In this document: piece after piece, positions 1 through 64,000 of the stretch
Layout: each line of letters begins with the position of its first letter
Numbering within the stretch: the stretch's first letter is position 1
NCBI GenBank assembly: GCA_022703585.1
Contig: JAKLDJ010000005.1
Coordinates: 69,353 to 133,352 of the forward strand
Length of the DNA stretch: 64,000 bases
DNA from: Candidatus Omnitrophota bacterium
GTDB lineage: Bacteria > Omnitrophota > Gorgyraeia > Zapsychrales > JAKLDJ01
Reading direction: 5' to 3'
Made by a program: the position numbers and the translations under genes
The notes under the pieces: model-generated
What the model saw: only the letters and a program-made list of their open reading frames with translations
What the model was told of the DNA's origin: nothing
Database searches by the model: none

Positions 1-949
1 ATTCTGCCCGGTAAGAAGGATTCTTGGCATGGCAGGAAAAAGAAAGACGCAGCTTTGTATATAAGGAAAAGACCGTTTCTATGTACGTCTTGAAATCGAT
101 ATTATCATCATTGTTATTCTGGGAATTGTCAAAATAGATATTCTCAAATCCTACCTCCTGGGTCCAATGAAACAGATTGGGGAATTTTTCAGTCAACCCC
201 ACAAAGGCCCGGTTAGAGGTCGATGACTTCTGGTCGATTTGGTCAAACTGAATATTCCGGTAGGTATTACCGAAGAATCCGACAAGATTATTTTCCGGCG
301 TCAAATTATAATCGATTTTGTTGCTTACGTAATTGACATAGTGATCGATAAAATCATCGTTATCACCGTTACGGACATCCAGAAATTCATGAAAAACATC
401 CAGGGTAAACGTCGCCTTTGGGTCAATCTCATATTTTAGCTGGAACGACGGAACATTCTGGGTATAGCCCAAGGCCAAGACCCTGTCGCCGATGACCGCC
501 GCCATTTTACTATCCTGAAGCCAGTTGTAATCATCCCTGAAGCCGAACGACAACTTTTCAAACGGGCGATAGGAATACAGGACATTCGCCGTATGGCCCA
601 AAACCCCTTTGGCCTCTTTATCGTAATAGGCATAATTGCCCGAATACCCCCACTGAAAATAATGGTCTCCTTTGATGAGCTGATAAAAGAGCGTCTGGGT
701 AAAAATTTCCTTCCAGTCAAAATCTTCTCCGTCTTCCGTCAAGAAGATATTGGTATCGTATTCGAACTTCAGGCGACTGCTGTAGTCGATGTCTTTAAGA
801 AATTTGAGGAAGGGATTTTCGTTTTTATTGGTTTTTGGGTCGGCTTCCCTGGACTCCGCAGAGACAGCGGCAGAGCTCCCTAAGCAGGCAAAGGTTGATA
901 GAATAATCAAGGCCGTTAAAGAAACTGCGGTAATTCTTCGCTTCGTCAT
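1..949 (-). CDS. Partial CDS (3' end beyond window): hypothetical secreted/outer-membrane protein with N-terminal signal peptide
   Basis: Hand translation of the minus strand from an ATG at about 949: MTKRRITAVSLTALIILSTFACLGSSAAVSAESRE... runs with no stop codon to position 1. It is not in the ORF track, presumably because it leaves the window. The N-terminus is signal-peptide-like, and the sequence is rich in Y/F/N/D with alternating hydrophobic residues, typical of beta-barrel or secreted proteins. Confidence 0.45.
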   Translation of the reverse strand, partial: MTKRRITAVSLTALIILSTFACLGSSAAVSAESREADPKTNKNENPFLKFLKDIDYSSRLKFEYDTNIFLTEDGEDFDWKEIFTQTLFYQLIKGDHYFQWGYSGNYAYYDKEAKGVLGHTANVLYSYRPFEKLSFGFRDDYNWLQDSKMAAVIGDRVLALGYTQNVPSFQLKYEIDPKATFTLDVFHEFLDVRNGDNDDFIDHYVNYVSNKIDYNLTPENNLVGFFGNTYRNIQFDQIDQKSSTSNRAFVGLTEKFPNLFHWTQEVGFENIYFDNSQNNNDDNIDFKTYIETVFSLYTKLRLSFSCHAKNPSYRAE

Positions 950-1048
950 TAAGCCTTTCAATATACTGGGGGTTTAAAACAACGGTTTATCGTAGCAATT
1001 CAACAGGTGGATGTCAAATATTTAATTGAAGAAAAGACATTTTTTTGG

Positions 1049-1097
1049 AAAAAAGTTAGGGCGGCAGCGCTTTGAGAAACTCGAAGCGCTGCCGCCC
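1049..1097 (-). terminator. Rho-independent terminator downstream of the S8 protease gene
   Basis: A 14-bp GC-rich inverted repeat (GGGCGGCAGCGCTT...AAGCGCTGCCGCCC) is followed on the minus strand by UAACUUUUUUCC. It lies about 130 nt past the protease stop. Confidence 0.5.
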
Positions 1098-1228
1098 TAA
1101 ACACTGCTTCCCACGCTTAAAAATACTGACTGCACCTGCAGTAATTGCGTATCGTGGTATTCTGCGGATTCAAAGAGATTTAGAACGAAGGTTCCGGGAC
1201 CGGAATGATAAAAGCGCAGATCCTATCC

Positions 1229-1984
1229 TTATAAGCTGCCTTGGAGATGGGTAAGAATATCGTTTTTGTCCATCGTACGCTGAGCAGAATCGGCCAATAA
1301 CTGGGCCACCTCCGCCGTTACCCGGGCACAAGCAAAAGAGGTCCCCTCCTGACCTCTTGTTTTTCCCTGGGCATAAACATCACAATGACGGCCGGAATAA
1401 CCGGCAATCTCGCCGTTTTTATTCAGCGCCCCTACCGAAATCACGTACGGACTCGAAGCGGGAAATGCCGGCTTAACGTCCTTGGAAACTTTGCAGACAT
1501 ACCCCTTCGAATCCGTCGCGAAGTGACTGGCCAGGGTCTTATTACCCCCGGCAGCAATAAACAAAACACCGTGGCTGGTGGCGGCATTGGTAATCGCGTT
1601 TTCGATCTCTTGGTCATATTTGGTAACAAGCGACATATTAACGATGCGGATATTGCGGTCCACACTCCACTGAATAGCCTTTAAAATAGCGTCCCGGGAA
1701 GGCTTAAAGTCCCCGCCGGTTTTTTCACAGACTTGCAGCATATAAATCTTAGCGGAAGGATTATTTTGTCGGATAAGCCTGGCAATCTCTGTCCCGTGGC
1801 CAAGCGGATCCTGTCTTGCCGGATAGGAGGTAAAACTTTCACCAGCGTCAACATAGGATCTCGCCCCGGAATCGATAATCGCAATACTGATTTCGTCCGC
1901 TGACAGAGACGGCCCAGCCATCACAATAAGCACCAATGCTAAGGCAAAAATCATTCCCTCAACCATCTTCTTTAATACGTTCAT
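1229..1984 (-). CDS. Secreted subtilisin-like serine peptidase (S8 family)
   Basis: 251-aa ORF with a signal peptide (MNVLKKMVEGMIFALALVLIVMAGPSLSA). It carries the catalytic triad motifs in D/H/S order: IAIIDSG (Asp), HGTEIA (His), GTSFACA (Ser). An RBS (GGAGAG) sits 7 nt upstream of the ATG. Confidence 0.85.
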   Translation of the reverse strand: MNVLKKMVEGMIFALALVLIVMAGPSLSADEISIAIIDSGARSYVDAGESFTSYPARQDPLGHGTEIARLIRQNNPSAKIYMLQVCEKTGGDFKPSRDAILKAIQWSVDRNIRIVNMSLVTKYDQEIENAITNAATSHGVLFIAAGGNKTLASHFATDSKGYVCKVSKDVKPAFPASSPYVISVGALNKNGEIAGYSGRHCDVYAQGKTRGQEGTSFACARVTAEVAQLLADSAQRTMDKNDILTHLQGSL

Positions 1985-2002
1985 CGTTTCTCTCCGAATA
2001 AG

Positions 2003-2049
2003 ACCCCAACAAAAAAGCGCCTGCTCTTATGTGCATAAGAGCAGGCGCT
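2003..2049 (-). terminator. Strong intrinsic terminator immediately upstream (about 20 nt) of the protease RBS
   Basis: A perfect 16-bp palindrome AGCGCCTGCTCTTATG/CATAAGAGCAGGCGCT is followed on the minus strand by UUUUUUGUUGG. Confidence 0.6.
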
Positions 2050-2092
2050 TAAGTTAACGGATCAAGCCTACCCGTGGCTATTCAAGCCGCGC

Positions 2093-2245
2093 AGGCGTTT
2101 TTGGCAAAAAAAACGCCTACTCGCTTAAATAAGTAGGCTCTCCGAACTCAACCGGCAACTGACTACCCGTCTCCGCATTAATCGGAGGTGTGGGCTCTAG
2201 AGTTTTGCGCCCCACGCTTTCGCGAGGTTTGCCCTTATCAATCGA
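2093..2245 (-). ncRNA. c-di-GMP-I (GEMM) riboswitch candidate: aptamer about 2135-2245 plus terminator expression platform about 2106-2138
   Basis: The minus-strand RNA reads ...AAGGGCAAACCUCGCGAAAGCGUGGGGCGCAAAACUCUAGAGCCCACACCUCCGAUUAAUGCGGAG... It contains GGGCAAACC, a GAAA tetraloop hairpin and a GGGNCGCAAA core that I recognise from the Vibrio Vc2 c-di-GMP-I aptamer (recalled from memory, not searched). It is followed by the hairpin GCCUACU..AGUAGGC plus U8. Confidence 0.6.
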
Positions 2246-2426
2246 GATTTGTTACTTAAACCAAATTGTCAATGGACCAATTTATCCCAACAATTGAAGT
2301 ATAGCCTATAAATACTCAAAAGGCAAGGCGGAGAAAAAGATTTTTATCAGGCCTATTTTAGAAACCCAAAAAGGGCCTTTTTTGGGAAAGCGCTCGTCTT
2401 TAAACAGCCGAAAAGCTCATCATGCT

Positions 2427-2852
2427 TTATTCCAGCGGCAGCTCAGGCAACTTATCCAGCAGAGGCAAAAGATAATCTTCCTCGACTTTAATGCGGCTTA
2501 ACATATCCTTGGAAAGTTGTATAAAGTCCAAGGGAAAATCCTTCGAACCTCTATCAGCCAATTCACCGGTATATTTTTCAAAAAATATGAGAAACCTGAT
2601 CTTGACCTCTTTAAGATCATGGATCAAAAACTCGATCATCTTTATGGACTGGCGGTCATTTTGATAAAAAGAACTTAGGCGCTCAAAAAGCTCTTTATCC
2701 TGGCCTCCAAAATGCGCCAGGAGCCTCTCTCGCATCTCGCAAACCCTGGGTTTCGCGGCCATATAGTTACGGGCCAAAGGCTGGATTCGGTCGATGGAGT
2801 CTACAATTGCCTGGTGGCTAACTTTCAGTCTTTCGATAAGCGCTTGGGACAT
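2427..2852 (-). CDS. Hypothetical protein (possibly a hemerythrin-like metal-binding fold)
   Basis: 141-aa ORF, co-directional with its neighbours. The sequence is helical with several His/Glu pairs (HQAIVDS, HFGGQDKE, HDLKE). I see no definitive motif. Confidence 0.5.
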   Translation of the reverse strand: MSQALIERLKVSHQAIVDSIDRIQPLARNYMAAKPRVCEMRERLLAHFGGQDKELFERLSSFYQNDRQSIKMIEFLIHDLKEVKIRFLIFFEKYTGELADRGSKDFPLDFIQLSKDMLSRIKVEEDYLLPLLDKLPELPLE

Positions 2853-2910
2853 AATAGTTTGCAGTATGATATTTGCTTCTATTTAAAGAAATATTTTCCC
2901 GGAAAGGCTA

Positions 2911-4875
2911 TCAGAATGTCTCGATGCCATGTTCCTTTAGAACAATCAGAGTGCAGTCGTCATGCTGAGGGGCGCGGCCGATAAAAGAGCTGATTTCCTT
3001 GGTAACTTCCCTTATAAGCTGAGAAGCGCTGTCATTCTCGCAAGCGCGCATTACCGAAAATAGCCTCTCTTCGCCAAAATCCTCTCTTCGCAAATTCTTG
3101 GCTTCCACAACGCCATCCGTGTAGAGAATGACGGTATCCCCGGGATCCAAAACAGCTTCTCCTTGAGAAAATTCAACACTGTTGACAAGCCCCAGAGGGA
3201 GCCCTTCTTTCGGTTGTATCTTTTCTACGGTATGGTCCTTTTTTCTCAAAATCAACGTAGGGCAATGCCCGGCATTGGCCACTAAGATTTTATGTTCGGG
3301 AACAATATAAATGACATAGGTCGCGGTAACGAAAATACCCGGATTGGTATTTCTGACCATCTCTTCATTAAGTTGAAAAAGCAGGTCGCTAGGCTCATCG
3401 CAAATCCCGGCCAGCATGCGGAATAGCGAAATGGCCTTGGCCATGACCAGCGCCGCCGGTACGCCCTTGCCAGAAACATCCCCGATAAATACGCCCATCC
3501 GGTACTTGCCCAGGGCATACATATCGTAAAGATCGCCGCCGACATGCTTAGCCGTGACCATGCTGGTCGCGATCTCCAGGCTGCCGAACCGTTCAATGGG
3601 CGAAGGCAGAAAACTGTCCTGGATCGACTTGGCAATCGAGAGCTCTTTCTCGACGAGTTCGTGCTTTCTGTTTTCTTCTAAGAAGTTATAAATGCTCACA
3701 CCCGTATTCATAAAAATCATCATAATAAACGGGCAAAAGACATCAATCCAAATCCCCCTGGTCATAAAGATCCCGAATGCGAAAGAGACAAAGAGAAAAG
3801 AATATCCAACCGTATACGAAAAAGCGGCAATCGGCTGATTCCGCTTGCGAGACGTAGTCAGAAACACAATTCCCAGGAGAATAAAAAGAATAATCAAATT
3901 CGTCTTGGCGCTAACCCGATAGACATAACGATCCAGCAGGATACTGCTGAAAATATTTGCATGCAACCCCACCATCGGGTATTCCTTTTCCAAGGGAATC
4001 GCCTGCAAGTCCGAGGTGCCGGTAGCCGTCATGCCCACAAAACAAACCGCTCCCTTAAAATCATCCAACGGTACCCGGGGGGCCTTTTTTGCGGCCCTAT
4101 CCTGCCATGCCCCCAAAACATCCACATAAGAATAATGTTTAAACGTCTGGCGCCAGCGGCCGGCATAATTCACCAGCATCGCCCCGCTGGAAGAAGTCGG
4201 AATGGTAAGCCGCGGGCCGATGGAGACCGCGTTCCAGTGAAAAACAATATTTTCTAAAGGAATACCCAAATAATCGCAGGCCATACGTAAGGAAATATGG
4301 GGCTTAAGCTCACCGTTAAAATCGATAAACAGCGGCACCCAGCGATTCTTTCCATCCGCATCCCGATAACTATTGATATATCCGGTGGCCTTGGCGGCAT
4401 CGGCGAGTTTGGGTAAAATCGAAGCCGCCATCCCCTTGGCCTTGGGTAATTTCTTGGATTGAAGATCGCTTTCGATCCGAAGGACGTAGGGCAGGTAAAC
4501 ATTGCCGGCATCCTTAACCGAGGCGCTAAAGGCATCGTCCTCTTGTGTCGGATCCGTAAAAATAACATCGAACATCACCTGCTTGGTGCCTAAGGCCGAG
4601 AGGACATCAACGAGACTGGCGTGAAAATCGCGAGGCAAAGGCCAATAGCCCAGACTTTTTAAGGTGTCATCGGAGATTTCAATAAGGATAATTTTATCGG
4701 AGAAATTCTGGACCGGACGCAAGAAAAACCGCAGATCCAGCAAGATGTTTTCGTAAGAATCCAGCAGCCGCCAGGAAGAGGTAAGAACAACCAGGATCAG
4801 GACGAGACAGAAAAAAACAAGTTTGACAATGCGTCTTCGGAGGGATGCGTTAAACGGTAAGATTTTTGAAAACAT
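2911..4875 (-). CDS. CHASE2 sensor domain / PP2C-family (SpoIIE/RsbU-like) serine phosphatase
   Basis: 654 aa. The N-terminal ~300 aa look like a CHASE2 periplasmic sensor, followed by a hydrophobic TM block, then PP2C motifs (GDVSGKGVPAALVMA, DGVVEAKN). Confidence 0.8.
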   Translation of the reverse strand: MFSKILPFNASLRRRIVKLVFFCLVLILVVLTSSWRLLDSYENILLDLRFFLRPVQNFSDKIILIEISDDTLKSLGYWPLPRDFHASLVDVLSALGTKQVMFDVIFTDPTQEDDAFSASVKDAGNVYLPYVLRIESDLQSKKLPKAKGMAASILPKLADAAKATGYINSYRDADGKNRWVPLFIDFNGELKPHISLRMACDYLGIPLENIVFHWNAVSIGPRLTIPTSSSGAMLVNYAGRWRQTFKHYSYVDVLGAWQDRAAKKAPRVPLDDFKGAVCFVGMTATGTSDLQAIPLEKEYPMVGLHANIFSSILLDRYVYRVSAKTNLIILFILLGIVFLTTSRKRNQPIAAFSYTVGYSFLFVSFAFGIFMTRGIWIDVFCPFIMMIFMNTGVSIYNFLEENRKHELVEKELSIAKSIQDSFLPSPIERFGSLEIATSMVTAKHVGGDLYDMYALGKYRMGVFIGDVSGKGVPAALVMAKAISLFRMLAGICDEPSDLLFQLNEEMVRNTNPGIFVTATYVIYIVPEHKILVANAGHCPTLILRKKDHTVEKIQPKEGLPLGLVNSVEFSQGEAVLDPGDTVILYTDGVVEAKNLRREDFGEERLFSVMRACENDSASQLIREVTKEISSFIGRAPQHDDCTLIVLKEHGIETF

Positions 4876-4927
4876 TCAATAGCCCTGAGGCATCATTGGG
4901 GTATTTTAAAAGAACTCTTGCGCTAAT

Positions 4928-5641
4928 TTATTTTATTGGCTTTTCTTTACCTTTATATAAAAGTTTCCAAGGATTGACCTTAACGTCAGCACTTAATTCT
5001 TCCAGATTCTTGCTGGTCGCATTTAAATTCGCCACAATCTCATCGATAGCCAAACGGTTGACCTTAAGCCGCTCATCAACATTGCCTGATATCGAAGAAA
5101 TATTCTTCATCGAAGTATTCATATTAGCGACGATATCATCGATCGCCTGGCTGTTAACCTTAAGCCGCTGGTTAATGTTTTCCGAAATCTCTTTTAAGCT
5201 GTCCGCAATCGCATCGCCTTTGGCCAGCAGGCGGTCAAAATCTATCGGCTCCTGCGCTTCAATCAAGGCATCCTGGGCTAAGAAATTTCCACCGGGGTTA
5301 CCGGCTGAAAGCTCGACATATTTCTCACCTAACATACCCATGATCTTTATAAATGCCTTGGCCCCTTCACGGATTTTGGCCTCTTCTTTAATCCATAGAG
5401 TCAACTCCATCTTGGTATCCTGGTCGTAAACAAGGCGAATATCCTTGACCGAGCCAACCTCCATACCGTTTAACCGTACGGGCGCGTTTTTTTCCAGGCC
5501 GTCAATACGATAGAAAGAAGTCTTTACCGTATAGCCCTGCTGGGTAAATTTGAAATTACCCACCTTGAAGGTTAAAAAAAGCAGCGCCGAAACCGCGATC
5601 GTTACCAGGATACCGATTTTTGCCTCATTTGTTAGCTTCAT
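4928..5641 (-). CDS. mlaD: MlaD (MCE-domain) phospholipid ABC transporter substrate-binding protein
   Basis: 237 aa with an N-terminal TM anchor, an MCE domain and a C-terminal coiled-coil repeat. It is adjacent to mlaF and mlaE. Confidence 0.8.
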   Translation of the reverse strand: MKLTNEAKIGILVTIAVSALLFLTFKVGNFKFTQQGYTVKTSFYRIDGLEKNAPVRLNGMEVGSVKDIRLVYDQDTKMELTLWIKEEAKIREGAKAFIKIMGMLGEKYVELSAGNPGGNFLAQDALIEAQEPIDFDRLLAKGDAIADSLKEISENINQRLKVNSQAIDDIVANMNTSMKNISSISGNVDERLKVNRLAIDEIVANLNATSKNLEELSADVKVNPWKLLYKGKEKPIK

Positions 5642-5656
5642 TCGTAGCTCCTTTGA

Positions 5657-6457
5657 TTATTCGGCTAGGTCTTTTAAATAATCATCGCCTTTGTCGATAA
5701 AATTAACCGGGCCTTCTGTTTCCCCGCGTATAAATTGTTGGACGATTGCATTCTTTGAATTTTTTATATCTTCGGGTGTTCCTATCTCCAGGACCCTGCC
5801 CGCGTGAAGCATCGCCACACGGTTGGCAATGCGAAAAACGCTGTTCATGTCATGGGTCACAACCACCGAAGTAATCAGCAGTTTCTTGCTTAAATCCAAA
5901 ATAAGCTTGTCGATAACGGCCGCGACAATGGGGTCAAGGCCGGCTGTAGGCTCGTCGTAAAAAACAATTTCCGGGTCCATGGCAATGGCCCGGGCAAGCC
6001 CCACCCTTTTTTTCATCCCGCCGGAGAGCATGCTCGGCATCAGATGTTCAAAACCCCTTAAACCCACAAGGCCTAATTTCATTTTCACGATGATATTGAT
6101 GATATGCGGATCCAGCTTGGTATGCTCACGCAAGGGCAAACTGACGTTATCCTCGACGCTCAACGAATCCAGAAGAGCCGAAGACTGAAAGCACATGCCA
6201 AATTTTCTTTTTGTTCTGTCCTTCTCGTCCTTGGAAAGCGTGGTCAAATCCCTGTCACCGATAAAAACCTTTCCCTTATCGGGAACCAGGGCTCCGGTCA
6301 TATGCCGCAATAAAGTACTTTTGCCACAACCTGACCCGCCCATGATAACAAAGGTTTCCCCCTGGTAGATATCCAGGTTGATGCCGTTTAAGACCTTGCG
6401 GTCTCCCAGGGTTTTATTAACATTCTGGACAGAAATGGCAACTTTTTTGTCTTCCAT
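5657..6457 (-). CDS. mlaF: MlaF ABC transporter ATP-binding protein
   Basis: Walker A GGSGCGKST, ABC signature LSGGMKKRVGLARA and Walker B FYDEP are present. Confidence 0.85.
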   Translation of the reverse strand: MEDKKVAISVQNVNKTLGDRKVLNGINLDIYQGETFVIMGGSGCGKSTLLRHMTGALVPDKGKVFIGDRDLTTLSKDEKDRTKRKFGMCFQSSALLDSLSVEDNVSLPLREHTKLDPHIINIIVKMKLGLVGLRGFEHLMPSMLSGGMKKRVGLARAIAMDPEIVFYDEPTAGLDPIVAAVIDKLILDLSKKLLITSVVVTHDMNSVFRIANRVAMLHAGRVLEIGTPEDIKNSKNAIVQQFIRGETEGPVNFIDKGDDYLKDLAE

Positions 6458-6463
6458 GTCGAC

Positions 6464-7261
6464 CTATAGGTTAGAAAAATAATAGATACCGGTTAAAACA
6501 CAGTCCGCGAGAATAATTAAAATGAAGCTCGTAACCACACTTAGAGTCGTGGCCTCGCCGACACCCACCGCTCCTTCGCGCGTCTTAATACCCTGATAAC
6601 AACCGACCAGCGAAATAATCAAAGCAAAAACAATAGATTTGGAAAGGCCGGTATAAATATCCTTAAGCGATAAAAATTTTAAGGCCGTTTGGATATACAA
6701 TGCCGAGTTGATCTTCAGATTAAAAACACCCATCAAATACCCGCCGAGCATACCCGAAAAATCCCCGATGATTGTCAGGCACGGCAACATAATCAACAGC
6801 GCCAGAACCTTGGGCGCCATAAGAAACCTGACCGGATGAATGGCCATGGTTTCTAGGGCTTCGATTTGCTCGGTAACCTTCATTGAACCGATTTCCGCGG
6901 TAATCGCCGCTCCGACCCGACCGGCGATAACAAGGGCGGTTAATACCGGCCCTAACTCGCGGCATAGGGAAATAGAGACAAGGCTAGAGACATATACCAC
7001 CGCACCGACCTGGGCCAGCTGGTAGGCCGCCTGCATCGCCAAAACAACGCCCGTAAAGAAGGTAACGAAGAAAACGATGACGATCGAGCGGATGCCCATA
7101 AAAACCATTTGCGTAAAGACGTGCGGCGTATTGAGAGGTTTTTTCTTAAAAGGGCCGACAAATATCCAATAGAGCGTCTCGGCGGAGAGCTTGGAAAAAT
7201 CAACAAGCACAAAACAGCCGTATTTTGTAAAAGCGCCTATTTTCTCAAAGAATTTAATCAT
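6464..7261 (-). CDS. mlaE: MlaE ABC transporter permease
   Basis: 265-aa polytopic protein. Conserved MlaE block: LCRELGPVLTALVIAGRVGAAITAEIGSMKVTEQIEALETMAI. Confidence 0.85.
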   Translation of the reverse strand: MIKFFEKIGAFTKYGCFVLVDFSKLSAETLYWIFVGPFKKKPLNTPHVFTQMVFMGIRSIVIVFFVTFFTGVVLAMQAAYQLAQVGAVVYVSSLVSISLCRELGPVLTALVIAGRVGAAITAEIGSMKVTEQIEALETMAIHPVRFLMAPKVLALLIMLPCLTIIGDFSGMLGGYLMGVFNLKINSALYIQTALKFLSLKDIYTGLSKSIVFALIISLVGCYQGIKTREGAVGVGEATTLSVVTSFILIILADCVLTGIYYFSNL

Positions 7262-7265
7262 GCGA

Positions 7266-7598
7266 TTACCCGGCCTTTACCACTTCGTCCACATTCGCAA
7301 AAATGCTGAAAAGCTTATCAAGTCTGGTGATTTCAAAGATACTCTTAATCTTTGCCGACATCTGCACCAGATACATATGCCCCTGGTTTTTCTTCAGCCT
7401 CTGCATCATCTCGATTAAGGTTGCCAGGCCCGAACTATCGATATAGGCTACTTTCGAAAAATCAACAACAATCTTGGAGACTTTACGTTCAACCAAGTCC
7501 GTAAAGGCTTTGCGCATCTGCGGAGAAGAATTAAGGTCTATCTCCCCCTCTATGGATACGACCATAAACCCGTTGATTTCGGATTGGCTAATATTCAT
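7266..7598 (-). CDS. STAS-domain protein (anti-sigma-factor antagonist RsbV/SpoIIAA-like; alternatively MlaB-like)
   Basis: 110 aa. The STAS fold carries the conserved phosphorylatable-serine motif YIDSSGL. It overlaps the upstream kinase gene by 4 nt and directly precedes mlaE. Confidence 0.8.
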   Translation of the reverse strand: MNISQSEINGFMVVSIEGEIDLNSSPQMRKAFTDLVERKVSKIVVDFSKVAYIDSSGLATLIEMMQRLKKNQGHMYLVQMSAKIKSIFEITRLDKLFSIFANVDEVVKAG

Positions 7599-8002
7599 CT
7601 TGCCCCCCTTTTTTTCTTCAGCTTTTTAATCATCCTCAGGCAACTGCCATTGCGCTCAAAAATAACCTTGTCCATTAATTTACGTATCAGAAAAACACCC
7701 CGCCCGCCGCACCGCTCTAAATTCTTCTCGTGGGTCGGATTCTTGCACGTCGTATGGTCAAAACCCTCGCCTTGGTCACGCACAACAATTTCGACCGCGT
7801 CCTTGCCCTTAACGACATCCACGTCAACGGTCAAACGAGGATCATTCTTATTGCCATGCTTCATGGCATTAATAAGGGCTTCCTCAAAACTCAATTTTAT
7901 ATCAAACAGTAGAGAAGAATCAAGCTTTAAATCGCTCAAGGAATCCAAAATCTTTTTGCTGGCGTGCTTGACGCTCTTTAAATCCGTCGGGAATCTATAC
8001 AT
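7595..8002 (-). CDS. Anti-sigma regulatory factor (RsbW/SpoIIAB-like Ser protein kinase, HATPase_c)
   Basis: HATPase_c motifs EALINAMKHG (N-box), DQGEGF (G1) and GRGVFLIRKLMD (G2). The track ORF starts at a TTG at 8110 and would overlap the upstream CBS gene. I moved the start to the internal ATG (M37) at 8002, giving 135 aa. Confidence 0.7.
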   Translation of the reverse strand: MYRFPTDLKSVKHASKKILDSLSDLKLDSSLLFDIKLSFEEALINAMKHGNKNDPRLTVDVDVVKGKDAVEIVVRDQGEGFDHTTCKNPTHEKNLERCGGRGVFLIRKLMDKVIFERNGSCLRMIKKLKKKRGAR

Positions 8003-8054
8003 TTTGATAAATAGTTTTGACTGATTTCTTTTAAAACCAACCTTTAAAACAGCC

Positions 8055-8447
8055 CTATTCAGGCTTGGGTGAAAGCGCCGCCACAAGATTGCGGCTGGAC
8101 ACAATGCCAATCAATTTTCCATCCTTGACGATGGGCAAGTGCCTAAAAGGCGACATGCACATAATTTCGTGAATCTTATTTAAGCCCTGACAGATATCGG
8201 CCGTGACCACTTTTTTAGTCATAATCGAGCGCACCTTCGTCTTTCGCGCCGGCAACTCGCCGCAAACCACCCTTTTAACAATATCGCGCTCGCTGACGAT
8301 ACCGGTAATCCGTTCTTTTTTTAAAATGACCACAGCGCCGATATTATGCTTCTTCATAAGATTGGCAACGTCGAAAACCGTATCGTTTTCTCCGGCAACC
8401 ACCACGCCGCTGGTGATCGAAATAGCAAAACCCGTCTGCTTTAACAT
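8055..8447 (-). CDS. CBS-pair domain protein
   Basis: 130 aa with two CBS repeats (ITGIVSERDIV... and LIGIVSSRNLV). Confidence 0.75.
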   Translation of the reverse strand: MLKQTGFAISITSGVVVAGENDTVFDVANLMKKHNIGAVVILKKERITGIVSERDIVKRVVCGELPARKTKVRSIMTKKVVTADICQGLNKIHEIMCMSPFRHLPIVKDGKLIGIVSSRNLVAALSPKPE

Positions 8448-8460
8448 CCCCTGGCTCCTT

Positions 8461-9204
8461 TCAACCTTTTTTAAGGGCCGTGTTCTCCTTCTGGAGAATG
8501 TCTAATTTAGCCTCGGCCTCTCTGAGCTCGTCTTTGATCTTTTCCATGCCTTCGAGTTTTGTCTTAAAATCTTCACAAATCTTTTCCAGGCCGGCGGTCT
8601 GGGTGCGATTCTTGGCCAATTCGAGCTGCGCCATTCGTTCCCGTTCGGTCAATTGGGCATTAAGCTCTTTTAACTTCGCTAATTCCCCGTTATCGCTCGC
8701 CATCGCCGGGGCTGAGGCCGCGCCGCCTTTTTTCTCCTGAAGATCCTTGACCTGCCCCTTCAGGCTTTCAATAAGCCCCAGCGCGCCCTGCGCTTGCTCG
8801 GTCATCTTGGCGGTAATCGCCGCAATCTCGCTTTCCAAATGCTGAATTTTCTGCTGGTCGGCTTCTTTTTCGGCTTTTAACTGTTCGGCGAGCGCCTGTG
8901 CTTCAGTAATCCGTGCCCGGCTTTTTGACTCTAAATCATCGACGACGGCCCTGGCCTCCTGTTCGGCCTTACTGGTCAGCTCGAGGCTTTCGCGGACCGC
9001 CTCGAGTTCTCCCGACAAAACCGTCAATTCCGTTTTTGTTTTCTTTTCTGAATCTTTGGCAAGAATAAGATTTCTCTCAGCGGTTTCCAGTTGAGCACGC
9101 GGAACAATCGACTGCGGGTCGGGAATGGAAAAATACGCCCTGAATAAGAATACGACACCTGCGATAAAAAGAATGATCCCAAAGACGCTGAACGCGACTA
9201 CCAT
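8461..9204 (-). CDS. Membrane-anchored coiled-coil protein, function unknown
   Basis: 247 aa: an N-terminal TM helix, then ~200 aa of charged heptad-like coiled coil (E/K/A/L-rich). Confidence 0.6.
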   Translation of the reverse strand: MVVAFSVFGIILFIAGVVFLFRAYFSIPDPQSIVPRAQLETAERNLILAKDSEKKTKTELTVLSGELEAVRESLELTSKAEQEARAVVDDLESKSRARITEAQALAEQLKAEKEADQQKIQHLESEIAAITAKMTEQAQGALGLIESLKGQVKDLQEKKGGAASAPAMASDNGELAKLKELNAQLTERERMAQLELAKNRTQTAGLEKICEDFKTKLEGMEKIKDELREAEAKLDILQKENTALKKG

Positions 9205-9233
9205 GCCATTGCTTTCCTTAAATCACTCCGTTA

Positions 9234-9590
9234 TTACTTTTCAAAAACAATTCTTTCTTCGCCTGATTCGGAAACAACCCGCGCCCGATATCCCATCTTC
9301 ACTAAACAAGCAACAGTCTTCTTTTTTATCCTTGAGGCTAATGCCGGATCACGCAAAATCTTTTGTGCCATCTCAACATATTCCCGCATCACCTCATCGG
9401 AGAACTGTTTAAGATATTTCGCTGTCCGTTCATTGGTCAGCTGCGCATTTCCATTTGCTTCGCGAGAAATCCGGATACCTTCTGCGGCCATGCGGGCATA
9501 TTCATCTTCACTCATCGCCCAGCCTTGGCCGACGAGCATCAACAACGCTACAACGACAGAAATACAGTACTTTTTAATTCTTTTCGGCAT
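9234..9590 (-). CDS. Small secreted hypothetical protein
   Basis: The track ORF (start 9680) overlaps hldD. The internal Met at 9590 (MPKRIKKYCISVVVALLMLVGQGWA, a signal peptide) abuts the hldD stop. Confidence 0.45.
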   Translation of the reverse strand: MPKRIKKYCISVVVALLMLVGQGWAMSEDEYARMAAEGIRISREANGNAQLTNERTAKYLKQFSDEVMREYVEMAQKILRDPALASRIKKKTVACLVKMGYRARVVSESGEERIVFEK

Positions 9591-9591
9591 C

Positions 9592-10581
9592 CTAGAGATA
9601 GGCGTGTCGCGAAAGATATCCTGCATAATCCGCGACCGCATCCTCCAATTCCGTAAAAGATTTTTGGTAGCCGCTTGCACGCAATTTATTCATATCGGCT
9701 TGCGTAAAATACTGATACTGCGCGCGCATGTATTCCGGCATATTAATATACTCGATAATCGGCTTTTTGCCAACTGCTTTAAAAAGAGCATGCGCAAGGT
9801 CATTCCAACTGCGCGCCTTACCGGTTCCGACGTTATAAATGCCGCCGAGGGAAGGGTTGCTAAAGAAATACATTACCACATCCACGGCATCCTTGACATA
9901 AATAAAATCCCGTTTTTGCTCTCCGTCTGCATATTCCTTTTTATAAGATTTGAAAAGCCCCATCTTGCCTTCTTTAACAACCCGTTCATGGGCCTTGGCA
10001 ACAAGGCTGCGCATTTCGCCCTTGTGGTATTCGTTAGGCCCGAAGACATTAAAAAACTTCAGGCCCGTGAACTTATCGACCGCACCGTGGTCCAAAACCC
10101 ATTCGTCGAATTTTTGCTTCGATTTTCCGTACAGGTTAAGAGGCTTGCAGCGGCGGGTCGAGGCATCATCATCGTGATAGCCCTGAGCGCCGTCTCCGTA
10201 AGTAGCGGCCGAACTGGCATAAATCAACTTTACCTTGTGATGCAGGCACCACTCGGCTATTTTGCGGGAATACCCAAAATTATTTTCTTCGAAATAAGCC
10301 GCATCCTGCAGAATCGTCGAACTGCAAGCCCCCATATGGATAACGCAATCGACGGAGGGCTGAAGCTTGTCAAGGCTGACAAACTCGATAAATTCTTTTT
10401 TATCCAGATATTGGGAGAATTTCTTGTTCTTTAAATTTTCTTTCTTAAGATCGTCGTCCATGTGGTCGACAGCGACGATATCGTTTCGGCCGGCCGAATT
10501 AAGAGCAGCCAGTATGCAGCTTCCGATAAAACCTGCGGCTCCGGTTAAGACAATCAATCTTTGTTCCTTTCTAAATGTCAA
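9592..10581 (-). CDS. hldD: ADP-L-glycero-D-manno-heptose 6-epimerase
   Basis: 329-aa SDR. Motifs VLTGAAGFIGS, LIYASSAATYG, YGKSK (YxxxK), FFNVFGPNEYHKG and YQYFTQADMNKLRASGY match the HldD/RfaD family closely. Confidence 0.85.
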   Translation of the reverse strand: MTFRKEQRLIVLTGAAGFIGSCILAALNSAGRNDIVAVDHMDDDLKKENLKNKKFSQYLDKKEFIEFVSLDKLQPSVDCVIHMGACSSTILQDAAYFEENNFGYSRKIAEWCLHHKVKLIYASSAATYGDGAQGYHDDDASTRRCKPLNLYGKSKQKFDEWVLDHGAVDKFTGLKFFNVFGPNEYHKGEMRSLVAKAHERVVKEGKMGLFKSYKKEYADGEQKRDFIYVKDAVDVVMYFFSNPSLGGIYNVGTGKARSWNDLAHALFKAVGKKPIIEYINMPEYMRAQYQYFTQADMNKLRASGYQKSFTELEDAVADYAGYLSRHAYL

Positions 10582-11132
10582 TTAAGCTGGCTTAAAATAA
10601 ATTCCCCCACCCGTTGTCCGATACGATAGGACATCAATTGGTAATCCTCTTGATTAAGGCCCACGATTTCGCGATAAGAAAAAACAAGGACGTTTTTTCC
10701 TGTTTCCGGGTCGCTCATCTGGCCTTCGATGGCCAAAAATGACTTCTCCTGCCCGGCAACCCATTTCGTAACGCCCCGGGATTCTCCCAATGCCGTCACG
10801 TGCCCCTTAAGAACAAGATCCGTATTCTCGGCATCTTCATTTGTCAAGATTCTAAAAGGGGTCCTTGCTTTTCCCAGAGTTTCCATAATGCCCTTAAAAG
10901 CCATCAGGGAAATCTTCTCCATCTTGTCATTTGCCTCAACGCCCGGACCAGGCCTAAAGGGAACAATCAAAAGATTCCCTCCGCTTTTAAAGGCCGCCGT
11001 ATCTAAAACCCTGGCTTCGTCAACCAATTCATCAACCTTCGGCATCGTCGATCCCTTGATTTGCTTAGAGGCACATCCGGAGATGATACAAACTATTACA
11101 AGCAAACAACTTATAAAATACTTTCTTTTCAT
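10578..11132 (-). CDS. Lipoprotein, function unknown
   Basis: 184 aa. Signal peptide with lipobox (LVIVCIISGCAS). Confidence 0.6.
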   Translation of the reverse strand: MKRKYFISCLLVIVCIISGCASKQIKGSTMPKVDELVDEARVLDTAAFKSGGNLLIVPFRPGPGVEANDKMEKISLMAFKGIMETLGKARTPFRILTNEDAENTDLVLKGHVTALGESRGVTKWVAGQEKSFLAIEGQMSDPETGKNVLVFSYREIVGLNQEDYQLMSYRIGQRVGEFILSQLN

Positions 11133-11141
11133 GAATCTTCC

Positions 11142-12086
11142 TTAAAATATTGTTCTCGACATCATCAAATTAAATCCAATCCCCAGGACAATCGACATCA
11201 CGCAGATAACCCAAAGATACGCGGCCAGGACCTTGCCGCCAAAGGATTTCTTCACGGCAAAAATCATTCCATAACTTGTTATCGGCCCGACCAAGAGGTA
11301 AACCATCACCGGCCCATAGGCCATGCCGCTTTTAAGAAACGCGTCCGCCATCGGCACATTGCCTGTTGAGCATACGTAGGTTGCCAGCCCAACGATAAGA
11401 GCGAATACGTAGCCCCACACCCCCGACAGATACTGCTTAATCAAATGTTGTGCAGGCGTAAAAACCATAATCAGGCTGGCAATAACCACACCAAGCAATA
11501 ACTCCAACCCGATTTCTTTTGGGAGAGTTATAAGGCTGTAGGTAAGAACGCTTTTTATCCGAGTGAACAGATCATGAGAATGCTTTACGCCTCCCTGTTT
11601 GCCTTGCGAAACCGTACAGCAGCAATCATTTCCCGGACCTTTCTCAAATTCCCCCTCGGGCTTAGATACTTCAGATCGGGACATCACGTTTCCGATCAGG
11701 CCCATTATCAGCCCCATCACGATAACCGCGAAGAATATATACAACGTAAATGCCGGCCCCATTAATTTCCAGCAGATAATTAATGCCGGGGCTGATGTCG
11801 CGGGAGTCGTAACCAAAAATGCCAGCACCGGCCCCAACCGGGCGCCTTTGCGCTTCATGGTTAGGGCAATCGGTAAAGACCCAAAACAGCAAACCGGCAA
11901 GACAACGCCGATTAACGAAGCGGCAAAAATCGGCATAATCCCTTTTTGTCCTAAATATTTTTCGATAATATTCGAGGGGATAAATTCGTAGAGGATACCG
12001 CTGAGAAGAAACCCAATAAGTACCGAAAACCACAACTCCTGGATATAATGGCTAAAGGTACCCAAGAATGCATCTATGAATTCCAT
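11142..12086 (-). CDS. Two-repeat permease (UPF0718/DUF318-like) with Cys-rich central loop
   Basis: 314 aa. Two hydrophobic 4-TM repeats are separated by a cytosolic CCCTVSQG loop. The architecture is typical of 'predicted permease' family proteins. Confidence 0.7.
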   Translation of the reverse strand: MEFIDAFLGTFSHYIQELWFSVLIGFLLSGILYEFIPSNIIEKYLGQKGIMPIFAASLIGVVLPVCCFGSLPIALTMKRKGARLGPVLAFLVTTPATSAPALIICWKLMGPAFTLYIFFAVIVMGLIMGLIGNVMSRSEVSKPEGEFEKGPGNDCCCTVSQGKQGGVKHSHDLFTRIKSVLTYSLITLPKEIGLELLLGVVIASLIMVFTPAQHLIKQYLSGVWGYVFALIVGLATYVCSTGNVPMADAFLKSGMAYGPVMVYLLVGPITSYGMIFAVKKSFGGKVLAAYLWVICVMSIVLGIGFNLMMSRTIF

Positions 12087-12138
12087 CTATATGCACCCCA
12101 ATTATTTACAAATACAACAATCTCTTTTTATACTTTGC

Positions 12139-13128
12139 TTAGCGCTGCTTCTTCTGGCTTACATCCTTTTCATCATAGATCTCGCCAAAAAGCTCCTCCA
12201 GGACATCCTCCATCGAGATAACACCGATATTCTTTTGAGAATCATCCCGGACAATAAACAGATGCTGGTTGTACGCCTGGAATTTTTGTAAAAGCGCATC
12301 CGCCTTGATGCGATGATTGACAAATATCGGCCTGGTCATGAATTCCTTGACATAAATACTTTCCTCATCAGCCGCGATGTGCCTCAAAAGTATTCTATGC
12401 TCAACCACGCCGACAATGTCCGTGGGATCTTTGCCATAAACCCCGATACGGCTAAAACGCGAATCGATAATTTCTTTCTTAAGTTCGCCCAAAGTCTTGT
12501 CGGCCGGCAAAGAGAAAAGCTGACTAATGGACTTCATCATCTGATAGGCCTTTAAATCGTTGAGCTTAAAAACGCGATTACATAAAACTTCCTCGTCTAT
12601 TTCAACGGTACCTGCATCCCGCCCGAGTTGCAACATCATTTTTATTTCCTCCTCGGTAACCCGGGGCAATTTAGCGCGTTTCATAAAGGGAAGCGCACTG
12701 GCCATAATGAGCTCAACCAACGGCCGCATGACCCACACCAGGGCCGCCAGAGGCCGGGCGATGAGCAAGGAAACGGATGTCTTGTAGCGCTCCCCTACGG
12801 TTTTGGGGATAACCTCTCCCAAGATAATAATCGAAAAAGTCATCAGCGCAGAAGCAATCGCCAGCCATTGATCGCCGTAAAGATTGGCAACCATCTCCCC
12901 CACAAAAATGGACCCGACAATATTAACCGTATTATTCAGGATAACGATGGCGCCAACGGTCGCATTAATGTTCTCTTTAATATACAGGAGGGCTTTGGCA
13001 CTCTGGCGATGTTCTTCGGCCATGGTTCGAGCACGAACCAAGGGAAGGCTTAAGATAGCCGCCTCCGACATGGAGCACAAGGCGGATAACACAATAACCA
13101 CAGTAAAGAATATCAACAACGAGAACAT
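12139..13128 (-). CDS. DUF21-CBS (CNNM/CorC-HlyC family) membrane protein
   Basis: 329 aa. An N-terminal 4-TM DUF21 region is followed by a CBS pair. The domain order matches CorC/TlyC-type transporters. Confidence 0.8.
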   Translation of the reverse strand: MFSLLIFFTVVIVLSALCSMSEAAILSLPLVRARTMAEEHRQSAKALLYIKENINATVGAIVILNNTVNIVGSIFVGEMVANLYGDQWLAIASALMTFSIIILGEVIPKTVGERYKTSVSLLIARPLAALVWVMRPLVELIMASALPFMKRAKLPRVTEEEIKMMLQLGRDAGTVEIDEEVLCNRVFKLNDLKAYQMMKSISQLFSLPADKTLGELKKEIIDSRFSRIGVYGKDPTDIVGVVEHRILLRHIAADEESIYVKEFMTRPIFVNHRIKADALLQKFQAYNQHLFIVRDDSQKNIGVISMEDVLEELFGEIYDEKDVSQKKQR

Positions 13129-13276
13129 TTTCTAACCTTTAATCTTGCACCGCGAAGAAAGACATAAATATACCGGACTCTTCCGGAACCGCTTATTATG
13201 GAAGAAAACCAAGCTTTACTTCAATCATTATATAGGTTTAGGGGGGTTTTGCATACTGGAAAGTTGCGAAAATCTG

Positions 13277-14464
13277 TTAAATCTTTACACCGGGGATATC
13301 ATCGATATTGAGGCGAACACGAATATCCTTGTAAATCTCCTCCAGATTGACGCTATGGGTAGGACGGCATAGCAGGTATCCTTGCCCGGCATCAACTCCG
13401 AGGTCAATTAAGATGTCCAAGTCTTCTTTTTGCTCGATGCCTTCGGCGATGGAGATAATATTATTTTCCTTGCAAAAAGAAACGATAAACTTGACCAAGC
13501 TGCGCCGGATAGGATCGTTCTTCAAGTTTTGGATCAGATGGATATCAATCTTGACGACTGAGGGCCTTATTTCGACAATCGATTCAAGGCTGGCATAGCC
13601 CCCACCGACATCATCGATCGCAATATCAAAACCATAGTTACGATAAAACCTTAGGCGTTCATAAAAAGAATTGTAATCAGATACCAGCGAACGTTCGGTT
13701 AATTCCAGGACGATATTCTTAGGATTAACGTTATTTTTATCAAAAATCGATTTGATCTTAAAGAATTTCGGGCTTTCGACAAAAAACGGATTACAGTTTA
13801 AGAATAATCTCGCCTCTTCGGAACAACGAGGCATGGATTCCAGGGCCTTTTGCCAGGAAATCATTTCAAGATCGCAATATAAGCCGAACCGTAGCGCGGC
13901 TTTAAACAGCAGCTCGGGATTGGACAATATGCTCTTGATAGGCGGCCGGCTTAGGGCTTCGAACCCGAATATCCTGAAGGGTTTAAGGAAAAATATCGGC
14001 TGATAAAAAGGAATGACCAACTCTTCTTTGACAATCTTTTTTAACTCAAGAATAACAACCTCATTATCGCTCGTTGACTCATCAAAGAATACGCTACGGC
14101 GCAGGACCGCCTCCATCCGCGCCAGCAACTCTTCATGATCAAAAGGCTTGGTCAAATAATCATCGGCCCCCAGATAAAGGCCTTCGATTTTGTCTTCAAA
14201 CAAATATTTTACGCTAACAATAATAATGGGGATATGGCGAGTGGTTTTTCCTTCGCGCAGGCGCCGGCAGACTTCGAAACCCTCAACGTCCGGGAGAATA
14301 AGATCCAATAAAATTAAATCCGGCTTGGTCATGGCTTTCTCTATAGCCGCCGAGCCGGAATCTGCAATGTCTACCTCATAGCCTCTGGTTTCCAATATGA
14401 GGGACATCATTTGGGCGATATTTCTTTCGTCATCAACGATAAGTACGCGTTTCTTGTTCGTCAT
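13277..14464 (-). CDS. Response regulator receiver + EAL domain protein (c-di-GMP phosphodiesterase)
   Basis: 395 aa. REC domain (VLIVDDE, phospho-acceptor in DLILPD) plus EAL motifs (FEALSRP, ELTERS, IAIDDVGGGYASL, IKIDIHLI, AEGIE). Confidence 0.85.
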   Translation of the reverse strand: MTNKKRVLIVDDERNIAQMMSLILETRGYEVDIADSGSAAIEKAMTKPDLILLDLILPDVEGFEVCRRLREGKTTRHIPIIIVSVKYLFEDKIEGLYLGADDYLTKPFDHEELLARMEAVLRRSVFFDESTSDNEVVILELKKIVKEELVIPFYQPIFFLKPFRIFGFEALSRPPIKSILSNPELLFKAALRFGLYCDLEMISWQKALESMPRCSEEARLFLNCNPFFVESPKFFKIKSIFDKNNVNPKNIVLELTERSLVSDYNSFYERLRFYRNYGFDIAIDDVGGGYASLESIVEIRPSVVKIDIHLIQNLKNDPIRRSLVKFIVSFCKENNIISIAEGIEQKEDLDILIDLGVDAGQGYLLCRPTHSVNLEEIYKDIRVRLNIDDIPGVKI

Positions 14465-14533
14465 GGCTTCCTTAGTGCTTGTTTGGCTGTCTATATATTA
14501 ACAAGTCCTGACGCTGAAACCTTGTCGATTCCG

Positions 14534-14580
14534 AAAAAAAACGGCATCCCTTCTCTCTAAACACTTCTAGAAGGATGCCG
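14534..14580 (-). terminator. Intrinsic terminator in the phosphorylase / EAL-regulator spacer
   Basis: CGGCATCCCTTCT..AGAAGGATGCCG hairpin followed on the minus strand by U8. Confidence 0.5.
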
Positions 14581-14995
14581 TGGCTTTCACCCAATTTAAG
14601 TATAGACTAGGCGTCAAGAGAAGACCAGAAAATTTTAAAATATATCTCATTATACATCAATAGGTTACAACTAACTTATTTATTTCTTAATTAAAATTTC
14701 TGCCCGCACAGAAATCGCTACCTTAGAAATAGTCTAACTTTCACAGGCAAACCATGGCAGAAAAATCAGGAAGAATGAACGCCCGGATAATAAAATAGTC
14801 AACTTTTAATTAGGATAGGCGGCTTTCACGTAGGCAATTTCTGGCTGATAACCGGAAATCTATTGGGCCTGCCCCCGCCCATCAAATCGTTCTTCTCGCT
14901 CAAAATAAAATAATGAACTAAAACGCGGCTTGGTTTTACTGGAGATTTGTTTTAAGGGTACCTTCGGAAAGTCGACAAACCCGGCTATCAGAAAA

Positions 14996-17023
14996 TTATT
15001 TCCACATTTGACTTTGATACTGTTTGACCATGCGCTGCGTATTAAAAAACGCGCTCTTCTCAATGCAGCAAATCATTTTATCAATCCAGGGACTGTCGAT
15101 GTTAATTTTACCATCGTTATTTGTTTCATAATAAAGTTTCATGACTCCTTCAAGCGTATCGCAAAGCGCCTTGGAATCTTCGTCCAAATGCTGATCCGAT
15201 TCCTTGCCGATATCGCCACCTTTATGTTGGTAACCAAAAAACCAGCCGATATCATCCTTAACCGCCTCCACCACCCAGCCATCCACTGTGCTCATCTGCA
15301 AAACGCCGTTTAATATCGCCTTCATCCCGCTGGTACCCGATGCCTCAAATGGCGGTATAGGATTATTGAGCCACACATCAACCGAATTGGTAAGCAGTTT
15401 TCCAAAGTATGTATCGTAATTCTCTAGCAATACTACTCTTATGACATCTTTATACCCGTTAAGCTGGTCAATGCGGTTTAATATATCGTCAATATAGGCA
15501 GCGCCTAAGTTGTCATTCGGGTGCGCCTTACCGGCCATAACCAGCTGGATAGGGCCGAGCGAGTAAGCCATTTTGACCAACCGGTCCACATCGCGGAGAA
15601 TAAGAACCGGCCGTTTGTAACCCGCGATTCTTCGAGCCCAGCATATGGTAAAAATATTTTCCTTAAGCTGCCAGCCTTTAAGAATGCTCATCAGTTGACG
15701 CTTGTTTTCCTGGTGCGCCTCAAAGACCTCCCGGCGAAAAGCTTTATTTTTTGAAAGGGTTGAAATACGTGACAGCCGTCCGGGATTATCCCGCCAGTCT
15801 CCGAAAAAGTCCTTATGCTTGTCAAAAAGTTTTCTGAAGCTCTCCGAAAGCCAGGTATGGGTATGGACGCCATTGGTAATAAAGCCTATCTTCTCGTCAA
15901 AAGCAGGAAACTGAAAACGCATCACCTCTCCGTGTTTCATAGCAACGGCGTTGACTTTATTGCAATTATTCAGTGCCATATAAGTTAAGTTAATTTCATC
16001 CGAACTCGGCCTTTCTTTACCGAATTCTTCCAACGCGCTTACGTATTCGGGTTTGAGGATGCGGGCAACATCGGATAATTTAAAACGGTCGTGGCCGGCC
16101 GCTACAGGCGTGTGACAGGTGTATACAAATTTCTTTAGTAAGGCCCCCGCGTCATCCTTGTCTTTAAGGTTGACGTATTTTTCAAGAAGCGCGAACGCCG
16201 CATGGCCTTCATTAAGATGATAGCGATAAACCTGATAACCTAAACTCTCCAGGGCCTTGACTCCCCCCATCCCCAGAATCGCGCGCTGATATATTTTCCA
16301 CCAGGCATTATCGCTGCGGTAAAGCTGATCAGTCAACTTTTGAAACGGCTCAGAATTCTCGGGCAAGTTAGAATCAAGGAGAATAATCGGACAGGCGGTT
16401 TTCTTGTCGTGACTGTAAACGTAATACTTCCAAAGTCTTAAGTTAAGCGGCCCCTCCTGGGTTTCTAGCGTAACAATGTTCTTAAGCGGAATAAGGCCCG
16501 GATAACTGTGAGGATCCCACGCTTGCTGCTCGGGAACTTGCCCGTGTTTGTACCAAAATCTCTGCTTAAAATATCCCTTGTTCCAAAGAATGCCGATACC
16601 GACAACCGATAGCCCCAGATCCGCGCAGCTTTTCATGGCATCCCCGGCCAAAACCCCTAAGCCGCCCCCGTAGATCGGGATATCGATCATCTTATCGATT
16701 TCGACTTTAAAAAGGTAATCACATAACCAATAATTTGAAAATACCTCGTGGGTAAAAAATTTATTTTTATTGCTCATGGGCCGGCTGAGGCTAAAGGTAT
16801 TGTAAATGCTGGGGGCAATACCGAATTCCATAGAAAAATAAGCCACAGAATTTTCTTCTTCGGAAATGAGATTCTTTTCTGCCTTGAGGATAGGACTGAT
16901 GGGAAAACCGAAAAACTTTTCCTTGTTGATATCACCGATATAAGTTTCTTTAAAGCTCTCAACCAGCCCGGCAAAATCACTGAAGGTATATTCGACTTCT
17001 TTTTTCTTCCTGGGACGTCCCAA
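14996..17023 (-). CDS. Alpha-glucan (glycogen/maltodextrin) phosphorylase, GT35
   Basis: 675 aa. YFSMEFG, GGGLGVLAGD and the pyridoxal-phosphate lysine motif EASGTSGMK are present. Confidence 0.85.
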   Translation of the reverse strand: MGRPRKKKEVEYTFSDFAGLVESFKETYIGDINKEKFFGFPISPILKAEKNLISEEENSVAYFSMEFGIAPSIYNTFSLSRPMSNKNKFFTHEVFSNYWLCDYLFKVEIDKMIDIPIYGGGLGVLAGDAMKSCADLGLSVVGIGILWNKGYFKQRFWYKHGQVPEQQAWDPHSYPGLIPLKNIVTLETQEGPLNLRLWKYYVYSHDKKTACPIILLDSNLPENSEPFQKLTDQLYRSDNAWWKIYQRAILGMGGVKALESLGYQVYRYHLNEGHAAFALLEKYVNLKDKDDAGALLKKFVYTCHTPVAAGHDRFKLSDVARILKPEYVSALEEFGKERPSSDEINLTYMALNNCNKVNAVAMKHGEVMRFQFPAFDEKIGFITNGVHTHTWLSESFRKLFDKHKDFFGDWRDNPGRLSRISTLSKNKAFRREVFEAHQENKRQLMSILKGWQLKENIFTICWARRIAGYKRPVLILRDVDRLVKMAYSLGPIQLVMAGKAHPNDNLGAAYIDDILNRIDQLNGYKDVIRVVLLENYDTYFGKLLTNSVDVWLNNPIPPFEASGTSGMKAILNGVLQMSTVDGWVVEAVKDDIGWFFGYQHKGGDIGKESDQHLDEDSKALCDTLEGVMKLYYETNNDGKINIDSPWIDKMICCIEKSAFFNTQRMVKQYQSQMWK

Positions 17024-17125
17024 TAAAGCCTCCCTTGGTTTCGGTAAACGAATGAATTTATTATAACAGAAAAAGATTATGTATGTTTATACGAATAAAT
17101 TTTTTAAATAGGCGGCCGCCTTGGA

Positions 17126-18199
17126 CTAGAAACGCTCCTTTGCGCGCAATAGCTCATAGCCCGCGGTTTCATGTAGGGTAACCCCCTTCTTCTGGCCCAT
17201 AAAATTCAAAAAGCCTCCTGCCGTTCCATCGGCATCATCAAAGGATTCAACAATAAACGCGGCTCTTTTACTTCCCAAGGAATCAATAAAAGCAATGCCT
17301 CGCTGACCTCCCAAAACACACAAAGCCGTTGACAGCGCATCCGCCTCCGTCGCCGTAGGGGCAATCACGGTCGCACTCATTACTGCTGTTTCCGGAAAAC
17401 CCGTTATTGGATTAATAATGCGCGGCCAACGGCGCTCCTGAATTTCGTAATACCGTTCGTAGCTTCCGGATGTCGAAACCGCCCTATTCATAAGCTCAAT
17501 AACATCAATAACTTTAGAAGTATCGAAAGGATCCCGTATGCCGACCTGCCACGGTTTGCCCTGGCAATTTAATCCCGAAGCCAAAAGTTCGCCGCCGGCA
17601 TCAACCAAAAAGTTCTTAAAACCATTTCCCTTTAAAATTTCGCCGGCCTCGTCCGCCGCGTAACCGCAAGCGATACCGCCAAGATCGATTTTCGTTTGAT
17701 TATTTAAAAGCCTTACCCGGTTATTGGTGAGAAATTCAATATTCTTAATCCCGACCGAGCTTCTTGCTTGCAATAATTCGGCTTTTGCCGGAATTCGATT
17801 TTCCTGCTCGGCTTTTTTCCATAATTCTGTCAGCGGGTAAATCGTAACATCAAAAATACCTCCCGTCACCTGCGAAATCTTCACAGAGTCTTCTAAGAGC
17901 CCGTAGGTGTCCGCGCCGACAATAACCGGCGCCGGATAAGACCGGTTAACCCGGCCGACATCGCCTTCAGGATTTGAGACATTCATACGCCGGTTTATGT
18001 CTTCCAGGCGTTCCCAGGCTCGAGCAAAGGCTTTTTGTACGGCTATTTCCTCGCCTGCGTCACTACAAATATCCAGGCGGACAATGGTTCCAAAAAGCGG
18101 CCGGGATTCGCTATATTTTACCGCCGGAGATAAAGAATTAGTATTTTGACAGCCGACAAGAAAGATAGCGGCTAAGGGGAAAAAAATGTTTTTCTTCAT
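17126..18199 (-). CDS. apbE: FAD:protein FMN transferase (ApbE family) lipoprotein
   Basis: 357 aa. Lipobox LVGCQ. ApbE motifs DLGGIACGYAAD and STSGSYERY. Confidence 0.8.
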   Translation of the reverse strand: MKKNIFFPLAAIFLVGCQNTNSLSPAVKYSESRPLFGTIVRLDICSDAGEEIAVQKAFARAWERLEDINRRMNVSNPEGDVGRVNRSYPAPVIVGADTYGLLEDSVKISQVTGGIFDVTIYPLTELWKKAEQENRIPAKAELLQARSSVGIKNIEFLTNNRVRLLNNQTKIDLGGIACGYAADEAGEILKGNGFKNFLVDAGGELLASGLNCQGKPWQVGIRDPFDTSKVIDVIELMNRAVSTSGSYERYYEIQERRWPRIINPITGFPETAVMSATVIAPTATEADALSTALCVLGGQRGIAFIDSLGSKRAAFIVESFDDADGTAGGFLNFMGQKKGVTLHETAGYELLRAKERF

Positions 18200-20919
18200 A
18201 GTGCAGATCGGACAAGAAATTTACGGCCAAAGAATAAATACCCGGCAATGGCACAAAAAGACAGGATACATAAAAAATAGGCAGCCAACGACAACATCAG
18301 ATACGGCACCTCGTATTTAAAAACAACGCGGTGCTCACCGGCCGGCAACAGCACCGCTTTAAAGGCGTGATTTGCTATAAAAACTTCCGTCGGCTTCCCG
18401 TCCAGGGCAGCCTTCCAGCTATTGTCGTAGGCATCACCGTAATACAATACAGCAGGGCTTTCCGTTTTGGCAAGAATTTCAACAGTATTAGGCCCATAGC
18501 GGATGACCTTGGCGTCATCGGGCGGACTCGGCCGTTTGTTCAGCATATAAATCTTTCTTGGCAGGGTCGGTTTCGAATTGTCGGATTCCAAAAACAGCCC
18601 CTTGCCTGAAACAAATTTCATCAACGTTTGACGGTCCCGGCTGGCATAAAACATTTGGCCGTCTACATCCGTCGCGAAAGGAAATTCGGGAAAGAAATAA
18701 CGCGAAACCATGTCTTCCGAATCCTTAAACTCCAGCTTAAGATGCGGCGCAAAACCTATATAAAAAAGGAGATTGTGGTAAATTCCCGGCATAGCTTCCT
18801 GAAAACTATGTTGCGGAACAGTCACGACTCCGTCGAATAGCTGAGTATGGACTGACTCTTCAATCTTCTCCGTGCCGCGGCCTCCTAGCGAAAAATATTT
18901 CCACGGCATCCGCAAACCGGAAGAAATTCTTCGAGAAACAGCATCAAGCTCTTTCGGGGACGGTGTATTCGCCCTCTCCAGCGTAAGCGTATCGTCCAGG
19001 TCTGAAATGTTCATTCCTGCCAGCTTAGAAACCGCATCGTCATCAGCCGAAAGAAGCAGGCTGTTCGCATAAATTTTAACAAGGGGAGACGTAACGCCCA
19101 GCGATAATTTCAACTTATCCGATGGCAGCGAACTAATCAGGTCGTAATAACGCCGTGACAAAAACAGCACATCGCAATGCCAGTAAGCCGGCAAGGCACT
19201 GCGCAAGTTCATCTGGTGGACAATCGAATTCGCATGAGTTCCCCCATAAGCCGCCGGCAATACTGGAGAGCGAAACGGGCGATAATCAAGCGTTAATCTT
19301 TCCCTCAGCATACGGCTATGCGCCAGCACTCCCTTGTTCTGATCGCGCCCGGCAATCAACGACCCGTAATAAAAAGTAGCGTCTAAGATAAAGACGAAAA
19401 ATAAGAATCCCAGATAGAACGTAAATAGGCGCGGCTTCTCAGCGGTTTTTCGTGCCAGGAAAAAGATGCTGACGAAACCCAAAAGAAAAAGAAGATACAG
19501 GCGTTTTATGGGGAGGTCTCCTAAGAATTCCAAATCCCTATAGCCGATACTGGCCATCATGACAAAAAGAATGGTCAGGACCAGAGCGGTTAATCCGGCG
19601 ATAAACATCCGCATTATTGCACGCGAAATCATTATCCTGCACAGGACGCGATAGTTAAGCAGCCGGCAAAAGCCAATGCAGCCGGCCGTACTGGCGAAAA
19701 TCAGAAAGGCCGGGTATAGCAATTGCCGCTGATTAAACATTTTAAGAAACGGCAATGCCGGCTCGGCAAAGACAATCAATCCGCTCGAAGACCACGTCAT
19801 CAGGAATGCGCTCATTGCTGCCGAACAAAGGTAGAGCCATAGAGCCCTGTTGCGCCCAAAGATCATGCCGAATAAAACTCCGATAACTCCTAAAAACCCA
19901 AAATAAACAGTTCCGTCCGCGATGGACCTCAGGCGATAGAAAAACGGGAACAAGCACGAACTAAATTCCCGCCCTCGCCTCATCGGAGACTCTTCCATAT
20001 TCGTCTCCATATAATCGATCGGATCTTTTTTAAAGATTGATAACGTGCGGCCGCTTCCCTTGGCTTGATGAACACGTACATAGGCAAAATTTTCGCTCTT
20101 TTGATAGTTGGCATGCGAAATAAGAGCCGGGGACAACATCGCCGCTATCATCACAAGCCCCAAGAGCCCATGCCGTATGCTGATGCGCCCAAAGAACAAC
20201 TTAAAGGATTCAACGGACTGTTTAAATCCAACTACAAATGCGCAGATTCCGATAACGCCGACAAAGATAAGAGTATAGGCAGGATTATAAATCAGCAGGC
20301 TGACACAAAACAGAAGGATAGAACCGTAAAATGCCGGAAAAAACGGGCGAGGCTTGTGAAAAGAATCCAAAAAATATTTCAATGATGCCAATAACAGCGG
20401 CCAGTAAACAACAAAAATGACCCCGTCTTGCAACAAACAAATCGCCATTGCATAATAAAGAAATGCAGCCCCCAAAAGAGCGATCGTGCTGTGACGGCAA
20501 TGCTGTTTAAGGAGCCAAAACATCCCGATAAAAATAGGAAAGTTTCTCAAAATAATCCAGGCCATATACACCTGAAAGACATTGAGCGAAAATACCTTTC
20601 CTAAGAACACCGAAACTGCGAACAAAGGCTCCAGCATCCCTCCGATCATGAACACAGGATAAAACGGAGTGCCGCAGGCCGCCATCGGGTCCCAGAGAGG
20701 GATTGTGCCGTTGAGCAGTGACGATATCGCGTAATAATACCCGTGCGCATAACCGTTATAGCAATCGCCGTTAGGAAAGAGCTTAAAGGCGAAAACGGCA
20801 TAGGGCATAGCCAAAAGGATTACGATGGAAAAGATAACTTCAAACCGGGGAGGAATATTTTTTAGCCTGTGCGAGAGGGCAAGAGCGGATTTTAAATGGT
20901 GGCGGTCGGGAGATTTCAT
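18196..20919 (-). CDS. YfhO-like polytopic membrane protein (putative GT-C glycosyltransferase)
   Basis: 907 aa. About 14 N-terminal TM segments precede a large C-terminal soluble domain. The early PLWDP motif is shared with the 28125..30344 paralogue. Confidence 0.6.
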   Translation of the reverse strand: MKSPDRHHLKSALALSHRLKNIPPRFEVIFSIVILLAMPYAVFAFKLFPNGDCYNGYAHGYYYAISSLLNGTIPLWDPMAACGTPFYPVFMIGGMLEPLFAVSVFLGKVFSLNVFQVYMAWIILRNFPIFIGMFWLLKQHCRHSTIALLGAAFLYYAMAICLLQDGVIFVVYWPLLLASLKYFLDSFHKPRPFFPAFYGSILLFCVSLLIYNPAYTLIFVGVIGICAFVVGFKQSVESFKLFFGRISIRHGLLGLVMIAAMLSPALISHANYQKSENFAYVRVHQAKGSGRTLSIFKKDPIDYMETNMEESPMRRGREFSSCLFPFFYRLRSIADGTVYFGFLGVIGVLFGMIFGRNRALWLYLCSAAMSAFLMTWSSSGLIVFAEPALPFLKMFNQRQLLYPAFLIFASTAGCIGFCRLLNYRVLCRIMISRAIMRMFIAGLTALVLTILFVMMASIGYRDLEFLGDLPIKRLYLLFLLGFVSIFFLARKTAEKPRLFTFYLGFLFFVFILDATFYYGSLIAGRDQNKGVLAHSRMLRERLTLDYRPFRSPVLPAAYGGTHANSIVHQMNLRSALPAYWHCDVLFLSRRYYDLISSLPSDKLKLSLGVTSPLVKIYANSLLLSADDDAVSKLAGMNISDLDDTLTLERANTPSPKELDAVSRRISSGLRMPWKYFSLGGRGTEKIEESVHTQLFDGVVTVPQHSFQEAMPGIYHNLLFYIGFAPHLKLEFKDSEDMVSRYFFPEFPFATDVDGQMFYASRDRQTLMKFVSGKGLFLESDNSKPTLPRKIYMLNKRPSPPDDAKVIRYGPNTVEILAKTESPAVLYYGDAYDNSWKAALDGKPTEVFIANHAFKAVLLPAGEHRVVFKYEVPYLMLSLAAYFLCILSFCAIAGYLFFGRKFLVRSAL

Positions 20920-21653
20920 GGGGTATTTTCTAAAATAAGATCAAAACGCCAGTCGACCGTTTCCGGTTCCCCAGGCCGGTAAAAAGGATTAAAGGAATCA
21001 CGAAATTGATAGCGGATATTCTGCTTATCCAGAAAACCGGCTAATTGATTTCGGTCGAACAGTTTTATCAAGGGGGATTCCTTTTCTCTGATATTTTTTC
21101 CAATCTTAAATGCGCCTTCACAATACCGTAAATAATCGCCTTTGGCATTATCGTAACGCGCCGACCCATTCCTGTCAGGCAATTGCCCCAAAAGCGCGCG
21201 GCCTCCCTTTTTTAAAACACGCACAATCTCCAAGAGAGACTGCTGGATATACCAGTCATCCTCGATATTAATAAAAACAAAATAAGACAAAACCCGGTCG
21301 ACGGATTCGGATTTCAAAGGAATCCCAGCGGCCTGGCCGCACACAAAACTTCCCCTGCCGCAAACCTCTTGGGCTAGAAATAGCATTTCCCGGGAAATAT
21401 CCACCCCAAATATCTTCTTTGCGTAAGGCCTTAGGGCGCCGGCTATCCATCCCCCGCCGCAGCCTAAATCGAGCAAGACATCCGACTTCCCGATATTTAA
21501 GCCTCGGGCGATATGGCGAGTCATCAAATCAACCTTCTCTTTCGGCCATTCGACCCCCTCAAAAATTTCCCATTTACTTAAAAGCCATTGCTTATCTTTA
21601 TAACGCCCTCGCGTACGCCGCGCCCAGTGATCAAAAATTTCTTTTAGCTCCAT
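20916..21653 (-). CDS. Class I SAM-dependent methyltransferase
   Basis: Motif I VLLDLGCGGGWIA. Confidence 0.7.
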   Translation of the reverse strand: MELKEIFDHWARRTRGRYKDKQWLLSKWEIFEGVEWPKEKVDLMTRHIARGLNIGKSDVLLDLGCGGGWIAGALRPYAKKIFGVDISREMLFLAQEVCGRGSFVCGQAAGIPLKSESVDRVLSYFVFINIEDDWYIQQSLLEIVRVLKKGGRALLGQLPDRNGSARYDNAKGDYLRYCEGAFKIGKNIREKESPLIKLFDRNQLAGFLDKQNIRYQFRDSFNPFYRPGEPETVDWRFDLILENTP

Positions 21654-21663
21654 AACTGTTCCC

Positions 21664-22698
21664 TTACGCTAAATACGGATAGATAAGATGGCTCCCTAAT
21701 TTCAGCATAAAATTCGGCATCCAGGGAAGCGTAAACGTCCGGGTCATCACTTTTAAAATTCTTTTCTGGCTGAATTTATAATCCGGCGGCGCAAAACCCA
21801 GATGGGTAATATCCAGCCGCCTCGCGCCGGTATGGTCCTTAAACATCACCAGGCCTGTTTGTTCGTAGCCGCTTGAGCCCATATCCAGGAATTCCAGATT
21901 CCGTTCTTTGGCAAATTTGATACCTTCCCACATCAAAATATTGTTCGGCCTTAGCTTCAGGCAATCACGATCGGAGGTATTGAATTTATAATACAGAGTA
22001 TTGCCGCAAATAAGAAAGACCGTCCCTCCGATAAAACGGCCGTCTTTATCAAAGGCCCCCAGGAGAACCCCCTGGCCTTGATCGACATAATCCCGCCAGA
22101 TAATGTCAAAAAACCTGTACGGCTGGGGAAAAAGACGGTATTTGTTTTTGCGTAACTTCAGATGAAGCCCGTAAAACTTCCTCAAACCGTCCTTGCCGCA
22201 TCTTTTCACCACCACCCCGGCCTTGGTTGCCTGCTTAACCGGCGAGCGGAACGAATCATGCGTTCCTTTCCAAAGCCTGTCCAAGTCCGGACGGACGTCA
22301 AGGATATGAAAACGTTCCTTGCTTAAAACCTTAAAATTCTGATTTCCCCGGACTGTCTCATCCCGCAGGTTTCTTACCGCAATCCGGTAGTGCGGGTATT
22401 GGGCACGTAACTCTTCAAAAAACAACTGCCAATCCCGGGGATCTTCTATATGGCCATCAAAGTAATCGCAGTACGAGCATACGCAGATCTTCCACTCCAG
22501 AAAATTCTTAACCACCGAGTAAACAATATAGCTGGAAATTCTTCCCTCGCGCTCAACATACATAACAAACAGCTTAAGGTCGTATGTTTTCTGTAAAACA
22601 ACCAGCCATTCGGGCGAAGAAAATAAATTGCGCTTTAATTCCGGCAGCTGCAAAGTCTCCAGCGCCTCTTTTAACAATACGGTTTTAACCACGCTCAT
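21664..22698 (-). CDS. FemAB-like / GNAT-fold (PF13480-like) acyl- or aminoacyl-transferase
   Basis: 344-aa soluble protein resembling peptidoglycan-bridge FemAB / BioF2-like GNAT proteins. Tentative. Confidence 0.5.
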   Translation of the reverse strand: MSVVKTVLLKEALETLQLPELKRNLFSSPEWLVVLQKTYDLKLFVMYVEREGRISSYIVYSVVKNFLEWKICVCSYCDYFDGHIEDPRDWQLFFEELRAQYPHYRIAVRNLRDETVRGNQNFKVLSKERFHILDVRPDLDRLWKGTHDSFRSPVKQATKAGVVVKRCGKDGLRKFYGLHLKLRKNKYRLFPQPYRFFDIIWRDYVDQGQGVLLGAFDKDGRFIGGTVFLICGNTLYYKFNTSDRDCLKLRPNNILMWEGIKFAKERNLEFLDMGSSGYEQTGLVMFKDHTGARRLDITHLGFAPPDYKFSQKRILKVMTRTFTLPWMPNFMLKLGSHLIYPYLA

Positions 22699-24482
22699 CT
22701 CTTTCTGGCGGCATTACGGGCCGCTAGCCCACGGTTAATCGTCCCGATAACGGTCTTTAAATCGTAAATCTTTAACTCCCCCAACCGGTCGCGGTCCGAC
22801 CGGTTAAGAAACCTCAGGGACTGAATCAAATTATCGTTATGCTCAAAAACAAACCGCTCCAGCATGGTACGGTTGAAGTGCGGGAATACCTTGACCGGCC
22901 GGATGTGTTTCTCGATAAAATCCAGATATTCAATCAAAGGCTTCTTAAACTTTATCTCATCGGCGGTATAAGAAACAAAGGCCTGAGGGTCAACCACCAG
23001 ATAGCGCACGCCGTCCGCATACAGCACCAATAAAACCCTGAAATCCTTGGGGCACTCAACCACCTTCTTCGAATCAGCGAACAGCCCTTGAATGCGCCAT
23101 TGCGTCGAACACGCCTGAAAATTTTTATCAGCTTGCTTCAAATATTTAACCGAAGATTCATAGTCGGATTCGGACTGAGCAATCGCCAACGATTGAACAA
23201 CGCAAAAAGCAGCCATCACACAACCCCAAATCGATAAAACAACTTTAAAGCGCGCGTTTCTATATTCTTCAAGCAGATAGTCAATCAAGGACACAACCGC
23301 CAGGACCATAAAGGGAAGCATAATGCATAAATACCGTGCCCCCTTATCTGCCGTCAAGGAAAACACTCCCATCGTAAAACAAACCATCAAAAACGGAAAA
23401 AGCCGCTTCCACTCCCTTTTAAAGAGCAGATAAATGTTTCCAAAAAACAGAAGCCCAAACAGCAAACCTTCAAAGCGGAAAATATAATACGGATACGACA
23501 GGAAATTAAAAAGCTCCAATTGTTTTTCGGCCAGCTGGGTCTGGCGATACATCCAGGCGAACGTATTAACAGTGTTCTGTCCCCGGTCAAGCCCCCCGAT
23601 GGCAAAAACCAAAAGAAGAAAAATAAGCGTGTGCCAGAGATATTTTCTAAAATTCGGCATTCTCTTTTCCGCAAGGCTGAGCAAGAATTCCGCGAAAAAG
23701 ACAAAAACCGGAATAATAATCAGGCGATAATTGGAAAAGAAAGCCATCGCCAAAAAGAAAGACGACAAAAAAGTCCGGTAGCCGAATCTTGGCGGAAACA
23801 GATAGAAGTAGAAACCGATTATAAAAATAAACGTGCAAAACCCTTCCTGAAGGGCCAGGCGTGAATACAATACGTGGCTCGGCAAAATCGCCAATAGCGC
23901 CGCGCTTAACAGCGCGGCGCGAGAGGAATTAAACCCAGATTTTATCCCGTCATCAACGGGATAAAATCTGCCTTCGGCCGCCTTGGGCGGGGTTAACCCC
24001 GCTAGTCCCGACGATAATTTTTTTACGTCGGGACGCAGCGGCCCGGCGGGCGGATTTTGCCTGCCTTGCAAGAAGCGGGGCTGGGCAAAATCCGGGTTAA
24101 AAAACCTTCGGGCAAACAGAAAAACCAGCGGAATTGTCAGTGTCCCCGCCATCGCCGAAACCAGGCGGGGAAAATACCAGTCCTCCAGCCCTCCCCAAAA
24201 AACCCGCACATGGGAGATAAAAAACCACAGGGCCTTGCCTTCGCCCAAGGCCAGCCGAAAACATAGCCCCAAAGCACCCATAAAATTATGAAAATCCTTA
24301 GGCGGGTATTTCGTGATCAATTCCAAATATTGACGGTGCAAATCCAGGTAAAGGCCTTCATCATACAGAAAAAAATTATTAGCGGTAATTCGATAAAACC
24401 GCAGCCATATCCCGAAAAGGCAGACGGCTATGCCGGCGCCGATAAATATTTTTCGTACCATCCTATCGCGTTCTTCGCTCAT
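22695..24482 (-). CDS. GT-C type membrane glycosyltransferase (ArnT/PMT GT39/GT83-like)
   Basis: 595 aa with about 11 TM segments. An N-terminal DE-containing loop (LYDEGLY) matches the typical GT-C catalytic position. Confidence 0.5.
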   Translation of the reverse strand: MSEERDRMVRKIFIGAGIAVCLFGIWLRFYRITANNFFLYDEGLYLDLHRQYLELITKYPPKDFHNFMGALGLCFRLALGEGKALWFFISHVRVFWGGLEDWYFPRLVSAMAGTLTIPLVFLFARRFFNPDFAQPRFLQGRQNPPAGPLRPDVKKLSSGLAGLTPPKAAEGRFYPVDDGIKSGFNSSRAALLSAALLAILPSHVLYSRLALQEGFCTFIFIIGFYFYLFPPRFGYRTFLSSFFLAMAFFSNYRLIIIPVFVFFAEFLLSLAEKRMPNFRKYLWHTLIFLLLVFAIGGLDRGQNTVNTFAWMYRQTQLAEKQLELFNFLSYPYYIFRFEGLLFGLLFFGNIYLLFKREWKRLFPFLMVCFTMGVFSLTADKGARYLCIMLPFMVLAVVSLIDYLLEEYRNARFKVVLSIWGCVMAAFCVVQSLAIAQSESDYESSVKYLKQADKNFQACSTQWRIQGLFADSKKVVECPKDFRVLLVLYADGVRYLVVDPQAFVSYTADEIKFKKPLIEYLDFIEKHIRPVKVFPHFNRTMLERFVFEHNDNLIQSLRFLNRSDRDRLGELKIYDLKTVIGTINRGLAARNAARKR

Positions 24483-25205
24483 TTATTTCTTGATCCCTAG
24501 TGCTAGATAGACCAGCGGCCGTAAAATACTCCACCAACCCGTTAACGGTTTCATCTTGGTATAGCCCTCGGCTTTAGGCGGATAGATCTTGGCTACCGGC
24601 ACTTCTTTAACCTTATAGCCCAACACAATCGCCTTATAGAAAACATACGGCTCCAGCTCATAACGGTCAAGCCATTGCTGTTTAAGGTCAATGCGCTTAT
24701 CTTCGAGGATGGACAGCCGGATGGCGCGAAAACCGTTGGTGCTATCGGTTATTTTCTTTCCCGTAATTAGGGAAAACAAAAGCGGATGAATGAGACGAGT
24801 CGCCACCTTTCGGTAAAACGGCATCCTGCCGTGAATACCCCCGGCGAGATAACGAGAACCCTGAACAAGGTCAAAGCCTTCCTCAATCGCGGCTTTTAAC
24901 TTTATAATGTCATCCGCCGAATCCTTGTCGTTGCCGGAAACAAAGAAAACAGACTCGTAGCCATGGGTTTTGCCGTAATCGATAATTTGCCGGGTGGCAT
25001 ACCCTGCCCCTTTATTATCGGAATTGACAATGAGCTTAACCGGAAATTTCTGCTCAATTCCCTGCAGGGAACCGTCGGTGGAGGCATCGTCAATCAAAAG
25101 GACATCATAACAGGCATAATCATTAAACTTTTGAAGAACCCGATGGATCTTTTGTCCTTCATTATAAGCGGCAATACCGACCAGATATTTCTTCATATTC
25201 AGCAC
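24483..25205 (-). CDS. GT2 polyprenyl-phosphate glycosyltransferase (ArnC/GtrB/DPM-like)
   Basis: 240 aa. VGIAAYNE and DDASTDGS (DxD region), and QGSRY, are characteristic of DPM1-like GT2 enzymes. Confidence 0.8.
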   Translation of the reverse strand: MLNMKKYLVGIAAYNEGQKIHRVLQKFNDYACYDVLLIDDASTDGSLQGIEQKFPVKLIVNSDNKGAGYATRQIIDYGKTHGYESVFFVSGNDKDSADDIIKLKAAIEEGFDLVQGSRYLAGGIHGRMPFYRKVATRLIHPLLFSLITGKKITDSTNGFRAIRLSILEDKRIDLKQQWLDRYELEPYVFYKAIVLGYKVKEVPVAKIYPPKAEGYTKMKPLTGWWSILRPLVYLALGIKK

Positions 25206-25250
25206 TTTCTTCCTTTTCTCCGCTCACACAATTACAGACCTATCCTGGGG

Positions 25251-27392
25251 CTATTTTCTCTTAAGCGCCACTAAATACTGACCCGCCTCAAACAATGAAT
25301 ACTTTTCTCTTAAATACTTAACCATAAGAGCCAGCGTCGTATGACGGGAATAATAAACCGCGGGAATTTCCCCGAAAAAAAGTTTTCTTTCGATAAAAAC
25401 AAACTCAGGCCTTTGCGTTTCCAGCTGTTCAATAGTCTTTACAAAACGTTCCATGCTGTATAAATACGTCCCCCCAAAATCTTTCATCTTTAAAGACCGC
25501 GAACTAAGAAGCGGAAAGAAATAAAAGAAAGGTTTTCTGTCCGCTGCCATTAACAGCGCAGTTTCATAACCGCTGATCAGGCATACCTTTTCCCGGGGCG
25601 AGGTTATCCGGGAAATCAGCGCCACATCCTTCTCAAACGACAGCTCCTCTTTAATAAACTTTTTATTCTGCGCAAATAAATTCTTTGCCCGGTTAAAATA
25701 ATTCGGATACACGAGAAACGCGTCCATGGTCATCACCGTAAAAACCAATCCTAAGGCCACCGCCGCCAACACCCCGCGCCTTACATCGAGGCGGACATGT
25801 CTTAGGCCGACGTCCAGCCAATAGCACAGGATTAAGACAAAAGGAATGCCCGCCCCGTAATAATTCGCCAAAACAGAGCGACAGATATAGTGATGGTAGA
25901 GGCAAAGCCCGTAGATTCCCAAGGTAATAACAAAAATATTCTCCGCGGAAATTTTCTTCTTAAAACACAGCCCGCCGATAAAGACAACCGTAAAAAGGTA
26001 AACCAAAGGAATACCCAAGCCTATAAAGAAATTAAGAAAACGTCTGGCCAAAAGGTTGTCATAGATCGGCAAAGCACCCAGACCCTGCAAGAAACCTTGA
26101 ATGAACTCTCCTCTATTTTTCCAAAATATCGGCGCCCATAAACTCTGGCCGGTTAAGAGCCAGAGCAACCCCAACGATACTCCTATGGGAATAATAAAAA
26201 GCATGAGCGTCCAAAGAATACTTTTACGGTTCCCGCAAAACTTCTCACGGCACTGCGGAATCAACCACAGCAAAATAAGATATGTGTAGAGAGCAGCTAG
26301 CTGATAAGTACCCGTATCATTCATATATAACAAAGACAAACCCGTTATCAACGCCGCCCCAAAAAGATATCTCTTGGCCGCATGCCTCACGTGCCCCAAG
26401 AGCAGTAAAAGGAAAGCAATGTCAAAAATATACCTTAACACCGTCCCGCTGGGGGTCCGCCACACAAACGGATCGGCACCTTCGTTAAAAATCTGAAACT
26501 TAATCATCAAAGCAACCCCGATAAACGAAATCAACACGTCTTTTAACCAGACCCGCAGCAGGACATAGCTCAAAATATAGTAAAGAATCGAGCATAATAT
26601 CATAATTAAAAGAACATGCTCGTAAGTAAAACTCCCCCATAATTTACAAATAGCGCTGACAAGTATAGGAAGCCCCATGCCGTATTGCGTAATCACATCT
26701 ATGTAAAAAATACACCCCTTAGCAAATGCCCAGGCCGGAGCCATAATAAAACTATCAAAATGCAAGAAACCGTCAGCCGCAAACATTGCCGCCACCGCCC
26801 CCTCCCGGTCGGGGATAAAGATAACCAGAAAAATAAGCACCGGGATCAACAAATCACAGGCCCTCGTCACCCACGAGATTTTTCCGTTGCCGCTCCCCGG
26901 GCGTAAAAAGAATCGTTGGATCAAAATGTCTATTTTAAACCAAAATATTTTTACGACAGCGGCCAACCCGAGTGAAAAACAAAATAGATAGCGGAAGAAG
27001 TCCGCACCCCTAAAGATAATCATCTTGAACGCTACCAGCGACATAAGCCCTACCAGCAACGTCTCAACCACGGCAAAGCGAACCAGTACTCCTGAAAACT
27101 TACCACCCGCCAACCGTTTCTTAAAAATCAACAAAACCAGCGCCTGAATAAACAACACTGACACAATAAATACCCGATACAGCAGCATCTCTCTTTCCGG
27201 CCGAAGAAGTCCCATGGCCTCGGGGAAAAAAGACCCGTAGGGATTAATCGGCATGGGGGAAAAACTGGAGATAAGCCCGGCAACAAATAGGATCTGCACG
27301 CCCTCTAAGATAGAAACTAAAGACAACAGCGCGATATTAATAAAAGTAAAATCGGATACGGTTTCGTTTGAGCCCTTGCTATTCATAAGCAA
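25251..27392 (-). CDS. Large polytopic membrane protein (glycan polymerase / GT-C-like?)
   Basis: 713 aa with more than 15 predicted TM helices and no soluble domain I recognise. Confidence 0.55.
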   Translation of the reverse strand: MLMNSKGSNETVSDFTFINIALLSLVSILEGVQILFVAGLISSFSPMPINPYGSFFPEAMGLLRPEREMLLYRVFIVSVLFIQALVLLIFKKRLAGGKFSGVLVRFAVVETLLVGLMSLVAFKMIIFRGADFFRYLFCFSLGLAAVVKIFWFKIDILIQRFFLRPGSGNGKISWVTRACDLLIPVLIFLVIFIPDREGAVAAMFAADGFLHFDSFIMAPAWAFAKGCIFYIDVITQYGMGLPILVSAICKLWGSFTYEHVLLIMILCSILYYILSYVLLRVWLKDVLISFIGVALMIKFQIFNEGADPFVWRTPSGTVLRYIFDIAFLLLLLGHVRHAAKRYLFGAALITGLSLLYMNDTGTYQLAALYTYLILLWLIPQCREKFCGNRKSILWTLMLFIIPIGVSLGLLWLLTGQSLWAPIFWKNRGEFIQGFLQGLGALPIYDNLLARRFLNFFIGLGIPLVYLFTVVFIGGLCFKKKISAENIFVITLGIYGLCLYHHYICRSVLANYYGAGIPFVLILCYWLDVGLRHVRLDVRRGVLAAVALGLVFTVMTMDAFLVYPNYFNRAKNLFAQNKKFIKEELSFEKDVALISRITSPREKVCLISGYETALLMAADRKPFFYFFPLLSSRSLKMKDFGGTYLYSMERFVKTIEQLETQRPEFVFIERKLFFGEIPAVYYSRHTTLALMVKYLREKYSLFEAGQYLVALKRK

Positions 27393-28212
27393 CCTTATCG
27401 GTTAAAAAATAGTTAAAATGCAGTGTTGCCTTGGCCCTAGCCTTAAGGCCCTGCGCTAAAGACAGATTAGTGGCGCGGAATATCGGATTCTGGGGATACA
27501 ATTTTTCTCCCTCAAACGCTACCCGTCTCATGGCCGCGTAATCTTTAAGATTAAAATAAGAACTTACTAATCCCGCATAGGCCTGTTCCCGGTCACTGCG
27601 GGCCCGAAGGGCAAACTGGGCGAATATCCGGGCTCCCTCCTTTATCCCGCGTTCGTTAAGCGTCTTTACTAGATTCAGATAAGACCTTTCAGCCCGAGGG
27701 ATCAGAGTAAGACAATCACCGAAAAAACCAACCGCCTGTTTAAACTCTTTTTTCTCGAGACAAATCATCCCTAAATCGCAATGAAAAGAATACAAATTAG
27801 GCTGGATTTCTACCGCCCTAAGATACGCCTTCATGGCCTTTTGGTAATCACCTAAATAGAAATAACAAAACCCAAGATTCGCATGCGCATACGCGCTGAA
27901 AGGAGAAATCCGCAAAAGCTCCTTATAATAACGCACACCTTCACGCAATGCGGATGTCTTAAATTCTTCTTTTCTTTGCGCAAATTTCTCCAGGTCCACC
28001 TCGACCCCTTTTAGATTATTGATATAGTTTAAAACCGCCGTATCCCGATCGACCGCCGCAAACCCGACGGCGCCCAGAACGAGATAAAGCATCCACATGC
28101 GCCATTTTAAAAGAAACGCAAGTTTCACGTCTTTATCCCTCCTCGGCAAAGCTGAAATACCGTAAACGCAAAGAAAGCCAAAAAGAAGAAAAACAAAGAG
28201 AAATAAAGCCAT
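27379..28212 (-). CDS. TPR-repeat protein with N-terminal membrane anchor
   Basis: 277 aa. TPR-like repeats (AYAHANLGFCYFYLGDYQKAMKAYLRAVEIQP...). Confidence 0.7.
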   Translation of the reverse strand: MALFLFVFLLFGFLCVYGISALPRRDKDVKLAFLLKWRMWMLYLVLGAVGFAAVDRDTAVLNYINNLKGVEVDLEKFAQRKEEFKTSALREGVRYYKELLRISPFSAYAHANLGFCYFYLGDYQKAMKAYLRAVEIQPNLYSFHCDLGMICLEKKEFKQAVGFFGDCLTLIPRAERSYLNLVKTLNERGIKEGARIFAQFALRARSDREQAYAGLVSSYFNLKDYAAMRRVAFEGEKLYPQNPIFRATNLSLAQGLKARAKATLHFNYFLTDKVAYE

Positions 28213-30344
28213 TCACCGCTCCAGGGGATAAACCGGAATAAGACAATATTCTCTCCCTTGGGCAACCAAACCCCTTTAAAGGCGTAGTTAGCCCGGTACA
28301 AAGGCACCATTTTGCCATTAATAAACGCCTTCCATCCGGAATGAAAACTGTCGTTATAAACCAGGAATTTTTCCGTATCAAAATTTGTTTTTAGCTTCAG
28401 GGAATTAACGGTATATCCTAAAAGGCTCAGCTTATCGGAACCACCGGTTATGAATAAAGGCTCCTTGGTCGACGGCGCATTTTCCTTGACCGGCATTCCG
28501 GATTTCTGCCCGCTGTCTTGTGATGCGATAAATGCCGTATTTTGATTACGCCTAAAGGCTTCGCGCAGACTGTCAAAATCCCCATGACCCAGCCACGCCG
28601 TATTATCGTAGACGACAAATTTATATTTCACATACCCCTTAAGGTCTTCCTTGCTGATTTTTTGAGATAATTCATACGACCAGCGGGTCGGGAAACTATA
28701 CCGGTAGGCGATGAATCCAGGGGAATCCTGCATCGAAAGAATATGCCGGTTAAAGATATACGTCGGCTCAAGGCCTTCGAGATTTGCGTCCTGATCCCTG
28801 GGGTATTCAGGCCGCATAAACGAAAACGACGGCTTATTGTATCCCTGGGTTACGCCATCACGAATAACGGGGTTTTGCATTTCGCGAGCACTTCCGGCAT
28901 AGGCACCGATAATGTCGACCGGCTGCACCATCATCAAGACAACAACGCCGACCATCCACAATTTCTGCGTCCTTTTCGACAAACCGAGAACATGGACAAC
29001 AAAGAAAAGATAGCCGAGCCAGAACGTCAGATAGGACGACTCTGCGACGCCTTCCTGGTACTTAAGAAAAATAAGGAATAAGGCAAAGGCCATCGTTATC
29101 ATTCCGATCGCAGCGTACTTCCCGGCCCGCTGGCTATATTTCTCCTCGACAAACACCCTTAAGCAATCGGCGACAAATACGATATAAATCGAGATTACAA
29201 AGGGGGTAAAGAAATAAAGATTGCGAAATAGCTTAAAATAAAAAAGATGTTCGAATAAAAACCGGTGCACCGGACTGGCATTGGCTAACGCGATTAAAAA
29301 CAGCACAAATCCCCAGCCTGCCAATAGCACGCTTCTTTTTCTTAGCATCGCCCCCAAAGAAATCAGCAGAATTAGAAAGCTAAAGAACGGAACAAAGATA
29401 AATCCATCATTGTCATATGAGATGCCGTGCTGGTCGGAAAATAATTGACGCCAGGTCATTTTTTCGCTTAGGCCCCCTCTTTTTAATTCATCATACGCCA
29501 TCACCGCGCCTTTGCTAAAAGTTGAGGCGTCGTCAAAATGCCGGGTGGGAATAACCGCATCCGCAGAGGACATCGATTTGTAGGTTAAAACCGGCGGCAG
29601 GAGCGAAACCGCCAAAACCAGTACGCACGCCGATAACAGAATTTTGTTAATCTTAGCGAAGGCAATAAATTCAAGAAAGATTTGCTTTATCCGCAAAGGA
29701 TACAGGGCAACGAAGAAAATCAGAAAAATAAGAAAAACAGTCAGAAAGTAAAATGGCAGATAAGTAGTTAGGATTAAGACCAGGCTGGCCGTAAGCCCAA
29801 AGAGAAACTGTTTCTGCCACGCCCGAGCCAAACGAATCAGAAAATAAAAAAACCAGACCGCCGGAACCCACAGTAACAGCATGGTCACCTGATTAAAGAT
29901 CGTCATCCCGGCCGAAGAAAACATTAGCATGACAAATCCCGCATACGCCGCAAAATGATTCTTAATCAATTCTTTAAGCAAGAGGTAGAAACCGACAAGT
30001 CCGAAGAAATAATATAAAGTCAGCATCGCCACAGATGAATGATAAAGACTGACACCTAATCCGTTAAGCAGAAAAATAAAGGACATGAGCGGATTATAAA
30101 TCCCGCACTGTCTCAAATTAACCTCGTAGAACATGCCCCAGAGCACATACGGATCCCACAACGGGTACGTTCCGCTACGGATATTATCCAGAAAAAATTT
30201 GACACCCCCTCCGTACCAGGAAAAGGTGTCGTTGGTGATTGTTGCCTTTCCGGAAATAAAATCCCGAAAGAGAAAAAGCCACAGCAAAAACGGCAAAAGC
30301 AGCTTTAACGAAGGCCAAATATATTTTTTAAAGGTATCGTTCAA
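28125..30344 (-). CDS. YfhO-like polytopic membrane protein (paralogue of 18196..20919)
   Basis: 739 aa. TM-rich N-terminal half, GTYPLWDPY motif, and a C-terminal extracytoplasmic domain. Confidence 0.6.
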   Translation of the reverse strand: MNDTFKKYIWPSLKLLLPFLLWLFLFRDFISGKATITNDTFSWYGGGVKFFLDNIRSGTYPLWDPYVLWGMFYEVNLRQCGIYNPLMSFIFLLNGLGVSLYHSSVAMLTLYYFFGLVGFYLLLKELIKNHFAAYAGFVMLMFSSAGMTIFNQVTMLLLWVPAVWFFYFLIRLARAWQKQFLFGLTASLVLILTTYLPFYFLTVFLIFLIFFVALYPLRIKQIFLEFIAFAKINKILLSACVLVLAVSLLPPVLTYKSMSSADAVIPTRHFDDASTFSKGAVMAYDELKRGGLSEKMTWRQLFSDQHGISYDNDGFIFVPFFSFLILLISLGAMLRKRSVLLAGWGFVLFLIALANASPVHRFLFEHLFYFKLFRNLYFFTPFVISIYIVFVADCLRVFVEEKYSQRAGKYAAIGMITMAFALFLIFLKYQEGVAESSYLTFWLGYLFFVVHVLGLSKRTQKLWMVGVVVLMMVQPVDIIGAYAGSAREMQNPVIRDGVTQGYNKPSFSFMRPEYPRDQDANLEGLEPTYIFNRHILSMQDSPGFIAYRYSFPTRWSYELSQKISKEDLKGYVKYKFVVYDNTAWLGHGDFDSLREAFRRNQNTAFIASQDSGQKSGMPVKENAPSTKEPLFITGGSDKLSLLGYTVNSLKLKTNFDTEKFLVYNDSFHSGWKAFINGKMVPLYRANYAFKGVWLPKGENIVLFRFIPWSGEWLYFSLFFFFLAFFAFTVFQLCRGGIKT

Positions 30345-30345
30345 C

Positions 30346-30888
30346 TCATTTCCCTTCAGCTATTTTCCGTAGCTTGCCGACGATGATGTCGCTCACCGTA
30401 AAATAGTTTTTGCGATTTTTTACCCGGTAAACCCCATCTTTTAATTCAATTTCTCCCGACGACACCAGCCGATCCAGCCGCCTGTCAACGACCGTCCGGG
30501 CATTGTAACGGCTGAGAAGCTCCCGGGGCAGCATGCCGCGGGGGAATTCTTTATATAGTTCTCGTAGTACGCGCAGACGAACCGACGACTCGTAAGGGCC
30601 AAAAACCAGAACAATGTAATGAAAAGTCACCAGAAGATACACCCCGGCCGATAGAATCAGACAAAGCCCTTTGGCCCCAAAAACCATCTGAGCCGATACC
30701 TCCGGATTCTTTAGAAATAAGATAATCCCTCCTGCAATATTTACGGCCAGGCCCAGAATAACAAGATTCATCAGCCAACGCAAAACCTCTTTAGAGCTGA
30801 CAAACCGGCAGGAGAAAAATTGCACCACGGCAAAGAACAAAAATGAGGCCAGGGCGTTGATCAGTACAGCCATATCAAAGACACTCAT
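30346..30888 (-). CDS. Small membrane protein with C-terminal winged-helix-like domain
   Basis: 180 aa. Three N-terminal TM helices are followed by a soluble ~80-aa region (LRVLRELYKEFPRGMLPRELLSR...GEIELKDGVYRV) resembling a wHTH. Confidence 0.5.
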   Translation of the reverse strand: MSVFDMAVLINALASFLFFAVVQFFSCRFVSSKEVLRWLMNLVILGLAVNIAGGIILFLKNPEVSAQMVFGAKGLCLILSAGVYLLVTFHYIVLVFGPYESSVRLRVLRELYKEFPRGMLPRELLSRYNARTVVDRRLDRLVSSGEIELKDGVYRVKNRKNYFTVSDIIVGKLRKIAEGK

Positions 30889-31406
30889 TATCCGCCTGCC
30901 TCCCTGCCCGTAAGCACCTGATATGCATTTAAGGCTTTAGCAACAACAATCCCACGAGCTGTCAGGCAATAGGCCCCTTCCTTCATCTGGATATAACGGC
31001 AGCGCAACAAATCATCAATGCGGGGAATAATGATCTCGCTATCGGAAATACACGACGCGAGCTCCTCATAGCCAATGCCATCATGCTCGTGAATAATCCT
31101 TAAGATCTTTTGGGTTGGGCTTTCCACGCGGGTATTAAAATACAGCGCCAGGTAGATGGGAATAAGCAAAATATAAACAACCGCGGCACTCAATGCCAAC
31201 GGCAAATTCCATAGATTAACCGCTCTATCAGCCGAAGACCCATAAAAAAATAAATGTGCCAGCGCTCCATAGTAAAGCAAACCTACTAGCGAAAAAAACG
31301 CAAACGGAGCGATCTGCAACCTGTTCTTAGGAAAAACCCGGCACCATAGTATATGCATTAAAACCGCGATGCAAAATATGGACAGAGTTGCCAAAACGTA
31401 AAACAT
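30888..31406 (-). CDS. Small membrane protein with C-terminal winged-helix-like domain (paralogous architecture)
   Basis: 172 aa. N-terminal TM helices, then ILRIIHEHDGIGYEELAS...RYIQMKEGAYCLTARG, which is MarR-like. Confidence 0.5.
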   Translation of the reverse strand: MFYVLATLSIFCIAVLMHILWCRVFPKNRLQIAPFAFFSLVGLLYYGALAHLFFYGSSADRAVNLWNLPLALSAAVVYILLIPIYLALYFNTRVESPTQKILRIIHEHDGIGYEELASCISDSEIIIPRIDDLLRCRYIQMKEGAYCLTARGIVVAKALNAYQVLTGREAGG

Positions 31407-32122
31407 TATTTCCCCGCCTTATCTTTTTCTGGAAAGTAAATATCCTTGACCAAAATAAAAATGGCCTTCGAAACGCTTCTAAGGCTTCGTAGCGTCAGTG
31501 CCGTCGATTTTCCTTCTTTTCTGCCGGTATGGTGAAAGCAGACTTGTTTATAAGTGCAGCCAGATTTGATCATCCTGACCAGACATTCCGCGATCGCGGT
31601 CAGGCCGGACGATTTGATAGTGACGGATTGGATCGCTTGGCGCCGGCAGATAAACAGCCCGTTATAATATTTAAGCTTTAACCCAAAAAGACAATTCATT
31701 ACCAAAACAAATGTCTTTGAAATCATCCGCCGCAGCAGGCTGCGGTTTCGCGTGTCTTCCATGTAGGTAAAAATCAAATCGACATTATCGATTTGGCCGA
31801 TAATATCTTTTAGCGACTGCGCCGAGGCGTCATTGTCTCCAGGAAATCCGGTTACATAACTCTTGGTCGCCGCCCGTACCCCCGTCGAGAAAGCGCAACC
31901 AAATCCCTTGTTGGCCTCATGATGGATAACGTTTATCCGCGGATTGGCTTTCGCCTTGGCCTCGGCCAGCGCGCCGGTACGATCATGGCTGCCGTCATTG
32001 ACCACCACAATTTCATAGTCATCGGGCAGGCTGCCGACCGCTTGAACCACGTTATCAATGGCCGCTTCGATGTTCTTTTCTTCGTTAAACGCGGCAATGA
32101 CAATGGAAACATCCTTAGACAT
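31406..32122 (-). CDS. GT2 polyprenyl-phosphate glycosyltransferase
   Basis: I moved the start to the internal ATG at 32122 (an AAGGAG RBS lies 6 nt upstream), which avoids overlap with the preceding gene. Motifs VSIVIAAFNEE and VVNDGSHD. Confidence 0.75.
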   Translation of the reverse strand: MSKDVSIVIAAFNEEKNIEAAIDNVVQAVGSLPDDYEIVVVNDGSHDRTGALAEAKAKANPRINVIHHEANKGFGCAFSTGVRAATKSYVTGFPGDNDASAQSLKDIIGQIDNVDLIFTYMEDTRNRSLLRRMISKTFVLVMNCLFGLKLKYYNGLFICRRQAIQSVTIKSSGLTAIAECLVRMIKSGCTYKQVCFHHTGRKEGKSTALTLRSLRSVSKAIFILVKDIYFPEKDKAGK

Positions 32123-32132
32123 CAGAAACTCC

Positions 32133-33161
32133 TTAAGAAAACCGGATAATAATTCTTCCTGCCCGGCCCTGCTCGAGCGTTGCCAGGGCTTTATTGATTT
32201 GGGCAAACTTAAAACGGTGAGTGATCAATCTGCCAAGCGGAAATTTTCCGGCGCGGTACGCCCTTACAAAAAGAGGAAAATCCCTGTCAGGAACGGTCTC
32301 CCCGCCCCAGGTGCCGATAATTCGTTTGCCCTTGATTAGGTCAAAAGGGTTGATCGATATTTCCTGGTCATGCCTTAAATTGCCGGCAATGACCGCGGTC
32401 CCCTTGTCCCGAATCGCTTTAAAACAAGCCTCCATCCCCTCTTTTGTGCCCGAGGCCTCGAGGGCATAATCAACGCCGCCGGGGACAATTGCCTTTACGG
32501 ACGCATCAATATCTTTGCGGAAAATGAGGGCATGGGTTGCGCCCAACTTTTTAGCAAAAGAAATCTTTTCCTTTTGGGCGTCGATAGCGATTATCTTCGA
32601 ACACCCCTTTAACCGCGCGGCAAGGATAGCGCTGGCGCCGATACCTCCGGCACCAAAGATAGCAATCGTTGAGCCCTTGGATACGTTTAAAGTATTTAAA
32701 ACAATTCCCGCGCCTGTGGCCACCGCGCAGCCCAAAAGCGCCGCTTTATCCGGCGGAATCGTTTTGGGGATTTTGGTTAAACGGTTTTCGGCAATGACCG
32801 CGTGCTCGCAAAATGTGGCGATCGCTCCCGAATTAATGATTTGGTTGCCGGCTTTGTACTGAGTTCCGGCCGCATCCAAACCGCTTCCCTTAATCCACGA
32901 AAGAACGACATAATCATTCTTTTTTACTTTGCGCACCCCCTTGCCGGTTGCCACAACCACCCCTGCCCCTTCATGGCCCATCATATGCGGCAGATAACGG
33001 TCGGGGCCTTTGAAGCCTTTTATTTCATTGAGCTGGCTGCGGCACAGGCCGCTGGCAAGCACCTTGACCAAAACCTGGCCTTGGCTCAACGGCGGAATTT
33101 CAACCTCACGTATCACCAGAGGCGAATGAAGTTTATAAAGTATGGCTGCTTTTGTTTTCAT
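32133..33161 (-). CDS. Zn-dependent alcohol dehydrogenase (MDR family)
   Basis: GHEGAGVV and the Rossmann motif GAGGIGASAI. The start was moved to the internal Met (MKTKAAIL). Confidence 0.8.
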   Translation of the reverse strand: MKTKAAILYKLHSPLVIREVEIPPLSQGQVLVKVLASGLCRSQLNEIKGFKGPDRYLPHMMGHEGAGVVVATGKGVRKVKKNDYVVLSWIKGSGLDAAGTQYKAGNQIINSGAIATFCEHAVIAENRLTKIPKTIPPDKAALLGCAVATGAGIVLNTLNVSKGSTIAIFGAGGIGASAILAARLKGCSKIIAIDAQKEKISFAKKLGATHALIFRKDIDASVKAIVPGGVDYALEASGTKEGMEACFKAIRDKGTAVIAGNLRHDQEISINPFDLIKGKRIIGTWGGETVPDRDFPLFVRAYRAGKFPLGRLITHRFKFAQINKALATLEQGRAGRIIIRFS

Positions 33162-33166
33162 ACATT

Positions 33167-33826
33167 TTAATCCGCGATGAACCAAAAATAGTCCCCGGTG
33201 TAACCGACTTCACGAAACATCTTCACCCAATCATCCACATGCATCATGGTTTCGGCGGTTAAAACCCACTTTAATAAATTCTCACGCTCAGTTTCATTTC
33301 GCCAGGCATCAACCGTAATGTAACTACTGCCCCGGCATACGCGCTGAATCTCTCTGAGGGCGGTTTTAAGGCGCTCCAAGGGAAGATTGTGAATAGAATT
33401 AATCGAAATAACCAGGTCAAAGGATTTGTCCGCGTAGGGAAGTTTCTCAGCACTGGCGATTTTTAGAAACGGTTTAACCGAAGGCATGGCATGTTCTATC
33501 GCATAAGTGCTGACATCGATTCCGGCCACGGTCGCCTGCGGCATCAGCTCTTTGAAATCATGAAGCATAAATCCCTTGCCGCATCCGATATCCAGAATAG
33601 CCGCCGTCTCGGAGAGATTATAAAAATCCTTCAGCCTTTTAACCACCGGTTTCCAGCGACCGTCGTAACGGTACCCTCCGTAACCGCAGCGCCGGTCGCC
33701 GTCAAAGAAATCTTTTCCGAACTGTTTCGCTATTTTTACGATCTCCGGGGTCTTTTCCCGCGCCCGCGCGTCGTAATCCCGCACTGTCTTCGGGTGCTGG
33801 CTCAACAGATTGATTTCTTGTCCCAT
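33167..33826 (-). CDS. Class I SAM-dependent methyltransferase
   Basis: ILDIGCGKG motif I. This is a tandem paralogue of the next gene; they share the blocks FGK/REYFDGDR..GYGGY and DLVISIN. Confidence 0.75.
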   Translation of the reverse strand: MGQEINLLSQHPKTVRDYDARAREKTPEIVKIAKQFGKDFFDGDRRCGYGGYRYDGRWKPVVKRLKDFYNLSETAAILDIGCGKGFMLHDFKELMPQATVAGIDVSTYAIEHAMPSVKPFLKIASAEKLPYADKSFDLVISINSIHNLPLERLKTALREIQRVCRGSSYITVDAWRNETERENLLKWVLTAETMMHVDDWVKMFREVGYTGDYFWFIAD

Positions 33827-33841
33827 TTTCTAAGCGTCTTT

Positions 33842-34564
33842 CTATTCAGCGATAAACCACCAGTAATCACCGGTATAACCTGCTTCAGAGAATAATTTTT
33901 TCCATTCATCCGTATGCATATAGGTCAGGGCGGTCAGGTTCCATTTTAACAACAGCTCCCGTTCCTCCTCCGTACGCCAGGCGTGCACCGAAATAAAAGC
34001 ATTCTTTCGGGAGACGCGCTGGATTTCTTTTAAAGCCTGTCTGCATTCTTCTAAAGGCAAATGATCGATGGTATTGATCGAAATAACGAGGTCAAAGGAT
34101 TTGTCGGGATAAGGCAGCTGACGGGCATTGCCCACTTTAATAAAAGGCTTCATCTCGGCAAGCGCATGGTCATAGGCATATTGAGAAATATCAAGCCCTG
34201 ACACCGATAGTCCGGGTAAGAGCTTCTTAAAATCATTCAGCATAAAACCCTTGGCGCAACCCACGTCCAGAATCGACGAAGTGTTTGCAAGTTTGTAATG
34301 CTCCGATATTTTTTTAACCGTATCCGTCCAAAACCGGGGATGATAATAATATCCGCCGTATCCGTATAGCCGGTCACCGTCAAAATATTCTCGTCCAAAC
34401 TGCCGCGCTATGGACAGCATTTTATGCTCTAAGAGAATGTCGGTATTGTCCGGCTGTTTTACTTCGGATGAAAGCCAGTCGCCCCCTGCCAACCGCCGCT
34501 TGCCCCGTTCTTCAATAGGCCGTTTTGAACGGGGATAAAGATCCAGTAAATTTATTTCTGCCAT
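33842..34564 (-). CDS. Class I SAM-dependent methyltransferase (tandem paralogue)
   Basis: ILDVGCAKG motif I. The C-terminus ends ...GYTGDYWWFIAE, against ...GYTGDYFWFIAD in its neighbour. Confidence 0.75.
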   Translation of the reverse strand: MAEINLLDLYPRSKRPIEERGKRRLAGGDWLSSEVKQPDNTDILLEHKMLSIARQFGREYFDGDRLYGYGGYYYHPRFWTDTVKKISEHYKLANTSSILDVGCAKGFMLNDFKKLLPGLSVSGLDISQYAYDHALAEMKPFIKVGNARQLPYPDKSFDLVISINTIDHLPLEECRQALKEIQRVSRKNAFISVHAWRTEEERELLLKWNLTALTYMHTDEWKKLFSEAGYTGDYWWFIAE

Positions 34565-34578
34565 TTTTCCTCTTATTC

Positions 34579-36393
34579 CTATCTCGATATCGGCTTCACA
34601 ATCATATTGCTCATAAATTCATTCTGACTTAATAACGGCTCCATGTCTTCCAGAGGCCGGGCCGCGTACGAGCCGTCCTCTCTTTGACGAAAACCCATGC
34701 GCGGAATCAGTTGCTGATCCTTTGAAATCATAATCTCGCACAAAACCGGCCCTTTGCCTTTAAGCACATGGCAAAGTTTTTTAACCAGCTCACCGTGATT
34801 GCTGATTCGTACCGCTTTGATACCATAGGCCCGAGAAACCTTTTTAAAATCGGGCAGGCTCACTCCCCCCTTTTTTCCAGAGCCCACATAACGGGATGAA
34901 AAAAATCCGTCCTGGGTATGTCGAATGGCTAAATAGCCGTCATTGTTAAAAACAAATATCTTTACCGGAAGCCGGTGATGGGCAATAGTCTGTAACTCAT
35001 GAATATTAAATTGCATACTCCCGTCGCCGACAATACAGATGGTGCGCTTACGGTTATTGGCAAAACAGGCGCCGATACTTTCCGGTAGTCCGGAACCCAT
35101 GGCACCGATCCCTGCCGAGGTAATAATACGCTGACCCTGCTTAATCCGCATGCCTTGAAACGGCATATACAACCCCGTCCCGCCTCCGTCGACACAAATA
35201 ACATCATGAGCTCCCAATTCATCGGATAAGACATCCATAAGGACATAGGGATTAACAAATTTCTTTTGCCTTCCCCACTCGCGAGGCACGGCATTGTATT
35301 TTTTATAGGCTGAGCACTTCCCGGCCCAAAACTTATCGGATTTTTGCAATTTGTTTTTATTTAATCCGGATAAAACTTTATTTAAAAATAATTTGGCATC
35401 CGAGCGAATGGAAAGATCGACGCGCACGGTCCGCTTGGCTATCTCGACCGGATCGATATCCACCATGATTATTTTCGCGTCCCGGGCAAAGGCAGCGTAA
35501 TTGGTGCCGGTCAACGGAATGCTCAAATGCGATCCGATACTTAATAATAAATCACAATTTTGAACCGCCAGATTAGCCCCGCGTTGCCCGGAAATTCCCA
35601 GCCGCCCCATATACAACGGTTCTTCGGTCGGCAAAATATCGCTGGCATTCCAGGTGGAGACAAAGGGAATTTTTGTCTTTTTAATAAACTCTTTAAATTC
35701 CTGCGCCGCTCCCGCTAAGCGCACCCCGTAGCCGGCTAAGACCAGTGGCCGTTTAGATGCCGCGATAAACCGGCGGCATTGTTTTAATTGTTCCTCAGAA
35801 ACAGTTTTTCCGGCGTCCTTTTGTTTAAGCGAAGCAGGATTAAAACTTTTAAGCTTATTCGGCTCAATCATCGCCCACTGGAAATTTAAAGGAATATCGA
35901 CCCAAACCGGCCCGGGCCTCCCGGACTGTGCAATATACAACGCTTTCTGTAGCTCATATTTAATCATCCCCGGATCCTGAATCATCACCGCGTATTTTGT
36001 TAAGGGCTTGACCAGCGAAACAATATCGATCTGCTGGCTGCCTAATTGCCTTATGGGTTTATTGTGCGTGGTGTGTTCTATCCTCGCCTGCCCCGAAATA
36101 AAAATACAGGGAACGGAATCAAGCCAGGCCGCGCACAAGCCCGTAATCGCATTCGTACCTCCGGGCCCCGTGGTCACAAACGCCGCCCCCAACTGGTTAT
36201 TGACCCGGGCATAAGCCTCGGCAGCCAAAGCCGCTGCCTGTTCGTGATGGGTAAAAACCGGCATCGTCTTAGAGTTGCGGTCCGCCGAGTCGAAAAGATG
36301 AACGACCGCGCCTCCGGTCACTCCGAAGATGTGCCCGACACCTTCTTTCGCCAGAAAATCCACCACGTAATCCGAAAGTTTTATTTTAGCCAT
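34579..36393 (-). CDS. Thiamine-diphosphate enzyme, acetolactate-synthase-large-subunit-like (YerE-like?)
   Basis: 604 aa. N-terminal Pyr domain (GVTGGAVVHLFD), central domain, and a C-terminal ThDP motif (GDGSMQFNIHEL...NNDGY). Confidence 0.85.
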   Translation of the reverse strand: MAKIKLSDYVVDFLAKEGVGHIFGVTGGAVVHLFDSADRNSKTMPVFTHHEQAAALAAEAYARVNNQLGAAFVTTGPGGTNAITGLCAAWLDSVPCIFISGQARIEHTTHNKPIRQLGSQQIDIVSLVKPLTKYAVMIQDPGMIKYELQKALYIAQSGRPGPVWVDIPLNFQWAMIEPNKLKSFNPASLKQKDAGKTVSEEQLKQCRRFIAASKRPLVLAGYGVRLAGAAQEFKEFIKKTKIPFVSTWNASDILPTEEPLYMGRLGISGQRGANLAVQNCDLLLSIGSHLSIPLTGTNYAAFARDAKIIMVDIDPVEIAKRTVRVDLSIRSDAKLFLNKVLSGLNKNKLQKSDKFWAGKCSAYKKYNAVPREWGRQKKFVNPYVLMDVLSDELGAHDVICVDGGGTGLYMPFQGMRIKQGQRIITSAGIGAMGSGLPESIGACFANNRKRTICIVGDGSMQFNIHELQTIAHHRLPVKIFVFNNDGYLAIRHTQDGFFSSRYVGSGKKGGVSLPDFKKVSRAYGIKAVRISNHGELVKKLCHVLKGKGPVLCEIMISKDQQLIPRMGFRQREDGSYAARPLEDMEPLLSQNEFMSNMIVKPISR

Positions 36394-36416
36394 ATCTTAA
36401 ATTTATTTTTGTGAAC

Positions 36417-37436
36417 TTATTGCCTCTTTTCCCTCTGCTTGTCAACAAGACTAATAGCAACCTCGACGATCATGTCTTCCTGCCCGCCTACAGCCTTACG
36501 CCGGCCTAATTCAAAAAAGACATCTTTGGCATCAACGCCGTATTGCAGAGAAACCCGTTCTACATGCCGGACAAAACCGGAAAAAACCCCGGCTAAGCCG
36601 CTGACAATGCTGATCGATTTTATTCCCTTGGCGCTTGTAAATAATTCTTTGGCTGCCATATCCGCCAGATCCAGGATTTTATAAAGATCGATTCCCGTCT
36701 TATAACCCATTTTATTTAATATCGCTACGACCGCTTCCATTTGGGTGTTGCCGGCACCGGCGCCAAATCCCAAAATGCAGCAATCTAAAATAGTTGCCCC
36801 GGCCTCAATCGCAGCAACGGAATTCGCAATTGCCAGCCCGAGATTATTGTGGGCATGAAACCCCACCGGTATTTTTAGCGCACCCGCTAAAGCAGCTATC
36901 CTCTCCTTGACATCGGCGGTTATATACGCCCCGGCCGAATCCATGATAATAACGCCGTCCACGTCATACGATTGCATTTTAAGGCACTCGTCGATTAATA
37001 TTTCTTTGGAAACCATGTGGGTCATCATCAAGTTGCCGTAGGCCAGCTTCCCTTTTTCTTTGACATAATTAATATGCCTTTGGGTGGTGTCGGCTTCCGT
37101 GCAATGCGATGACACACAAACCACATCAACACCCTGCTCAATGGCAGGGCCTAAATCTTTATTGATCGTCCCGAATCCGGGAATGATAAAAACTCCTAAT
37201 TTTGAACGGCTCAATTTTCCGCGGGCACACGCGATCATTTCTTGATCCGTCAGCAGGCTTTCGCCGACCTGCAGAGATGAAGCCCCCAGGCCGTTACCGT
37301 GGCCAACCATAACAATCGGGACTCCGGCGGTCTCAGCCGCCGCACAATACGATTCTATCTGGCGTCTATCCAACTGATGGCGGATGGCATGACTGCCGTC
37401 GCGCAACGAAGAATCAATAATGAAGACATCGGTCAT
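36417..37436 (-). CDS. 4-hydroxy-2-oxovalerate aldolase (DmpG/BphI/MhpE family)
   Basis: IIDSSLRDGSHAIRHQ, HGNGLG, SHCTEAD, HAHNNLGLAIANS and VGGQEDMIVEVA closely track DmpG. The start is set at the internal Met so that it overlaps the DmpF-like stop in an ATGA junction. Confidence 0.85.
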   Translation of the reverse strand: MTDVFIIDSSLRDGSHAIRHQLDRRQIESYCAAAETAGVPIVMVGHGNGLGASSLQVGESLLTDQEMIACARGKLSRSKLGVFIIPGFGTINKDLGPAIEQGVDVVCVSSHCTEADTTQRHINYVKEKGKLAYGNLMMTHMVSKEILIDECLKMQSYDVDGVIIMDSAGAYITADVKERIAALAGALKIPVGFHAHNNLGLAIANSVAAIEAGATILDCCILGFGAGAGNTQMEAVVAILNKMGYKTGIDLYKILDLADMAAKELFTSAKGIKSISIVSGLAGVFSGFVRHVERVSLQYGVDAKDVFFELGRRKAVGGQEDMIVEVAISLVDKQREKRQ

Positions 37437-38344
37437 AAGTGTTTTGCCCCTACCAACGCATCCTGCATCCGACAGGCATAGCGCTCTGCCGTTCTCACAG
37501 CAGCACAATTGATAATATCCAGGTTTCCCGCGTAGGCGGGAAGATAATCGCCCAAGCCCCGCACCTTAACCATGATCACGATGCGGTTATTTTCATAAAC
37601 CGGCGGGACAATGACCGAATACCCGGGCACATACGCTTGGATTGCTCTTTCCATCTCAAAAACGGCAGCCCTTAATTTCTCAATATCCGGCTTCGGCATT
37701 TTAGCGGACAAAGTCGTTTGCATATCAATACAAGGATCCGCGGGATTGAGAATCAAAATAACTTTGACATTATCGCATCGGGTAAAAGAACGCAGCCCCT
37801 CCTCGGTATTTTCGATGTATTCGTCGATATTGATCCGAGTCGCCATGCCCGCACTCCGCGAGGCGATAGAGGAAACAACCTCGATATACTCAATATCTTT
37901 ACACGTCCGGGAAAGGACAAAGGCGAGCGGAATCGATGCCTGACCGCCGCAGCTGACCATATTGACATTGCGATTATCGAGGGCATCATCAAGATTGATG
38001 GCCGGAACGATCATCTTGCCTATTTTGGACGGCGTCATGTCGATAACGGTTTTATCGGTTTCTTTTAATAACGCCCAATGCTGCAGGTGGTCCTTGGCCG
38101 AGGTCGCGTCAAACACAATCCGGCAGCAGTCAGGGTTATCAAGAATTTCGTTTATCCCCTTATCCGAGACCGCCACTCCCTTTTCTTTAGCTTTAAGCAT
38201 ACCCTTGGAATGGCAATTTCTCCCCACAAAACGCGTGCACTCCAAAACATCCGAGCGCAATATTTTTATCAGCAAATCCGTACCGATATTGCCGCTGCCT
38301 AAAATTGCGACTTTAATTTTTTCAGGGTACTGCGCCATAAACAA
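37433..38344 (-). CDS. Acetaldehyde dehydrogenase (acetylating), DmpF/MhpF family
   Basis: KVAILGSGNIGTDLLIKILRS and the catalytic-Cys region VSCGGQASIP. It is co-translationally coupled to the DmpG-like gene. Confidence 0.85.
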   Translation of the reverse strand: MFMAQYPEKIKVAILGSGNIGTDLLIKILRSDVLECTRFVGRNCHSKGMLKAKEKGVAVSDKGINEILDNPDCCRIVFDATSAKDHLQHWALLKETDKTVIDMTPSKIGKMIVPAINLDDALDNRNVNMVSCGGQASIPLAFVLSRTCKDIEYIEVVSSIASRSAGMATRINIDEYIENTEEGLRSFTRCDNVKVILILNPADPCIDMQTTLSAKMPKPDIEKLRAAVFEMERAIQAYVPGYSVIVPPVYENNRIVIMVKVRGLGDYLPAYAGNLDIINCAAVRTAERYACRMQDALVGAKHL

Positions 38345-38345
38345 T

Positions 38346-39044
38346 TTACCTTTTTTTCAAACCCACGCCGACCGCGAACAAATAATGCGCCATCGGATAA
38401 TAGCCGGTATGCACGACCTCGTCATTCATCGAGAATATAAAACCGTTTACAAAATATTTTTCTAATAGGGCCTTTAAATCCTTATGGTCCTTCTGATTAA
38501 TATGCTGGATACGGCTTCTTTCGGTAGCATATTTATCGGCGGTTTTATTGGGAGTGCCGATGATACAAATGCCGTCATCTTTGAGGCAACGGCAGCTATT
38601 TTCCATAAAAGGCTTTTCCAATTCCGGGTCCAGATGCTCGATGACATCAATGGAGAAGACACCGTCAAATTTGCGGTTAACCGGCGCCTGACAGATATCG
38701 ACTTTTTTAAATTCGATATTTTTAATCTTTTTTAAGCGCTGGCTATTGCCCACCATCAACCGGTCATCAACATCGATACCCAAACAATAGTGCGCATCCT
38801 GGGCAACCAAGGGAATGCCAAAGCCATCGCCGCAACCCACCTCCAGAATATCTTTTTTTCCTTGAAACATCTTGGCGCAAAATTTATACCGCGCCAAAAC
38901 AAAGCACATATGTTTGGGGTCATTAAGCAAGCTATAGGATGTCCAGGGGCCGAGCGAAATACACTCGGTATCAAACTGATAACTGCTGGCAATCTTAAAC
39001 GCCTCTTTTTGGGTCAATTTTTTCAACGGAATCTCCTTTTTCAT
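38346..39044 (-). CDS. Class I SAM-dependent methyltransferase
   Basis: ILEVGCGDGFG motif I. Confidence 0.75.
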   Translation of the reverse strand: MKKEIPLKKLTQKEAFKIASSYQFDTECISLGPWTSYSLLNDPKHMCFVLARYKFCAKMFQGKKDILEVGCGDGFGIPLVAQDAHYCLGIDVDDRLMVGNSQRLKKIKNIEFKKVDICQAPVNRKFDGVFSIDVIEHLDPELEKPFMENSCRCLKDDGICIIGTPNKTADKYATERSRIQHINQKDHKDLKALLEKYFVNGFIFSMNDEVVHTGYYPMAHYLFAVGVGLKKR

Positions 39045-39045
39045 T

Positions 39046-39864
39046 TCACATTAAAAAATCGTTTCTGCAGCGCCTGAGCTTATACATATTGGGGTCTTTC
39101 TTTAATGCCTGGGATAGCTTTTTGCTCGCAGGGCCCTGCCATTTGTCATTGACGACAGAAAAATTCCTTCCCCCGGCGATCTTCCTTCCTTGCCCGCACA
39201 GCCAGCGGATGCATCCGTAGATCTCATCCATGGTCGTGCCCTTGCCTTTTTTAAGAAACTCAATAACCTTTTGGCGCCTTTCGTCGTCCTTGCCGACATG
39301 TTTTAGGACAAAGGCGTGCGTCTTGGTCCTGGTCCACCCGGGCCCGACAATAAAGATATTGATATTCTTGTCCTCCGCATCCAGGAATTCGCACATCTTG
39401 ATCAACATGATCTTGGACACGGTATAGGCGGAAAATTTTAATACCGCATTATTAACCCCGCCACCGGCAAGAAAGACCACATCCACCACTTTGTTTTTCT
39501 TCCGGAGAGGATACATCTGGTGCAGCAGGCGCAATTGCTCGATAGAATTAACATGAACCGAATCACTCCACTCGTTAAAATCGCATTTAAAGAAATCTTT
39601 TAGCGGCAGCGGATTGCAGGGGCAAGAGATAAAGACATCCCAGGGCAAATGCAGCTTTTTATATCCGGCGATAAAACGGCTGATGCTTTTTTTATCCCCC
39701 ACATCACAGAAAAAGAGACGGCAATCTTTGATTCCCCTAAACTCCGGCAGCAATTTGGTAGAGCGATACGTCCCGACAATTTGATAGCCGGCCTTGGCGT
39801 AGCGTTTCGCCAGGGCAAGGCCGATATCGCTGGTGATGCTGATAATTACAACTGTCTTTTTCAT
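39046..39864 (-). CDS. Short-chain dehydrogenase/reductase (SDR) family protein
   Basis: The N-terminal Rossmann motif is modified (VVIISITSDIGLALAKR). The catalytic motif YTVSK (YxxxK) is present. Confidence 0.6.
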   Translation of the reverse strand: MKKTVVIISITSDIGLALAKRYAKAGYQIVGTYRSTKLLPEFRGIKDCRLFFCDVGDKKSISRFIAGYKKLHLPWDVFISCPCNPLPLKDFFKCDFNEWSDSVHVNSIEQLRLLHQMYPLRKKNKVVDVVFLAGGGVNNAVLKFSAYTVSKIMLIKMCEFLDAEDKNINIFIVGPGWTRTKTHAFVLKHVGKDDERRQKVIEFLKKGKGTTMDEIYGCIRWLCGQGRKIAGGRNFSVVNDKWQGPASKKLSQALKKDPNMYKLRRCRNDFLM

Positions 39865-39881
39865 AAATCCCCGTGCCTCGG

Positions 39882-40943
39882 TTATGATTTTAGAAAAGAA
39901 TATTTTTGTTCATCAATCTTTAACTTCCGAGCAAGGCTGCGAAAACGAACTACATCGCTTGCCTCCACCGCGATCCCTTTTGATCTCCTGACGCGATACG
40001 CTTCCTTTTCGGGATCTCCGGCCACCCGGACCCTGCCAAATCCTTTGGCCGGCGGTACCGAACGCAATTCGGTTAAAAGTTTTTTAAGCCGCGATTTAAA
40101 AGCGCCGACATTTTGAAATTTAGATATATCAATCGCCATAAGAAAATGGCCGAGCCTTCTTTTTTTACCGTCTACGGGAAACATATTCTCAATGTGCGGG
40201 CCCCAAGGCATACCCGTCAATACCCCGCACAATATCTCGACCATAAGGCCAAGCCCGTAGCCTTTGTAACCGCCGATAGGAAGAAGTGCGTTAGCGGCCG
40301 CGGCATTCAAGCATATCTTACCGTTTTTATCTGCCGCCCACCCGGCTTCCAGGCGCTTACCCTTGGCTTGATACTGCATCAATTTATTCCAAGAAATCAT
40401 GCTCGTTGCCATGTCCAGGCAAAAAGGCTCTTCCCCTCGGCAGGGAGCGGCGAAACAAATCGGATTTGTCCCCAAAAAACGTCTTTTACCCCCAAAGGGA
40501 ATAACCAGCCCTTCCACATTGGTAAAACTAAAACCCAGCATATTTTCTTTAGCCGCCATCAGGGCGTAAATCGACGCGGCGCCAAAATGCGTCGAATTAT
40601 AAACCGCGACACAGCCCACCCCGCAACGCCGGGCAACCTGTATCGCCTTTTCCATCGCCATGCCCGCCGCGGCAATCCCAAAGGTGTGATCCGCATTCAT
40701 CAGAACCGTTGTCAGCGAAGTCTTTTTAAATGTCAGCCGCGGTGATAGATTGATCCGTCCGATCAATGCCGCCTGAACATAATGCGGCAAAAGCCGGACG
40801 CCGTGCGAGTCTACTCCTCGAAGCGATGACTCGATAAGGCCGTCAATAACCGGCGCGGATAATTTTCTAGGGCAGCGAATACGGGAAAAGATATCCCTAA
40901 AAAATTCCCTGGCTAAGTTTTCTTTTAAGTATTTAAAAGCCAT
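39882..40943 (-). CDS. Ldh_2 family (malate/L-lactate/sulfolactate-type) 2-hydroxyacid dehydrogenase
   Basis: GVDSHGVRLLPHY, GTNPICFAAP and GGYKGYGLGLMVE are signature Ldh_2 blocks. Confidence 0.8.
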   Translation of the reverse strand: MAFKYLKENLAREFFRDIFSRIRCPRKLSAPVIDGLIESSLRGVDSHGVRLLPHYVQAALIGRINLSPRLTFKKTSLTTVLMNADHTFGIAAAGMAMEKAIQVARRCGVGCVAVYNSTHFGAASIYALMAAKENMLGFSFTNVEGLVIPFGGKRRFLGTNPICFAAPCRGEEPFCLDMATSMISWNKLMQYQAKGKRLEAGWAADKNGKICLNAAAANALLPIGGYKGYGLGLMVEILCGVLTGMPWGPHIENMFPVDGKKRRLGHFLMAIDISKFQNVGAFKSRLKKLLTELRSVPPAKGFGRVRVAGDPEKEAYRVRRSKGIAVEASDVVRFRSLARKLKIDEQKYSFLKS

Positions 40944-40970
40944 CAGACTCGCCCGCTTTGAATTTAAAAT

Positions 40971-41480
40971 TTATAGCCGAAATAGCTTTAGCGTCTCTTT
41001 CATCCAAATCGCATTATCGCGAAAATGCTGCGCCGTCACCAGCGTCCCGTCGACCACCACCGGCTCGTCGATATAACTAGCACCGGCATTGATCAAATCA
41101 TCCTTGCAGCCTTTATAGCAGGTGGCCTTCTTTCCTTTCATAATCCCTGCCGAAACCAACACCCACGGCCCGTGACAAATACTCGCAATAGGCTTTTTAA
41201 GGTCATGCATGGCCTTGGTGAATTTTAAGATCTCAGGAACCTGTCGCACCCGATCCGGCGCTTCGTGCCCGCCGGGAATCACCAATAGATCAAACTGTTT
41301 CGCATCCAGAGCAGAAAAATTAATCGTCGGCTTTGCGGATATTCCGTGTTTACCACTCACCACTCCGTCCGTTGATGTACACACATCCACCGAAAATCCC
41401 GCCTCCTGCAAACGGTAATAGGGATAAAAGAATTCGGTATCTTCAAAGCCGGGCCCGGTAATAATAACCGCTCGATTCAT
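40971..41480 (-). CDS. DJ-1/PfpI family protein
   Basis: 169 aa. The nucleophile-elbow motif ASICHGPWVL is present. Confidence 0.8.
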   Translation of the reverse strand: MNRAVIITGPGFEDTEFFYPYYRLQEAGFSVDVCTSTDGVVSGKHGISAKPTINFSALDAKQFDLLVIPGGHEAPDRVRQVPEILKFTKAMHDLKKPIASICHGPWVLVSAGIMKGKKATCYKGCKDDLINAGASYIDEPVVVDGTLVTAQHFRDNAIWMKETLKLFRL

Positions 41481-41570
41481 ATCGATCCTCCGTTCTTTAG
41501 AAACAAAAAATGCTACCCTTCACCACAGAAATCCTGACGGCACAAAAATGACCGATAGGCATTAAAATAA

Positions 41571-43514
41571 TCAAACGGGTATACCTATCATTTTCGCAAC
41601 GTCATATATTTCAAAAAACTTTGACCAAAAAGGTGATTCTTTTACAGCTTTTTTATAATGGGCAGCTGCAAATTCATACCTCTCTTCATTGCCGAGCAAC
41701 CGGGCTGCCTTTGCGTTAACACCCCAAGCCACTGCATCCATTAAATAAAATCTAAGAATATGATCCGTGATATTTAAGATTTTCTTAGGTTCTCCAGAGG
41801 GTTGAAGATTAGGATTTCCGATAAGATTAACAAAGACATTAAAATATATCTGAAACTGCTGAATTTCCAACGGGCCAGGATTTTTATCAGGATCCATTTT
41901 TCGGAAATCATAAACTTCTTTGTACCGGTCGTCAAAAGTTAAGCCACGTTCCATTGCCCATTGGCCCGGAGTATATATATTTATTTTGGCGGTTTCATCG
42001 CCATGAACGACACGTTCATCGCCTAAAGATCGAAGCTGTTCAAACATTGCCGTACCCGGAATAGGAAATAAAACCGCACATTGGCAAAAGTCAACCCTTA
42101 AATCTTTGGCATAATCAAAAGTATTAAATAACTCCGCATAGGTCTCATTCGGAAACCCGATCATAAAATTGGCAAATAGCCAAATATGCGGATGGTTCTT
42201 TTTAAATATTTGACAGGCCTCTTCGACTTTGCTCAAAACAATAGGTTTGCACAAAGTTTTCAAGCGTTTCTCATTGGCCGTTTCTACCCCAAACCCGGCC
42301 ACGACACAGCCAGCCTGCGACATAGCCTTAGCCACTTTTTCATCGATCGAAATCGCCAACAAGGCATTTCCGGTGGAGAATGTCAAATCCAAATCAAGCG
42401 AGGCCCAACGGTCAAACAGCTCCAGCGCACGATCATGATAGGCGAGCAAATCATCATCGATAATCTCAACATGCCGAACTTTCTTCTCGTGATAGAGAAA
42501 GGATAACTCATCCATGACATCGTCGACGGACCTGCTCCTGACGCCGTTTCCCATGAGATTGTTCACCTGACAAAAGGCACAGCGCCCGCGACAACCGCGG
42601 TTGGTTAACAGGGTCGCCCACCTTCTGTCGGGAGAAGAGCCGGAGCGCGCCCACAGATTCGGCATGCCGACGTCGTTGTATCCATCCAGATCAATAAGGC
42701 TATATTCTTTTCGAATGTCGGGACATACGGTTCTTTCCCTGCGGTCGTCAAATGAAACAATATCTCCGTTGTGCTTAAATGACAGGTTGGATAGGACAGG
42801 AACAGCTGCTTCGGCCTCCGAAGAACCGCAGTTGACTTTCTCCCAGAAATTCAACAATTTAACAAATTGCGCCTGGCCTTCTTTTTTAATAACGATATCG
42901 CAATGGCCGAATTTCAATAGATTTTCAAAATTAGCAGAACTCTGCGGCCCTCCAGCAATCAAAAGTTTGCCCCGTCCGGATAGATGTCTTAGAAAATGAA
43001 GCGCCTCTGTCTGAGAAGGCTCAAAAAGAATTGAGAAACCATAGAGGTCACAATCATCAGGGATCAATTCCAAAAGCGCGTTAACATCATGCGGTTGATG
43101 CCGGGCTGTTCTTTTTAATGCCTCAAGAGATAGATCGATAATCTCTACGCTCCAATCCGGCAGCAAATGCCGTAAGGCAGACGAAAGCATCATCAGTCCG
43201 TACGGAGGATAGACGCTGTAACGCTTATTCTCAACCGCCCGAGGCTCTGTCTTTTGAGGGTCTAATGTCGGCGGAACTAGCAGGCATACCTTTCGATTAC
43301 GAATGGGAAAATTCGCCAGAAGATCCGAAAGTTTTTGATACTGAACGAGCTGCTCATTGCTTAAGATTCCGGAATCGAAGGAATTTTGAAAGAATACTTC
43401 CCTCAGCTCTTCCGTAGATAAATGATCAACTGACGGATCCGCTTTAAACATTTTTAAAGATCCAATTTCTGCCTTTAAGAACTCGTGCTTATGCTTAACA
43501 AGATCCTTGGTCAT
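41571..43514 (-). CDS. B12-binding-domain radical SAM protein
   Basis: 647 aa. An N-terminal cobalamin-binding-like domain precedes a CxxxCxxC radical-SAM motif (CRGRCAFC). Confidence 0.85.
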   Translation of the reverse strand: MTKDLVKHKHEFLKAEIGSLKMFKADPSVDHLSTEELREVFFQNSFDSGILSNEQLVQYQKLSDLLANFPIRNRKVCLLVPPTLDPQKTEPRAVENKRYSVYPPYGLMMLSSALRHLLPDWSVEIIDLSLEALKRTARHQPHDVNALLELIPDDCDLYGFSILFEPSQTEALHFLRHLSGRGKLLIAGGPQSSANFENLLKFGHCDIVIKKEGQAQFVKLLNFWEKVNCGSSEAEAAVPVLSNLSFKHNGDIVSFDDRRERTVCPDIRKEYSLIDLDGYNDVGMPNLWARSGSSPDRRWATLLTNRGCRGRCAFCQVNNLMGNGVRSRSVDDVMDELSFLYHEKKVRHVEIIDDDLLAYHDRALELFDRWASLDLDLTFSTGNALLAISIDEKVAKAMSQAGCVVAGFGVETANEKRLKTLCKPIVLSKVEEACQIFKKNHPHIWLFANFMIGFPNETYAELFNTFDYAKDLRVDFCQCAVLFPIPGTAMFEQLRSLGDERVVHGDETAKINIYTPGQWAMERGLTFDDRYKEVYDFRKMDPDKNPGPLEIQQFQIYFNVFVNLIGNPNLQPSGEPKKILNITDHILRFYLMDAVAWGVNAKAARLLGNEERYEFAAAHYKKAVKESPFWSKFFEIYDVAKMIGIPV

Positions 43515-44338
43515 CTATCTTTCCTGACAACAATCGCTTCTAAAACACCACTCGTGCGTACGCCGGAAGATTCTTTAATGTCTTCCCGCCCCAGCACATT
43601 GCCCGCCTTAAAGACAACCTTGCCCTGTCCGTCGATAATTCTTCCCTTCAAGATGCACATCATGTCCCAGCGGAACCGGCGCGACAGATCCTTTAGCGAT
43701 TGATGGTTGTTATAACGCATAAATTGAATCCGGCAGCGGCCAAACCTTTTTTGGGTATCAAAGTGAGAGTTCGAGTCGATAAACGAAACGTAGTCGTACT
43801 GCTGCAGGTCAGAATATATGTATTCATCAGTTTCATAGCCGGTCTGTTCGCGCCCGTAATCATCCTTTAAACGCACTAAATCGCGTTTGTTAACCGGCGT
43901 TTCAATCTCGAGAATAAAAGTACCCCGGGAAGATAATGATCGCGTGGAATGAAAGACCCCTTTGCCGAATAATACCCCCTGGGCAGGGCGCCTTTGCATT
44001 TTTTCACCAAGCGTCAGGCATAAGGCATTTCCCGACAGGACGATGATTGATGTCTTTTTGCCTTGGTGACAGTGCATCGAAGTCCGGCACCCTTTTTTGA
44101 TATTTAGGATCCATGCGGAAACAAATTTATTGGCAAAAAGAAGATACTCATAACCCCACGGTTTTCGCACTACCGCCCGGGAAAAATCATGGAGGTCGTT
44201 ACCCTTGGGAGCCACATTTGTCTTGATCTCAGCAAGCGCGCGGCGGTCAAACGTGCAGGGAATCAATTTTTTATTGATCCGAAAAGACAAGGTATTTTTT
44301 AATCGACTCACGCTACTTTTTTCGGCCATTTTAATCAA
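43511..44338 (-). CDS. Cupin-domain protein
   Basis: KPWGYEYLL...SMHCHQGKK...GVFH resembles a cupin_2 metal site. It overlaps the B12-rSAM start by 4 nt. Confidence 0.55.
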   Translation of the reverse strand: MIKMAEKSSVSRLKNTLSFRINKKLIPCTFDRRALAEIKTNVAPKGNDLHDFSRAVVRKPWGYEYLLFANKFVSAWILNIKKGCRTSMHCHQGKKTSIIVLSGNALCLTLGEKMQRRPAQGVLFGKGVFHSTRSLSSRGTFILEIETPVNKRDLVRLKDDYGREQTGYETDEYIYSDLQQYDYVSFIDSNSHFDTQKRFGRCRIQFMRYNNHQSLKDLSRRFRWDMMCILKGRIIDGQGKVVFKAGNVLGREDIKESSGVRTSGVLEAIVVRKDR

Positions 44339-44370
44339 AACGATTTTACGTTTGTTGCCCTATGCCAACT

Positions 44371-45363
44371 TTAAGGTTTATGAATATATTCCAGCGGCTC
44401 TTTTTTAATCCGTTCCCACCTTCCCTCCACCCAATCGATCACATCGCCCAATCCTTCTTCGACAGAAACAGCGGGCTTCCAGCCAAAGGCCTTTCTCGCC
44501 TTAGTCGAATCGATGACATACGCCGCATCCTGGCCCAGTCGTTCGCCTGCCGCTTGGGTTGCCTTTTTAAAATCAACCCCCATCATCTGGCAAATCGTCT
44601 TAACGACATCCTTAACCGCGATGCCGCTCTTTGGCGACAGATGATAGATCTCTCCGTTTTTTCCTTTTTCCATTGCTAGCTTTTCGCCTTTGGAAATATC
44701 ACGAATATGAATATAGGATTTGACCGCCTTGCCGCCGCCGTGAAGATAAATCTTTTTTCCCATCTTAATAGAAATCACGGTACGGGGAATAATTTTAAAA
44801 AGCTGCTGGTGCGCACCGTAAACATTGGTCGAGCGGATTGTGACCAGCGGAAAATTATAATTCTTAACCAACGTAAACAGGAATAGATCGCCGGCCGCCT
44901 TGGACGCGGCATACGGCGTGCTGGGATTGACGGAATAATCTTCCTTGACCACCCCGCGGCAGGTCCCGTAAACTTCAGGGCTTGAGATATGCACATAGCG
45001 GCGCAAATATTTGGCTTTCTTTAAATGATCTCCCAGGCGGGACAGCGCGACGACGTTGGTCATAAACCACTGCTCGGGATGCTCCCAACTGGGCGCGACC
45101 TCGCTTTGCGCGGCAAAATTAACGATATATTCGGGTTTAAAAGAATCGAGCAGTTTTCGGATCCCGTCCATATCTTTATTGAGATCCATTTGATAGAAGT
45201 TGAATCTTCCGGTCTGGCGGCGTTTATACGGCAGAAACAGATCGCTTTTTTCCGGCGAGCGGCTGATGCCGATAATCTCGTTTTCTTTTTCATCGAGTAA
45301 TAGATCGATAAAGTCGCTTCCCGAAAATGAATTGCTGCCGATAACAACAATGCGCTTGGACAT
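44371..45363 (-). CDS. NAD-dependent NDP-sugar 4,6-dehydratase/epimerase (extended SDR)
   Basis: 330 aa. ISSPEVYG, the YAASKAAGD catalytic motif and an RmlB-like C-terminus. The N-terminal Gly motif is degenerate (GSNSFSGS). Confidence 0.7.
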   Translation of the reverse strand: MSKRIVVIGSNSFSGSDFIDLLLDEKENEIIGISRSPEKSDLFLPYKRRQTGRFNFYQMDLNKDMDGIRKLLDSFKPEYIVNFAAQSEVAPSWEHPEQWFMTNVVALSRLGDHLKKAKYLRRYVHISSPEVYGTCRGVVKEDYSVNPSTPYAASKAAGDLFLFTLVKNYNFPLVTIRSTNVYGAHQQLFKIIPRTVISIKMGKKIYLHGGGKAVKSYIHIRDISKGEKLAMEKGKNGEIYHLSPKSGIAVKDVVKTICQMMGVDFKKATQAAGERLGQDAAYVIDSTKARKAFGWKPAVSVEEGLGDVIDWVEGRWERIKKEPLEYIHKP

Positions 45364-45378
45364 TTTTTCCTTTTTAAT

Positions 45379-46455
45379 CTAGAACGGCCCGCGAAACGAT
45401 AGATCCGGAACGTCATGCGGGTTGACTTCGCTTTGCGCTTCTTTTAAAAGCGTTTTAAGCTCATTAGCATCTTTTCCTAAAAGTTCCCAGGCGGCTTGCA
45501 CGATCGCACGGTATCCGGGATAAAAATCCTCCGTTAAAGACGGTGCTGACGGCATGGGAATTTCGGGTAAGGCAATGCGCCGCGGCGCTTTCTTTAAACT
45601 TTTCCACGCCCCTTCGGTCGCACGCGCCGCGATCTCCGCACTTACCCCGAACGACAGCCAACCGCAATCGGCAACGATTAAATGGCCGGTCTTTTTAACC
45701 GATTGGCTGACGGTCTCAAAATCCAGCGGCCGGATACTGCGCAAGTCAATGACCTCGGCCGTGATCCCTTTTTTCTCTAGGATCTGAGCCGCCCGAATCG
45801 CTTCGATCGTCATATGCGAAACGGCAGCAATAGTCACCATATCCCCTTTGCGGACAACACTCGCTTTTCCCAAAGGAATACGATAAGGGTCCTGGTGAAC
45901 ATGGCCTTCGATATCGTAAAGCCAGCGGTGCTCAATGGAGATAACCGGATTATCATCTTCGATAGCGGAGACAAGCAGGCCCTTGGCATCGTGCGGTGTT
46001 GCCGGCATAATCACTTTTAAACCCGGAATATGCGCGAACAATGCCTGCAGGCTTTGGGAATGCTGCGCCCCCTGGCCCCAGCCGCGGCCCACGACCATAC
46101 GGATAACCAAAGGAATATTCATCTGCCCGCCGAACATAAAATGCCATTTGGCGGCATTGTTAATAATCTGGTCCAAGGAAAGCAATGCAAAATCCACCCG
46201 TTGGTGAGTAAGAATCGGCCGAAATCCGCGCAGCGCCGCGCCGATACAAATTCCGGTCATCCCGTTTTCACAAACCGGCATATCCATGACCCGGCCGGAA
46301 CCATATTTTTCTTTTAACCCTAAGGTCGAGCCAAAGATTCCTTTTGGATCGGGCACGCCTTCCCCAATAATAAAGACAGCCGGGTCTTTGGCCATGCATT
46401 GATCAATGGCCTCGCGGAGTGCTTGCGAATATTTTATTTGTCGTTCTACGGTCAT
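45379..46455 (-). CDS. ThDP-dependent dehydrogenase E1 component, beta subunit (transketolase C-terminal-like)
   Basis: 358 aa with typical E1-beta blocks (FIIGEGV, MPVCENGMTGICIGAALRGFRPI, LKVIMPATPHDAKGLL). Confidence 0.85.
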   Translation of the reverse strand: MTVERQIKYSQALREAIDQCMAKDPAVFIIGEGVPDPKGIFGSTLGLKEKYGSGRVMDMPVCENGMTGICIGAALRGFRPILTHQRVDFALLSLDQIINNAAKWHFMFGGQMNIPLVIRMVVGRGWGQGAQHSQSLQALFAHIPGLKVIMPATPHDAKGLLVSAIEDDNPVISIEHRWLYDIEGHVHQDPYRIPLGKASVVRKGDMVTIAAVSHMTIEAIRAAQILEKKGITAEVIDLRSIRPLDFETVSQSVKKTGHLIVADCGWLSFGVSAEIAARATEGAWKSLKKAPRRIALPEIPMPSAPSLTEDFYPGYRAIVQAAWELLGKDANELKTLLKEAQSEVNPHDVPDLSFRGPF

Positions 46456-46461
46456 ATTGAT

Positions 46462-47427
46462 TTATAAGGCATAAACATCGTTTAGAGAAACACCCTTGGC
46501 AAAAGGCGCAGCCTGCGCCAAGGTAACGGCCGTATCAATTTCTTTTTGAATCTGCGTTTCCATCCCGGTGATTTCGGCCGGCTTGATCACCTTGTTTAAA
46601 AGGGCGTATTTCTTAAACCGGTCGATGGGGCATTTCTTTTGCCAGAGTTTAAACTCGGCCTCATCGCGATAACCGATATGATTGTCGTAATTCGGGCCGC
46701 AATGCTCGCGCCAGCGGTAGGTTAAGAATTCGATCAAAGCCGGCCCGCGCCCTGCGCGGACAGCATCGATCATTTCTTTTGATACCTCGTAAACTTTTCC
46801 GCAATCATTCCCGTCGGCTCGAAACGAACGGATCCCGTAGCCTTTGGCCAGAGAGGCAATGGAGCGCTTGGGCTGCCGCTCGGCAATCGGCGTATACACC
46901 GAATAAAGATTATTCTCGCAGACAAAAACAATAGGCAAGTTTTTTAAAACCGCAAAGTTAACCGATTCGTGGAATGCCCCTTCTTCGACGGCCGCGTCTC
47001 CCAAGAAAGCGACCGTCACGGTTTTGTTGTTTTTCATCTTTTCCGCCCAGGCCACACCTGTCGCCACCGGAATCGTTCCTCCGACAATAGGCGTTGAACC
47101 TAAAAAATTTACGGACAGATCGATCAAATGCATCGAACCGCCGCGGCCCCGGGAGCAGCCTGTTTCTTTGCCGTACAATTCGGCAAATAATTTTTCCAGA
47201 TTTCCGCCCTTGGCCAAATAATGCCCGTGCGAACGGTGATTGCTTAAAACCAGGTCTTCATTCTTTAAATTGGCGCTTACCCCCGCCGCGACCGCCTCCT
47301 GGCCGATGCATAAATGCACCGGGCAGCGCATTTGTTGCTGGGGATAGAGCTCAACAATTCGCTCCTCCACCATCCGGATGCGCAACATTTGGTAAAAAAG
47401 AGATTGTAAGATTTTTTTGGTGATCAT
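46462..47427 (-). CDS. ThDP-dependent dehydrogenase E1 component, alpha subunit
   Basis: 321 aa. ThDP motif GDAAVEEGAFHESVNFA...NN. YRWREH is typical of E1-alpha. Confidence 0.85.
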   Translation of the reverse strand: MITKKILQSLFYQMLRIRMVEERIVELYPQQQMRCPVHLCIGQEAVAAGVSANLKNEDLVLSNHRSHGHYLAKGGNLEKLFAELYGKETGCSRGRGGSMHLIDLSVNFLGSTPIVGGTIPVATGVAWAEKMKNNKTVTVAFLGDAAVEEGAFHESVNFAVLKNLPIVFVCENNLYSVYTPIAERQPKRSIASLAKGYGIRSFRADGNDCGKVYEVSKEMIDAVRAGRGPALIEFLTYRWREHCGPNYDNHIGYRDEAEFKLWQKKCPIDRFKKYALLNKVIKPAEITGMETQIQKEIDTAVTLAQAAPFAKGVSLNDVYAL

Positions 47428-48434
47428 TTAAGGTTTAAAGCCTGCATGGTTTTAATGTTGTAATAACGGATATCGTCCATCGGGTTTGGAATGAGGCCTT
47501 TCTCAAATGCCTTCTTTAAGTCACCCACTGCCTGCTCGATCGTGCACCGAGGGCTAAATCCCAGCTCCCGGGAAATTTTCTCCGAAGAAATATGATAGGA
47601 GCGGTTATCGTCCGTGGGCTTGCGCGTGATCTGGATGCTTCCGTTGCCGATCACTTTCTTGACGGTTTCGGCGATCTCGTTGACGGTATAATTTTGGTAA
47701 CCGGCGTTAAAAATTTTCCCCGCGATTTTCTCTTTTGGGTATTCCAGTGATTGCACGTATAGATCGGTCACGTCGTCAATATGAATATTGGGCCGCTTCT
47801 GATCCCCACCAAAGACGGTGATCTTTCCGGCGTTAATGGCGTGATTGGTTAAAATATTAACGGTCAGGTCCAGCCGCAACCGCGGCGAATAGCCGCACAC
47901 CGTCGCCGGCCGTAAAATAAGCACGGTAAAATCATTTGATTGCTGTTCGAGTAAATATTTTTCGCACAAAGCCTTATATTTTGAATAATCGGTGAGCGGC
48001 TCTAAGGCCAGATCTTCGGTAACATTGGATTCTTTTTTAACCCCGTACACGCTGGAGCTGGAGGCAAAAATAAATCTTTTTACCTTTGCCTTTTTGGCAA
48101 TCGTAACCAGCGGCAGGAAGGCGTCGTAATTGATCGACTTGCCTAAATCCGGATTTAATTCATAGCTGGGGTCGTTGGAAATGCAAGCCAGATGAATGAC
48201 CGCGTCAATGCCCTTCATTTCTTTTGTGAGAAGTTTGGTATCGCGGATATCGCCCTTGACCTGCCTGAGATTGGGATTATCTTTTACGCTATCCAAAACG
48301 TGTTCCCCGTACATATAAAGATCGATCACCGTAACCTTGTAATCGCGGGCAAGAAGTTTTGGGATTAAAACAGCGCCGACATACCCGGCGCCTCCGGTGA
48401 CCAAAATATTTTTCATATCGTCAGGTTCTTTCAC
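47424..48434 (-). CDS. NAD-dependent epimerase/dehydratase (extended SDR)
   Basis: ILVTGGAGYVGAV and YSKYK. Confidence 0.8.
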   Translation of the reverse strand: MKEPDDMKNILVTGGAGYVGAVLIPKLLARDYKVTVIDLYMYGEHVLDSVKDNPNLRQVKGDIRDTKLLTKEMKGIDAVIHLACISNDPSYELNPDLGKSINYDAFLPLVTIAKKAKVKRFIFASSSSVYGVKKESNVTEDLALEPLTDYSKYKALCEKYLLEQQSNDFTVLILRPATVCGYSPRLRLDLTVNILTNHAINAGKITVFGGDQKRPNIHIDDVTDLYVQSLEYPKEKIAGKIFNAGYQNYTVNEIAETVKKVIGNGSIQITRKPTDDNRSYHISSEKISRELGFSPRCTIEQAVGDLKKAFEKGLIPNPMDDIRYYNIKTMQALNLK

Positions 48435-49374
48435 GGGATGATGCCTTTTTGTTTAAAAGACGCGCACACTCCCGGGCCACTGTCTTAGGCGAAATATAAT
48501 TCATGCAAAAGCGGTCGAATTTGCAGATCGGGGAATAGCACGGCGCGAAAGGACAATTCAACGTCGAGGCAACAATGTGGATATTGTCAATGCCCGTCAT
48601 GCGCAAATAATTGGTCGGCCCGTAGAGTGAAATGACCTTTTTACCCAGCGCCTGCGCCAGAATCTGGCCCAGCGAATCCGAGGTCACGATCACGCGGCAA
48701 CTTTCGATCCAGTCGATGTATTTGGCGACATTTTTATGCCCCTGCTGCCAGCTAAGCGAATAATCCTTTTTTAAGATCCCCTCAAGCTCTTTCCAGTATT
48801 TCATCGGCCAGGCCTTGGTCGGCCATTTGGGCCCGACCGCAAAATTAAATCCGATATCGTATTTCTCCCGGTTTCCCCTTTTACGCCCCAAAACCGGGCT
48901 CTGGCCTTTCCAACGGCCGCCTAAGGTTTCGAAAAGCAATTCAAAAGCGTTTTTGTGAATATAACGATGATTCTCCTGGCCGGTCAAAAGATATTGGGTG
49001 GAGCGTTTGTAGGTGGCGATGTCATAGATCCGGCTGTTAAAATAAAATCCGTATTTTTTCTTAGCCTTGATCTGCGCCAGATAGGTGCAAATCCCGATAT
49101 CCTTTTCCAGATTAACCAGAATATCGAATGAACGGCGGGTAATCTTCTTTAGGGTCTCGGGCCCGAAGATCAATATTTCGTCGATATAAGGATTGTCCTT
49201 TAACAGCGGACTCCCCTTAAAAGAAGTAATCCAGGTGACGCGGTCATTTTTGTAGAGATGCAAAATCGAAGTGCAGATCAAGACATCGCCAAGGCTGATA
49301 GTGGTCGAGATTTCCCGGTCGAGGAATTCGGAAAAACCTGTTTTTATAACGAGGACTTTCCTGCGGTTGTGCAT
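48421..49374 (-). CDS. Glycosyltransferase family 9 (heptosyltransferase-like)
   Basis: The track ORF starts inside the upstream gene. The internal ATG (MHNRRKVLVIKTGFSEFLD...) at 49374 abuts the rSAM stop. The GT9-typical start 'KVLVIK..G..GD' and a C-terminal GT-B half are present. Confidence 0.7.
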   Translation of the reverse strand: MHNRRKVLVIKTGFSEFLDREISTTISLGDVLICTSILHLYKNDRVTWITSFKGSPLLKDNPYIDEILIFGPETLKKITRRSFDILVNLEKDIGICTYLAQIKAKKKYGFYFNSRIYDIATYKRSTQYLLTGQENHRYIHKNAFELLFETLGGRWKGQSPVLGRKRGNREKYDIGFNFAVGPKWPTKAWPMKYWKELEGILKKDYSLSWQQGHKNVAKYIDWIESCRVIVTSDSLGQILAQALGKKVISLYGPTNYLRMTGIDNIHIVASTLNCPFAPCYSPICKFDRFCMNYISPKTVARECARLLNKKASSRERT

Positions 49375-49375
49375 G

Positions 49376-50278
49376 TTATTTCTGCTCCTTGTCGGAGGAA
49401 TCAAGCCGGATATCGACCGACGTATAACCGTATTCCTGCAAGTGATTCGTCTTGATCTTAACATCACAGGGGCTGCAGGTGCCATACGCGGCGCAGCCCC
49501 GATACAGGTGCTCAAGTTTTAAATCGGGATCCAAAAGATTGCCCAAAGCCATTTCTTTTCGATGGGCGTAGAGGTCCGAATGACAGCGGTAAACCGTCGC
49601 ATCAATTCCAACGGGAAGCACCGTATTGCGGCACAGGACGTGAGCGCGGACCACCTTGCCCTCACAGGCATCGGGATAACGGTATTTTAAATAGTCGCGG
49701 CCGTTATATTTTCCTAAAAATTCTTTGGTGCGAAATTCAACCCCTTGTTTTTTGGCGTACTCGCGGATTTCAGCGATCAATTCCGGATAGCCGGGATGAT
49801 CAATATGATAAAGGCCGATACTTAGGATTTGCTGAAATTCTTTGATGCGGTCGATCAATACTTTATAGTCGTTTTGTCCCTTATGAAAACTGACGCGTAT
49901 CGTCGGATACGGGGCGGGGCGTTTGTTCCAATCCAGCGTGCGCAGTTTCTTGAATTTCTCAACAGTTAAACTCGGCGGCAGGGCGGTTAAAATATCCATT
50001 TTGTGGTGAACATTGTCCAGGATCTCCCAAATGCCGTCATAAAGAAACGGCTCTCCTCCCTGGAGGGTCAACGGGATCCCCTGGGGCAATTGAAGGCGAT
50101 TAAGCGCCTCGATCCATTGGCCGGGCTTTAGTTCCGCGGCGCCTTTAATATTAATAAACTTCTCATTATAATTAGTAATACAATAGGGACAGGAAAGAAA
50201 ACAGCGGTTGGTCAGATAAATCCCCAGATAATCTGTGATGGCGGGAACAATGATGGGTTGAAGTTCTGCTTTTAGCAT
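49376..50278 (-). CDS. Radical SAM protein with C-terminal Cys-rich (SPASM/twitch-like) region
   Basis: CFLSCPYC is a CxxxCxxC motif. The C-terminal cysteines are CAAYGTCSPC. 300 aa. Confidence 0.75.
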   Translation of the reverse strand: MLKAELQPIIVPAITDYLGIYLTNRCFLSCPYCITNYNEKFINIKGAAELKPGQWIEALNRLQLPQGIPLTLQGGEPFLYDGIWEILDNVHHKMDILTALPPSLTVEKFKKLRTLDWNKRPAPYPTIRVSFHKGQNDYKVLIDRIKEFQQILSIGLYHIDHPGYPELIAEIREYAKKQGVEFRTKEFLGKYNGRDYLKYRYPDACEGKVVRAHVLCRNTVLPVGIDATVYRCHSDLYAHRKEMALGNLLDPDLKLEHLYRGCAAYGTCSPCDVKIKTNHLQEYGYTSVDIRLDSSDKEQK

Positions 50279-50507
50279 TTAAAAATCACCCGGCAGCTCG
50301 ACTTCTAAAAAGGCTGCATAATTTTGGTACAAATTTTATCCGCCTTCGTCAGAAAACTGCGGCCGTAAGGCCGCAAATAAAACAATTGGCGGATAACCCT
50401 ACGAAACTCAAACACGAAAGTATTTGAGTGAAGTAGGGTTATTGGCTTACGCAGGAAAGTTATTGTACCACAGAGAGTTAAGCGAGGCAATAATTGAAAA
50501 AGCAAGG

Positions 50508-50981
50508 TCAAAAGCGGTAAAAACCGCTCTTACCTCCGCTTTTGGAAAGGAGCCTTACATCTGAAATGGCGATACCGTGATCCGACCACTTCATCATGTC
50601 GTAAATCGTGAGGGCAGCTATCGTTACCGCAGTTAAGGCCTCCATTTCAACCCCGGTTCGGCCCAGGCAGGAAACCTCGGATTGGACGGTTACAGAGCGC
50701 TTTTTCTTATCGACTTCAAAACTCACGGCCACCTTGCTCAATTCCAAAGGGTGGCACATGGGGATGATGGTTGGCGTATTTTTAGCCGCCATAATACCGG
50801 CGACCTTGGCGGTTTCAAAAACGTCGCCTTTAGGAGAACCCTTTTTCAATAAGGCCTTAAATGCCTTTGGAGGAAATTTGACGGTCGCCGTAGCGATCGC
50901 CACGCGTTTGGTGACGGATTTTTGACTGATGTCGACCATGCCTTTGGATTGGTTAGATGATTTCATTTTTATCCCAGTCAT
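50508..50981 (-). CDS. moaC: Cyclic pyranopterin monophosphate synthase MoaC
   Basis: MVDISQKSVTKRVA..., PMCHPL and GVEMEALTAVTIAALTIYDM are canonical MoaC blocks. The true start may be an internal Met (M6 or M15). Confidence 0.85.
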   Translation of the reverse strand: MTGIKMKSSNQSKGMVDISQKSVTKRVAIATATVKFPPKAFKALLKKGSPKGDVFETAKVAGIMAAKNTPTIIPMCHPLELSKVAVSFEVDKKKRSVTVQSEVSCLGRTGVEMEALTAVTIAALTIYDMMKWSDHGIAISDVRLLSKSGGKSGFYRF

Positions 50982-51151
50982 TTAACAAGTTACCAACGTT
51001 ACAAATGTTACCAAAGTTAGAAAGGTTACCCAAAAAAGGTTTGTTGAGGTTACGCTAAGGTTTCCGCAACCTTTTTGTAACATCGCGCAACCTCTAAAAA
51101 GTAACCTCGGCAACCTTATTAACCTTTATAACCTTAGTAACCTGATATCTA
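50982..51151. repeat. Phased short-repeat array in the moeA-moaC spacer (GGTTAC/GTAACC-core, ~9-bp period)
   Basis: Forward strand: gttaccaac gttacaaat gttaccaaa gttagaaag gttacccaa ... ggttacg ... gtaacctcggc aaccttatt aacctttat aaccttagt aacctgat. There are 5+5 units with opposite polarity in the two halves. Confidence 0.6.
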
Positions 51152-52360
51152 TTACGAAAGATACTCAACAACTACCTTTCTCCCCTTCACTACCTTGCGC
51201 ACACCTTCCGGGACCTTGAACAAACAATCCGCCTTTACGACCGAAATGATATTGCCTGAACCCTGATGTTCAGATAGTTTAACAAACAATTCCCCTTCCC
51301 GCAACAAGGTCTTACCGCGCAGGATTTTTGTGCGCGCCGGATTTAATTTAATTTCTTCAGCTAAGATCGCGGTGGCGGTTTTGGTTAAAAAATCGCGGCG
51401 ACCCGACATTTTTAAAATGCAAGGCCGGACGAATTCGTGGAATGAAACCATGGTTGAAACCGGATTTCCGGGCAGGCCAAAAATGAGCGTTTTATTTTTC
51501 TTGGCAAAAAGTAAGGGCTTGCCCGGCTGCACCGCAACTTTGTGAAAAAATATTTTCGCGCCGAGTGTGCGCAAAACCGACGGCACCAAATCGCAATCTC
51601 CGACGGAAACACCGCCGGAAATTAAAAGGATGTCGCATTCAAAGCCGCTTTTTATTTTTGTAATTAGCGCGCGGCGGTCATCACGGGCAATGCCTAAAAG
51701 AATGGGCGCCCCCCCGCTTTCTTTGACTTGGGTAAAAAGGCTGTATTGATTGCTGCTGCGGATTTTTCCGGAGGAAAGTTTTTGGGTGACATTGAGCAAT
51801 TCGTTTCCGGTAACGAGAATGGCCGTCTTGGGCCTGCCAAAAACTTTTACAAAAGGCAGGCCCAAAGTCGCACATAATCCGACAATTGCCGGCGTAACCA
51901 AATTTCCTTTTTCAATGATCAGAGAATTTTTATGGGCGTCTTCGCCTTTAAAAGCGATGCCCTCGCCTTTTCGCACGGCCTGGCCTACAAAAACTTCATT
52001 GCCCTTTTGCCGGCAATATTCTTTCATCGCCACGCAATCCGCGCCTTTGGGGACAACGCCTCCGGTCATGATTTTAATCGCTTGGCCCTTTCCAATAATT
52101 TTCTTTGATGGACATCCGGCTTCAGCCACACCAATGATTTTCAACAGCTTGGGGAATTTTGCACTTTGCGCCTTGAGATCAACGCTTTTGACCGCAAACC
52201 CGTCCACGGTCGCACGGTTAAACGCCGGCAAATCGGTCGTGGTGCGAATATCTTGCGCCAAAACCCTTCCCTGCGCCTGTAAAAATCCCTCTCTCTCAAC
52301 CCCTTTTATCAGACGGGTTTTTTGAAAGATAATTTGTTTGGCGAGATTAATAGAAATCAT
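51152..52360 (-). CDS. moeA: Molybdopterin molybdotransferase MoeA
   Basis: 402 aa with MoeA blocks (FNRATVDGFAV, GLPGNPVS). Confidence 0.85.
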   Translation of the reverse strand: MISINLAKQIIFQKTRLIKGVEREGFLQAQGRVLAQDIRTTTDLPAFNRATVDGFAVKSVDLKAQSAKFPKLLKIIGVAEAGCPSKKIIGKGQAIKIMTGGVVPKGADCVAMKEYCRQKGNEVFVGQAVRKGEGIAFKGEDAHKNSLIIEKGNLVTPAIVGLCATLGLPFVKVFGRPKTAILVTGNELLNVTQKLSSGKIRSSNQYSLFTQVKESGGAPILLGIARDDRRALITKIKSGFECDILLISGGVSVGDCDLVPSVLRTLGAKIFFHKVAVQPGKPLLFAKKNKTLIFGLPGNPVSTMVSFHEFVRPCILKMSGRRDFLTKTATAILAEEIKLNPARTKILRGKTLLREGELFVKLSEHQGSGNIISVVKADCLFKVPEGVRKVVKGRKVVVEYLS

Positions 52361-52417
52361 TAATAAGCACCCAATTCACAGATTAAGCAATACTTCCTCA
52401 GAAATTCCTACCCGCCT

Positions 52418-53005
52418 TTACCTGCCGAAGCTGCCCATCGACGGTATCGACATCTTTGTGTATCCAGCCGGAATTTCAAAAAGGTCAGCAGATTGTGCCT
52501 TAGCCGAAATATTTTTATATTCGGTGCTCCAGCTTCCGTCTTCGGCTTCGATCTTAATCGGAAATTTTCCGTCCTTGAGCCACTGAAAAACGGTCATGCG
52601 ACGGCCTCCTTCAATATAAGTCACTTTAAACTTTTCCGCCGGTTGTCCGTTAACGACCTCTGCCCCCAAAGAGATACGCTCGACCTCTCCGTCAAAATTC
52701 TTTGACGCCTTAGGCGCCTGGGACATATTAATCGGCTGCTCCATATACATCTTTTCCGAAGGCATAATGATCCAGGAAACCTTTTTGTCATTGCGGACAA
52801 TAATAATGCTCTCCGGCGTCTCCATGCGCGATTTTTCTCCCGAGACAAAAATCTTAGCGCTCATCGTTCCCGCACTCGAGCGGCTGACCATATCGGCAGA
52901 AAAATCCTCCGCCCACGCGGAACAAGTGATTCCCACGGCCAAAATCATCACAAAAAACAATACCGCCGGCACAACGCTTAAAAACTTTTTGTTCTTTTTA
53001 TCCAT
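52418..53005 (-). CDS. Secreted hypothetical protein (LolA-like/DUF4412-like?)
   Basis: 195 aa with a signal peptide (AVLFFVMILAVGITCSAWA). Confidence 0.5.
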   Translation of the reverse strand: MDKKNKKFLSVVPAVLFFVMILAVGITCSAWAEDFSADMVSRSSAGTMSAKIFVSGEKSRMETPESIIIVRNDKKVSWIIMPSEKMYMEQPINMSQAPKASKNFDGEVERISLGAEVVNGQPAEKFKVTYIEGGRRMTVFQWLKDGKFPIKIEAEDGSWSTEYKNISAKAQSADLFEIPAGYTKMSIPSMGSFGR

Positions 53006-53034
53006 GACAACCTCCTGTTAATGGAACGTTAAAC

Positions 53035-53463
53035 TTAAAATCCCTTTTTAGGGACTGCCCCCTTTTTGGAATCGATTTCTTCAATTGTAACCGGAATAAC
53101 GCCTTTTTTCAAATCCGCGATTCTTGAAAATGCCATTTTGCTTAAGTCAATAATCCTGCCCTGGTTATACAGGCGTATGCCCGGCCCAAAATCATTGTGC
53201 CGGACCACCACGCATTTACCGTTTTCGGTATTACACACCCGGTAATACTTGCCGTAATCGTTCTTTCGCATAGCGCAGGTTAAGCCGTAGTTGTTATGCC
53301 TCTTGCCTGTTGCCGCCAGCTTAACCACATACCAGGCCGCCTCGCCCGTCGTAGGATACTCACCCTTGACCGGCTTGTAATCTTCGCAACCGCCTAGAGA
53401 TAACAACACAGCGCCGGCGAGGATCGAGGTAAAGATGTTCTGGTTTTGGCGCATAGGCCTCAC
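53035..53463 (-). CDS. RlpA-like double-psi beta-barrel lipoprotein
   Basis: Lipobox LSLGGC. The DPBB block GEAAWY...G..TA......G...RV.N..NGK.VVVR.ND.GP...GRIIDLS matches the RlpA family. Confidence 0.75.
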   Translation of the reverse strand: MRPMRQNQNIFTSILAGAVLLSLGGCEDYKPVKGEYPTTGEAAWYVVKLAATGKRHNNYGLTCAMRKNDYGKYYRVCNTENGKCVVVRHNDFGPGIRLYNQGRIIDLSKMAFSRIADLKKGVIPVTIEEIDSKKGAVPKKGF

Positions 53464-53488
53464 CCGCTATCAAACCAATGACAGCCCT

Positions 53489-54487
53489 TTATTTCTCCGT
53501 TTTCTTATTTGAAATCAGCGCCTTAAGCGCCGTATTTTCTGCGAGAGCATACACCACAAACATGCGCCCTTTAAGGCGCAAATGTTCATTGGGGTAGCGC
53601 AAGACCTCGCTGTCTTCGACCCAGCCGAAAAATTCCCGGCTTAATGCCGTCGAGAAATCGAACAAATCCACGCCTTCTTTCTCCAGCAGCGAACGCAATA
53701 CCGCGACGTTATCGCGAAGACGCACGCGAAATTCCGTCCCCAGATATTTTTCGATTGTTTGGTAATCCAACGGAGTCACGTACACGATCGGTTGGATACC
53801 GGCCGCCTTTAACGTCCGCACCGTGTCCAGCAGGGATTGGATTTTACGGTGCCGGGGTGTAAGCGTATACAAAAAGCGGAACATGAGTTTTTTGCGGACA
53901 TTTTCATCAGTGGGAAAATAATACCCGGGATTATCAAAATCCCTGACCCGGCCCAGATAACGGGTTCCGTCAAAGACCGGTGCATATTCATAGGCAAACT
54001 GAGAAATGCGCGGCTCGAAAATTTTAAAAACCGATAGCGGTTTCATAAATTTCATCACCGGAGTATCCTTGTAATTTAAAATAATCCGCTCCCGGTCAAA
54101 TTGCCATAAGGGTTGCAAATCCCATTCCGGAGAAAATGACCTCATATTGACCGGCACCACTACATATCCCGGACGGTAACCTTTACGCACGACATAACGG
54201 CTATAAACGTCAAAGACATCGGTTTGATACGCGGCGTGAGTTACCTTCACCACCCGAGCCGGGCGAACCAACAGCGCCAAAAGGGCGGGCATGCTGGAAT
54301 CGTTAGCATCGCTGGCCGCGCTCCAGTTGACGGCACTGTCCCCCAGATAAATCACATCCGCCCCGCGCGTTAAGGCAAAATCCAATAATTTGATTTCGTT
54401 AGGGATATCGACCTTGCCGGGCCAAACCGCCTGCGCGCAAAAGACCAGGCCGGTAAGTAATATTCCTTTAAGGAAAAATTTTCTCAT
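53489..54487 (-). CDS. SGNH-hydrolase-like periplasmic protein (AlgJ/PatB/DltD-like partner of MBOAT)
   Basis: Signal peptide, then the GDS motif VIYLGDSAV near the N-terminus. It is adjacent to and co-directional with the MBOAT gene. Confidence 0.6.
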   Translation of the reverse strand: MRKFFLKGILLTGLVFCAQAVWPGKVDIPNEIKLLDFALTRGADVIYLGDSAVNWSAASDANDSSMPALLALLVRPARVVKVTHAAYQTDVFDVYSRYVVRKGYRPGYVVVPVNMRSFSPEWDLQPLWQFDRERIILNYKDTPVMKFMKPLSVFKIFEPRISQFAYEYAPVFDGTRYLGRVRDFDNPGYYFPTDENVRKKLMFRFLYTLTPRHRKIQSLLDTVRTLKAAGIQPIVYVTPLDYQTIEKYLGTEFRVRLRDNVAVLRSLLEKEGVDLFDFSTALSREFFGWVEDSEVLRYPNEHLRLKGRMFVVYALAENTALKALISNKKTEK

Positions 54488-54496
54488 AGGTTTCGG

Positions 54497-55981
54497 TTAA
54501 AATTGAAAATAAATAAAAGGAATTTCTTTGCTCACCCCTAAATTCATCACCGTCCAGATACAGGCAAGATAAACGGCCCAGCGAAGAACAACCGGCCGCG
54601 CCGAAAAAAATGTTTGCAGCGTCTGCAGCTCTTGGGCAACATCATTTTGCGCGCATGAGGCCTCCTGGAACACCTGCAGGCCCAAGACTAAAAGGATCAA
54701 CCCGACGGAGAAAACAAATTCCCCCTGCGACAACCCGATCGCGCTTTCAATGCCATGCACCGACAACCCGCCCCATCCTGCGGTCAAATGCGAAAAGATA
54801 TACACCGCATCCCCCATACTGCTGGCCCGAAAGAACACCCACGCCGCGCAAACCAGAACAAAAACAATGATCCGGCGCAAAAATCGGTGCACCGCCGGCT
54901 GCCGCTCCAATCCCAAAATTTGCACCGCGCCCGCCCTTATTCCCCGGCTCCATCGGGAAATAAGATAATACAATCCGTGCAACCCGCCCCAGACTAAAAA
55001 AGTCCAATTAGCGCCATGCCACAAACCGCTTAAAAGAAACGTTACCATAATATTGACGTGCCAGCCCCAGGCCGAAACCCGGCTGCCGCCCAGAGAAATA
55101 TAAACGTAATCCCGAAACCAGGTGGATAAAGAAATATGCCAGCGGTGCCAAAAATCCGCAATCGATTCCGCCAGATACGGCCGGCGGAAATTTTGCATAA
55201 GCCTGAATCCTAAAACCTGTGCCGCACCGATAGCAATATCGGAATAGCCGGCAAAATCACAATAGATCTGAAACGCAAAAAATACCGTGGCAATGACCAA
55301 AGCCGGGCCCTGATGCTCGGAAAGATTGCCGTACACTTGATTGACCGCCAAAGCCAGGCGGTCGGCGATGACCACTTTCTGGAACATGCCCCAGAGCATT
55401 AGTTTTAGCCCTTGGGTCACCCGGGTATAATCAAAATCGTGGCGCTCGTCAAACTGGGGCAAAAGATGTTTAGCCCTTTCAATGGGCCCGGCAACCAATT
55501 GCGGAAAAAACATGACGTACAAAGCATAGATCCCAAAACGGCGTTCTGCTTTAAAATGGCGGCGGTAAACTTCGATGACATAATTTAAACTCTGGAAGGT
55601 ATGAAAGGACAGGCCAATCGGCAAGATGAGCCCTAAGGTTTCCGGCTTATAATTCCAATGCAACAGTTCCGCCAGTCGCGCCAAATTGGCATTAAAGAAA
55701 TTAAAATATTTAAAGACAAATAAAACCGCGCAGGTGGCAACGATACTCACCAAAAGGTATACCCGGCGCGCCCTCCCTTCGGCCCGCTCGATTAACAGTG
55801 CCGCCGTGTAATCGATGACGATGAGGATAAAAAGGACCAAAATATAGACCGGAATAAAGGCCATGTAAAAGACGCAGCTGGCAACCAAGAGCCACAGCCA
55901 GCGCCAACGGTAGGGCAAAACAAAATGTATAGAGGCAACGATGGGGAAAAAAATCAGGAATTGAAGCGAATTAAAGGTCAC
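54497..55981 (-). CDS. MBOAT family membrane O-acyltransferase (AlgI/PatA/DltB-like)
   Basis: 494 aa, polytopic. The conserved His block LSGLWHGANWTFLVWGGLHG is present. Confidence 0.85.
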   Translation of the reverse strand: MTFNSLQFLIFFPIVASIHFVLPYRWRWLWLLVASCVFYMAFIPVYILVLFILIVIDYTAALLIERAEGRARRVYLLVSIVATCAVLFVFKYFNFFNANLARLAELLHWNYKPETLGLILPIGLSFHTFQSLNYVIEVYRRHFKAERRFGIYALYVMFFPQLVAGPIERAKHLLPQFDERHDFDYTRVTQGLKLMLWGMFQKVVIADRLALAVNQVYGNLSEHQGPALVIATVFFAFQIYCDFAGYSDIAIGAAQVLGFRLMQNFRRPYLAESIADFWHRWHISLSTWFRDYVYISLGGSRVSAWGWHVNIMVTFLLSGLWHGANWTFLVWGGLHGLYYLISRWSRGIRAGAVQILGLERQPAVHRFLRRIIVFVLVCAAWVFFRASSMGDAVYIFSHLTAGWGGLSVHGIESAIGLSQGEFVFSVGLILLVLGLQVFQEASCAQNDVAQELQTLQTFFSARPVVLRWAVYLACIWTVMNLGVSKEIPFIYFQF

Positions 55982-56147
55982 GGGATTTGATGGCTGAATG
56001 TTTCGCTAGGGTTTTGGGAATAATCTTTTTTTAGTGCAGGGCTATTATATTACATTTGCTCCTTGAGGCAAGAACTTTTGGCCCAAAGCGGGACAATCCC
56101 TTCGAATTTCGCACAGAGCAATCAGTGGCATGCGACGAGCGACTAAT

Positions 56148-56218
56148 CTTGCGACTTGCGTCTTGTGTCTTGTGACTTGCAACTTGTGTCTTGCGACTTG
56201 TGACTTGTGCCTTGCACC
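56148..56218. repeat. Degenerate heptanucleotide tandem array (TTGYGNC x10; GTCACAA-type on minus strand)
   Basis: cttgcgac ttgcgtc ttgtgtc ttgtgac ttgcaac ttgtgtc ttgcgac ttgtgac ttgtgcc ttgcacc. The same heptad recurs at about 56950-56985 and about 58285-58310. Confidence 0.7.
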
Positions 56219-56224
56219 TATTCA

Positions 56225-56370
56225 CTATTCACCCGTCTCGTCCCGCATTAGCGGGACGGACGAGGTCTCGTCATCCCGCAAACGGCGGGATGACGGACTA
56301 TTCACCCGTCTCGTCCCGCATTAGCGGGACGGACGAGGTCTCGTCATCCCGCAAACGGCGGGATGACGGA
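56225..56370. repeat. Two exact tandem copies of a 73-bp unit, each encoding two GC-rich hairpins
   Basis: The unit is ctattcacccgtctcgtcccgcattagcgggacggacgaggtctcgtcatcccgcaaacggcgggatgacgga. The hairpins are CGTCCCGC-ATTA-GCGGGACG and GTCATCCCGC-AAACG-GCGGGATGAC. The unit is flanked by TATTCAC heptads. Confidence 0.85.
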
Positions 56371-56413
56371 CTATTCACCATTCACTATTCACTAAAATCT
56401 TCTTGGGCTAAGA

Positions 56414-56917
56414 TCACTTTTTCTTCTTTTTACTTACCGTCTTCTTTCCTGCGGCCGGTTTCTTGGTTGCAGCCGGCTTCTTCTTTTCTTTCTCGATTGG
56501 CTCCAAAACATCGACGGCAGCCTTCACAATTGTTTGAGCAGGCGGCGCCCCTTGAGGCCTGTGATCGGCGGCCACTTTAAAATTGTTATTGGCCTTACGC
56601 CGCGAAAAACATTCTTTGCAAAAGACCGGCCGGTCTCCGCTGGGCTTAAAAGGCAATTCGCATTCCTTCTTGCAATCGGCGCATACGGCACGAAACATCG
56701 GCCGCTCTTTGTGATGATCCCTTGGCTTTTCATTTCCCTGATGCCGGCCACTCACCGGTAGATAAAATGGCGTCTTGGGCGCAGATCCCGGCCCCGCCGG
56801 CTGCTGTGTGGACCGGTTGAGCAAAAGGTCCACCTTCTTATCCAGCGCCGTCAACTGCTCTTGCATTTTAGTTATTAGGCCGACGATGTCGGGTTCATTG
56901 GGAATCTGTTTTTTCAT
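56414..56917 (-). CDS. Zinc-ribbon (CxxC-x17-CxxC) protein with lysine-rich histone-H1-like C-terminal tail
   Basis: 167 aa: a short N-terminal coiled coil, CADCKKECELPFKPSGDRPVFCKEC, and the tail KKKPAATKKPAAGKKTVSKKKKK. A perfect SD (AAGGAGGAG) precedes the ATG. Confidence 0.6.
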   Translation of the reverse strand: MKKQIPNEPDIVGLITKMQEQLTALDKKVDLLLNRSTQQPAGPGSAPKTPFYLPVSGRHQGNEKPRDHHKERPMFRAVCADCKKECELPFKPSGDRPVFCKECFSRRKANNNFKVAADHRPQGAPPAQTIVKAAVDVLEPIEKEKKKPAATKKPAAGKKTVSKKKKK

Positions 56918-57013
56918 GCTCCTCCTTAAGTGGTTTTGAGTGTCTTGCTACTTGTGACTTGTGACTTGTGACTTGTAACTTCGCCTCAAGGGCTTTTGGG
57001 GACCTGGTCCTGA
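56850..57013. repeat. Direct repeat copy A (promoter / 5' end of the zinc-ribbon gene), about 150 bp, duplicated at 58185..58336
   Basis: Near-identical blocks: ccgacgatgtcgggttcatt...ctgttttttcatgctcctccttaagtggtttt..gtgtcttg..ac.tgtgacttgtaac...aagggcttttgggacctggtc.tgag. Confidence 0.75.
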
Positions 57014-57038
57014 GTTGGACCCGATGACGACAAAGCTT

Positions 57039-57488
57039 CTACTTTGCATTCTCCAGAATTTCGTTAGCCCGGCCCAAAAGTTCTTTGGCCTTATCCAATA
57101 AATTTCTAGCGCCTTCTTTAGAAAACTCGTTCTCATAATCCGCATTCTCACGCAGGGTTTTTGCCGTCTGTAATGCCTCGATTAAATTAACGTCGAGTAA
57201 ACCCTTGGCAACAAAAAATGCCTTTATCGCCGCAATCAAGCAATAGTGGCTTCTTTCCCGGTATCCCTTCGAATAAATGAGAGCCCGTGCTGCATGAAAC
57301 ATGGCATAATACCCCTGGATCGTCGCCCATTTGAAACTGCCATCGTCAAAGCTATTCTCGGCAGTCTTTAGATCGTCACGGGCGGTTTTTAATTCCTTAG
57401 GTGCCAATTTTACCGCAGCAGCGAATTTCTTGATCTTGCCTTTCGACAAACATTCCTTCAAATCCTGATCTTCTATTCCTTTTCCCAT
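57039..57488 (-). CDS. HEPN-domain protein (putative toxin of a HEPN/MNT type VII TA pair)
   Basis: 149 aa, all-helical. It overlaps the upstream nucleotidyltransferase gene by 16 nt. It has a C-terminal LRENADYE block where the HEPN R-x4-6-H motif sits, with Tyr in the position where His is expected. Confidence 0.65.
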   Translation of the reverse strand: MGKGIEDQDLKECLSKGKIKKFAAAVKLAPKELKTARDDLKTAENSFDDGSFKWATIQGYYAMFHAARALIYSKGYRERSHYCLIAAIKAFFVAKGLLDVNLIEALQTAKTLRENADYENEFSKEGARNLLDKAKELLGRANEILENAK

Positions 57489-58009
57489 AAAACAATTCCC
57501 TTTTTAATTTCTTCATAGAAAACCGGCTCTTTTTTGTCAAAGCCCATATATTCTTGCGGGCTCTTAACAACAAGTTGGATCTTTTCTTTTAACCGTGGCT
57601 GGGATAAGACGAGCGCCCGCACCTTTTCCTTATCGTTTGATACCACAAAAATATCGATATCGCTTTTTTCGGTATCTTCGCCTAACGCACAGCTGCCAAA
57701 AAGAACAGCACGCTGTGATAGGCCCTTCACCTGTTCAACCAAGGGCTCCAGCATGCTGACATTCTTCAGGATCTTATACTGCCGGACAGTCGCTGATTTC
57801 GGGTCAACGCTGTAAAAGATCATCCGCCCTTTTTGTTCCGTCTTAAGCAAACCCTCTTTGGCCATCTGACGCAAGGCCTGATTGGTCCCGCCCTTGCTTA
57901 AAAGCGTATGCAAGGCAATTTCTGCCCCGTAAAAGGACACGTGAGGATTCCGGCAGAGAAAGTCCAGAATCTTTTGCTCGGCTGTGGATGAAAATCTGTC
58001 TTTTTTCAT
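57473..58009 (-). CDS. Minimal nucleotidyltransferase (MNT) with N-terminal winged helix (putative antitoxin)
   Basis: Nucleotidyltransferase motif LFGSCALGEDTEKSDIDIFVV (GS...DxD). An N-terminal wHTH-like region is present. Confidence 0.75.
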   Translation of the reverse strand: MKKDRFSSTAEQKILDFLCRNPHVSFYGAEIALHTLLSKGGTNQALRQMAKEGLLKTEQKGRMIFYSVDPKSATVRQYKILKNVSMLEPLVEQVKGLSQRAVLFGSCALGEDTEKSDIDIFVVSNDKEKVRALVLSQPRLKEKIQLVVKSPQEYMGFDKKEPVFYEEIKKGIVLWEKE

Positions 58010-58068
58010 ACGTTTAACCCGCTCATTCTACCTCTTTCATGCGTTTAGCCCGCTCATTCTGTCTCTAG
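58003..58068. repeat. Tandem ~31-bp direct repeat spanning the MNT start codon
   Basis: ttcatacgtttaacccgctcattctacctct | ttcatgcgtttagcccgctcattctgtctct. Confidence 0.5.
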
Positions 58069-58184
58069 CGTAACGACTGACCTTATATTCGTTATAATGA
58101 ATACAAGTTCATTTAAATGAACCTGATTAGACTATACCTTATGTTAAGGGTCCTGTCAAGAACGGCTTTCTTGCCTAACATCTA

Positions 58185-58336
58185 TTCCTGCTGCTCCTGC
58201 ATTTTGGTCATTAATCCGACGATGTCGGGTTCATTAGAAAGCTGTTTTTTCATGCTCCTCCTTAAGTGGTTTTTGGGTGTCTTGTAACCTGTGACTTGTA
58301 ACTGCGCCTTAAGGGCTTTTGGGACCTGGTCTTGAG
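58185..58336. repeat. Direct repeat copy B, including a truncated duplicate of the zinc-ribbon gene 5' end
   Basis: See copy A. The minus strand encodes MKKQLSNEPDIVGLMTKMQEQQE-stop, against MKKQIPNEPDIVGLITKMQEQLTA... in the intact gene. Confidence 0.75.
58188..58253 (-). pseudogene. 5' gene fragment (first ~22 codons) of a zinc-ribbon/H1-like paralogue, with its own SD
   Basis: As above. An in-frame stop follows codon 23. An SD AAGGAGGAG is present. Confidence 0.5.
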
Positions 58337-58454
58337 CTTAGTTGTTAGCTTCTTAGGTATTTTATCAGGTTAACCGGTTAGAAAGTTAGAATTTCTAACT
58401 TTAATAAGCGCTTAAGTTACGCGGCTTTTTGGGACCTGGGCCTTAGGGTCTTAG

Positions 58455-59312
58455 TTAACAACCGTGTTTCCGCTGGAGATTATCCACCTCAGCTTTCGCG
58501 GCAATCTTCCTGATAACATTCTTAACCTGCAAATCTACTGGAGTACGACTTAAATAATCCGCCGGCGCTACAAAATTCACCCGGTCTTGTTTCAACAACT
58601 TTCTGGCTCTGGCCTTTTTCTTTGAAGAATGCGGTTGATAGACGGCAATCGAATAGCCCCCTTGATCTTTTACTAATTTCATACAAGGTACATCCGTTTC
58701 GCCATCTCCAATATAAATCATCCGCTCAAATGGAATTCGCCGTTTCCACTCGGGAGTATAATCATTAATCTTCTTATCATCCCATTCATCAGAAATGCCT
58801 TTATTGATTCTGAATAAAAATTGAGTCTTAGTAGTATAATTCAAAGCCAAAATCGGCCAAGAAGCAACACCATGCTTATCGTACATAAACGCTGAGGCGT
58901 AAATCTTCTTAAAATGTCTCGCGATCTTGGTGCCCGAAATCATCTCGCGCAATCCAGAGGAGACAATATAATGCTCAATCTTCACATTTTGTTTACGCGC
59001 GAATTTGCTAATCCGGCCAAACCATTTATCAACACCATCAAAAAGATCTACCCCTTCCCCATGCCGCTCGAAAGATTTTCGATCAATCTTAACCTTATTG
59101 CTCTCTGCCCTGGCTTTTTCAATCATTAATGTCATATAAGAAAGGATATGATCACCCTTATGCTCTTTGGCGCGATTTCCAGCTTCTCTCCAGAAATCCC
59201 GCGGTTTTACTCCCAATCCAGGGAAAAAATTATATTCTTGCATGTTACCAGGAGATAAAGTCCCGTCGAAATCATAACAAATCGCCACTATTGGTCGTTT
59301 GGGCTTGCTCAT
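58455..59312 (-). CDS. HAD-superfamily hydrolase-like protein
   Basis: 285 aa. Motif I ICYDFDGTL (DxDGT), motif IV IGDGETD. Confidence 0.7.
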   Translation of the reverse strand: MSKPKRPIVAICYDFDGTLSPGNMQEYNFFPGLGVKPRDFWREAGNRAKEHKGDHILSYMTLMIEKARAESNKVKIDRKSFERHGEGVDLFDGVDKWFGRISKFARKQNVKIEHYIVSSGLREMISGTKIARHFKKIYASAFMYDKHGVASWPILALNYTTKTQFLFRINKGISDEWDDKKINDYTPEWKRRIPFERMIYIGDGETDVPCMKLVKDQGGYSIAVYQPHSSKKKARARKLLKQDRVNFVAPADYLSRTPVDLQVKNVIRKIAAKAEVDNLQRKHGC

Positions 59313-59327
59313 GTGCCACCTCCAAAC

Positions 59328-59735
59328 TTATTGTTTCTTTGTCCCTACTTCGAGTAATTTAATCTTTAAATTATGGCTCTGCTTCAGTTCTCCGTTTATC
59401 CTCACTTCGATACTATAATCCCCAATCTCATCAAATTTCAAGTTAACCAACTGCATCGGCATCGGCAGATGCTGCTCGCCCTCGTGCTGGCTCGGAACTT
59501 CAAGATCTCCCTCCGCCTTAAAAACCGCGCCTTTTTCTCCTATCATTCGGACGTCAAACCGATTCCGTCCAACATCTTGGCGAGTCACCTTCAATCTGAC
59601 CAGCAAAAACATGAGAGGATGTATCCAAGGTAGCTTTGCTGTAGTTATTTCCGTAATTCCAGCCCCTACCAACGTAAACTTACCTCGGTCATTTGCAGCC
59701 GCATAATCGGCTAAGATTAAATCTGATACTTCCAT
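59328..59735 (-). CDS. Hypothetical protein (135 aa)
   Basis: ORF co-directional with, and 15 nt downstream of, the HAD gene. I recognise no motif. Confidence 0.45.
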   Translation of the reverse strand: MEVSDLILADYAAANDRGKFTLVGAGITEITTAKLPWIHPLMFLLVRLKVTRQDVGRNRFDVRMIGEKGAVFKAEGDLEVPSQHEGEQHLPMPMQLVNLKFDEIGDYSIEVRINGELKQSHNLKIKLLEVGTKKQ

Positions 59736-59785
59736 ACTCGATCCTCCTTCTAGTTGTCATACGTAAACCTTGTTGGCAAAAAAAA

Positions 59786-60091
59786 TTACCTCTCAAGAAG
59801 GTACTTTGCCAATTCCTCTGGGGCAATAATATATCGCTCCCCAACCTTATCTGCCTGTACCCTGCCTGTTGCAATCATTTTTATAACTGCTTGACGGGTA
59901 ACACCTGCCTCTTTTGCGAATTCAGGGACCGACATTTCTCGACGTGATTCGCTCTTATTGATGCGCAAATCGACTATCCTACTCGTAGCATTCTTTAGCG
60001 GTGTCAGATCATAATCCACGCTACCTAGACACAGCTTTACGGAAGACGACTTGCCGTTACTTACAGTATTGATGTTCGTTACGTGTACCAT
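59786..60091 (-). CDS. Helix-turn-helix DNA-binding protein (excisionase/MerR-like HTH_17 at the C-terminus)
   Basis: The C-terminal 49 aa, MSVPEFAKEAGVTRQAVIKMIATGRVQADKVGERYIIAPEEL, form a classic excisionase-type HTH. The true start could be the internal Met at 59935. Confidence 0.6.
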   Translation of the reverse strand: MVHVTNINTVSNGKSSSVKLCLGSVDYDLTPLKNATSRIVDLRINKSESRREMSVPEFAKEAGVTRQAVIKMIATGRVQADKVGERYIIAPEELAKYLLER

Positions 60092-60135
60092 GGTTATTTT
60101 ATAGCAGAGAGGTTTACAGTTGTCAACCTTTATTT

Positions 60136-62613
60136 TCAGATATCAATGATCTTCATAACTTCGTCGCCATAGTGATTGATGACCTTCACGGCGATTTTGC
60201 CGGTTCTGGGTTTTGAAAATGGGCGGGAAATGGTGGAATAAAGATCGTCCCAGGCATCTTCTTTGATATCAGCCTTAAGGGCTTTCTTTAGTTTTTCGTA
60301 AGGTTTATCTGCACCAAGAAAATATGCATGCGTGACGAAGAAGGCTTCCCCATTGTAATTCGTATCAATGAACCAAGCGGCAATATCATGCTCTGGGTCA
60401 CCTGATCCGCTGGAGCGTATTTCACTTTTGACTGGGTCGTATATATCCACGCCGACTATTTCAACCACGATCCCCTCTTTGGTCTGTTTTATTTTTACTT
60501 CTGGCTCCCCAAAGGCAAGGAAAAGATTACCTGAGCCGGTTTTCTTTAAGAGATCACCCATGGAAAGATCGGGGTTAATCTTAACTTTCATTACGCGCAA
60601 TTTCTCGAATTCAGAGGGTTCGGAAAAAGCGGATGCCTCAAATGAAGTTGCCGCAACCACAAGAAGATCAGCAAATTTCTTAGCTACTTTCGCAGCATCG
60701 CGAACAAAATCATCATCAACGCTACCAAATTCAGGACCAATAGCCACAGCAACTTTCTTCAACCCTTGCTCCGTTTTATACTCGCCTGAAGCTTGTATTT
60801 CGGGCCCGCCGGGTAAAATATCTAAATTTACAAATTCTACCCTTGCTCCTTTTTTACCTGTTTGCACACCCGCTTTAAGAAGATTTGTAACTATAGTTTC
60901 CACAAAACGTTCAGAAGAGACCATCTCTTGGACGTCAGAAATACGATGAGGAGAAAGGGATTCAACAGTAAATGGTCCAGAAACGCGAACTATGTCGTTG
61001 TTTTCGACGGGTTGATCATATAAAACTTCTTGGCCTGCCGGCTCATCATTAGCAAGAGATCTTAAGGTAACATGTGGCACTGTTTTGTATTCAAAACCAG
61101 TAAAAATACTATGCTCATCTTTGAGCTTGTAATAGGAGAATTTGGCTGTCATCAGCCGTGTGCGCGCTAAAGCTAAAGCAACGCGCGAAGTATCAATAGT
61201 AATCCACCGTCTCCCCCACTGTTCAGCGACATAAGCGGTAGTCCCAGAACCACAAGTCGGATCGAGAATTAGATCCCCCGGGTCAGAAGTCATGAGAATG
61301 CACCGTTGAATAACAGTCGCCCCAGTTTGAACAACATACACTTTATCCTGCTGCCCTGTCGTATCTGTCCAAGTTGCTAATAGACTTGTGACGGGAAAAT
61401 CATCCGAAAATAACTTGTAAGTAAGTAAATTTCCCTTTACTGTTAACCGATTTCTTTTTTCAAGATTTTTTATTCCAGCTTCTGTTGTGCCATAACCATT
61501 CCCAGTAGGAGGATATTCCTTACCTTTAAACTTATATGTAAACTGTCCACTATCATTAGTACCAGTAGTTTTAAGGGACTTTTTCAGAAATACTCTGGCA
61601 CCAGGAGGTAGCAATTTATGATCATTAATTTGCTCTAAGGTCATCTGATGTTCAGACCCATTTGACAATTCATACCAACCGTAATCTTTATTCCTTTCAA
61701 CAGAATACGGCAAAAATAACTGACGATATTTAACCTTGATCTTTCCAGCACTATCTATCCTTTGCTTGGCATACCAAAGAATAAAATCATACATTTGCTC
61801 TAGAAGATTTGCTCCGAGTGGCATAGTTTTTTTTCGAAATGGAATTAAAGCAACAAAATTTTCTGACCCGAAAGCTTCATCCATAAGATTACGCACCAAA
61901 TGGATATTCTCATCTGAAATTTGAACAAAACATGAGCCGCTCTCAGTAAGAAGTTCTCTCCCAACGACTAAACGATCTCTGAGGTAAGATAGATAGGAAT
62001 GGATTCCGAGCTCCCAGGTATCGCGAAAAGCCTTAATTTGTTCAGGCTGACGAATAAAATCTTCTATTTTGTCTTTAACGTCTTTTTTCCTAGTAGAAAT
62101 CTGCCAATTCGAACCAAATTTAATGCCATAAGGCGGATCGATATAAATCGTCTGTACCTTACCGCGCATGCCTTCTTTTTCTAACAGGCTATTCATCGCG
62201 AGGAACGAATCACCTAAAATCATGCGATTCTGCCAATTATCCTCGTGCTTATAAAACTCAACGGCTTTATCAAACTGTTGCTGTGTTGTTTCACCAAAAA
62301 GAGTCAGCTGCATTTCATCTTTAGCCCCCTGTTTTAACCTCGCTATAATGGCCTCGGGAGCTATTTTTTCTTGAACGTAAATAGGAACCGTTGAAACAGA
62401 TAACTCGCTTCCCGCTTCTTTCTTCCCGGCCCAAACCAACTGTGGGTCAAGAGAAGGATCGTAATCATATCTTTTCTTTACTGGTTGCTTCTCGCGTGGA
62501 GATAGCTTGACGGATTCTTCTTGGGTAGGAATACGTTTACGCTTATCTTTATGTTTATAGGACGATACTGCCGCGGCATCAGTGGTCCGGGGCTCTAACC
62601 TTTTTCTTCTCAT
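60136..62613 (-). CDS. mod: Type III restriction-modification methyltransferase (Mod), beta-class N6-adenine/N4-cytosine MTase
   Basis: 825 aa. Motif IV IYIDPPYG precedes motif I LDPTCGSGTT (beta permutation). There is an ATGA overlap with the upstream res gene. Confidence 0.85.
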   Translation of the reverse strand: MRRKRLEPRTTDAAAVSSYKHKDKRKRIPTQEESVKLSPREKQPVKKRYDYDPSLDPQLVWAGKKEAGSELSVSTVPIYVQEKIAPEAIIARLKQGAKDEMQLTLFGETTQQQFDKAVEFYKHEDNWQNRMILGDSFLAMNSLLEKEGMRGKVQTIYIDPPYGIKFGSNWQISTRKKDVKDKIEDFIRQPEQIKAFRDTWELGIHSYLSYLRDRLVVGRELLTESGSCFVQISDENIHLVRNLMDEAFGSENFVALIPFRKKTMPLGANLLEQMYDFILWYAKQRIDSAGKIKVKYRQLFLPYSVERNKDYGWYELSNGSEHQMTLEQINDHKLLPPGARVFLKKSLKTTGTNDSGQFTYKFKGKEYPPTGNGYGTTEAGIKNLEKRNRLTVKGNLLTYKLFSDDFPVTSLLATWTDTTGQQDKVYVVQTGATVIQRCILMTSDPGDLILDPTCGSGTTAYVAEQWGRRWITIDTSRVALALARTRLMTAKFSYYKLKDEHSIFTGFEYKTVPHVTLRSLANDEPAGQEVLYDQPVENNDIVRVSGPFTVESLSPHRISDVQEMVSSERFVETIVTNLLKAGVQTGKKGARVEFVNLDILPGGPEIQASGEYKTEQGLKKVAVAIGPEFGSVDDDFVRDAAKVAKKFADLLVVAATSFEASAFSEPSEFEKLRVMKVKINPDLSMGDLLKKTGSGNLFLAFGEPEVKIKQTKEGIVVEIVGVDIYDPVKSEIRSSGSGDPEHDIAAWFIDTNYNGEAFFVTHAYFLGADKPYEKLKKALKADIKEDAWDDLYSTISRPFSKPRTGKIAVKVINHYGDEVMKIIDI

Positions 62614-64000
62614 AGATTAGTCTCTAATTTATCAAAACCATTTTGCAATCTAGCTCGTATTAAATTTTGTACTTCGTGGATATCTTGTACCTCTAAAATA
62701 GCCCATTTACCAAACTTTCCGATATTGTTTATGGCAGGAACCCATAATTCACGAGTCGTCTTAATCTTTATTATCTTTTTATCATCTTTCTTCCCAGTCA
62801 CTTCAATTATCAAACTTAAGACTGATTTATCGGGTAGCTCAAGCTTCACAATAAAATCGGGAATATAGGGATGTCCTACTCCTTGGTACTCATAAGGAAT
62901 GGCAAACCCCATATTCTGGTTCTTAACATAGGACAAAACCTCTAGCATCTGCTCTAACCTTGTCGCAACTCCCTGCTCCCATTCTTTAGTATCAGCTACA
63001 ACGTAATTAACATGGCTCTTGACTGTCGCCTGCACTTCTTTGGTAGTCAAGAAATCCACGTATCGAGTAGAGCCCAAAGTATCATAAGGAGCAAGAACTG
63101 GTAGGAGCTTCTTTTCTTTCTGTTGATCAAGGTTCTCAGCTACGATTCCCTGCTGAATTTTAGTAAGCGCACCAGAGAAATATTCGCCCACAGATAGATA
63201 GCCAATAACCATGCGGTCTTTTAATACAACATAGCCCTTAATATATTCTTCGCAGATTTTCTTAAGCTGTGGAAATAACCAGTATTTTTCCGTTCCGTCA
63301 GCGTCCATATAGTAACGTTTAAGCAAAGACTCAGCAAGCCGTATTGTTACCTCACCTTCCCTACGACTTTTTATCTTCTCAAGCTTTTCTACGGTTGTAT
63401 CTCCGATGATGCCACCTGAAGTAACTTCTGTGGGCTCATTTTCAATAATGGTTCTCGATTCTTCGGTAAACCGAGCTTTCAACTTTGTCTCATCTAACTC
63501 ATATCGATATCCTTCAACGCGCGGGAATGTAATCTCATATTGCTCGCGTTCCTGTAAAGCACGAACACGGTGGATAACTTTTGGTGGCTGAGGAGGAGTA
63601 ACGCCTTCAGATTTTAAGAAACTAAAAGGCACACCGTACACTTCAGCGTATTCGGGCGCCATGAGACCGTTCTCCTCATTAACATCATAATCAACGCGCC
63701 TCAAGGCACGGCCTACTACTTGTTCACACAAAAGCTGAGTCGAGAATGCTCGAATACCTAAAATGTGAGTAACGGTATTCACATCCCACCCTTCAGTGAG
63801 CATGGAAACAGATACTACACATTTGATATTTTCACCTAGCTTACCCGGCTTTCCAACGGTATTCATTACCTCTCGCAAAAGTTCTTCATCGCTAGGATCA
63901 TCTCTTCCCGGAAAACGATGTCGATATTCTTTATGAAAATCTCCAATTTCTTTAGTAAAGATCTTTTTGAAGTCGTCGTTTATTTTTTCACCACTTTCCA
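62610..64000 (-). CDS. res: Type III restriction enzyme Res subunit, partial (5' end beyond window)
   Basis: The track ORF starts at a TTG. Hand translation shows the reading frame continues with no stop to the window edge (...GGEKINDDFKKIFTKEIGDFHKEYRHRFPGRDDPSDEELLREV...). Helicase motifs V/VI are present (SVSMLTEGWDVNTV, QVVGRALRR). The C-terminal domain is PD-(D/E)xK-like (IPDFIVKL...LIIEVTGKK). Confidence 0.8.
   Translation of the reverse strand, partial: ESGEKINDDFKKIFTKEIGDFHKEYRHRFPGRDDPSDEELLREVMNTVGKPGKLGENIKCVVSVSMLTEGWDVNTVTHILGIRAFSTQLLCEQVVGRALRRVDYDVNEENGLMAPEYAEVYGVPFSFLKSEGVTPPQPPKVIHRVRALQEREQYEITFPRVEGYRYELDETKLKARFTEESRTIIENEPTEVTSGGIIGDTTVEKLEKIKSRREGEVTIRLAESLLKRYYMDADGTEKYWLFPQLKKICEEYIKGYVVLKDRMVIGYLSVGEYFSGALTKIQQGIVAENLDQQKEKKLLPVLAPYDTLGSTRYVDFLTTKEVQATVKSHVNYVVADTKEWEQGVATRLEQMLEVLSYVKNQNMGFAIPYEYQGVGHPYIPDFIVKLELPDKSVLSLIIEVTGKKDDKKIIKIKTTRELWVPAINNIGKFGKWAILEVQDIHEVQNLIRARLQNGFDKLETNL

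What the first reader, a model, noticed from the sequence alone, without database searches (positions are those of the whole stretch)
2003..2260. c-di-GMP-I (GEMM) riboswitch candidate and two stacked terminators gate a secreted subtilisin-like protease
Between the stop of the 2427..2852 gene and the S8 protease start lies about 440 nt of non-coding DNA. On the transcribed (minus) strand it contains a structured element that I read as a c-di-GMP-I aptamer. The sequence is GGGCAAACC-GAAA-tetraloop hairpin-GUGGGGCGCAAAAC, followed by a P3-like CCUCCG...CGGAG stem. The next element is a hairpin+U8 terminator at about 2106-2138. A second, very strong terminator follows: a 16-bp perfect palindrome plus U6 at 2003-2049. 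This second terminator ends only about 20 nt before the protease RBS. The protease gene can therefore only be expressed by read-through. That is the signature of riboswitch or attenuation control. The window also encodes an EAL phosphodiesterase response regulator (13277..14464). This suggests c-di-GMP-dependent control of an extracellular protease. The role of the second terminator is unclear. It could be a second, tandem regulatory element, or the actual expression platform forming alternative pairings with the GGCGUUUUUUUUGCCAAAAACGCC segment between the two.
Basis: partly seen in the sequence, partly recalled or inferred. Interest (0 to 1): 0.7.

Follow-up and report, generated by a model that had tools for sequence, protein, structure and literature searches.

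The report
c-di-GMP riboswitch with two terminators
A genuine c-di-GMP-sensing RNA switch sits in front of a small secreted protease gene in an uncultivated Omnitrophota bacterium and most likely shuts the gene off at high c-di-GMP using two transcription stop signals in a row; the switch class is well known, the double stop is unusual but has a precedent.

Summary
Rfam's c-di-GMP-I model (RF01051) hits 2151..2243 on the minus strand at 57 bits, above the gathering score of 35. It is the only Rfam hit in the 64 kb window. Two intrinsic terminators follow. T1 is at 2138-2115 with U8. T2 is at 2050-2015, a 16-bp stem with U6 that ends 16 nt before the GGAGAG ribosome-binding site of a 251-aa signal-peptide S8 protease.

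The window is from a Candidatus Omnitrophota MAG. A canonical or insertion-bearing copy of the same aptamer precedes the orthologous protease in every relative examined. Its helices covary, and the G20/A47/C92 ligand-contact positions are invariant. Most relatives also carry two terminators.

Folding predicts that the 5' arm of both terminators pairs with the aptamer strand GAUAAGGGC, which includes the G20 equivalent. This points to an OFF switch: free RNA forms an antiterminator and ligand-bound RNA terminates. A sister clade reaches the same logic through a different, much stronger antiterminator.

Precedents exist: the dual-terminator riboswitch Bc1, and Cdi-1-12 controlling the ZmpI protease in C. 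difficile. This is a new member of a known kind, of moderate interest.

The parts
2298..2326 (-). Predicted sigma-70-type promoter, TTGCCT-17 nt-TATACT, with the -35 box at 2326-2321 and the -10 box at 2303-2298
   Evidence: Promoter scan, 9 of 12 matches. The same TTGCC(T/A) or TTGACA -17- TATACT arrangement is seen 17-60 nt upstream of P1 in the orthologous loci whose upstream sequence was retrieved.
2265..2273 (-). Conserved palindrome ATTGACAAT in the transcribed leader between the -10 box and the aptamer. It may be an operator or part of a 5' hairpin.
   Evidence: Read. TTGACAATT-like motifs occur at the same relative place in WIN, L001, L002, L003, L083, L084, L085, L087 and L093. Its function was not tested.
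2147..2246 (-). c-di-GMP-I (GEMM-I) aptamer. P1 pairs 2246-2239 with 2154-2147. J1/2 is 2238-2233, with the G20 equivalent at G2233. P2 carries a GAAA tetraloop. P3 includes the CCUCCG/CGGAG tip.
   Evidence: RF01051 at 57 bits against a gathering score of 35. Alignment to the consensus structure. Across 12 orthologous aptamers, 94% of cells pair and 9 pairs show compensatory changes, with 0 of 500 shuffles as good.
2230..2240 (-). Aptamer strand (UUGAUAAGGGCA) predicted to act as the shared antiterminator partner of the T1 and T2 5' arms
   Evidence: Base-pair probabilities on nascent RNA. The reverse-complement relation to the terminator-arm motif was also found by pattern search at 2227-2238. 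Duplex energies are -8.0 kcal/mol for T1 and -11.8 for T2, against -6.0 +/- 2.3 for 142 natural terminators.
2106..2138 (-). Terminator T1: stem GCCUACUU/GAGUAGGC at 2138-2115 with an 8-nt loop, then G and U8 at 2113-2106
   Evidence: Terminator scan. Hairpin dG is -10.5 kcal/mol. A positional and sequence homologue (GCCUACUCUUAU...) is present in L082, L002, L003, L083, L084, L085, L087, L088 and L095.
2094..2117 (-). Hairpin GGCGUUUUU/AAAAACGCC, which overlaps the T1 3' arm and its U tract. It is specific to this genome and L082.
   Evidence: It is absent from the other orthologous leaders.
2066..2096 (-). Middle hairpin GCCUGC...GUAGGC without a U tract, which may be a decayed third copy of the terminator hairpin
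   Evidence: Read. In L082 the 5' arm changes to GUCUAC and pairing is kept through wobble and A-U pairs. In the full-length MFE, 2071-2066 pairs with the T1 5' arm.
2011..2050 (-). Terminator T2: 16-bp perfect stem at 2050-2015 with a 4-nt loop, and a U6 run at 2016-2011
   Evidence: Terminator scan. Hairpin dG is -27.2 kcal/mol. A hairpin plus U tract ending 16-31 nt before the start codon is present in most orthologous loci, including those with a single terminator.
1990..1995 (-). Ribosome-binding site GGAGAG
   Evidence: Read. UUUUGGAGA directly after the proximal terminator recurs in the orthologous leaders.
1229..1984 (-). S8 (subtilisin-like) serine protease of 251 aa, with an N-terminal signal-peptide-like segment and no propeptide
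   Evidence: Pfam PF00082, E = 1.2e-21. D38, H63 and S216 are invariant and N148 is nearly invariant in 47 orthologues. The sequence is 100% identical to an Omnitrophota MAG protein. The best sub-threshold NCBIfam match is QhpE. The signal peptide is read from the sequence (MNVLKKMVEGMIFALALVLIVMAGPSLSA/DE) and is an inference.
1049..1100 (-). Long GC-rich hairpin plus U run downstream of the protease stop. It is the likely terminator of the monocistronic protease transcript.
   Evidence: Read (UUAGGGCGGCAGCGCUU...AAGCGCUGCCGCCCUAA CUUUUUU). A separate promoter-like site at 1017-989, with 10 of 12 matches and a TG extension, precedes the next gene.

Best explanation
This is a canonical class I c-di-GMP riboswitch working as a transcriptional OFF switch on a monocistronic gene for a small secreted S8 protease.

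Transcription starts at the conserved promoter (2326-2298). The aptamer (2246-2147) is made first.

Without c-di-GMP, the aptamer's 5' strand UUGAUAAGGGC is available. This strand comprises the top of P1, J1/2 with the G20 equivalent, and the base of P2. It pairs with the 5' arm and loop of the emerging terminator (GCC..CUUAUU in T1, UGCUCUUAU.CA in T2). The terminator hairpin then cannot nucleate and RNA polymerase reads through.

With c-di-GMP bound, that strand is locked inside the aptamer. T1 and T2 fold and transcription stops at U8 (2113-2106) or U6 (2016-2011), so the protease is not made.

Both terminators appear to use the same aptamer strand as antiterminator. The single aptamer is therefore consulted twice, which should lower leak and sharpen the response.

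Shown by tools: aptamer membership, conservation and covariation, the existence and conservation of the terminators, and the complementarity.
Inferred: ligand binding, the direction of control, kinetic competition, ligand dependence of T2, and secretion of the protease.
For: Aptamer identity and conservation
- RF01051 scores 57 bits against a gathering score of 35.
- G20, A47 and C92 equivalents are present here and invariant in 12 orthologous aptamers (alignment A2 columns 14, 41 and 100).
- Helices pair in 94% of cells, with 9 pairs showing double changes and 0 of 500 shuffles as good. Slid controls pair in only 25-49% of cells.
- Canonical Rfam hits lie upstream of the orthologous protease in L001-L004, L083, L085, L088, L089, L091 and L092.
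- Insertion-bearing copies lie there in L084, L087, L090 and L095.

Antiterminator pairing
- On nascent RNA ending just before each terminator's 3' arm, the 5' arm pairs with aptamer nucleotides G8-C16. This holds for T1 in 11 of 11 loci of this clade. It also holds for T2 in 7 of the 8 loci with a scored T2, and partially in L087.
- Before the 3' arm exists, this alternative fold is 1-13 kcal/mol more stable than the apo aptamer fold in most loci.
- The duplexes average -9.9 kcal/mol, against -6.0 for 142 other terminators from the same genomes (Mann-Whitney p = 1.3e-7, not corrected for relatedness).
- L092 has aptamer G13->A matched by arm C->U.
- The sister clade (L001, L004, L091, L093) has a terminator whose 5' arm pairs with the P2 3' strand at -21 to -28 kcal/mol. 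That is stronger than the terminator hairpin itself (-14 to -21.5) and is an unambiguous OFF design.

Other support
- Growing-chain MFE for the window gives the order P1 -> AT1 -> T1 -> P1 again -> AT2 -> T2.
- Against L082, substitutions fall in loops and spacers, not in the stems.
- The terminator-arm motif is not a genome-wide repeat.
- Precedents: class I switches in C. difficile are mostly OFF, and one represses the secreted protease ZmpI (PMC6200980). Bc1 has a dual terminator (PMC11218506).
Against: - Nothing here measures ligand binding or termination.
- T1 antiterminator duplexes are individually weak (-5.7 to -9.9 kcal/mol). They fall within the upper 8-49% of natural terminators, and per-locus shuffles reach the observed pairing in up to 40% of cases.
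- Once the 3' arm is present, aptamer plus terminator is the global MFE in nearly all loci. The antiterminator can therefore act only kinetically.
- In the window, T2 (-27.2 kcal/mol, 16 bp) is far stronger than its antiterminator (-11.8). Its lower 7 bp (AAGCGCC/GGCGCUU) are not covered by the antiterminator, so T2 might terminate regardless of ligand, as reported for T2 of Bc1.
- The aptamer strand is nearly invariant within the clade, so true covariation for the antiterminator rests on one substitution (L092) and on the clade-level switch.
- The loci are related, so the p-values overstate independence.
Confidence: 0.7

Rival explanations
1. Only one terminator is ligand-responsive. The other is a constitutive attenuator that merely lowers basal expression, as reported for T2 of the B. 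thuringiensis Bc1 riboswitch. The riboswitch is still an OFF switch, but the second hairpin is not a second checkpoint.
For: - Bc1's T2 stays folded with or without c-di-GMP (PMC11218506).
- In the window, T2 is a 16-bp, -27.2 kcal/mol hairpin against an -11.8 kcal/mol antiterminator.
- T1 antiterminators are individually not distinguishable from background.
- Single-terminator relatives (L001, L090, L092, L093) show that one terminator is sufficient.
Against: - Both arms carry the same C(Y)CUUAU motif, complementary to the same aptamer strand, in 7-8 loci. This includes loop nucleotides that a plain terminator has no reason to conserve.
- RBS-proximal terminators have the strongest complementarity, lying in the top 0-3.5% of background in WIN, L003, L084, L085, L087 and L089.
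Confidence: 0.25
2. ON switch: c-di-GMP binding prevents termination, so the protease is induced at high c-di-GMP.
For: Some class I c-di-GMP riboswitches activate expression, for example Cdi-1-1 in C. difficile. No experiment here fixes the direction.
Against: - Neither terminator shares nucleotides with the aptamer's P1 3' strand. The terminators lie 8 nt and more than 95 nt downstream of P1 and are free to fold whenever the aptamer is folded.
- Every predicted alternative pairing disrupts the aptamer, not the terminator-competent state.
Confidence: 0.05
3. The protease is expressed independently of the riboswitch, from a promoter or processing site downstream of T2. The aptamer-terminator unit would then be a stand-alone small RNA or a c-di-GMP sponge.
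For: Terminated riboswitch transcripts of about 185 and 280 nt would accumulate. This cannot be excluded without transcript mapping.
Against: - Only 26 nt separate the T2 U tract from the ATG, and the scan finds no promoter-like site there.
- The U tract abuts the ribosome-binding site in most orthologous leaders.
- The aptamer stays linked to the protease gene even where the upstream genes differ (L088, L089, L090, L091).
Confidence: 0.04

Closest known systems
c-di-GMP-I (GEMM-I) riboswitch, Rfam RF01051, with Vibrio cholerae Vc2 as prototype
   Same: - It has the same three-helix aptamer with a GAAA tetraloop in P2.
- The G20/A47/C92 ligand-contact equivalents are present.
- The score is above the curated threshold.
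- It lies in a 5' UTR on the sense strand.
   Different: - The host is an uncultivated Omnitrophota bacterium.
- P1 is extended to 8 bp.
- The expression platform has two intrinsic terminators.
- Ligand binding is untested.
Bc1 c-di-GMP-I riboswitch of Bacillus thuringiensis (dual terminator expression platform; PMC11218506)
   Same: One class I aptamer is followed by two rho-independent terminators in a single expression platform, with T2 close to the ribosome-binding site. The arrangement is conserved within its clade.
   Different: - In Bc1, c-di-GMP unfolds T1 and T2 is ligand-insensitive, so the downstream genes do not respond.
- Here both terminator arms are complementary to the same aptamer strand and the logic is OFF.
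- Spacing is 28 bp in Bc1. Here about 55 nt separate the T1 U tract from the T2 stem.
- The phylum and the regulated gene are unrelated.
Cdi-1-12 class I riboswitch upstream of zmpI (PPEP-1) in Clostridioides difficile (PMC6200980)
   Same: A class I c-di-GMP riboswitch acts as an OFF switch on a secreted protease, so protease falls when c-di-GMP is high.
   Different: - ZmpI is a zinc metalloprotease and this protein is an S8 serine protease.
- The substrates here are unknown.
- Cdi-1-12 is not reported to have a dual terminator in the text read.
Tandem riboswitches (two complete aptamer-plus-terminator units in series)
   Same: There are two sequential termination decisions before one gene. 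From general knowledge of tandem TPP and glycine systems, this should give a steeper response.
   Different: Only the terminator is duplicated, not the aptamer. The single aptamer strand would have to be reused.

Membership tests
c-di-GMP-I riboswitch (RF01051) | Covariance-model score at or above Rfam's gathering score | tested here: met
   57 bits against 35, E = 1.7e-8, full-length match 1-87.
c-di-GMP-I riboswitch (RF01051) | P1/P2/P3 architecture maintained in evolution (covariation) | tested here: met
   Across 12 orthologous aptamers, 94.1% of cells pair and 9 pairs show changes on both sides, with 0 of 500 shuffles as good. Slid controls pair in 25-49% of cells. P1 varies only by one-sided (wobble) changes.
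c-di-GMP-I riboswitch (RF01051) | Ligand-contacting nucleotides G20, A47 and C92 (Vc2 numbering; the assignment of these positions is from my own knowledge of the Vc2 structure) | tested here: met
   G2233 lies immediately 5' of the P2 base pair. An A follows GCGC. A C lies in the UUGC-C junction (alignment). All three are invariant in alignment A2 at columns 14, 41 and 100.
c-di-GMP-I riboswitch (RF01051) | Binds c-di-GMP and changes structure | not testable with these tools
   Needs in-line probing, ITC or SHAPE with and without ligand.
c-di-GMP-I-GGC variant (RF03167) | Score at or above the gathering score, and G at the position equivalent to A47 | tested here: not met
   The score is 56.1 bits, below the gathering score of 59. 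The window has A where the variant consensus has G (ACGCGAA against GCGCAAA), shown as a mismatch. Some orthologues exceed 59 bits, but they too read GCAAA.
3',3'-cGAMP riboswitch (GEMM-Ib) | A at position 20 instead of G (from my own knowledge of the Geobacter studies) | tested here: not met
   G is present at the position-20 equivalent in the window and in all 12 aligned orthologues.
Intrinsic (rho-independent) terminator | GC-rich hairpin immediately followed by a U run on the transcribed strand | tested here: met
   T1 has 8 bp (4 GC) followed by G and U8. T2 has 16 bp (8 GC) and U6. Termination activity itself was not tested.
Transcriptional OFF riboswitch (antiterminator/terminator exchange) | A strand needed for the aptamer can alternatively pair with the terminator's 5' arm | tested here: met
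   Predicted pairing of 2239-2231 with 2138-2128 (T1), and of 2240-2230 with 2043-2032 (T2). The same register is found in the orthologues. The evidence is computational only.
Dual-terminator expression platform (Bc1-like) | Two rho-independent terminators downstream of a single aptamer and before the start codon | tested here: met
   The arrangement is shared by WIN, L082, L002, L003, L083, L084, L085, L087, L089 and L095.
Dual-terminator expression platform (Bc1-like) | T2 insensitive to ligand, with opposite effects on transcription and translation | not testable with these tools
   Complementarity of the T2 arm to the aptamer argues for ligand sensitivity. Experiments are needed.
Peptidase S8 (subtilase) | Pfam PF00082 match and an Asp/His/Ser catalytic triad | tested here: met
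   77.8 bits against a cut-off of 21.8. D38, H63 and S216 are invariant and N148 is nearly invariant in 47 orthologues.

The most novel reading that the evidence does not exclude
One aptamer controls two successive intrinsic terminators by reusing the same 5' strand (UUGAUAAGGGC) as antiterminator for both. Between T1 and T2 the aptamer can refold and sample c-di-GMP a second time. This would be a two-checkpoint switch built by duplicating only the terminator, conserved across a clade of Omnitrophota. It would differ from tandem riboswitches, in which the aptamer is duplicated, and from Bc1, whose T2 is ligand-blind.
Probability: 0.35. Interest if true: 0.6.

Novelty: new member of a known kind. 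Interest (0 to 1): 0.42.

Why it matters
Omnitrophota are uncultivated, often ultra-small bacteria whose signalling is almost unknown. I found no paper in the searched library linking them to c-di-GMP riboswitches.

A conserved class I riboswitch in front of a conserved small secreted subtilase gives a concrete, testable link between c-di-GMP and extracellular proteolysis in this phylum. The link parallels the ZmpI circuit of C. difficile.

The leader also offers a compact natural test of whether duplicating only a terminator, while keeping one aptamer, sharpens or tightens a riboswitch response. That question bears on riboswitch design. It also bears on the puzzling dual terminator of Bc1.

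Tried and rejected
- **GGC variant.** The RF03167 model scored almost as high as RF01051 (56.1 bits). I rejected it because the score is below its gathering score and the defining G47 is an A.
- **cGAMP (GEMM-Ib).** Rejected because position 20 is G.
- **Genome-wide repeat.** I asked whether the T1/T2 arm motif GCCTRCYCTTAT is a REP-like repeat or a generic terminator. It is not: only T2 matches exactly in 64 kb, and the one notable near-match is the aptamer strand itself in reverse complement.
- **Relay model.** I considered T1's 3' arm acting as antiterminator for T2. It is not needed, because in the predicted folds the T2 arm pairs with the aptamer strand while T1 is closed.
It is present only in WIN and L082.
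- **Other Rfam families.** Weak hits over the terminators (trpB motif, PyrR, microRNAs, 15-26 bits) are all far below their thresholds and reflect hairpins only.
- **Alignment-based covariation test of the antiterminator.** Abandoned because the aptamer strand is almost invariant within the clade.
- **Database scans.** The metagenome scan with the protease profile returned mostly unrelated subtilases; only L002-L004 were orthologues. The genome scan gave one locus.
- **Literature.** Searches for 'tandem terminators' with c-di-GMP riboswitch, and for subtilisin with c-di-GMP riboswitch, found nothing relevant.

Full report
**What is in the sequence**

On the minus strand, the gap between the hemerythrin-domain gene (2427..2852) and the protease gene (1229..1984) contains the following elements in order:
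- a promoter-like site, TTGCCT-17-TATACT, at 2326-2298;
- a short leader holding the palindrome ATTGACAAT (2273-2265);
- a structured element at 2246-2147;
- hairpin T1 (2138-2115) followed by G and U8 (2113-2106);
- two further hairpins without a U tract (2117-2094 and 2096-2066);
- hairpin T2, a perfect 16-bp stem (2050-2015) with U6 (2016-2011);
- GGAGAG (1995-1990);
- ATG (1984).

**Is it a c-di-GMP-I aptamer?**

Yes. A scan of the whole window against all 4227 Rfam families at curated thresholds gave a single hit. It was RF01051 at 2151..2243 (-), 57 bits against a gathering score of 35, covering the full model.

In a more permissive scan, the related variant model c-di-GMP-I-GGC scored 56.1. 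That is below its own threshold of 59, and the window has A where the variant needs G. Reading the alignment, the equivalents of G20, A47 and C92 of the Vc2 prototype are G, A and C. The assignment of those positions is from my own knowledge of the Vc2 structure. The expected ligand is therefore c-di-GMP, not cGAMP.

**Origin and conservation**

The protease is 100% identical to a protein of a Candidatus Omnitrophota MAG. It has about 48 orthologues at 44-84% identity, and those with a source name are all from Omnitrophota.

I retrieved 17 orthologous loci, two of them duplicates.
- A canonical c-di-GMP-I hit lies directly upstream of the protease gene in L001-L004, L083, L085, L088, L089, L091 and L092. 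The L093 leader carries the same aptamer by sequence.
- L082 is cut by the contig end but aligns to the window from mid-aptamer onwards.
- L084, L087, L090 and L095 carry the same aptamer interrupted by a 60-90-nt insertion. This drops three of them to 25-35 bits, just under threshold.

An RNAalifold consensus of 12 uninterrupted aptamers recovers P2 and P3. With an 8-bp P1 added, 94% of cells pair and 9 pairs show compensatory double changes. No shuffle out of 500 does as well, and slid controls fall to 25-49% paired. The three ligand-contact positions are invariant.

The link to the protease persists where the upstream genes differ. In many loci the neighbourhood is CHASE2-PP2C phosphatase, then hemerythrin, then the leader, then the S8 protease, then a FecR-domain protein, then a beta-barrel protein.

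**The terminators**

A uniform hairpin-plus-U-run search of all leaders shows three things.
- A terminator ending 16-31 nt before the start codon, with its U tract abutting GGAG, is present in most loci.
- A second terminator 40-90 nt further upstream is present in WIN, L082, L002, L003, L083, L084, L085 and L089. L087 and L095 also carry two such terminators, both lying further from the start codon.
- L001, L090, L092 and L093 have only the proximal one.

The window's T2 is therefore the positional equivalent of the universal terminator, and T1 is the extra one.

T1 and T2 arms share the motif GCCU(A/G)C(U/C)CUUAU. The motif is not a repeat elsewhere in the window. Between the window and its 84% relative L082, substitutions fall in loops and spacers while the stems stay intact or change by wobble.

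**How it most likely works**

I folded each nascent RNA up to the point just before a terminator's 3' arm exists and asked what the 5' arm pairs with.
- In all 11 loci of the window's clade, the T1 arm pairs with aptamer nucleotides GAUAAGGGC. This strand comprises the top of P1, J1/2 including the G20 equivalent, and the base of P2.
- In 7 of the 8 loci with a scored T2, the T2 arm pairs with the same strand while T1 is closed. L087 does so only in part.
- In the window the pairs are 2138-2136 and 2133-2128 with 2231-2239 (T1), and 2043-2035 and 2033-2032 with 2230-2240 (T2).

At that stage the alternative fold beats the apo aptamer by 1-13 kcal/mol in most loci. Once the 3' arm is present, aptamer plus terminator is the global minimum. 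Control must therefore be kinetic, as is usual for transcriptional riboswitches.

Against 142 other terminator-like hairpins from the same genomes, the duplexes are stronger: mean -9.9 against -6.0 kcal/mol, p = 1.3e-7. This is driven mainly by the RBS-proximal terminators. Window T2 is -11.8, in the top 2%, and L085 T2 is -18.7. T1 duplexes are individually unremarkable, and composition-preserving shuffles often pair to the purine-rich strand too.

Two observations go beyond conservation.
- L092 has G->A in the aptamer strand, matched by C->U in its terminator arm.
- The sister clade (L001, L004, L091, L093) has AAAAGGC in place of AUAAGGGC. It uses a different solution with the same logic. 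Its terminator 5' arm is complementary to the P2 3' strand plus GGGGCGC at -21 to -28 kcal/mol, which is stronger than the terminator itself.

Neither terminator overlaps the P1 3' strand, so a folded, ligand-bound aptamer leaves both free to form. The direction is therefore OFF at high c-di-GMP.

A growing-chain MFE series for the window gives the order P1, then AT1, then T1, then P1 re-formed (3' end at 2060), then AT2, then T2. This is what a two-checkpoint switch would need. It is a thermodynamic sketch, not a kinetic simulation.

**Caveats**
- There is no measurement of binding or termination.
- The window's T2 is much stronger than its antiterminator, and its lower 7 bp are not covered. 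T2 may therefore be partly or wholly constitutive.
It may help release the aptamer strand after T1, but that is speculation.

**Comparison with what is known**
- The aptamer is a regular member of RF01051.
- A dual terminator behind a class I c-di-GMP aptamer has been described for Bc1 of B. thuringiensis. There T1 unfolds with ligand, T2 does not respond, and the authors call such platforms rarely seen (PMC11218506).
- A class I OFF switch repressing a secreted protease is known from C. difficile, as Cdi-1-12 and ZmpI (PMC6200980).
- I found no paper on these elements in Omnitrophota or upstream of subtilases.

**The protease**

It has 251 aa, a hydrophobic N-terminus ending SLSA/DE, no propeptide, the Pfam S8 domain, and an invariant D38/H63/S216 triad. 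Its nearest named families are small processing subtilases (QhpE, mycosin), at sub-threshold scores. Its nearest solved structures are subtilisins at E about 1e-10. Secretion and substrates are inferred or unknown.

A long hairpin with a U run (about 1100-1049) and a separate promoter-like site (1017-989) suggest that the protease transcript is monocistronic here.

**Verdict**

The element is a new member of a known riboswitch class in an unstudied phylum, most likely an OFF switch. The two terminators with a shared antiterminator strand are its most interesting feature, and that feature is supported only computationally.

Confidence by claim:
- about 0.95 that it is a c-di-GMP-I aptamer;
- about 0.8 that it is an OFF transcriptional switch on the protease;
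- about 0.35-0.45 that both terminators are ligand-gated.

Noticed in passing
L084 2221-2396; L090 2277-2429; L087 about 2119-2275; L095 about 60-190: Four orthologous leaders carry the same GEMM-I aptamer with a 60-90-nt insertion between the GGG(A/G)C strand of P2 and GCAAA, which is inside the P2 internal loop. The insertion is predicted to form two extra hairpins, the second often with a GAAA loop. These copies score 25-35 bits, just under Rfam's threshold, so standard annotation would miss them.
   Followed up: partly
window 2265-2273 (-), and the equivalent place in L001, L002, L003, L083, L084, L085, L087, L093: The palindrome ATTGACAAT (TTGACAATT-like) is conserved between the -10 box and the aptamer. 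It could be a binding site for a dimeric regulator acting on the same promoter. In the window it could instead be half of a 5' leader hairpin (AAUUGUU/GACAAUU).
   Followed up: partly
L001, L004, L091, L093 leaders (for example L093 about 370-403 in the extracted leader): In the sister clade, the terminator's 3' arm (GAAAGAAUAGGCGC) is a near copy of the aptamer's P2 3' strand (GAAAGAAUGGGGCGC). This gives a very strong strand-swap antiterminator (-21 to -28 kcal/mol). It is a different structural solution to the same OFF logic upstream of the same gene family.
   Followed up: yes
window 2911-4875 and 2427-2852 (-); L083-L087, L092: A CHASE2-PP2C (SpoIIE-type) phosphatase gene and a small hemerythrin-domain gene lie immediately upstream of the riboswitch-protease unit in many orthologous loci. 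A FecR-domain gene and a BBP2-like beta-barrel gene usually follow the protease. In the window the FecR-domain gene is absent, and a barrel-like gene without a Pfam hit starts at 949.
   Followed up: partly
L092 4167-4226 (+): A second c-di-GMP-I hit (43.3 bits) lies about 2.4 kb downstream of the protease in this relative, near the contig end. These genomes may therefore carry several GEMM-I elements. The 64-kb window has only one.
   Followed up: no
window 1990-2003 (-): The sequence GUCUUAUUCGGAGAG, which spans the ribosome-binding site, is complementary to the aptamer 5' strand CUCGAUUGAUAAG and pairs with it in the full-length MFE. The complementarity is not kept in L082, so it is probably chance.
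   Followed up: partly
window 13277-14464 (-) and 4928-7261 (-): The REC-EAL response regulator is confirmed, so a c-di-GMP phosphodiesterase is encoded 11 kb away. An MlaF/MlaE/MlaD-type lipid transport operon lies just upstream of the CHASE2 gene.
   Followed up: partly

Follow-up and report, generated by a model that had tools for sequence, protein, structure and literature searches.

The MlaFEDB systems of E. coli, A. baumannii and P. aeruginosa combine the permease MlaE, an MlaF with a C-terminal extension and the MCE protein MlaD with the single-domain STAS protein MlaB, which is encoded at the operon end. Thr52 of E. coli MlaB occupies the centre of the interface with MlaF, and the T52E substitution lowers MlaF binding (PMC7367683). 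The T52A variant is nonfunctional though it still binds MlaF, indicating that the role of Thr52 is not simple, and the authors left open whether MlaB is regulated by phosphorylation, no kinase being known (PMC7367683).

The locus described here was found in a 64-kb stretch of DNA, referred to below as the window, from a Candidatus Omnitrophota MAG, that is, from an uncultivated bacterium. Like the MlaFEDB operons, it carries mlaE, mlaF with the extension, mlaD and a single-domain STAS gene, and its STAS protein has a Ser/Thr at the equivalent position (Ser55 in the window, Thr52 in MlaB). Unlike in these operons, the STAS gene is located upstream of mlaE, and the locus encodes a kinase and a sensor phosphatase of its own, no such enzymes being known for MlaB (PMC7367683). 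In two of five Omnitrophica genomes, an earlier survey listed the STAS gene preceding mlaE as "MlaB in cluster" (PMC10665443, Suppl. Data 1).

With the Bacillus modules RsbU/RsbP-RsbV-RsbW-sigmaB and SpoIIE-SpoIIAA-SpoIIAB-sigmaF, the locus shares the three protein families, with catalytic and acceptor residues intact, and adjacent, overlapping kinase and STAS genes. In contrast to these modules, three ABC-transporter genes lie between STAS and phosphatase genes, the phosphatase bears a periplasmic CHASE2 input domain, and the operon, the window and the conserved flanks are devoid of a sigma factor gene. According to published accounts, STAS phosphorylation controls a non-sigma or non-transcriptional target in the HsbR-HsbA system of P. 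aeruginosa and P. putida, in SypE-SypA of V. fischeri and in the HenR/STAS-glycosyltransferase system of Anabaena, the last of which also concerns envelope biogenesis; the target proposed here differs in being an ABC lipid transporter. The Chlamydia Rsb module (RsbU, RsbV1/2 and RsbW) is likewise described as including a membrane-bound PP2C whose sensor is periplasmic and as lacking a dedicated alternative sigma factor next to it, but its genes, so far as published accounts say, are not within an mla operon. Chlamydiae are PVC-group relatives, and the sensor domain of Chlamydia RsbU is not known to be CHASE2.

Gene content and organization of the locus

Pfam and NCBIfam matches, together with public gene calls, confirmed the six-gene minus-strand block proposed in the initial annotation, in the order RsbW-type kinase, STAS protein, mlaE, mlaF, mlaD and CHASE2-4TM-PP2C phosphatase. 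The extent of the kinase gene had to be revised: the TTG at 8110 that had been taken as its start would run into the upstream CBS gene and was rejected, and since public gene calls give a product of 135 aa, ATG 8002 is almost certainly the true start. The junction between the kinase and STAS genes, originally described as 4 nt apart, turned out to be a 4-nt overlap (ATGA, 7598..7595) in which the kinase TGA stop overlaps the STAS ATG, while the 4 nt reported between STAS and mlaE are a genuine spacer (7265..7262). The remaining gaps in the window measure 6 nt (mlaE-mlaF), 15 nt (mlaF-mlaD) and 52 nt (mlaD-PP2C). A tblastn search of the 64-kb window detected no further gene for a STAS protein, kinase, PP2C or Mla component, and neither mlaC nor mlaA was present in the window.

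The kinase (7595..8002, minus strand) is an RsbW/SpoIIAB-type serine protein kinase of the HATPase_c_2 family (PF13581, E 1e-25), whose top NCBIfam matches are RsbW and SpoIIAB, both under the equivalog cut-offs. Among 79 orthologues, the N-box residues E41, N45, G50 and N51 and the G2 box G100-R-G102 show little or no variation, and the aspartate of the G1 box, D76-x-G78-x-G80, is retained in 76. Kinase and STAS are fused in-frame as a single ORF in two other species (L024 and L072). At the other end of the block, the membrane sensor phosphatase (2911..4875, minus strand, 654 aa; PF05226, E 1.4e-46; PF07228, E 2.5e-48) consists of a TM helix, a periplasmic CHASE2 domain (residues ~26-336), three further TM helices and a cytoplasmic PP2C/SpoIIE-family domain (459-647), the hydrophobic segments being taken from the translation. 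Its metal-binding residues Asp448, Asp466, Asp587 and Asp639/640 are kept in 47 to 48 of 48 orthologues.

The three genes in between, all on the minus strand, encode an ABC transporter. The MlaE-family lipid ABC transporter permease (6464..7261, 265 aa; PF02405, E 4e-77; TIGR00056, 239 bits, cut-off 212) shares at least 69% identity with its best 120 clusters, and none of the best 120 relatives proved to be a natural fusion of STAS and MlaE. The MlaF-like ABC ATPase (5657..6457, 266 aa) has MlaF as its top NCBIfam match, at 236 bits, under the equivalog cut-off of 441. The MlaD/MCE protein (4928..5641, 237 aa; PF02470, E 2e-19; TIGR04430 MlaD, 95 bits, under the cut-off of 135) comprises an N-terminal TM helix, an MCE domain and a C-terminal helical region, in which the motif RLKVN..AID.IVAN.N can be seen twice in the translation.

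Conservation across the Omnitrophota

We examined the gene context in 80 species-level Omnitrophota genomes, whose STAS proteins are 44 to 63% identical to that of the window. The kinase gene was found upstream of STAS in 74 of the 76 loci with room for it and mlaE-F-D downstream of it in 64 of 65, while a CHASE2-PP2C gene followed within 7 kb in 45 of 51 and was absent downstream in six. Independent gene calls and Pfam annotation confirmed the gene order in divergent members. The packing is tight, with median gaps of 3.5 nt (kinase-STAS), 10 nt (STAS-mlaE) and 4 nt (mlaE-mlaF) and a STAS-mlaE gap of at most 20 nt in 62 of 73 loci, which is the pattern expected of co-translated subunits. Since the same order recurs in nearly all 80 genomes with differing flanking genes, the arrangement is far beyond chance.

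In most loci the phosphatase gene lies beyond two extra genes, encoding a FecR-domain protein of the periplasm and a beta-barrel of the outer membrane, which are located after mlaD; in the window itself, these two genes are not found between mlaD and the phosphatase gene. A CHASE2 membrane sensor gene beside a gene for a secreted FecR-domain protein, the pairing seen in most Omnitrophota loci, is also a feature of the Burkholderia "BiofilmReg" operon, but the output there is a histidine kinase rather than a PP2C phosphatase, and the Omnitrophota loci add the beta-barrel gene.

The flanking genes vary between lineages, the conserved neighbours being accA, YkuD transpeptidase, DUF212, GTP cyclohydrolase, MnmE and Mur ligase genes. 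Two neighbours in the window are lineage-specific accessories. The CBS-pair gene (8055..8447, minus strand, 130 aa; PF00571, two stretches), 52 nt upstream of the kinase gene, is outside the phylum-wide core, matches to its product being labelled in three loci only (L004, L006 and L010). The hemerythrin-like gene (2427..2852, minus strand, 141 aa; PF01814, E 3.5e-6), 58 nt downstream of the phosphatase gene, has counterparts that follow PP2C or mlaD in no loci other than L004, L005, L006, L008 and L010. The initial annotation had noted that no sigma factor gene is nearby, and indeed we detected no sigma factor Pfam domain among window genes of at least 150 aa and no sigma factor among the conserved flanks of the Omnitrophota loci. 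Together with the phylum-wide tight synteny, this strongly supports the postulated functional link of the transporter with the partner-switching module.

The STAS protein and the MlaF extension

Comparison with the MlaB and the RsbV/SpoIIAA families by HMM and by predicted structure placed the STAS protein (7266..7598, minus strand, 110 aa; PF01740, E 2e-24) in the RsbV/SpoIIAA, or anti-sigma antagonist, type. It scored 91.8 bits against TIGR00377 (anti-sigma antagonist, cut-off 53) and only 29.2 bits against the MlaB model NF033618, under the cut-off of 90. In a profile search of the PDB, it matched TM1442 (4.5e-21), SpoIIAA (3e-17) and RsbV (5e-16) far ahead of MlaB (~4e-4). Its AF2 model (pLDDT 93.6) displays the fifth strand and the C-terminal helix that set it apart from MlaB, and Foldseek aligned the predicted fold to SpoIIAA with a TM of 0.89, compared to 0.54 to 0.64 for MlaB. 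We thus rejected its assignment as a canonical MlaB; given the failed MlaB model and the complete SpoIIAA/RsbV fold in place of the minimal MlaB fold, the STAS protein alone resembles an ordinary anti-sigma antagonist.

The phosphorylatable serine reported in the DSSGL motif was indeed present, as Ser55/Ser56 in YIDSSGLAT, and DSSGLAT is invariant among 27 homologues. In an hhalign alignment, Ser55 lands on Thr52 of E. coli MlaB. The window MlaF, for its part, can be aligned over its full length, C-terminal extension included (residues ~246-266, ETEGPVNFIDKGDDYLKDLAE), to the MlaF structures of A. baumannii, P. aeruginosa and E. coli. In E. coli, this extension docks in the MlaF-MlaB groove with Tyr261 and Leu265, to which Y260 and L264 correspond in this alignment. 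The extension is found in 69 of 69 Omnitrophota orthologues, with G249-P250 conserved in 99% and F253 in 90%, and position 264 is L, F or I in 64 of the 69. Searched alone against the PDB, the tail matched, weakly, only MlaFs of MlaB-containing systems. Retention of the extension implies an MlaB-like partner.

Once shared phylogenetic signal was removed, STAS distances correlated best with those of MlaF (partial r 0.36, CI 0.20-0.49); MlaF was the top STAS partner in 85% of bootstraps, and 0 of 500 permutations reached the observed value. This mirror-tree signal is modest, the same method giving 0.13 for the known MlaE-MlaF contact. For the idea that the STAS protein also serves as an MlaB-like subunit, the support is only indirect, coming from the Ser55/Thr52 alignment, the MlaF extension and the distance signal with MlaF, while the failed MlaB model and the SpoIIAA/RsbV fold speak against simply equating the protein with MlaB. 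We consider the protein a candidate phospho-switchable MlaB-like subunit.

Proposed mechanism and alternative explanations

We give about an even chance to the reading that such a subunit gates the transporter and that the block forms one signalling-plus-transport unit. The RsbV-type STAS protein would then be the cytoplasmic accessory subunit of an MCE/Mla-type, MlaF2E2D6-like ABC lipid transporter. In its unphosphorylated form, we infer, it would bind the MlaF helical subdomain and the C-terminal extension of the neighbouring MlaF, like E. coli MlaB, and stabilise or activate the MlaF ATPase. The co-translated RsbW-type kinase would phosphorylate Ser55, the predicted structural equivalent of MlaB Thr52, which would free the STAS protein and lower transport, and the CHASE2-PP2C phosphatase would dephosphorylate it upon triggering of the periplasmic domain. 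In most of the phylum, sensing would probably be joint with the periplasmic FecR-domain protein and the outer-membrane beta-barrel. Overall, an envelope or surface cue would gate lipid trafficking post-translationally.

In a classical partner switch, the kinase would instead be an anti-sigma factor that targets either a sigma factor encoded elsewhere or, as proposed in accounts of Chlamydia, the primary sigma factor, the STAS protein would be a mere antagonist, and the mla genes would only be co-transcribed, for example in an autoregulated envelope-stress operon. STAS protein and kinase are bona fide members of the RsbV/RsbW class in sequence and fold, the described Chlamydia module also pairs a periplasmic-sensor RsbU with the lack of a dedicated adjacent sigma factor, and in one species (L013) kinase, STAS and PP2C genes adjoin without intervening mla genes. 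However, a sigma factor is absent from the 64 kb and the conserved flanks, the MlaF extension calls for an MlaB-like partner, and both the interleaving and the STAS-mlaE coupling have been kept over deep divergence, although co-transcription alone needs neither; we consider this explanation unlikely.

The same synteny also fits an RsbW-like kinase that itself inhibits MlaF or MlaE and is sequestered by unphosphorylated STAS protein, the transporter replacing the sigma factor. This would match canonical partner-switching logic, and the residual correlation of the kinase with MlaF (0.24) is the highest of its four pairings. Nevertheless, the only structurally documented contact between a STAS protein and an ABC transporter is that of MlaB directly on MlaF, and direct STAS binding more simply accounts for the conserved MlaF extension and for the equivalence of Ser55 with Thr52, making an effector kinase rather improbable. 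Least probable of all is another non-sigma target, such as the neighbouring machinery for envelope glycans, c-di-GMP enzymes or the synthesis of fatty acids, in a system resembling HsbA, SypA or Anabaena HenR-STAS, with the mla adjacency reflecting only a shared envelope theme: partner-switching modules with non-sigma outputs have been described, accA lies directly upstream in ~31 loci, and a large glycan cluster as well as a gene for a REC-EAL protein lie near the module in the window, but no such neighbour is conserved phylum-wide like mlaEFD, and those in the window show no translational coupling with the module.

We found no published case of a partner switch acting on an ABC lipid transporter in the searchable literature. 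The conserved module flanking the Omnitrophota mla genes suggests that a small protein binding the transporter may, through its phosphorylation, turn lipid transport on and off, and it offers a way to test whether MlaB is regulated by phosphorylation.

A signaling module and a lipid transporter share one operon

Domain matches and gene calls confirmed the six-gene block that the initial annotation had placed on the minus strand of the window at 2911-8110, and its order of transcription is kinase, STAS, mlaE, mlaF, mlaD, and phosphatase. The first gene encodes a HATPase_c_2 serine kinase of 135 amino acids (8002..7595; PF13581, E = 1e-25) and the second a STAS protein of 110 amino acids (7598..7266; TIGR00377). 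These are followed by the genes for the permease MlaE (7261..6464; PF02405, E = 4e-77, with TIGR00056 also above its cut-off), for an MlaF-like ATPase whose best NCBIfam match is MlaF (6457..5657), and for the MCE protein MlaD (5641..4928; PF02470, E = 2e-19). The last gene (4875..2911) encodes a phosphatase of 654 amino acids comprising an N-terminal transmembrane helix, a periplasmic CHASE2 domain, three further transmembrane helices, and a cytoplasmic PP2C/SpoIIE domain (PF07228, E = 2.5e-48). The coordinates first assigned to these genes stood, except for the kinase start: TTG at 8110 was dropped because it creates a 56-nt overlap with the adjacent CBS gene and because public gene calls, which give 135 amino acids, use ATG at 8002. 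Similarly, the reported 4-nt spacer was found between STAS and mlaE but not between kinase and STAS, where the stop codon of the former overlaps the start codon of the latter (ATGA). The remaining spacers measure 6 nt (mlaE-mlaF), 15 nt (mlaF-mlaD), and 52 nt (mlaD-phosphatase). Scanning 2200-9800 for promoters and terminators yielded nothing exceeding the shuffled expectation, and no terminator-like site fell within the intergenic spacers of the block.

The three transporter genes provide the core of an Mla/MCE system, namely, a MlaE permease, a MlaF-type ATPase with its C-terminal extension, and a MCE protein. MlaD is of the "long" type without a beta-barrel, a type reported for PVC-group bacteria, and at residues about 150-215, in its C-terminal helical region, a motif of ~38 residues occurs twice in tandem (RLKVNsqAIDdIVANmN...). 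A tblastn search of the 64-kb window found no further copy of the STAS, kinase, PP2C, or Mla genes. Annotation of the genes in the window and its flanks showed neither MlaC nor MlaA domains, in agreement with a survey that found MlaA, MlaB, and MlaC to be mostly proteobacterial (Grasekamp et al., PMC10665443).

A STAS protein of anti-sigma-antagonist type

We compared the STAS protein with the MlaB and RsbV/SpoIIAA families, and both HMM scores and predicted fold sided with the latter. Among NCBIfam models, TIGR00377 scored 91.8 bits (cut-off, 53), while the MlaB model NF033618 reached 29.2 bits, below its cut-off of 90. A PDB search with a 27-homologue profile retrieved TM1442, SpoIIAA, and RsbV at 1e-16 to 1e-21, versus 2.5e-4 to 6e-4 for MlaB chains. 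MlaB has a minimal STAS fold of four strands and three helices, lacking the fifth strand and the last helix (PMC7367683), whereas the AlphaFold2 model of the window protein (pLDDT 93.6) has both (strand 98-100 and helix 103-109) and is thus not minimal. This model superimposed on SpoIIAA from its complex with SpoIIAB with a TM score of 0.89 and an rmsd of 1.6 A; MlaB chains ranked 44th and 47th (TM scores of 0.64 and 0.54). The protein is thus of the anti-sigma-antagonist type by every test, and we do not file it in the MlaB family, with which it nevertheless shares two features: a single operon with mlaF, mlaE, and mlaD and a serine at the position of Thr52 of E. coli MlaB.

Three components of a partner-switching module are encoded here: a STAS protein with a DSSG(L) motif, an adjacent HATPase_c_2 kinase, and a SpoIIE-family PP2C phosphatase with its metal-binding aspartates. 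The RsbV/SpoIIAA-type serine initially recognized in the sequence DSSGL was borne out, since D54-S55-S56-G-L-A-T was invariant in 27 aligned homologues from a protein search; it was also invariant in the loci compared below, which were, however, partly selected by that motif. In 79 kinase orthologues, the N box (E41, N45, G50, and N51) and the G2 box (G100-R-G102) were invariant or nearly so, and in the G1 box G78 and G80 were invariant and D76 was present in 76. Aspartates 448, 466, 587, and 639/640 of the phosphatase were kept in 47 to 48 of 48 orthologues. Judged by these residues, kinase, phosphatase, and STAS protein all look functional. Two Omnitrophota metagenome-assembled genomes (MAGs) contain in-frame kinase-STAS fusions (L024:607-1347, 247 amino acids, and L072:4907-5656, 250 amino acids), which are either real or the product of single-base assembly errors at the ATGA overlap; such open reading frames fit a direct kinase-substrate pair.

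The operon is conserved across Omnitrophota

A scan of one genome per species gave at least 558 loci encoding a STAS relative, from which we took the best 80, all from Omnitrophota, with STAS proteins 44 to 63% identical to that of the window; their open reading frames were named by BLASTP against the window proteins. The gene context proved to be kept in these related genomes. The kinase gene lay directly upstream of STAS in 74 of the 76 loci that extend far enough to include it, mlaE, mlaF, and mlaD followed STAS in 64 of 65, and 45 of 51 had a CHASE2-PP2C gene no more than 7 kb downstream, leaving six loci without a downstream phosphatase. Median spacers were 3.5 nt (kinase-STAS), 10 nt (STAS-mlaE), and 4 nt (mlaE-mlaF), and the STAS-mlaE spacer was at most 20 nt in 62 of 73 loci. 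Two of the most divergent STAS relatives, P0114 and P0110 (42 to 49% identical), had the neighborhood accA - kinase - STAS - MlaE - ABC_tran - MlaD, established from independent gene calls and precomputed Pfam hits, that is, separately from the BLASTP labeling. In locus L087, MlaD was followed by FecR, an unknown gene, and CHASE2/SpoIIE, and locus L086 ends soon past mlaD. An apparent mlaE-mlaF fusion in L011 was an artifact of masked bases translated as XXX. One 21-kb contig (JBHPFV010000032.1, SAG AM-311-K22; loci L027 and L029) carried the operon in both orientations together with two convergent CHASE2-PP2C copies, an arrangement that single-cell amplification probably produced as a palindromic chimera.

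The flanks, on the other hand, varied by lineage. Many loci had accA, a LysM-YkuD transpeptidase gene, DUF212, and genes for GTP cyclohydrolase I, MnmE, or a Mur ligase, whereas the lineage of the window had CBS and coiled-coil genes instead of accA. Here, a CBS-pair gene and a gene for a coiled-coil membrane protein lie upstream of the block and a hemerythrin-like gene lies downstream; all three were kept in the closest relatives only and were rejected as core parts. With flanks varying around a constant core, the conserved unit is exactly the signaling module plus the transporter. In ~31 loci, accA (acetyl-CoA carboxylase carboxyltransferase alpha) was directly upstream of the kinase gene, after the LysM-YkuD L,D-transpeptidase and DUF212 genes (accA at L026:3718-4686, L086:6552-7589, and L087:6603-7559, for example), so that fatty-acid and envelope genes adjoin the lipid-transport module.

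The absence of a nearby sigma factor, noted from the sequence at the outset, held when we looked further: no sigma-factor domain occurred in any window gene of at least 150 amino acids, and no sigma factor occurred in the conserved flanks of the 80 loci. The module could still work as a classical switch whose target, a sigma factor, is encoded elsewhere, a reading under debate for Chlamydia. The type of the STAS protein and locus L013, in which kinase, STAS, and PP2C genes occur with no mla genes between them, would suit such a switch; given the mla genes that follow STAS in nearly all other loci, we consider it unlikely.

Indirect evidence for a link between STAS and MlaF

Our preferred reading, that the STAS protein acts on the transporter encoded with it, can be examined at the contact that MlaB makes in E. 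coli with the helical subdomain of MlaF and with the C-terminal extension of the neighboring MlaF. We aligned the STAS profile by hhalign (probability, 93%) with E. coli MlaB, and the offset agrees with the PDB profile match of residues 44-88 to 41-85. YIDSSGLA of the window protein fell on RVDTGGLA, so that Ser55 corresponds to Thr52, where helix 2 begins. Thr52 sits centrally in the interface between MlaF and MlaB, and the T52E substitution lowers binding (PMC7367683). In SpoIIAA-type STAS proteins, the additional strand and helix lie against the face of the sheet opposite helices 1 to 3 (PMC7367683), from which we infer that they need not block a MlaB-like contact.

On the side of the ATPase, the window MlaF scored 236 bits against a cut-off of 441 for the NCBIfam model, which is an E. 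coli-type equivalog, and aligned end to end with the solved MlaF proteins of E. coli, P. aeruginosa, and A. baumannii. The alignment covers the C-terminal extension of ~25 residues (GETEGPVNFIDKGDDYLKDL in the window versus GIADGPVPFRYPAGDYHADL in E. coli), in which Y260 and L264 occupy the positions of E. coli Tyr261 and Leu265, the residues that insert into the MlaF-MlaB groove. This extension was present in all 69 Omnitrophota MlaF proteins (69/69).

In a mirror-tree analysis of 64 species with the shared phylogenetic signal removed, STAS correlated best with MlaF (partial r = 0.36; bootstrap confidence interval, 0.20 to 0.49; reached by 0 of 500 permutations), second only to the known MlaE-MlaD pair (0.53). 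The signal is to be taken as weak, since the same method gave only 0.13 for MlaE-MlaF, a known contact. Mutual information with average product correction between STAS and the kinase, MlaF, MlaE, or MlaD (64 paired species) had R29, I62, and Q66 "coupling" with every partner, and these STAS columns are clade defining. No natural STAS-MlaE fusion occurred among the best 120 matches to a concatenated query, all of which were 233 to 281 amino acids long and matched MlaE only. Together, the Ser55/Thr52 match, the MlaF extension, and the mirror-tree correlation point indirectly to a MlaB-like role of the STAS protein.

Inhibition of MlaF or MlaE by the kinase itself would also fit the conserved place of the kinase gene beside the transporter genes; a direct contact of STAS with MlaF accounts more simply for the MlaF extension and the Ser55/Thr52 match, and we regard this alternative as improbable. 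Still less probable, in our estimate, is another nearby non-sigma target, as the genes outside the conserved unit change from lineage to lineage.

A FecR and beta-barrel gene pair accompanies most versions of the operon

In about 26 loci, two additional genes lay between mlaD and the phosphatase gene (for example, L012:10725-12517 and L087:10700-12630). The product of the first (~265 amino acids) has a signal peptide and a FecR domain; that of the second (~340 amino acids) also has a signal peptide, matches beta-barrel porins weakly, and ends, like outer membrane beta-barrels, in an aromatic residue (...Y-x-F). Most Omnitrophota versions of the operon carry this pair, and the window lacks it at that place. 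The two proteins could be cosensors for CHASE2 or the outer membrane end of the lipid route; CHASE2 sensors encoded beside FecR-domain proteins are known elsewhere (PMC5192318). In the lineage of the window, a gene for a FecR protein lies ~4 kb past the phosphatase gene (L001:18704-20128), outside the window, on the same contig and strand as the operon and ~4 kb beyond window position 1. It comes after two genes without a Pfam match and a subtilase gene (window 1984..1229), and its product of 474 amino acids combines, unusually, the FecR domain with a C-terminal Hint/pretoxin-HINT domain.

Proposed mechanism

The initial annotation had proposed that the STAS protein doubles as a MlaB-like subunit whose phosphorylation is set by the kinase and the CHASE2 phosphatase, an interpretation that our analysis partly supports. 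We put at about an even chance that STAS is a phosphorylation-switched accessory subunit of this MlaFED-type transporter. In that case, unphosphorylated STAS would bind MlaF and support ATPase assembly or activity, as MlaB does, phosphorylation of Ser55 by the kinase would release it from MlaF, and CHASE2-PP2C would reverse the phosphorylation upon a trigger to its periplasmic domain, delivered in most species probably via the FecR-domain protein and the outer membrane barrel. The same helical face of STAS would bind either the kinase or MlaF, which would make this a true partner switch, with a transporter replacing the sigma factor. More tentatively, we propose a trans-envelope circuit running from the outer membrane beta-barrel through the FecR protein and CHASE2-PP2C to STAS phosphorylation, which would gate the lipid ABC transporter posttranslationally by controlling whether the MlaB-like subunit binds MlaF.

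Source and surroundings of the operon

The identical STAS sequence also occurs on DAOOUB010000002.1 (549 kb) of MAG GCA_035390605.1, and almost all relatives are labeled Candidatus Omnitrophota. The rest of the window encodes mostly envelope-glycan biosynthesis (YfhO, glycosyltransferases, methyltransferases, epimerases, radical-SAM, and TPP enzymes), in addition to a REC-EAL protein, a glycogen phosphorylase, and molybdopterin genes. The surface-glycan/envelope cluster spans ~33 kb of the minus strand (about 17100-50300) and includes two YfhO-family proteins (907 and 739 amino acids), GT2 and GT9 glycosyltransferases, several SAM methyltransferases, radical-SAM and TPP-dependent enzymes, NAD-epimerases, a FemAB-like acetyltransferase, and large proteins without a Pfam match (595 and 711 amino acids). 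The REC-EAL response regulator, of the c-di-GMP phosphodiesterase type (13277-14464), is encoded ~5 kb upstream of the operon, and a homologue lies near the operon in ~8 other loci (e.g., L005:1343-2530). At 58000-64000, the G+C content drops to 0.41-0.42, versus 0.45-0.50 elsewhere. The gene for an 825-amino-acid N6/N4 DNA methylase (62613..60136) there overlaps that of a 422-amino-acid protein without a Pfam match (63878..62610), and a MarR-nucleotidyltransferase gene (58009..57473) directly precedes the stretch, which may be a restriction-modification or mobile island.

Discussion

We know of no established mode of regulation for Mla or other MCE lipid transporters. Phosphoregulation of MlaB at Thr52 has been raised as an open question, with no kinase or phosphatase known (Kolich et al., PMC7367683). 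Full-text searches turned up no paper that connects Mla with kinases or phosphatases of the Rsb type, or that connects either system with Omnitrophota. The sole trace was Supplementary Data 1 of PMC10665443, in which a STAS gene just upstream of mlaE-F-D is listed as "MlaB in cluster" for two of five Omnitrophica genomes, with no mention of a kinase or phosphatase beside it. For both genomes, Ca. Omnitrophus magneticus and Omnitrophica WOR_2 SM23_29, the table has a further MlaE and MlaD with no accompanying STAS entry, the second MlaE-MlaF-MlaD set being complete in Ca. Omnitrophus magneticus. Partner-switching modules with non-sigma outputs are already described for HsbA, SypA, and the Anabaena HenR system, so that the present locus extends known kinds rather than founding a new category.

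The conserved Omnitrophota operon offers a natural system for the question of MlaB phosphoregulation: mlaFED is surrounded by genes for a STAS protein that carries a serine equivalent to Thr52, for a dedicated kinase, and for a sensor phosphatase, and recombinant proteins make the proposal directly testable. Should the link not be confirmed, the locus would still stand as a clear example of a partner-switching module without a sigma factor, from a phylum about which little is known. If it is true, no ABC transporter before this one would have been shown to be a partner-switching output, and no MlaB-type protein to have a natural kinase/phosphatase pair; partner switching would reach beyond transcription to control an ABC transporter directly, and envelope sensing (CHASE2, FecR, and outer membrane barrel) would be tied to lipid trafficking. 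The link would also suggest that canonical MlaB either descends, in stripped-down form, from a phospho-switch protein or parallels one. Omnitrophota are very small and possibly host dependent, and the operon could, in that case, couple lipid uptake or envelope remodeling in these bacteria to a surface or host-contact cue.

What the first reader, a model, noticed from the sequence alone, without database searches (positions are those of the whole stretch)
32133..50278. Glycan locus with an atypical set of C-C bond-forming and radical enzymes: possible pathway for a branched or otherwise unusual sugar or acyl substituent
One 18-kb co-directional run with short or overlapping junctions combines NDP-sugar SDR enzymes (44371..45363 and 47424..48434) and a GT9 heptosyltransferase. 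Alongside them are four enzymes that do not belong in a standard O-antigen or LPS-core cluster. These are an acetolactate-synthase-like ThDP enzyme, a ThDP E1 alpha/beta pair, a DmpG/DmpF aldolase-dehydrogenase pair, and an Ldh_2 2-hydroxyacid dehydrogenase. The run also has two radical-SAM proteins (one B12-binding, 647 aa), four class I methyltransferases, a Zn-ADH, an SDR, a cupin and a DJ-1/PfpI protein. ThDP enzymes of exactly these two types are established catalysts for attaching two-carbon branches to 4-keto NDP-sugars. The YerE-type flavoenzyme does this in yersiniose biosynthesis. Pyruvate-dehydrogenase-like E1 pairs do it in several branched-sugar antibiotic pathways. B12 radical-SAM enzymes are typical C-methyltransferases. 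The combination suggests synthesis of a heavily tailored sugar, or a sugar carrying a 2-hydroxy/oxo-acid-derived substituent, destined for LPS or a surface glycan. I cannot name the product from sequence.
Basis: partly seen in the sequence, partly recalled or inferred. Interest (0 to 1): 0.8.

Follow-up and report, generated by a model that had tools for sequence, protein, structure and literature searches.

The report
Operon for a C-branched surface sugar
This stretch of an uncultured Omnitrophota genome most likely makes a surface sugar, probably a seven-carbon heptose, that carries extra carbon side-branches added by two vitamin-B1-dependent enzyme systems not previously described together.

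Summary
Window 32133-50278 is 18 tightly packed genes with the stated families. Two corrections: there are three methyltransferases, not four, and the "cupin" is the unannotated ORF 43511-44311. The run is the front half of a roughly 32-kb operon that continues to about 18196.

The AHAS-like protein is a YerE-like ThDP lyase. Its best solved relative is JanthE (458 bits), against at most 248 bits for true AHAS. DmpF/DmpG sit directly upstream of it, as in the published erwiniose pathway, where this pair makes 4-hydroxy-2-oxopentanoate, the donor for a C4 branch.

The E1 alpha/beta pair has no E2/E3 partner. It is flanked by two NDP-sugar SDR genes, and four independently sampled orthologues lie in the same kind of sugar cassette. 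Orthologous clusters start with HldE/GmhA, and one SDR resembles a PDB entry I recall as the Campylobacter heptose C4-dehydrogenase. This points to a nucleotide-heptose substrate.

No catabolic partner genes are present. All evidence is computational. The product, the sugar and the roles of the cupin, DJ-1, Ldh_2 and radical-SAM proteins remain inferred. I rate it a new variant of a known kind, of moderate to high interest.

The parts
50357..50376 (-). Terminator-like hairpin in the 229-bp gap between moaC and the first cluster gene. It marks the likely upstream boundary.
   Evidence: 8 pairs, 6 G-C, T-rich tail; sequence. This is a consensus match only.
49376..50278 (-). Small radical-SAM protein (300 aa) with a CxxxCxxC motif. 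Role unknown.
   Evidence: Pfam Radical_SAM, 35.5 bits. No PDB relative. It co-occurs with the GT9-like gene, DJ-1 and the cupin-ThDP fusion in L100, L104 and L108.
48421..49374 (-). GT9-like (heptosyltransferase family) glycosyltransferase.
   Evidence: Pfam Glyco_transf_9, 49.6 bits against a cut-off of 22. Start inferred from the translation.
47424..48434 (-). Extended SDR without a dehydratase Glu (motif SSSSVYG). Candidate sugar-nucleotide C4-dehydrogenase or epimerase.
   Evidence: Best PDB hit is 6vo6/6vo8 at 160.7 bits, next best 99.6. That 6vo6 is Cj1427 is my recollection. Cj1427's function is documented in PMC10680097. Sequence motif. Orthologues lie beside HldE in L171, L172 and L173.
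46462..47427 (-). ThDP-dependent E1 alpha subunit (alpha-keto acid dehydrogenase-2 type) with no E2/E3 partner.
   Evidence: Pfam E1_dh, 234.8 bits. TIGR03182 scores 315, below its cut-off of 394. Orthologue contexts.
45379..46455 (-). E1 beta subunit.
   Evidence: Pfam Transket_pyr plus Transketolase_C and NF006667 at 325 bits.
44371..45363 (-). RmlB-like NDP-sugar SDR. Candidate 4,6-dehydratase with motif SSPEVYG: the Glu is kept and the Asp is replaced.
   Evidence: TIGR01181 scores 202 bits, below its cut-off of 365. Best PDB hits are dTDP-glucose 4,6-dehydratases. Sequence.
43511..44311 (-). Metal-type cupin resembling phosphomannose isomerase. In other genomes it is fused to the YerE-like enzyme.
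   Evidence: (invariant H80, H82, H121). Fusions found in 9 of 18 loci, L104 ORF of 854 aa, L169.
41571..43514 (-). B12-binding radical-SAM protein, 647 aa. Candidate C-methyltransferase.
   Evidence: Pfam Radical_SAM, plus B12-binding below threshold. Weak matches to class B methylase models. B12 radical-SAM genes recur in related clusters.
40971..41480 (-). DJ-1/PfpI family protein.
   Evidence: Pfam 173 bits. TIGR01382 scores 166.8 against a cut-off of 139. It lies in 15 of 18 loci that carry both the cupin and the YerE-like gene.
39882..40943 (-). Ldh_2 family 2-hydroxyacid dehydrogenase.
   Evidence: Pfam 356.8 bits. Below all NCBIfam equivalog cut-offs. Orthologues in L007 and L017 next to the cupin, DJ-1 and the YerE-like gene.
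39046..39864 (-). Classical SDR. Candidate branch ketoreductase (the YerF/ErwF role).
   Evidence: Pfam adh_short. An SDR of 263-275 aa lies next to, or one gene from, the YerE-like gene in L003, L004, L086, L087 and L088.
38346..39026 (-). Class I SAM methyltransferase.
   Evidence: Orthologues at 81% in L004 and 65% in L173.
37433..38338 (-). Acylating acetaldehyde dehydrogenase (DmpF/BphJ/ErwJ type).
   Evidence: TIGR03215 scores 369 against a cut-off of 282. It overlaps DmpG by 4 bp.
36417..37436 (-). 4-hydroxy-2-oxovalerate aldolase (DmpG/BphI/ErwI type). Proposed supplier of the ThDP donor.
   Evidence: TIGR03217 scores 364 against a cut-off of 286. The DmpF-DmpG-YerE-like order recurs in L004, L009, L010, L013, L039, L084, L088 and L091. 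Precedent in PMC9306805.
34579..36393 (-). YerE-like ThDP-dependent lyase (AHAS-like fold). Proposed to attach the acyl branch to a keto sugar.
33842..34564 (-). Class I SAM methyltransferase.
   Evidence: Conserved directly downstream of the YerE-like gene in L003, L004 and L088.
33167..33826 (-). Class I SAM methyltransferase. Co-conserved with E1 alpha/beta or a split transketolase, and with the Zn-ADH.
32133..33161 (-). Zn-dependent alcohol dehydrogenase. Candidate reductase of a branch carbonyl.
   Evidence: Present in 6 of 6 close loci and in L171-L174.
31406..32122 (-). GT2 glycosyltransferase of the size and type of polyprenyl-phosphate sugar synthases.
   Evidence: Pfam. Weak, below-cut-off matches to PpgS, ArnC and dolichyl-P hexose transferase models. 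Orthologues at 68% in L006 and 59% in L007, directly after the YerE-like gene.
30346..31406 (-). Two paralogous small membrane proteins (172 and 180 aa, 3 predicted TM segments each). Candidate flippase pair.
   Evidence: hydropathy. No Pfam hit. Orthologues in L006 and L007.
28125..30344 (-). Polytopic (about 13 TM) YfhO-like protein. Candidate GT-C transferase.
   Evidence: Pfam YfhO, 27.1 bits, just below the cut-off of 28.5. Hydropathy. Orthologue in L006.
18196..28128 (-). Rest of the operon: TPR protein, 711-aa membrane protein, second GT2, 595-aa membrane protein, FemAB/GNAT-like protein, methyltransferase, and a second YfhO-like protein (907 aa).

Best explanation
The finding is the biosynthetic half of one long operon, about 50278 down to about 18196 on the minus strand, in a Candidatus Omnitrophota genome. 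The operon makes a C-branched, methylated sugar and hands it to an extracytoplasmic glycosylation machinery.

Proposed steps (all inferred unless marked):
1. A nucleotide-activated sugar, most probably D-glycero-D-manno-heptose made by genes outside this window, is turned into a keto sugar. The two extended SDRs do this: one resembles a C4-dehydrogenase and the other a 4,6-dehydratase.
2. DmpF reduces acetyl-CoA to acetaldehyde, and DmpG condenses it with pyruvate to give 4-hydroxy-2-oxopentanoate. The family assignment is shown by scores above equivalog cut-offs. The biosynthetic direction is inferred from the erwiniose precedent.
3. The YerE-like ThDP enzyme decarboxylates this 2-oxo acid and adds the resulting acyl-anion equivalent to the sugar ketone. 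This creates a tertiary alcohol carrying a four-carbon 3-hydroxybutanoyl branch.
4. The E1 alpha/beta pair works without E2/E3. It decarboxylates pyruvate and adds a two-carbon acetyl branch to a sugar ketone, either on the same sugar or on a second one.
5. The classical SDR and the Zn-ADH reduce the branch carbonyls. The class I methyltransferases O-methylate, and the B12 radical-SAM enzyme C-methylates.
6. The GT9-like transferase uses the nucleotide sugar, and/or the GT2 enzyme loads it onto polyprenyl phosphate. The paired small membrane proteins flip it, and the YfhO-like GT-C proteins transfer it to a surface acceptor.

The cupin, DJ-1/PfpI, Ldh_2 and the small radical-SAM protein form a second recurrent module. 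It probably prepares either the ketone acceptor or a second 2-oxo-acid donor.
For: Operon structure:
- Junctions are -8 to +90 bp by the public gene calls.
- The only strong terminator-like hairpin in an intergenic gap lies upstream of the first gene.

YerE-like identity:
- Best PDB hit is JanthE (8rph) at 458 bits and 38% identity. Next is 5ahk at 292 bits. True AHAS scores at most 248 bits.
- The protein scores below the AHAS equivalog cut-off, 404 against 538.
- The catalytic Glu and the GDG...N motif are invariant in 24 orthologues.
- JanthE is described as YerE-like, and PpYerE and JanthE as the solved YerE-like structures.
- Across 165 related loci the commonest neighbours are sugar genes. 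These are an NDP-sugar SDR (78 loci), a DegT-type enzyme (70), a nucleotidyltransferase (65) and reductase SDRs (47, 46). NeuB-like proteins (32, 29) and an HpcH aldolase (27) follow.

Donor module:
- DmpF and DmpG score above equivalog cut-offs and lie directly upstream of the YerE-like gene, 23 bp away.
- The same trio recurs in 8 other loci.
- Steitz et al. 2022 showed that ErwE uses 4-hydroxy-2-oxopentanoate and not pyruvate. They found a BphI/BphJ-like pair next to it.

E1 pair:
- No lipoyl/E2/E3 gene occurs anywhere in the 64-kb window.
- The order SDR, E1 alpha, E1 beta, SDR is conserved in L171 and L173.
- Four E1 alpha orthologues sampled independently of the YerE-like gene all lie in sugar cassettes. 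These cassettes carry a methyltransferase, Zn-ADH and B12 radical-SAM, and none has E2/E3.

Heptose:
- HldE-like and/or GmhA genes head the orthologous cassettes in L004, L010, L086, L088, L169, L171, L172 and L173.
- In the close clade (at least 53% identity), heptose genes occur in 4 of 10 loci and CDP-hexose genes in 1 of 10. In the distant group the figures are 16 and 84 of 155.
- The SDR at 47424-48434 best matches 6vo6.
- A GT9-family gene lies in the operon.

Downstream machinery:
- GT2, two small membrane proteins and a YfhO-like protein directly follow the YerE-like gene in L006 and L007.
Against: - No enzyme activity, intermediate or glycan has been observed. Every step is inferred from homology and synteny.
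- The 64-kb window holds no sugar nucleotidyltransferase, GmhA or HldE. The identity of the sugar in this organism therefore rests on orthologous clusters and on one SDR similarity.
- The RmlB-like SDR scores below the dehydratase cut-off and has S-P-E where RmlB has T-D-E.
- That 6vo6 is Cj1427 and that 5ahk is PpYerE rest on my memory. Literature searches for both codes found nothing relevant.
- One YerE-like gene faces two possible donor modules, and the cupin/DJ-1/Ldh_2 genes are unexplained.
- The GT2 and YfhO assignments are weak.
Confidence: 0.65

Rival explanations
1. The ThDP enzymes, aldolase and dehydrogenases form an ordinary catabolic operon, such as acetoin or pyruvate oxidation or the lower aromatic meta-cleavage pathway, that merely lies next to glycan genes.
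For: DmpG and DmpF score as true equivalogs of the meta-cleavage enzymes. The E1 beta subunit passes a PDH E1 beta subfamily cut-off. Some database names for E1 alpha relatives read 'acetoin:DCPIP oxidoreductase'.
Against: - The window has no hydratase, decarboxylase, dioxygenase, E2, E3 or lipoyl gene.
- DmpFG are wedged between a methyltransferase and the YerE-like gene, with gaps of 7 bp and 23 bp.
- E1 alpha/beta is wedged between two NDP-sugar SDR genes, with a 4-bp overlap on one side and a 15-bp gap on the other.
- The same interleaving is conserved across phyla.
Confidence: 0.03
2. The C-C bond-forming enzymes build a free hydroxy- or oxo-acid or an acyloin. That product is then attached to an ordinary sugar as a non-carbohydrate substituent (ester, amide, ether or ketal), not as a carbon branch on the ring.
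For: An Ldh_2 2-hydroxyacid dehydrogenase and DJ-1 lie in the cluster. A FemAB/GNAT-like transferase lies downstream. No keto-sugar intermediate has been demonstrated.
Against: The nearest characterised relatives of the ThDP enzyme are ketone-accepting sugar-branching lyases. Its family is embedded in 4-keto-sugar gene sets. The E1 pair is flanked on both sides by sugar SDR genes in several phyla.
Confidence: 0.12
3. The sugar itself is the ThDP donor. An exocyclic 2-oxoaldehyde or 2-oxo acid on a heptose or hepturonate would be generated by the radical-SAM, DJ-1 (glyoxalase-like) and Ldh_2 enzymes. It would then be decarboxylated and extended, giving a higher-carbon chain-elongated sugar instead of a ring-branched one.
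For: The cupin, DJ-1 and Ldh_2 genes travel with the YerE-like gene, and the cupin is fused to it in 9 of 18 loci. 'Type II' clusters with that fusion carry two NDP-sugar 6-dehydrogenases and many radical-SAM genes.
Against: There is no precedent for this chemistry. The DmpFG plus YerE-like arrangement already has a simple published explanation. The DJ-1 protein scores as a generic PfpI/YhbO-type protein.
Confidence: 0.08

Closest known systems
Erwiniose pathway of Pectobacterium atrosepticum (ErwE ThDP lyase, ErwF reductase, ErwI aldolase, ErwJ acetaldehyde dehydrogenase; Steitz et al. 2022, PMC9306805)
   Same: A DmpG/BphI-type aldolase and a DmpF/BphJ-type acylating dehydrogenase lie directly beside a YerE-like ThDP enzyme. 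A reductase is nearby, and the whole set sits inside a glycan cluster.
   Different: There are no CDP-3,6-dideoxy-4-ketohexose genes: no cytidylyltransferase and no DegT-type 3-dehydrase. Orthologous clusters carry heptose-activation genes instead. This cluster also has an E1 alpha/beta pair, a B12 radical-SAM protein, three methyltransferases, a cupin, DJ-1 and Ldh_2. Sequence comparison with ErwE itself was not possible.
YerE/YerF (yersiniose A, Yersinia pseudotuberculosis) and the YerE-like lyases JanthE and PpYerE
   Same: The three-domain AHAS-like fold, the catalytic Glu and the GDG ThDP motif are shared. JanthE is the best solved relative, at 458 bits and 38% identity.
   Different: YerE uses pyruvate to make a C2 branch. 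Here the adjacent DmpFG pair predicts a C4 hydroxy-acyl donor. JanthE has a CDG motif, whereas this protein keeps GDG. The physiological acceptor is unknown.
Alpha-keto acid dehydrogenase-2 type E1 alpha/beta sugar-branching enzymes of actinomycete antibiotics (the aldgamycin enzyme, KbDH-alpha/beta of kibdelomycin, and others; review PMC12247030)
   Same: An E1 alpha/beta pair without E2/E3 lies among NDP-sugar tailoring genes, followed by reduction and methylation genes.
   Different: Those enzymes are described as belonging mainly to specialised antimicrobial metabolites. Here the pair sits in surface-glycan-type cassettes of Omnitrophota, Chloroflexota, Ratteibacteria, Planctomycetota, Syntrophales and archaea. 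It lies next to heptose-activation genes and, in several loci, together with a YerE-like enzyme. Sequence relatedness to KbDH or AviB was not tested.
Campylobacter jejuni capsular heptose modification (Cj1427 C4-dehydrogenase, 4,6-dehydratase, epimerases, C4-reductases; PMC10680097)
   Same: There is one SDR resembling the C4-dehydrogenase and one dehydratase-like SDR. Heptose-activation genes occur in orthologous clusters.
   Different: The Campylobacter pathways epimerise and reduce the 4-keto heptose. Here ThDP enzymes would trap the ketone with carbon nucleophiles. The activating enzyme in the orthologous clusters is a bifunctional HldE-like protein (kinase plus CTP_transf_like nucleotidyltransferase domain). 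From general knowledge that is the ADP-heptose route, not the GDP route of C. jejuni.
Three-component periplasmic glycosylation systems (ArnC/ArnEF/ArnT, GtrB/GtrA/GtrC, CsbB/GtcA/YfhO)
   Same: The gene order is a small GT2, then two small membrane proteins, then a large polytopic YfhO-like protein.
   Different: All matches are weak or below cut-off. The small proteins have three predicted TM segments plus a soluble tail and belong to no known family. The acceptor is unknown.

Membership tests
YerE-like ThDP-dependent lyases (decarboxylase superfamily) | Three-domain TPP_enzyme_N/M/C architecture with the catalytic Glu and the GDG...N ThDP-binding motif | tested here: met
   Pfam finds all three domains. 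E51, G456-D457-G458 and N484 are invariant in 24 orthologues.
YerE-like ThDP-dependent lyases (decarboxylase superfamily) | Closer in sequence to characterised YerE-like enzymes than to acetohydroxyacid synthase | tested here: met
   JanthE 458 bits and 5ahk 292 bits, against AHAS at 248 bits or less. The protein is below the AHAS equivalog cut-off, 404 against 538.
YerE-like ThDP-dependent lyases (decarboxylase superfamily) | Encoded among genes that make an NDP-keto-sugar | tested here: met
   Two NDP-sugar SDR genes lie in the operon. In 165 related loci the neighbours are dominated by SDR dehydratases, a nucleotidyltransferase and DegT.
YerE-like ThDP-dependent lyases (decarboxylase superfamily) | Accepts a non-activated ketone (a keto sugar) as electrophile | not testable with these tools
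   This needs an enzyme assay.
Erwiniose-type branch pathway | A BphI/DmpG-type aldolase and a BphJ/DmpF-type dehydrogenase adjacent to the ThDP enzyme | tested here: met
   The arrangement recurs in 8 other loci.
Erwiniose-type branch pathway | Genes for CDP-3,6-dideoxy-4-keto-D-glucose (cytidylyltransferase, 4,6-dehydratase, PMP-dependent 3-dehydrase and its reductase) | tested here: not met
   The window has no NTP_transferase and no DegT. Such genes are also largely absent from the close clade, where only 1 of 10 loci has one, a weak nucleotidyltransferase hit in L086. The product is therefore not erwiniose itself.
Sugar-branching E1 alpha/beta (alpha-KADH2) | An E1 alpha plus E1 beta pair with no cognate E2/E3 | tested here: met
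   No lipoyl, 2-oxoacid_dh or Pyr_redox gene occurs in the window or in L004, L086, L088 or L171-L174.
Sugar-branching E1 alpha/beta (alpha-KADH2) | Sequence clade shared with the aldgamycin enzyme, KbDH or AviB, distinct from PDH and acetoin E1 | not tested
The best solved relatives are mitochondrial-type PDH E1 alpha at 163 bits.
Meta-cleavage (dmp/bph) lower pathway | Partner genes: 2-oxopent-4-enoate hydratase, 4-oxalocrotonate decarboxylase or tautomerase, extradiol dioxygenase | tested here: not met
   None occurs in the 64-kb window.
NDP-hexose/heptose 4,6-dehydratase (gene 44371-45363) | YxxxK plus Ser/Thr, and the acid/base pair (T-D-E in RmlB, T-S-E in GDP-mannose dehydratase) | tested here: inconclusive
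   The YAASK motif is present. The motif reads S-S-P-E-V-Y-G, so the Glu is kept and the Asp position is Pro. TIGR01181 scores 202, below its cut-off of 365. The reference motifs are from my own knowledge.
Nucleotide-heptose pathway | GmhA, HldE (or HddA/HddC) and GmhB encoded with the tailoring genes | tested here: not met
   They are absent from this window. They are present at the head of orthologous cassettes in L004, L010, L086, L088, L169, L171, L172 and L173. The heptose assignment for this organism is therefore an inference.
Polyprenyl-phosphate / GT-C periplasmic glycosylation | GT2 polyprenyl-P sugar synthase, a small membrane flippase and a GT-C transferase | tested here: inconclusive
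   The GT2 Pfam domain is clear, but all specific NCBIfam models score below their cut-offs. YfhO scores 27.1 (below cut-off) and 30.8 (above the cut-off of 28.5). The small proteins have no family.

The most novel reading that the evidence does not exclude
A conserved cassette is spread across uncultured anaerobic bacteria and archaea. These include Omnitrophota, Chloroflexota, Ratteibacteria, Planctomycetota, Syntrophales, Methanospirillum and DPANN-like archaea. The cassette holds HldE/GmhA, two SDRs, E1 alpha/beta or a split transketolase, a methyltransferase, a Zn-ADH and a B12 radical-SAM protein. It would make a still-undescribed family of C-branched, C- and O-methylated heptoses. In this Omnitrophota operon the cassette has merged with an erwiniose-type DmpFG/YerE-like module and a cupin/DJ-1/Ldh_2 module. 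One heptose would then receive two different ThDP-installed carbon branches (C2 and C4). That would be the first doubly ThDP-branched sugar. It would also be the first physiological use of alpha-KADH2/transketolase-type sugar branching in cell-surface glycans outside actinomycete antibiotics.
Probability: 0.3. Interest if true: 0.75.

Novelty: new variant of a known kind. Interest (0 to 1): 0.6.

Why it matters
ThDP-dependent branching of keto sugars is known from a handful of LPS sugars (yersiniose, erwiniose, caryophyllose) and from actinomycete antibiotics. The 2025 review assigns YerE-like enzymes mainly to cell-envelope sugars, and E1-type and transketolase-type enzymes mainly to antibiotics.

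This operon and its relatives put all three enzyme classes into surface-glycan cassettes. They apparently work on heptose, in phyla whose cell surfaces are chemically unexplored. This has three consequences:
- It predicts new sugar structures.
- It supplies many candidate ketone-accepting carboligases, with built-in donor-supply modules, for biocatalysis of chiral tertiary alcohols.
- It gives a concrete, testable gene-to-structure hypothesis for envelope chemistry in Omnitrophota and in CPR/DPANN-like organisms.

Tried and rejected
- **Catabolic-operon reading.** Rejected. There are no partner genes, no E2/E3 and no room for internal terminators, and the interleaving with sugar genes is conserved.
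- **Promoter and terminator scans.** The counts were not clearly above shuffled controls. Only the hairpin at 50357-50376 lies in an intergenic gap.
- **True AHAS (ilvB).** Rejected. The score is below the cut-off, no small subunit is present, and the protein is closer to JanthE.
- **Coenzyme-M or sulfolactate chemistry (Ldh_2 plus a ThDP enzyme), hopanoid (HpnA/B/J) and arsenosugar readings.** I considered these because of weak NCBIfam hits. All were far below their cut-offs, so I dropped them.
- **PDB sequence searches** for the small radical-SAM protein, the GT9-like protein and the cupin found nothing. The search for the B12 radical-SAM protein gave only generic hits.
- **Literature.** The two key Angewandte 2024 papers (Krug et al., in silico survey; Lanza et al., JanthE) are not held in the library. 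Searches for the PDB codes 6VO6 and 5AHK, and for any link between YerE-like enzymes and heptose, found nothing relevant.
- **Rfam and tRNA scans** found nothing inside the cluster.

Full report
**Observation.** The interval 32133-50278 holds 18 consecutive minus-strand ORFs. In transcription order these are a small radical-SAM protein, a GT9-like transferase, an extended SDR and E1 alpha/beta. Next come an RmlB-like SDR, an unannotated 266-aa protein, a 647-aa B12-binding radical-SAM protein, DJ-1/PfpI and Ldh_2. The run ends with a classical SDR, a methyltransferase, DmpF, DmpG, an AHAS-like ThDP enzyme, two methyltransferases and a Zn-ADH. DmpG and DmpF pass NCBIfam's equivalog cut-offs (364 against 286; 369 against 282). 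The AHAS-like protein does not pass the AHAS cut-off (404 against 538).

There are two small corrections. Only three methyltransferases lie inside the interval. The "cupin" is the unannotated ORF, which has only sub-threshold Cupin_2 and MannoseP_isomer matches. I confirmed it through its homologues, an AlphaFold model with mean pLDDT 88 and Foldseek hits to cupins and bicupins.

**Extent and operon structure.** All plausible genes of the whole 64-kb window are on the minus strand, so co-direction carries no weight. What counts is spacing. With the public gene calls for the source contig, successive junctions from the RmlB-like SDR to the second GT2 gene run from -8 to +90 bp. The five junctions upstream of that are -14 to +15 bp. 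The only strong terminator-like hairpin in an intergenic gap lies at 50357-50376, between moaC and the first cluster gene.

The cluster does not stop at 32133. It continues through a GT2, two small three-TM proteins and a 739-aa YfhO-like polytopic protein. Beyond these lie a TPR protein, a 711-aa membrane protein, a second GT2 and a 595-aa membrane protein. It ends with a FemAB/GNAT-like protein, a methyltransferase and a 907-aa YfhO-like protein at 18196. The apbE gene overlaps that last gene by 4 bp, so the downstream limit is uncertain. The source is a Candidatus Omnitrophota MAG from anaerobic-digester metagenomes.

**The AHAS-like protein is a YerE-like lyase.** Against all solved structures, the best match by far is 8rph at 458 bits and 38% identity. 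A 2025 paper identifies 8rph as JanthE, a "YerE-like enzyme". The second match is 5ahk at 292 bits, which I recall as PpYerE. The review states that PpYerE and JanthE are the solved YerE-like structures. True AHAS enzymes reach only 248 bits. The catalytic Glu and the GDG...N motif are invariant among 24 orthologues.

I fetched 165 related loci from genomes and metagenomes and clustered their ORFs. The commonest neighbours are:
- an NDP-sugar SDR (78 loci)
- a DegT-type enzyme (70 loci)
- a 258-aa nucleotidyltransferase (65 loci)
- reductase SDRs (47 and 46 loci)
- NeuB-like proteins (32 and 29 loci)
- an HpcH/HpaI aldolase (27 loci)

This is the gene set of 3,6-dideoxy-4-ketohexose formation plus enzymes that can make extended 2-oxo acids. 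It is the context described for acyl-branched LPS sugars.

**DmpF/DmpG belong to the pathway.** Steitz et al. (PMC9306805) showed that ErwE of Pectobacterium atrosepticum does not accept pyruvate but does accept 4-hydroxy-2-oxopentanoate. They found a BphI/BphJ-like aldolase-dehydrogenase pair next to it. They proposed that acetyl-CoA and pyruvate are converted to this donor, which ErwE couples to a 4-keto sugar to give erwiniose after reduction.

Here DmpF overlaps DmpG by 4 bp, and DmpG ends 23 bp before the YerE-like gene. The same three-gene order recurs in eight other loci from several phyla. In sister clusters of the same clade, other 2-oxo-acid-generating enzymes lie upstream of the YerE-like gene instead. 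Examples are a class I/II aminotransferase in L086 and L087, and an altronate/galactarate-type dehydratase in L003. This fits a modular "donor-supply slot". No hydratase, decarboxylase or dioxygenase of the meta-cleavage pathway is present anywhere in the window.

**The E1 alpha/beta pair.** The window has no E2, E3 or lipoyl protein. The pair is flanked by the two NDP-sugar SDR genes. To avoid circularity I sampled four E1 alpha orthologues (56-61% identity) found through E1 alpha itself, not through the YerE-like gene. All four lie in sugar cassettes, and none has E2/E3. These cassettes carry orthologues of both SDRs, E1 beta and an MT219/MT240-type methyltransferase. They also carry the Zn-ADH and a B12 radical-SAM gene. 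In L171 no E1 beta gene was called, but tblastn finds one there, and the B12 radical-SAM and Zn-ADH assignments in L171 and L174 partly rest on Pfam alone.

The order SDR, E1 alpha, E1 beta, SDR seen in the window is identical in L171 (Chloroflexota) and L173 (an archaeon). In some relatives a split transketolase replaces or accompanies the E1 pair (L087, L003, L173). The review describes E1-type (alpha-KADH2) enzymes as C2-branching catalysts of deoxy-keto sugars in actinomycete antibiotics, and split transketolases as predicted ones. I could not test sequence relatedness to those characterised enzymes.

**Which sugar?** The window has no nucleotidyltransferase. The orthologous cassettes, however, begin with an HldE-like bifunctional kinase/nucleotidyltransferase and/or the isomerase GmhA. 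This holds in L004, L010, L086, L088, L169, L171, L172 and L173. In the close clade of the YerE-like protein (at least 53% identity, 10 loci), heptose genes are visible in 4 loci and CDP-hexose genes in 1. In the distant group (155 loci), CDP-hexose genes occur in 84 and heptose-like genes in 16.

The SDR at 47424-48434 best matches PDB 6vo6/6vo8 at 160.7 bits, with the next hit at 99.6. [quoted passage not shown] This SDR lacks a dehydratase Glu. The other SDR resembles dTDP-glucose 4,6-dehydratases, but it scores below the cut-off and has S-P-E where RmlB has T-D-E. A GT9 (heptosyltransferase-family) gene lies in the operon. I therefore infer a nucleotide-heptose substrate, with moderate confidence.

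**Genes without a precedent.** The cupin has an HxH...H metal motif and weak similarity to phosphomannose isomerase. In 18 sampled loci it accompanies the YerE-like gene. In 9 of them it is fused to the N-terminus of that gene in one ORF, for example the 854-aa ORF in L104. DJ-1 is present in 15 of the 18. In L169 such a fusion gene is interrupted by an insertion element.

None of these 18 loci has DmpG or E1 alpha, and none of the eight DmpG loci has the cupin. Among the sampled loci, the window alone combines the two cluster types around a single YerE-like gene. The small radical-SAM and GT9-like genes travel with the cupin type (L100, L104, L108). The fusion argues that the cupin acts immediately before or after the ThDP step. 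Relocation or epimerisation of the sugar ketone is one possibility, and tautomerisation of a 2-oxo acid is another. DJ-1 plus Ldh_2 could turn a 2-oxoaldehyde into a 2-oxo acid. These are guesses.

**Model.** The shown parts are the family assignments, the operon packing, the conserved synteny, and the absence of catabolic and dehydrogenase-complex partners. The inferred parts are these:
- A nucleotide heptose is converted into a keto sugar by the two SDRs.
- A C4 hydroxy-acyl branch is installed by DmpF/DmpG plus the YerE-like enzyme.
- A C2 branch is installed by E1 alpha/beta.
- The branches are reduced by the SDR and Zn-ADH, O-methylated by the three methyltransferases, and C-methylated by the B12 radical-SAM enzyme.
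- The product is transferred through the GT9-like enzyme and/or a GT2, small-membrane-protein and GT-C route. That route mirrors Arn/Gtr-type systems and directly follows the YerE-like gene in L006 and L007 as well.

Whether both branches go onto one sugar or onto two sugars is open. Two keto-forming SDRs and two GT2/GT-C sets in the window favour two sugars. L004 has both ThDP systems but only one transfer set.

**Comparison and novelty.** The logic is that of the published unifying scheme for acyl-branched sugars, so this is not a new kind of system. It differs from the known examples in four ways:
1. The likely heptose base, with no 3-dehydrase.
2. The coexistence of a YerE-like enzyme and an E1-type enzyme in one operon, a combination conserved in L004, L010, L039, L086 and L088.
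3. The presence of E1-type and transketolase-type enzymes in surface-glycan-like cassettes of uncultured bacteria and archaea, whereas the review places these classes mainly in antimicrobial natural products.
4. The cupin-ThDP fusions and the companion radical-SAM genes.

An in-silico survey (Krug et al. 2024) reportedly lists more than 200 YerE-like and about 120 E1-type clusters. I could not read it, so part of this may already be catalogued. I rate the finding a new variant of a known kind.

**Limits.** Nothing here is experimental. Two PDB identities rest on my memory. The reference sequences for ErwE, YerE and KbDH were unavailable.

Noticed in passing
window 2151-2243 (-): A c-di-GMP-I riboswitch (RF01051, 57 bits against a gathering score of 35) lies upstream of a subtilase-family gene at 1229-1984.
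   Followed up: no
window 57039-58009 (-): Overlapping HEPN-domain and minimal nucleotidyltransferase genes, a toxin-antitoxin-like pair.
   Followed up: no
window 58000-64000: G+C content drops from about 0.48 to about 0.41. The region holds an 825-aa DNA methylase (60136-62613) overlapping an unknown 422-aa gene (62610-63878). This could be a restriction-modification or mobile segment.
   Followed up: no
window 53489-55981 (-): An MBOAT-family membrane O-acyltransferase followed by an unknown 332-aa protein, upstream of the DPBB, DUF4412, moeA and moaC genes. It could be another envelope-modification pair.
   Followed up: no
window 17126-18199 (-): An ApbE (flavin transferase) gene overlaps the last YfhO-like gene by 4 bp. 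It may be co-transcribed with the glycan operon, with no obvious functional link.
   Followed up: no
L104 1-21541 (also L100, L108): A radical-SAM-rich 'type II' cluster. It holds two NDP-sugar 6-dehydrogenases, four non-B12 radical-SAM genes and a GT9-like gene. It also has a HAD, DJ-1, an 854-aa cupin-ThDP fusion and an altronate/galactarate-type dehydratase. A methyltransferase, an SDR and three B12 radical-SAM genes complete it. The chemistry is unknown.
   Followed up: partly
L169 10001-15812: A cupin-ThDP fusion gene is broken by an rve-family insertion element. An intact second YerE-like gene and DJ-1 lie directly downstream, and heptose genes (GmhA, HAD, HldE) lie upstream.
   Followed up: partly
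L087 1-1677; L003 2331-4113; L173 13647-15374: Split transketolase genes sit where, or next to where, the E1 alpha/beta pair sits in sister cassettes, including in archaea such as Methanospirillum. The 2025 review says the 13 predicted sugar-branching transketolases all come from Streptomyces.
   Followed up: partly
L003 (Methanospirillum sp., GCA_053578395.1) 1-21812: An archaeal relative of the cassette combines several parts. These are the YerE-like gene, methyltransferases, a Zn-ADH, E1 beta and a split transketolase. It also has a transaldolase-like gene, NeuB and a CMP-sugar-type cytidylyltransferase. This hints at a branched ulosonic-acid-type sugar.
   Followed up: no
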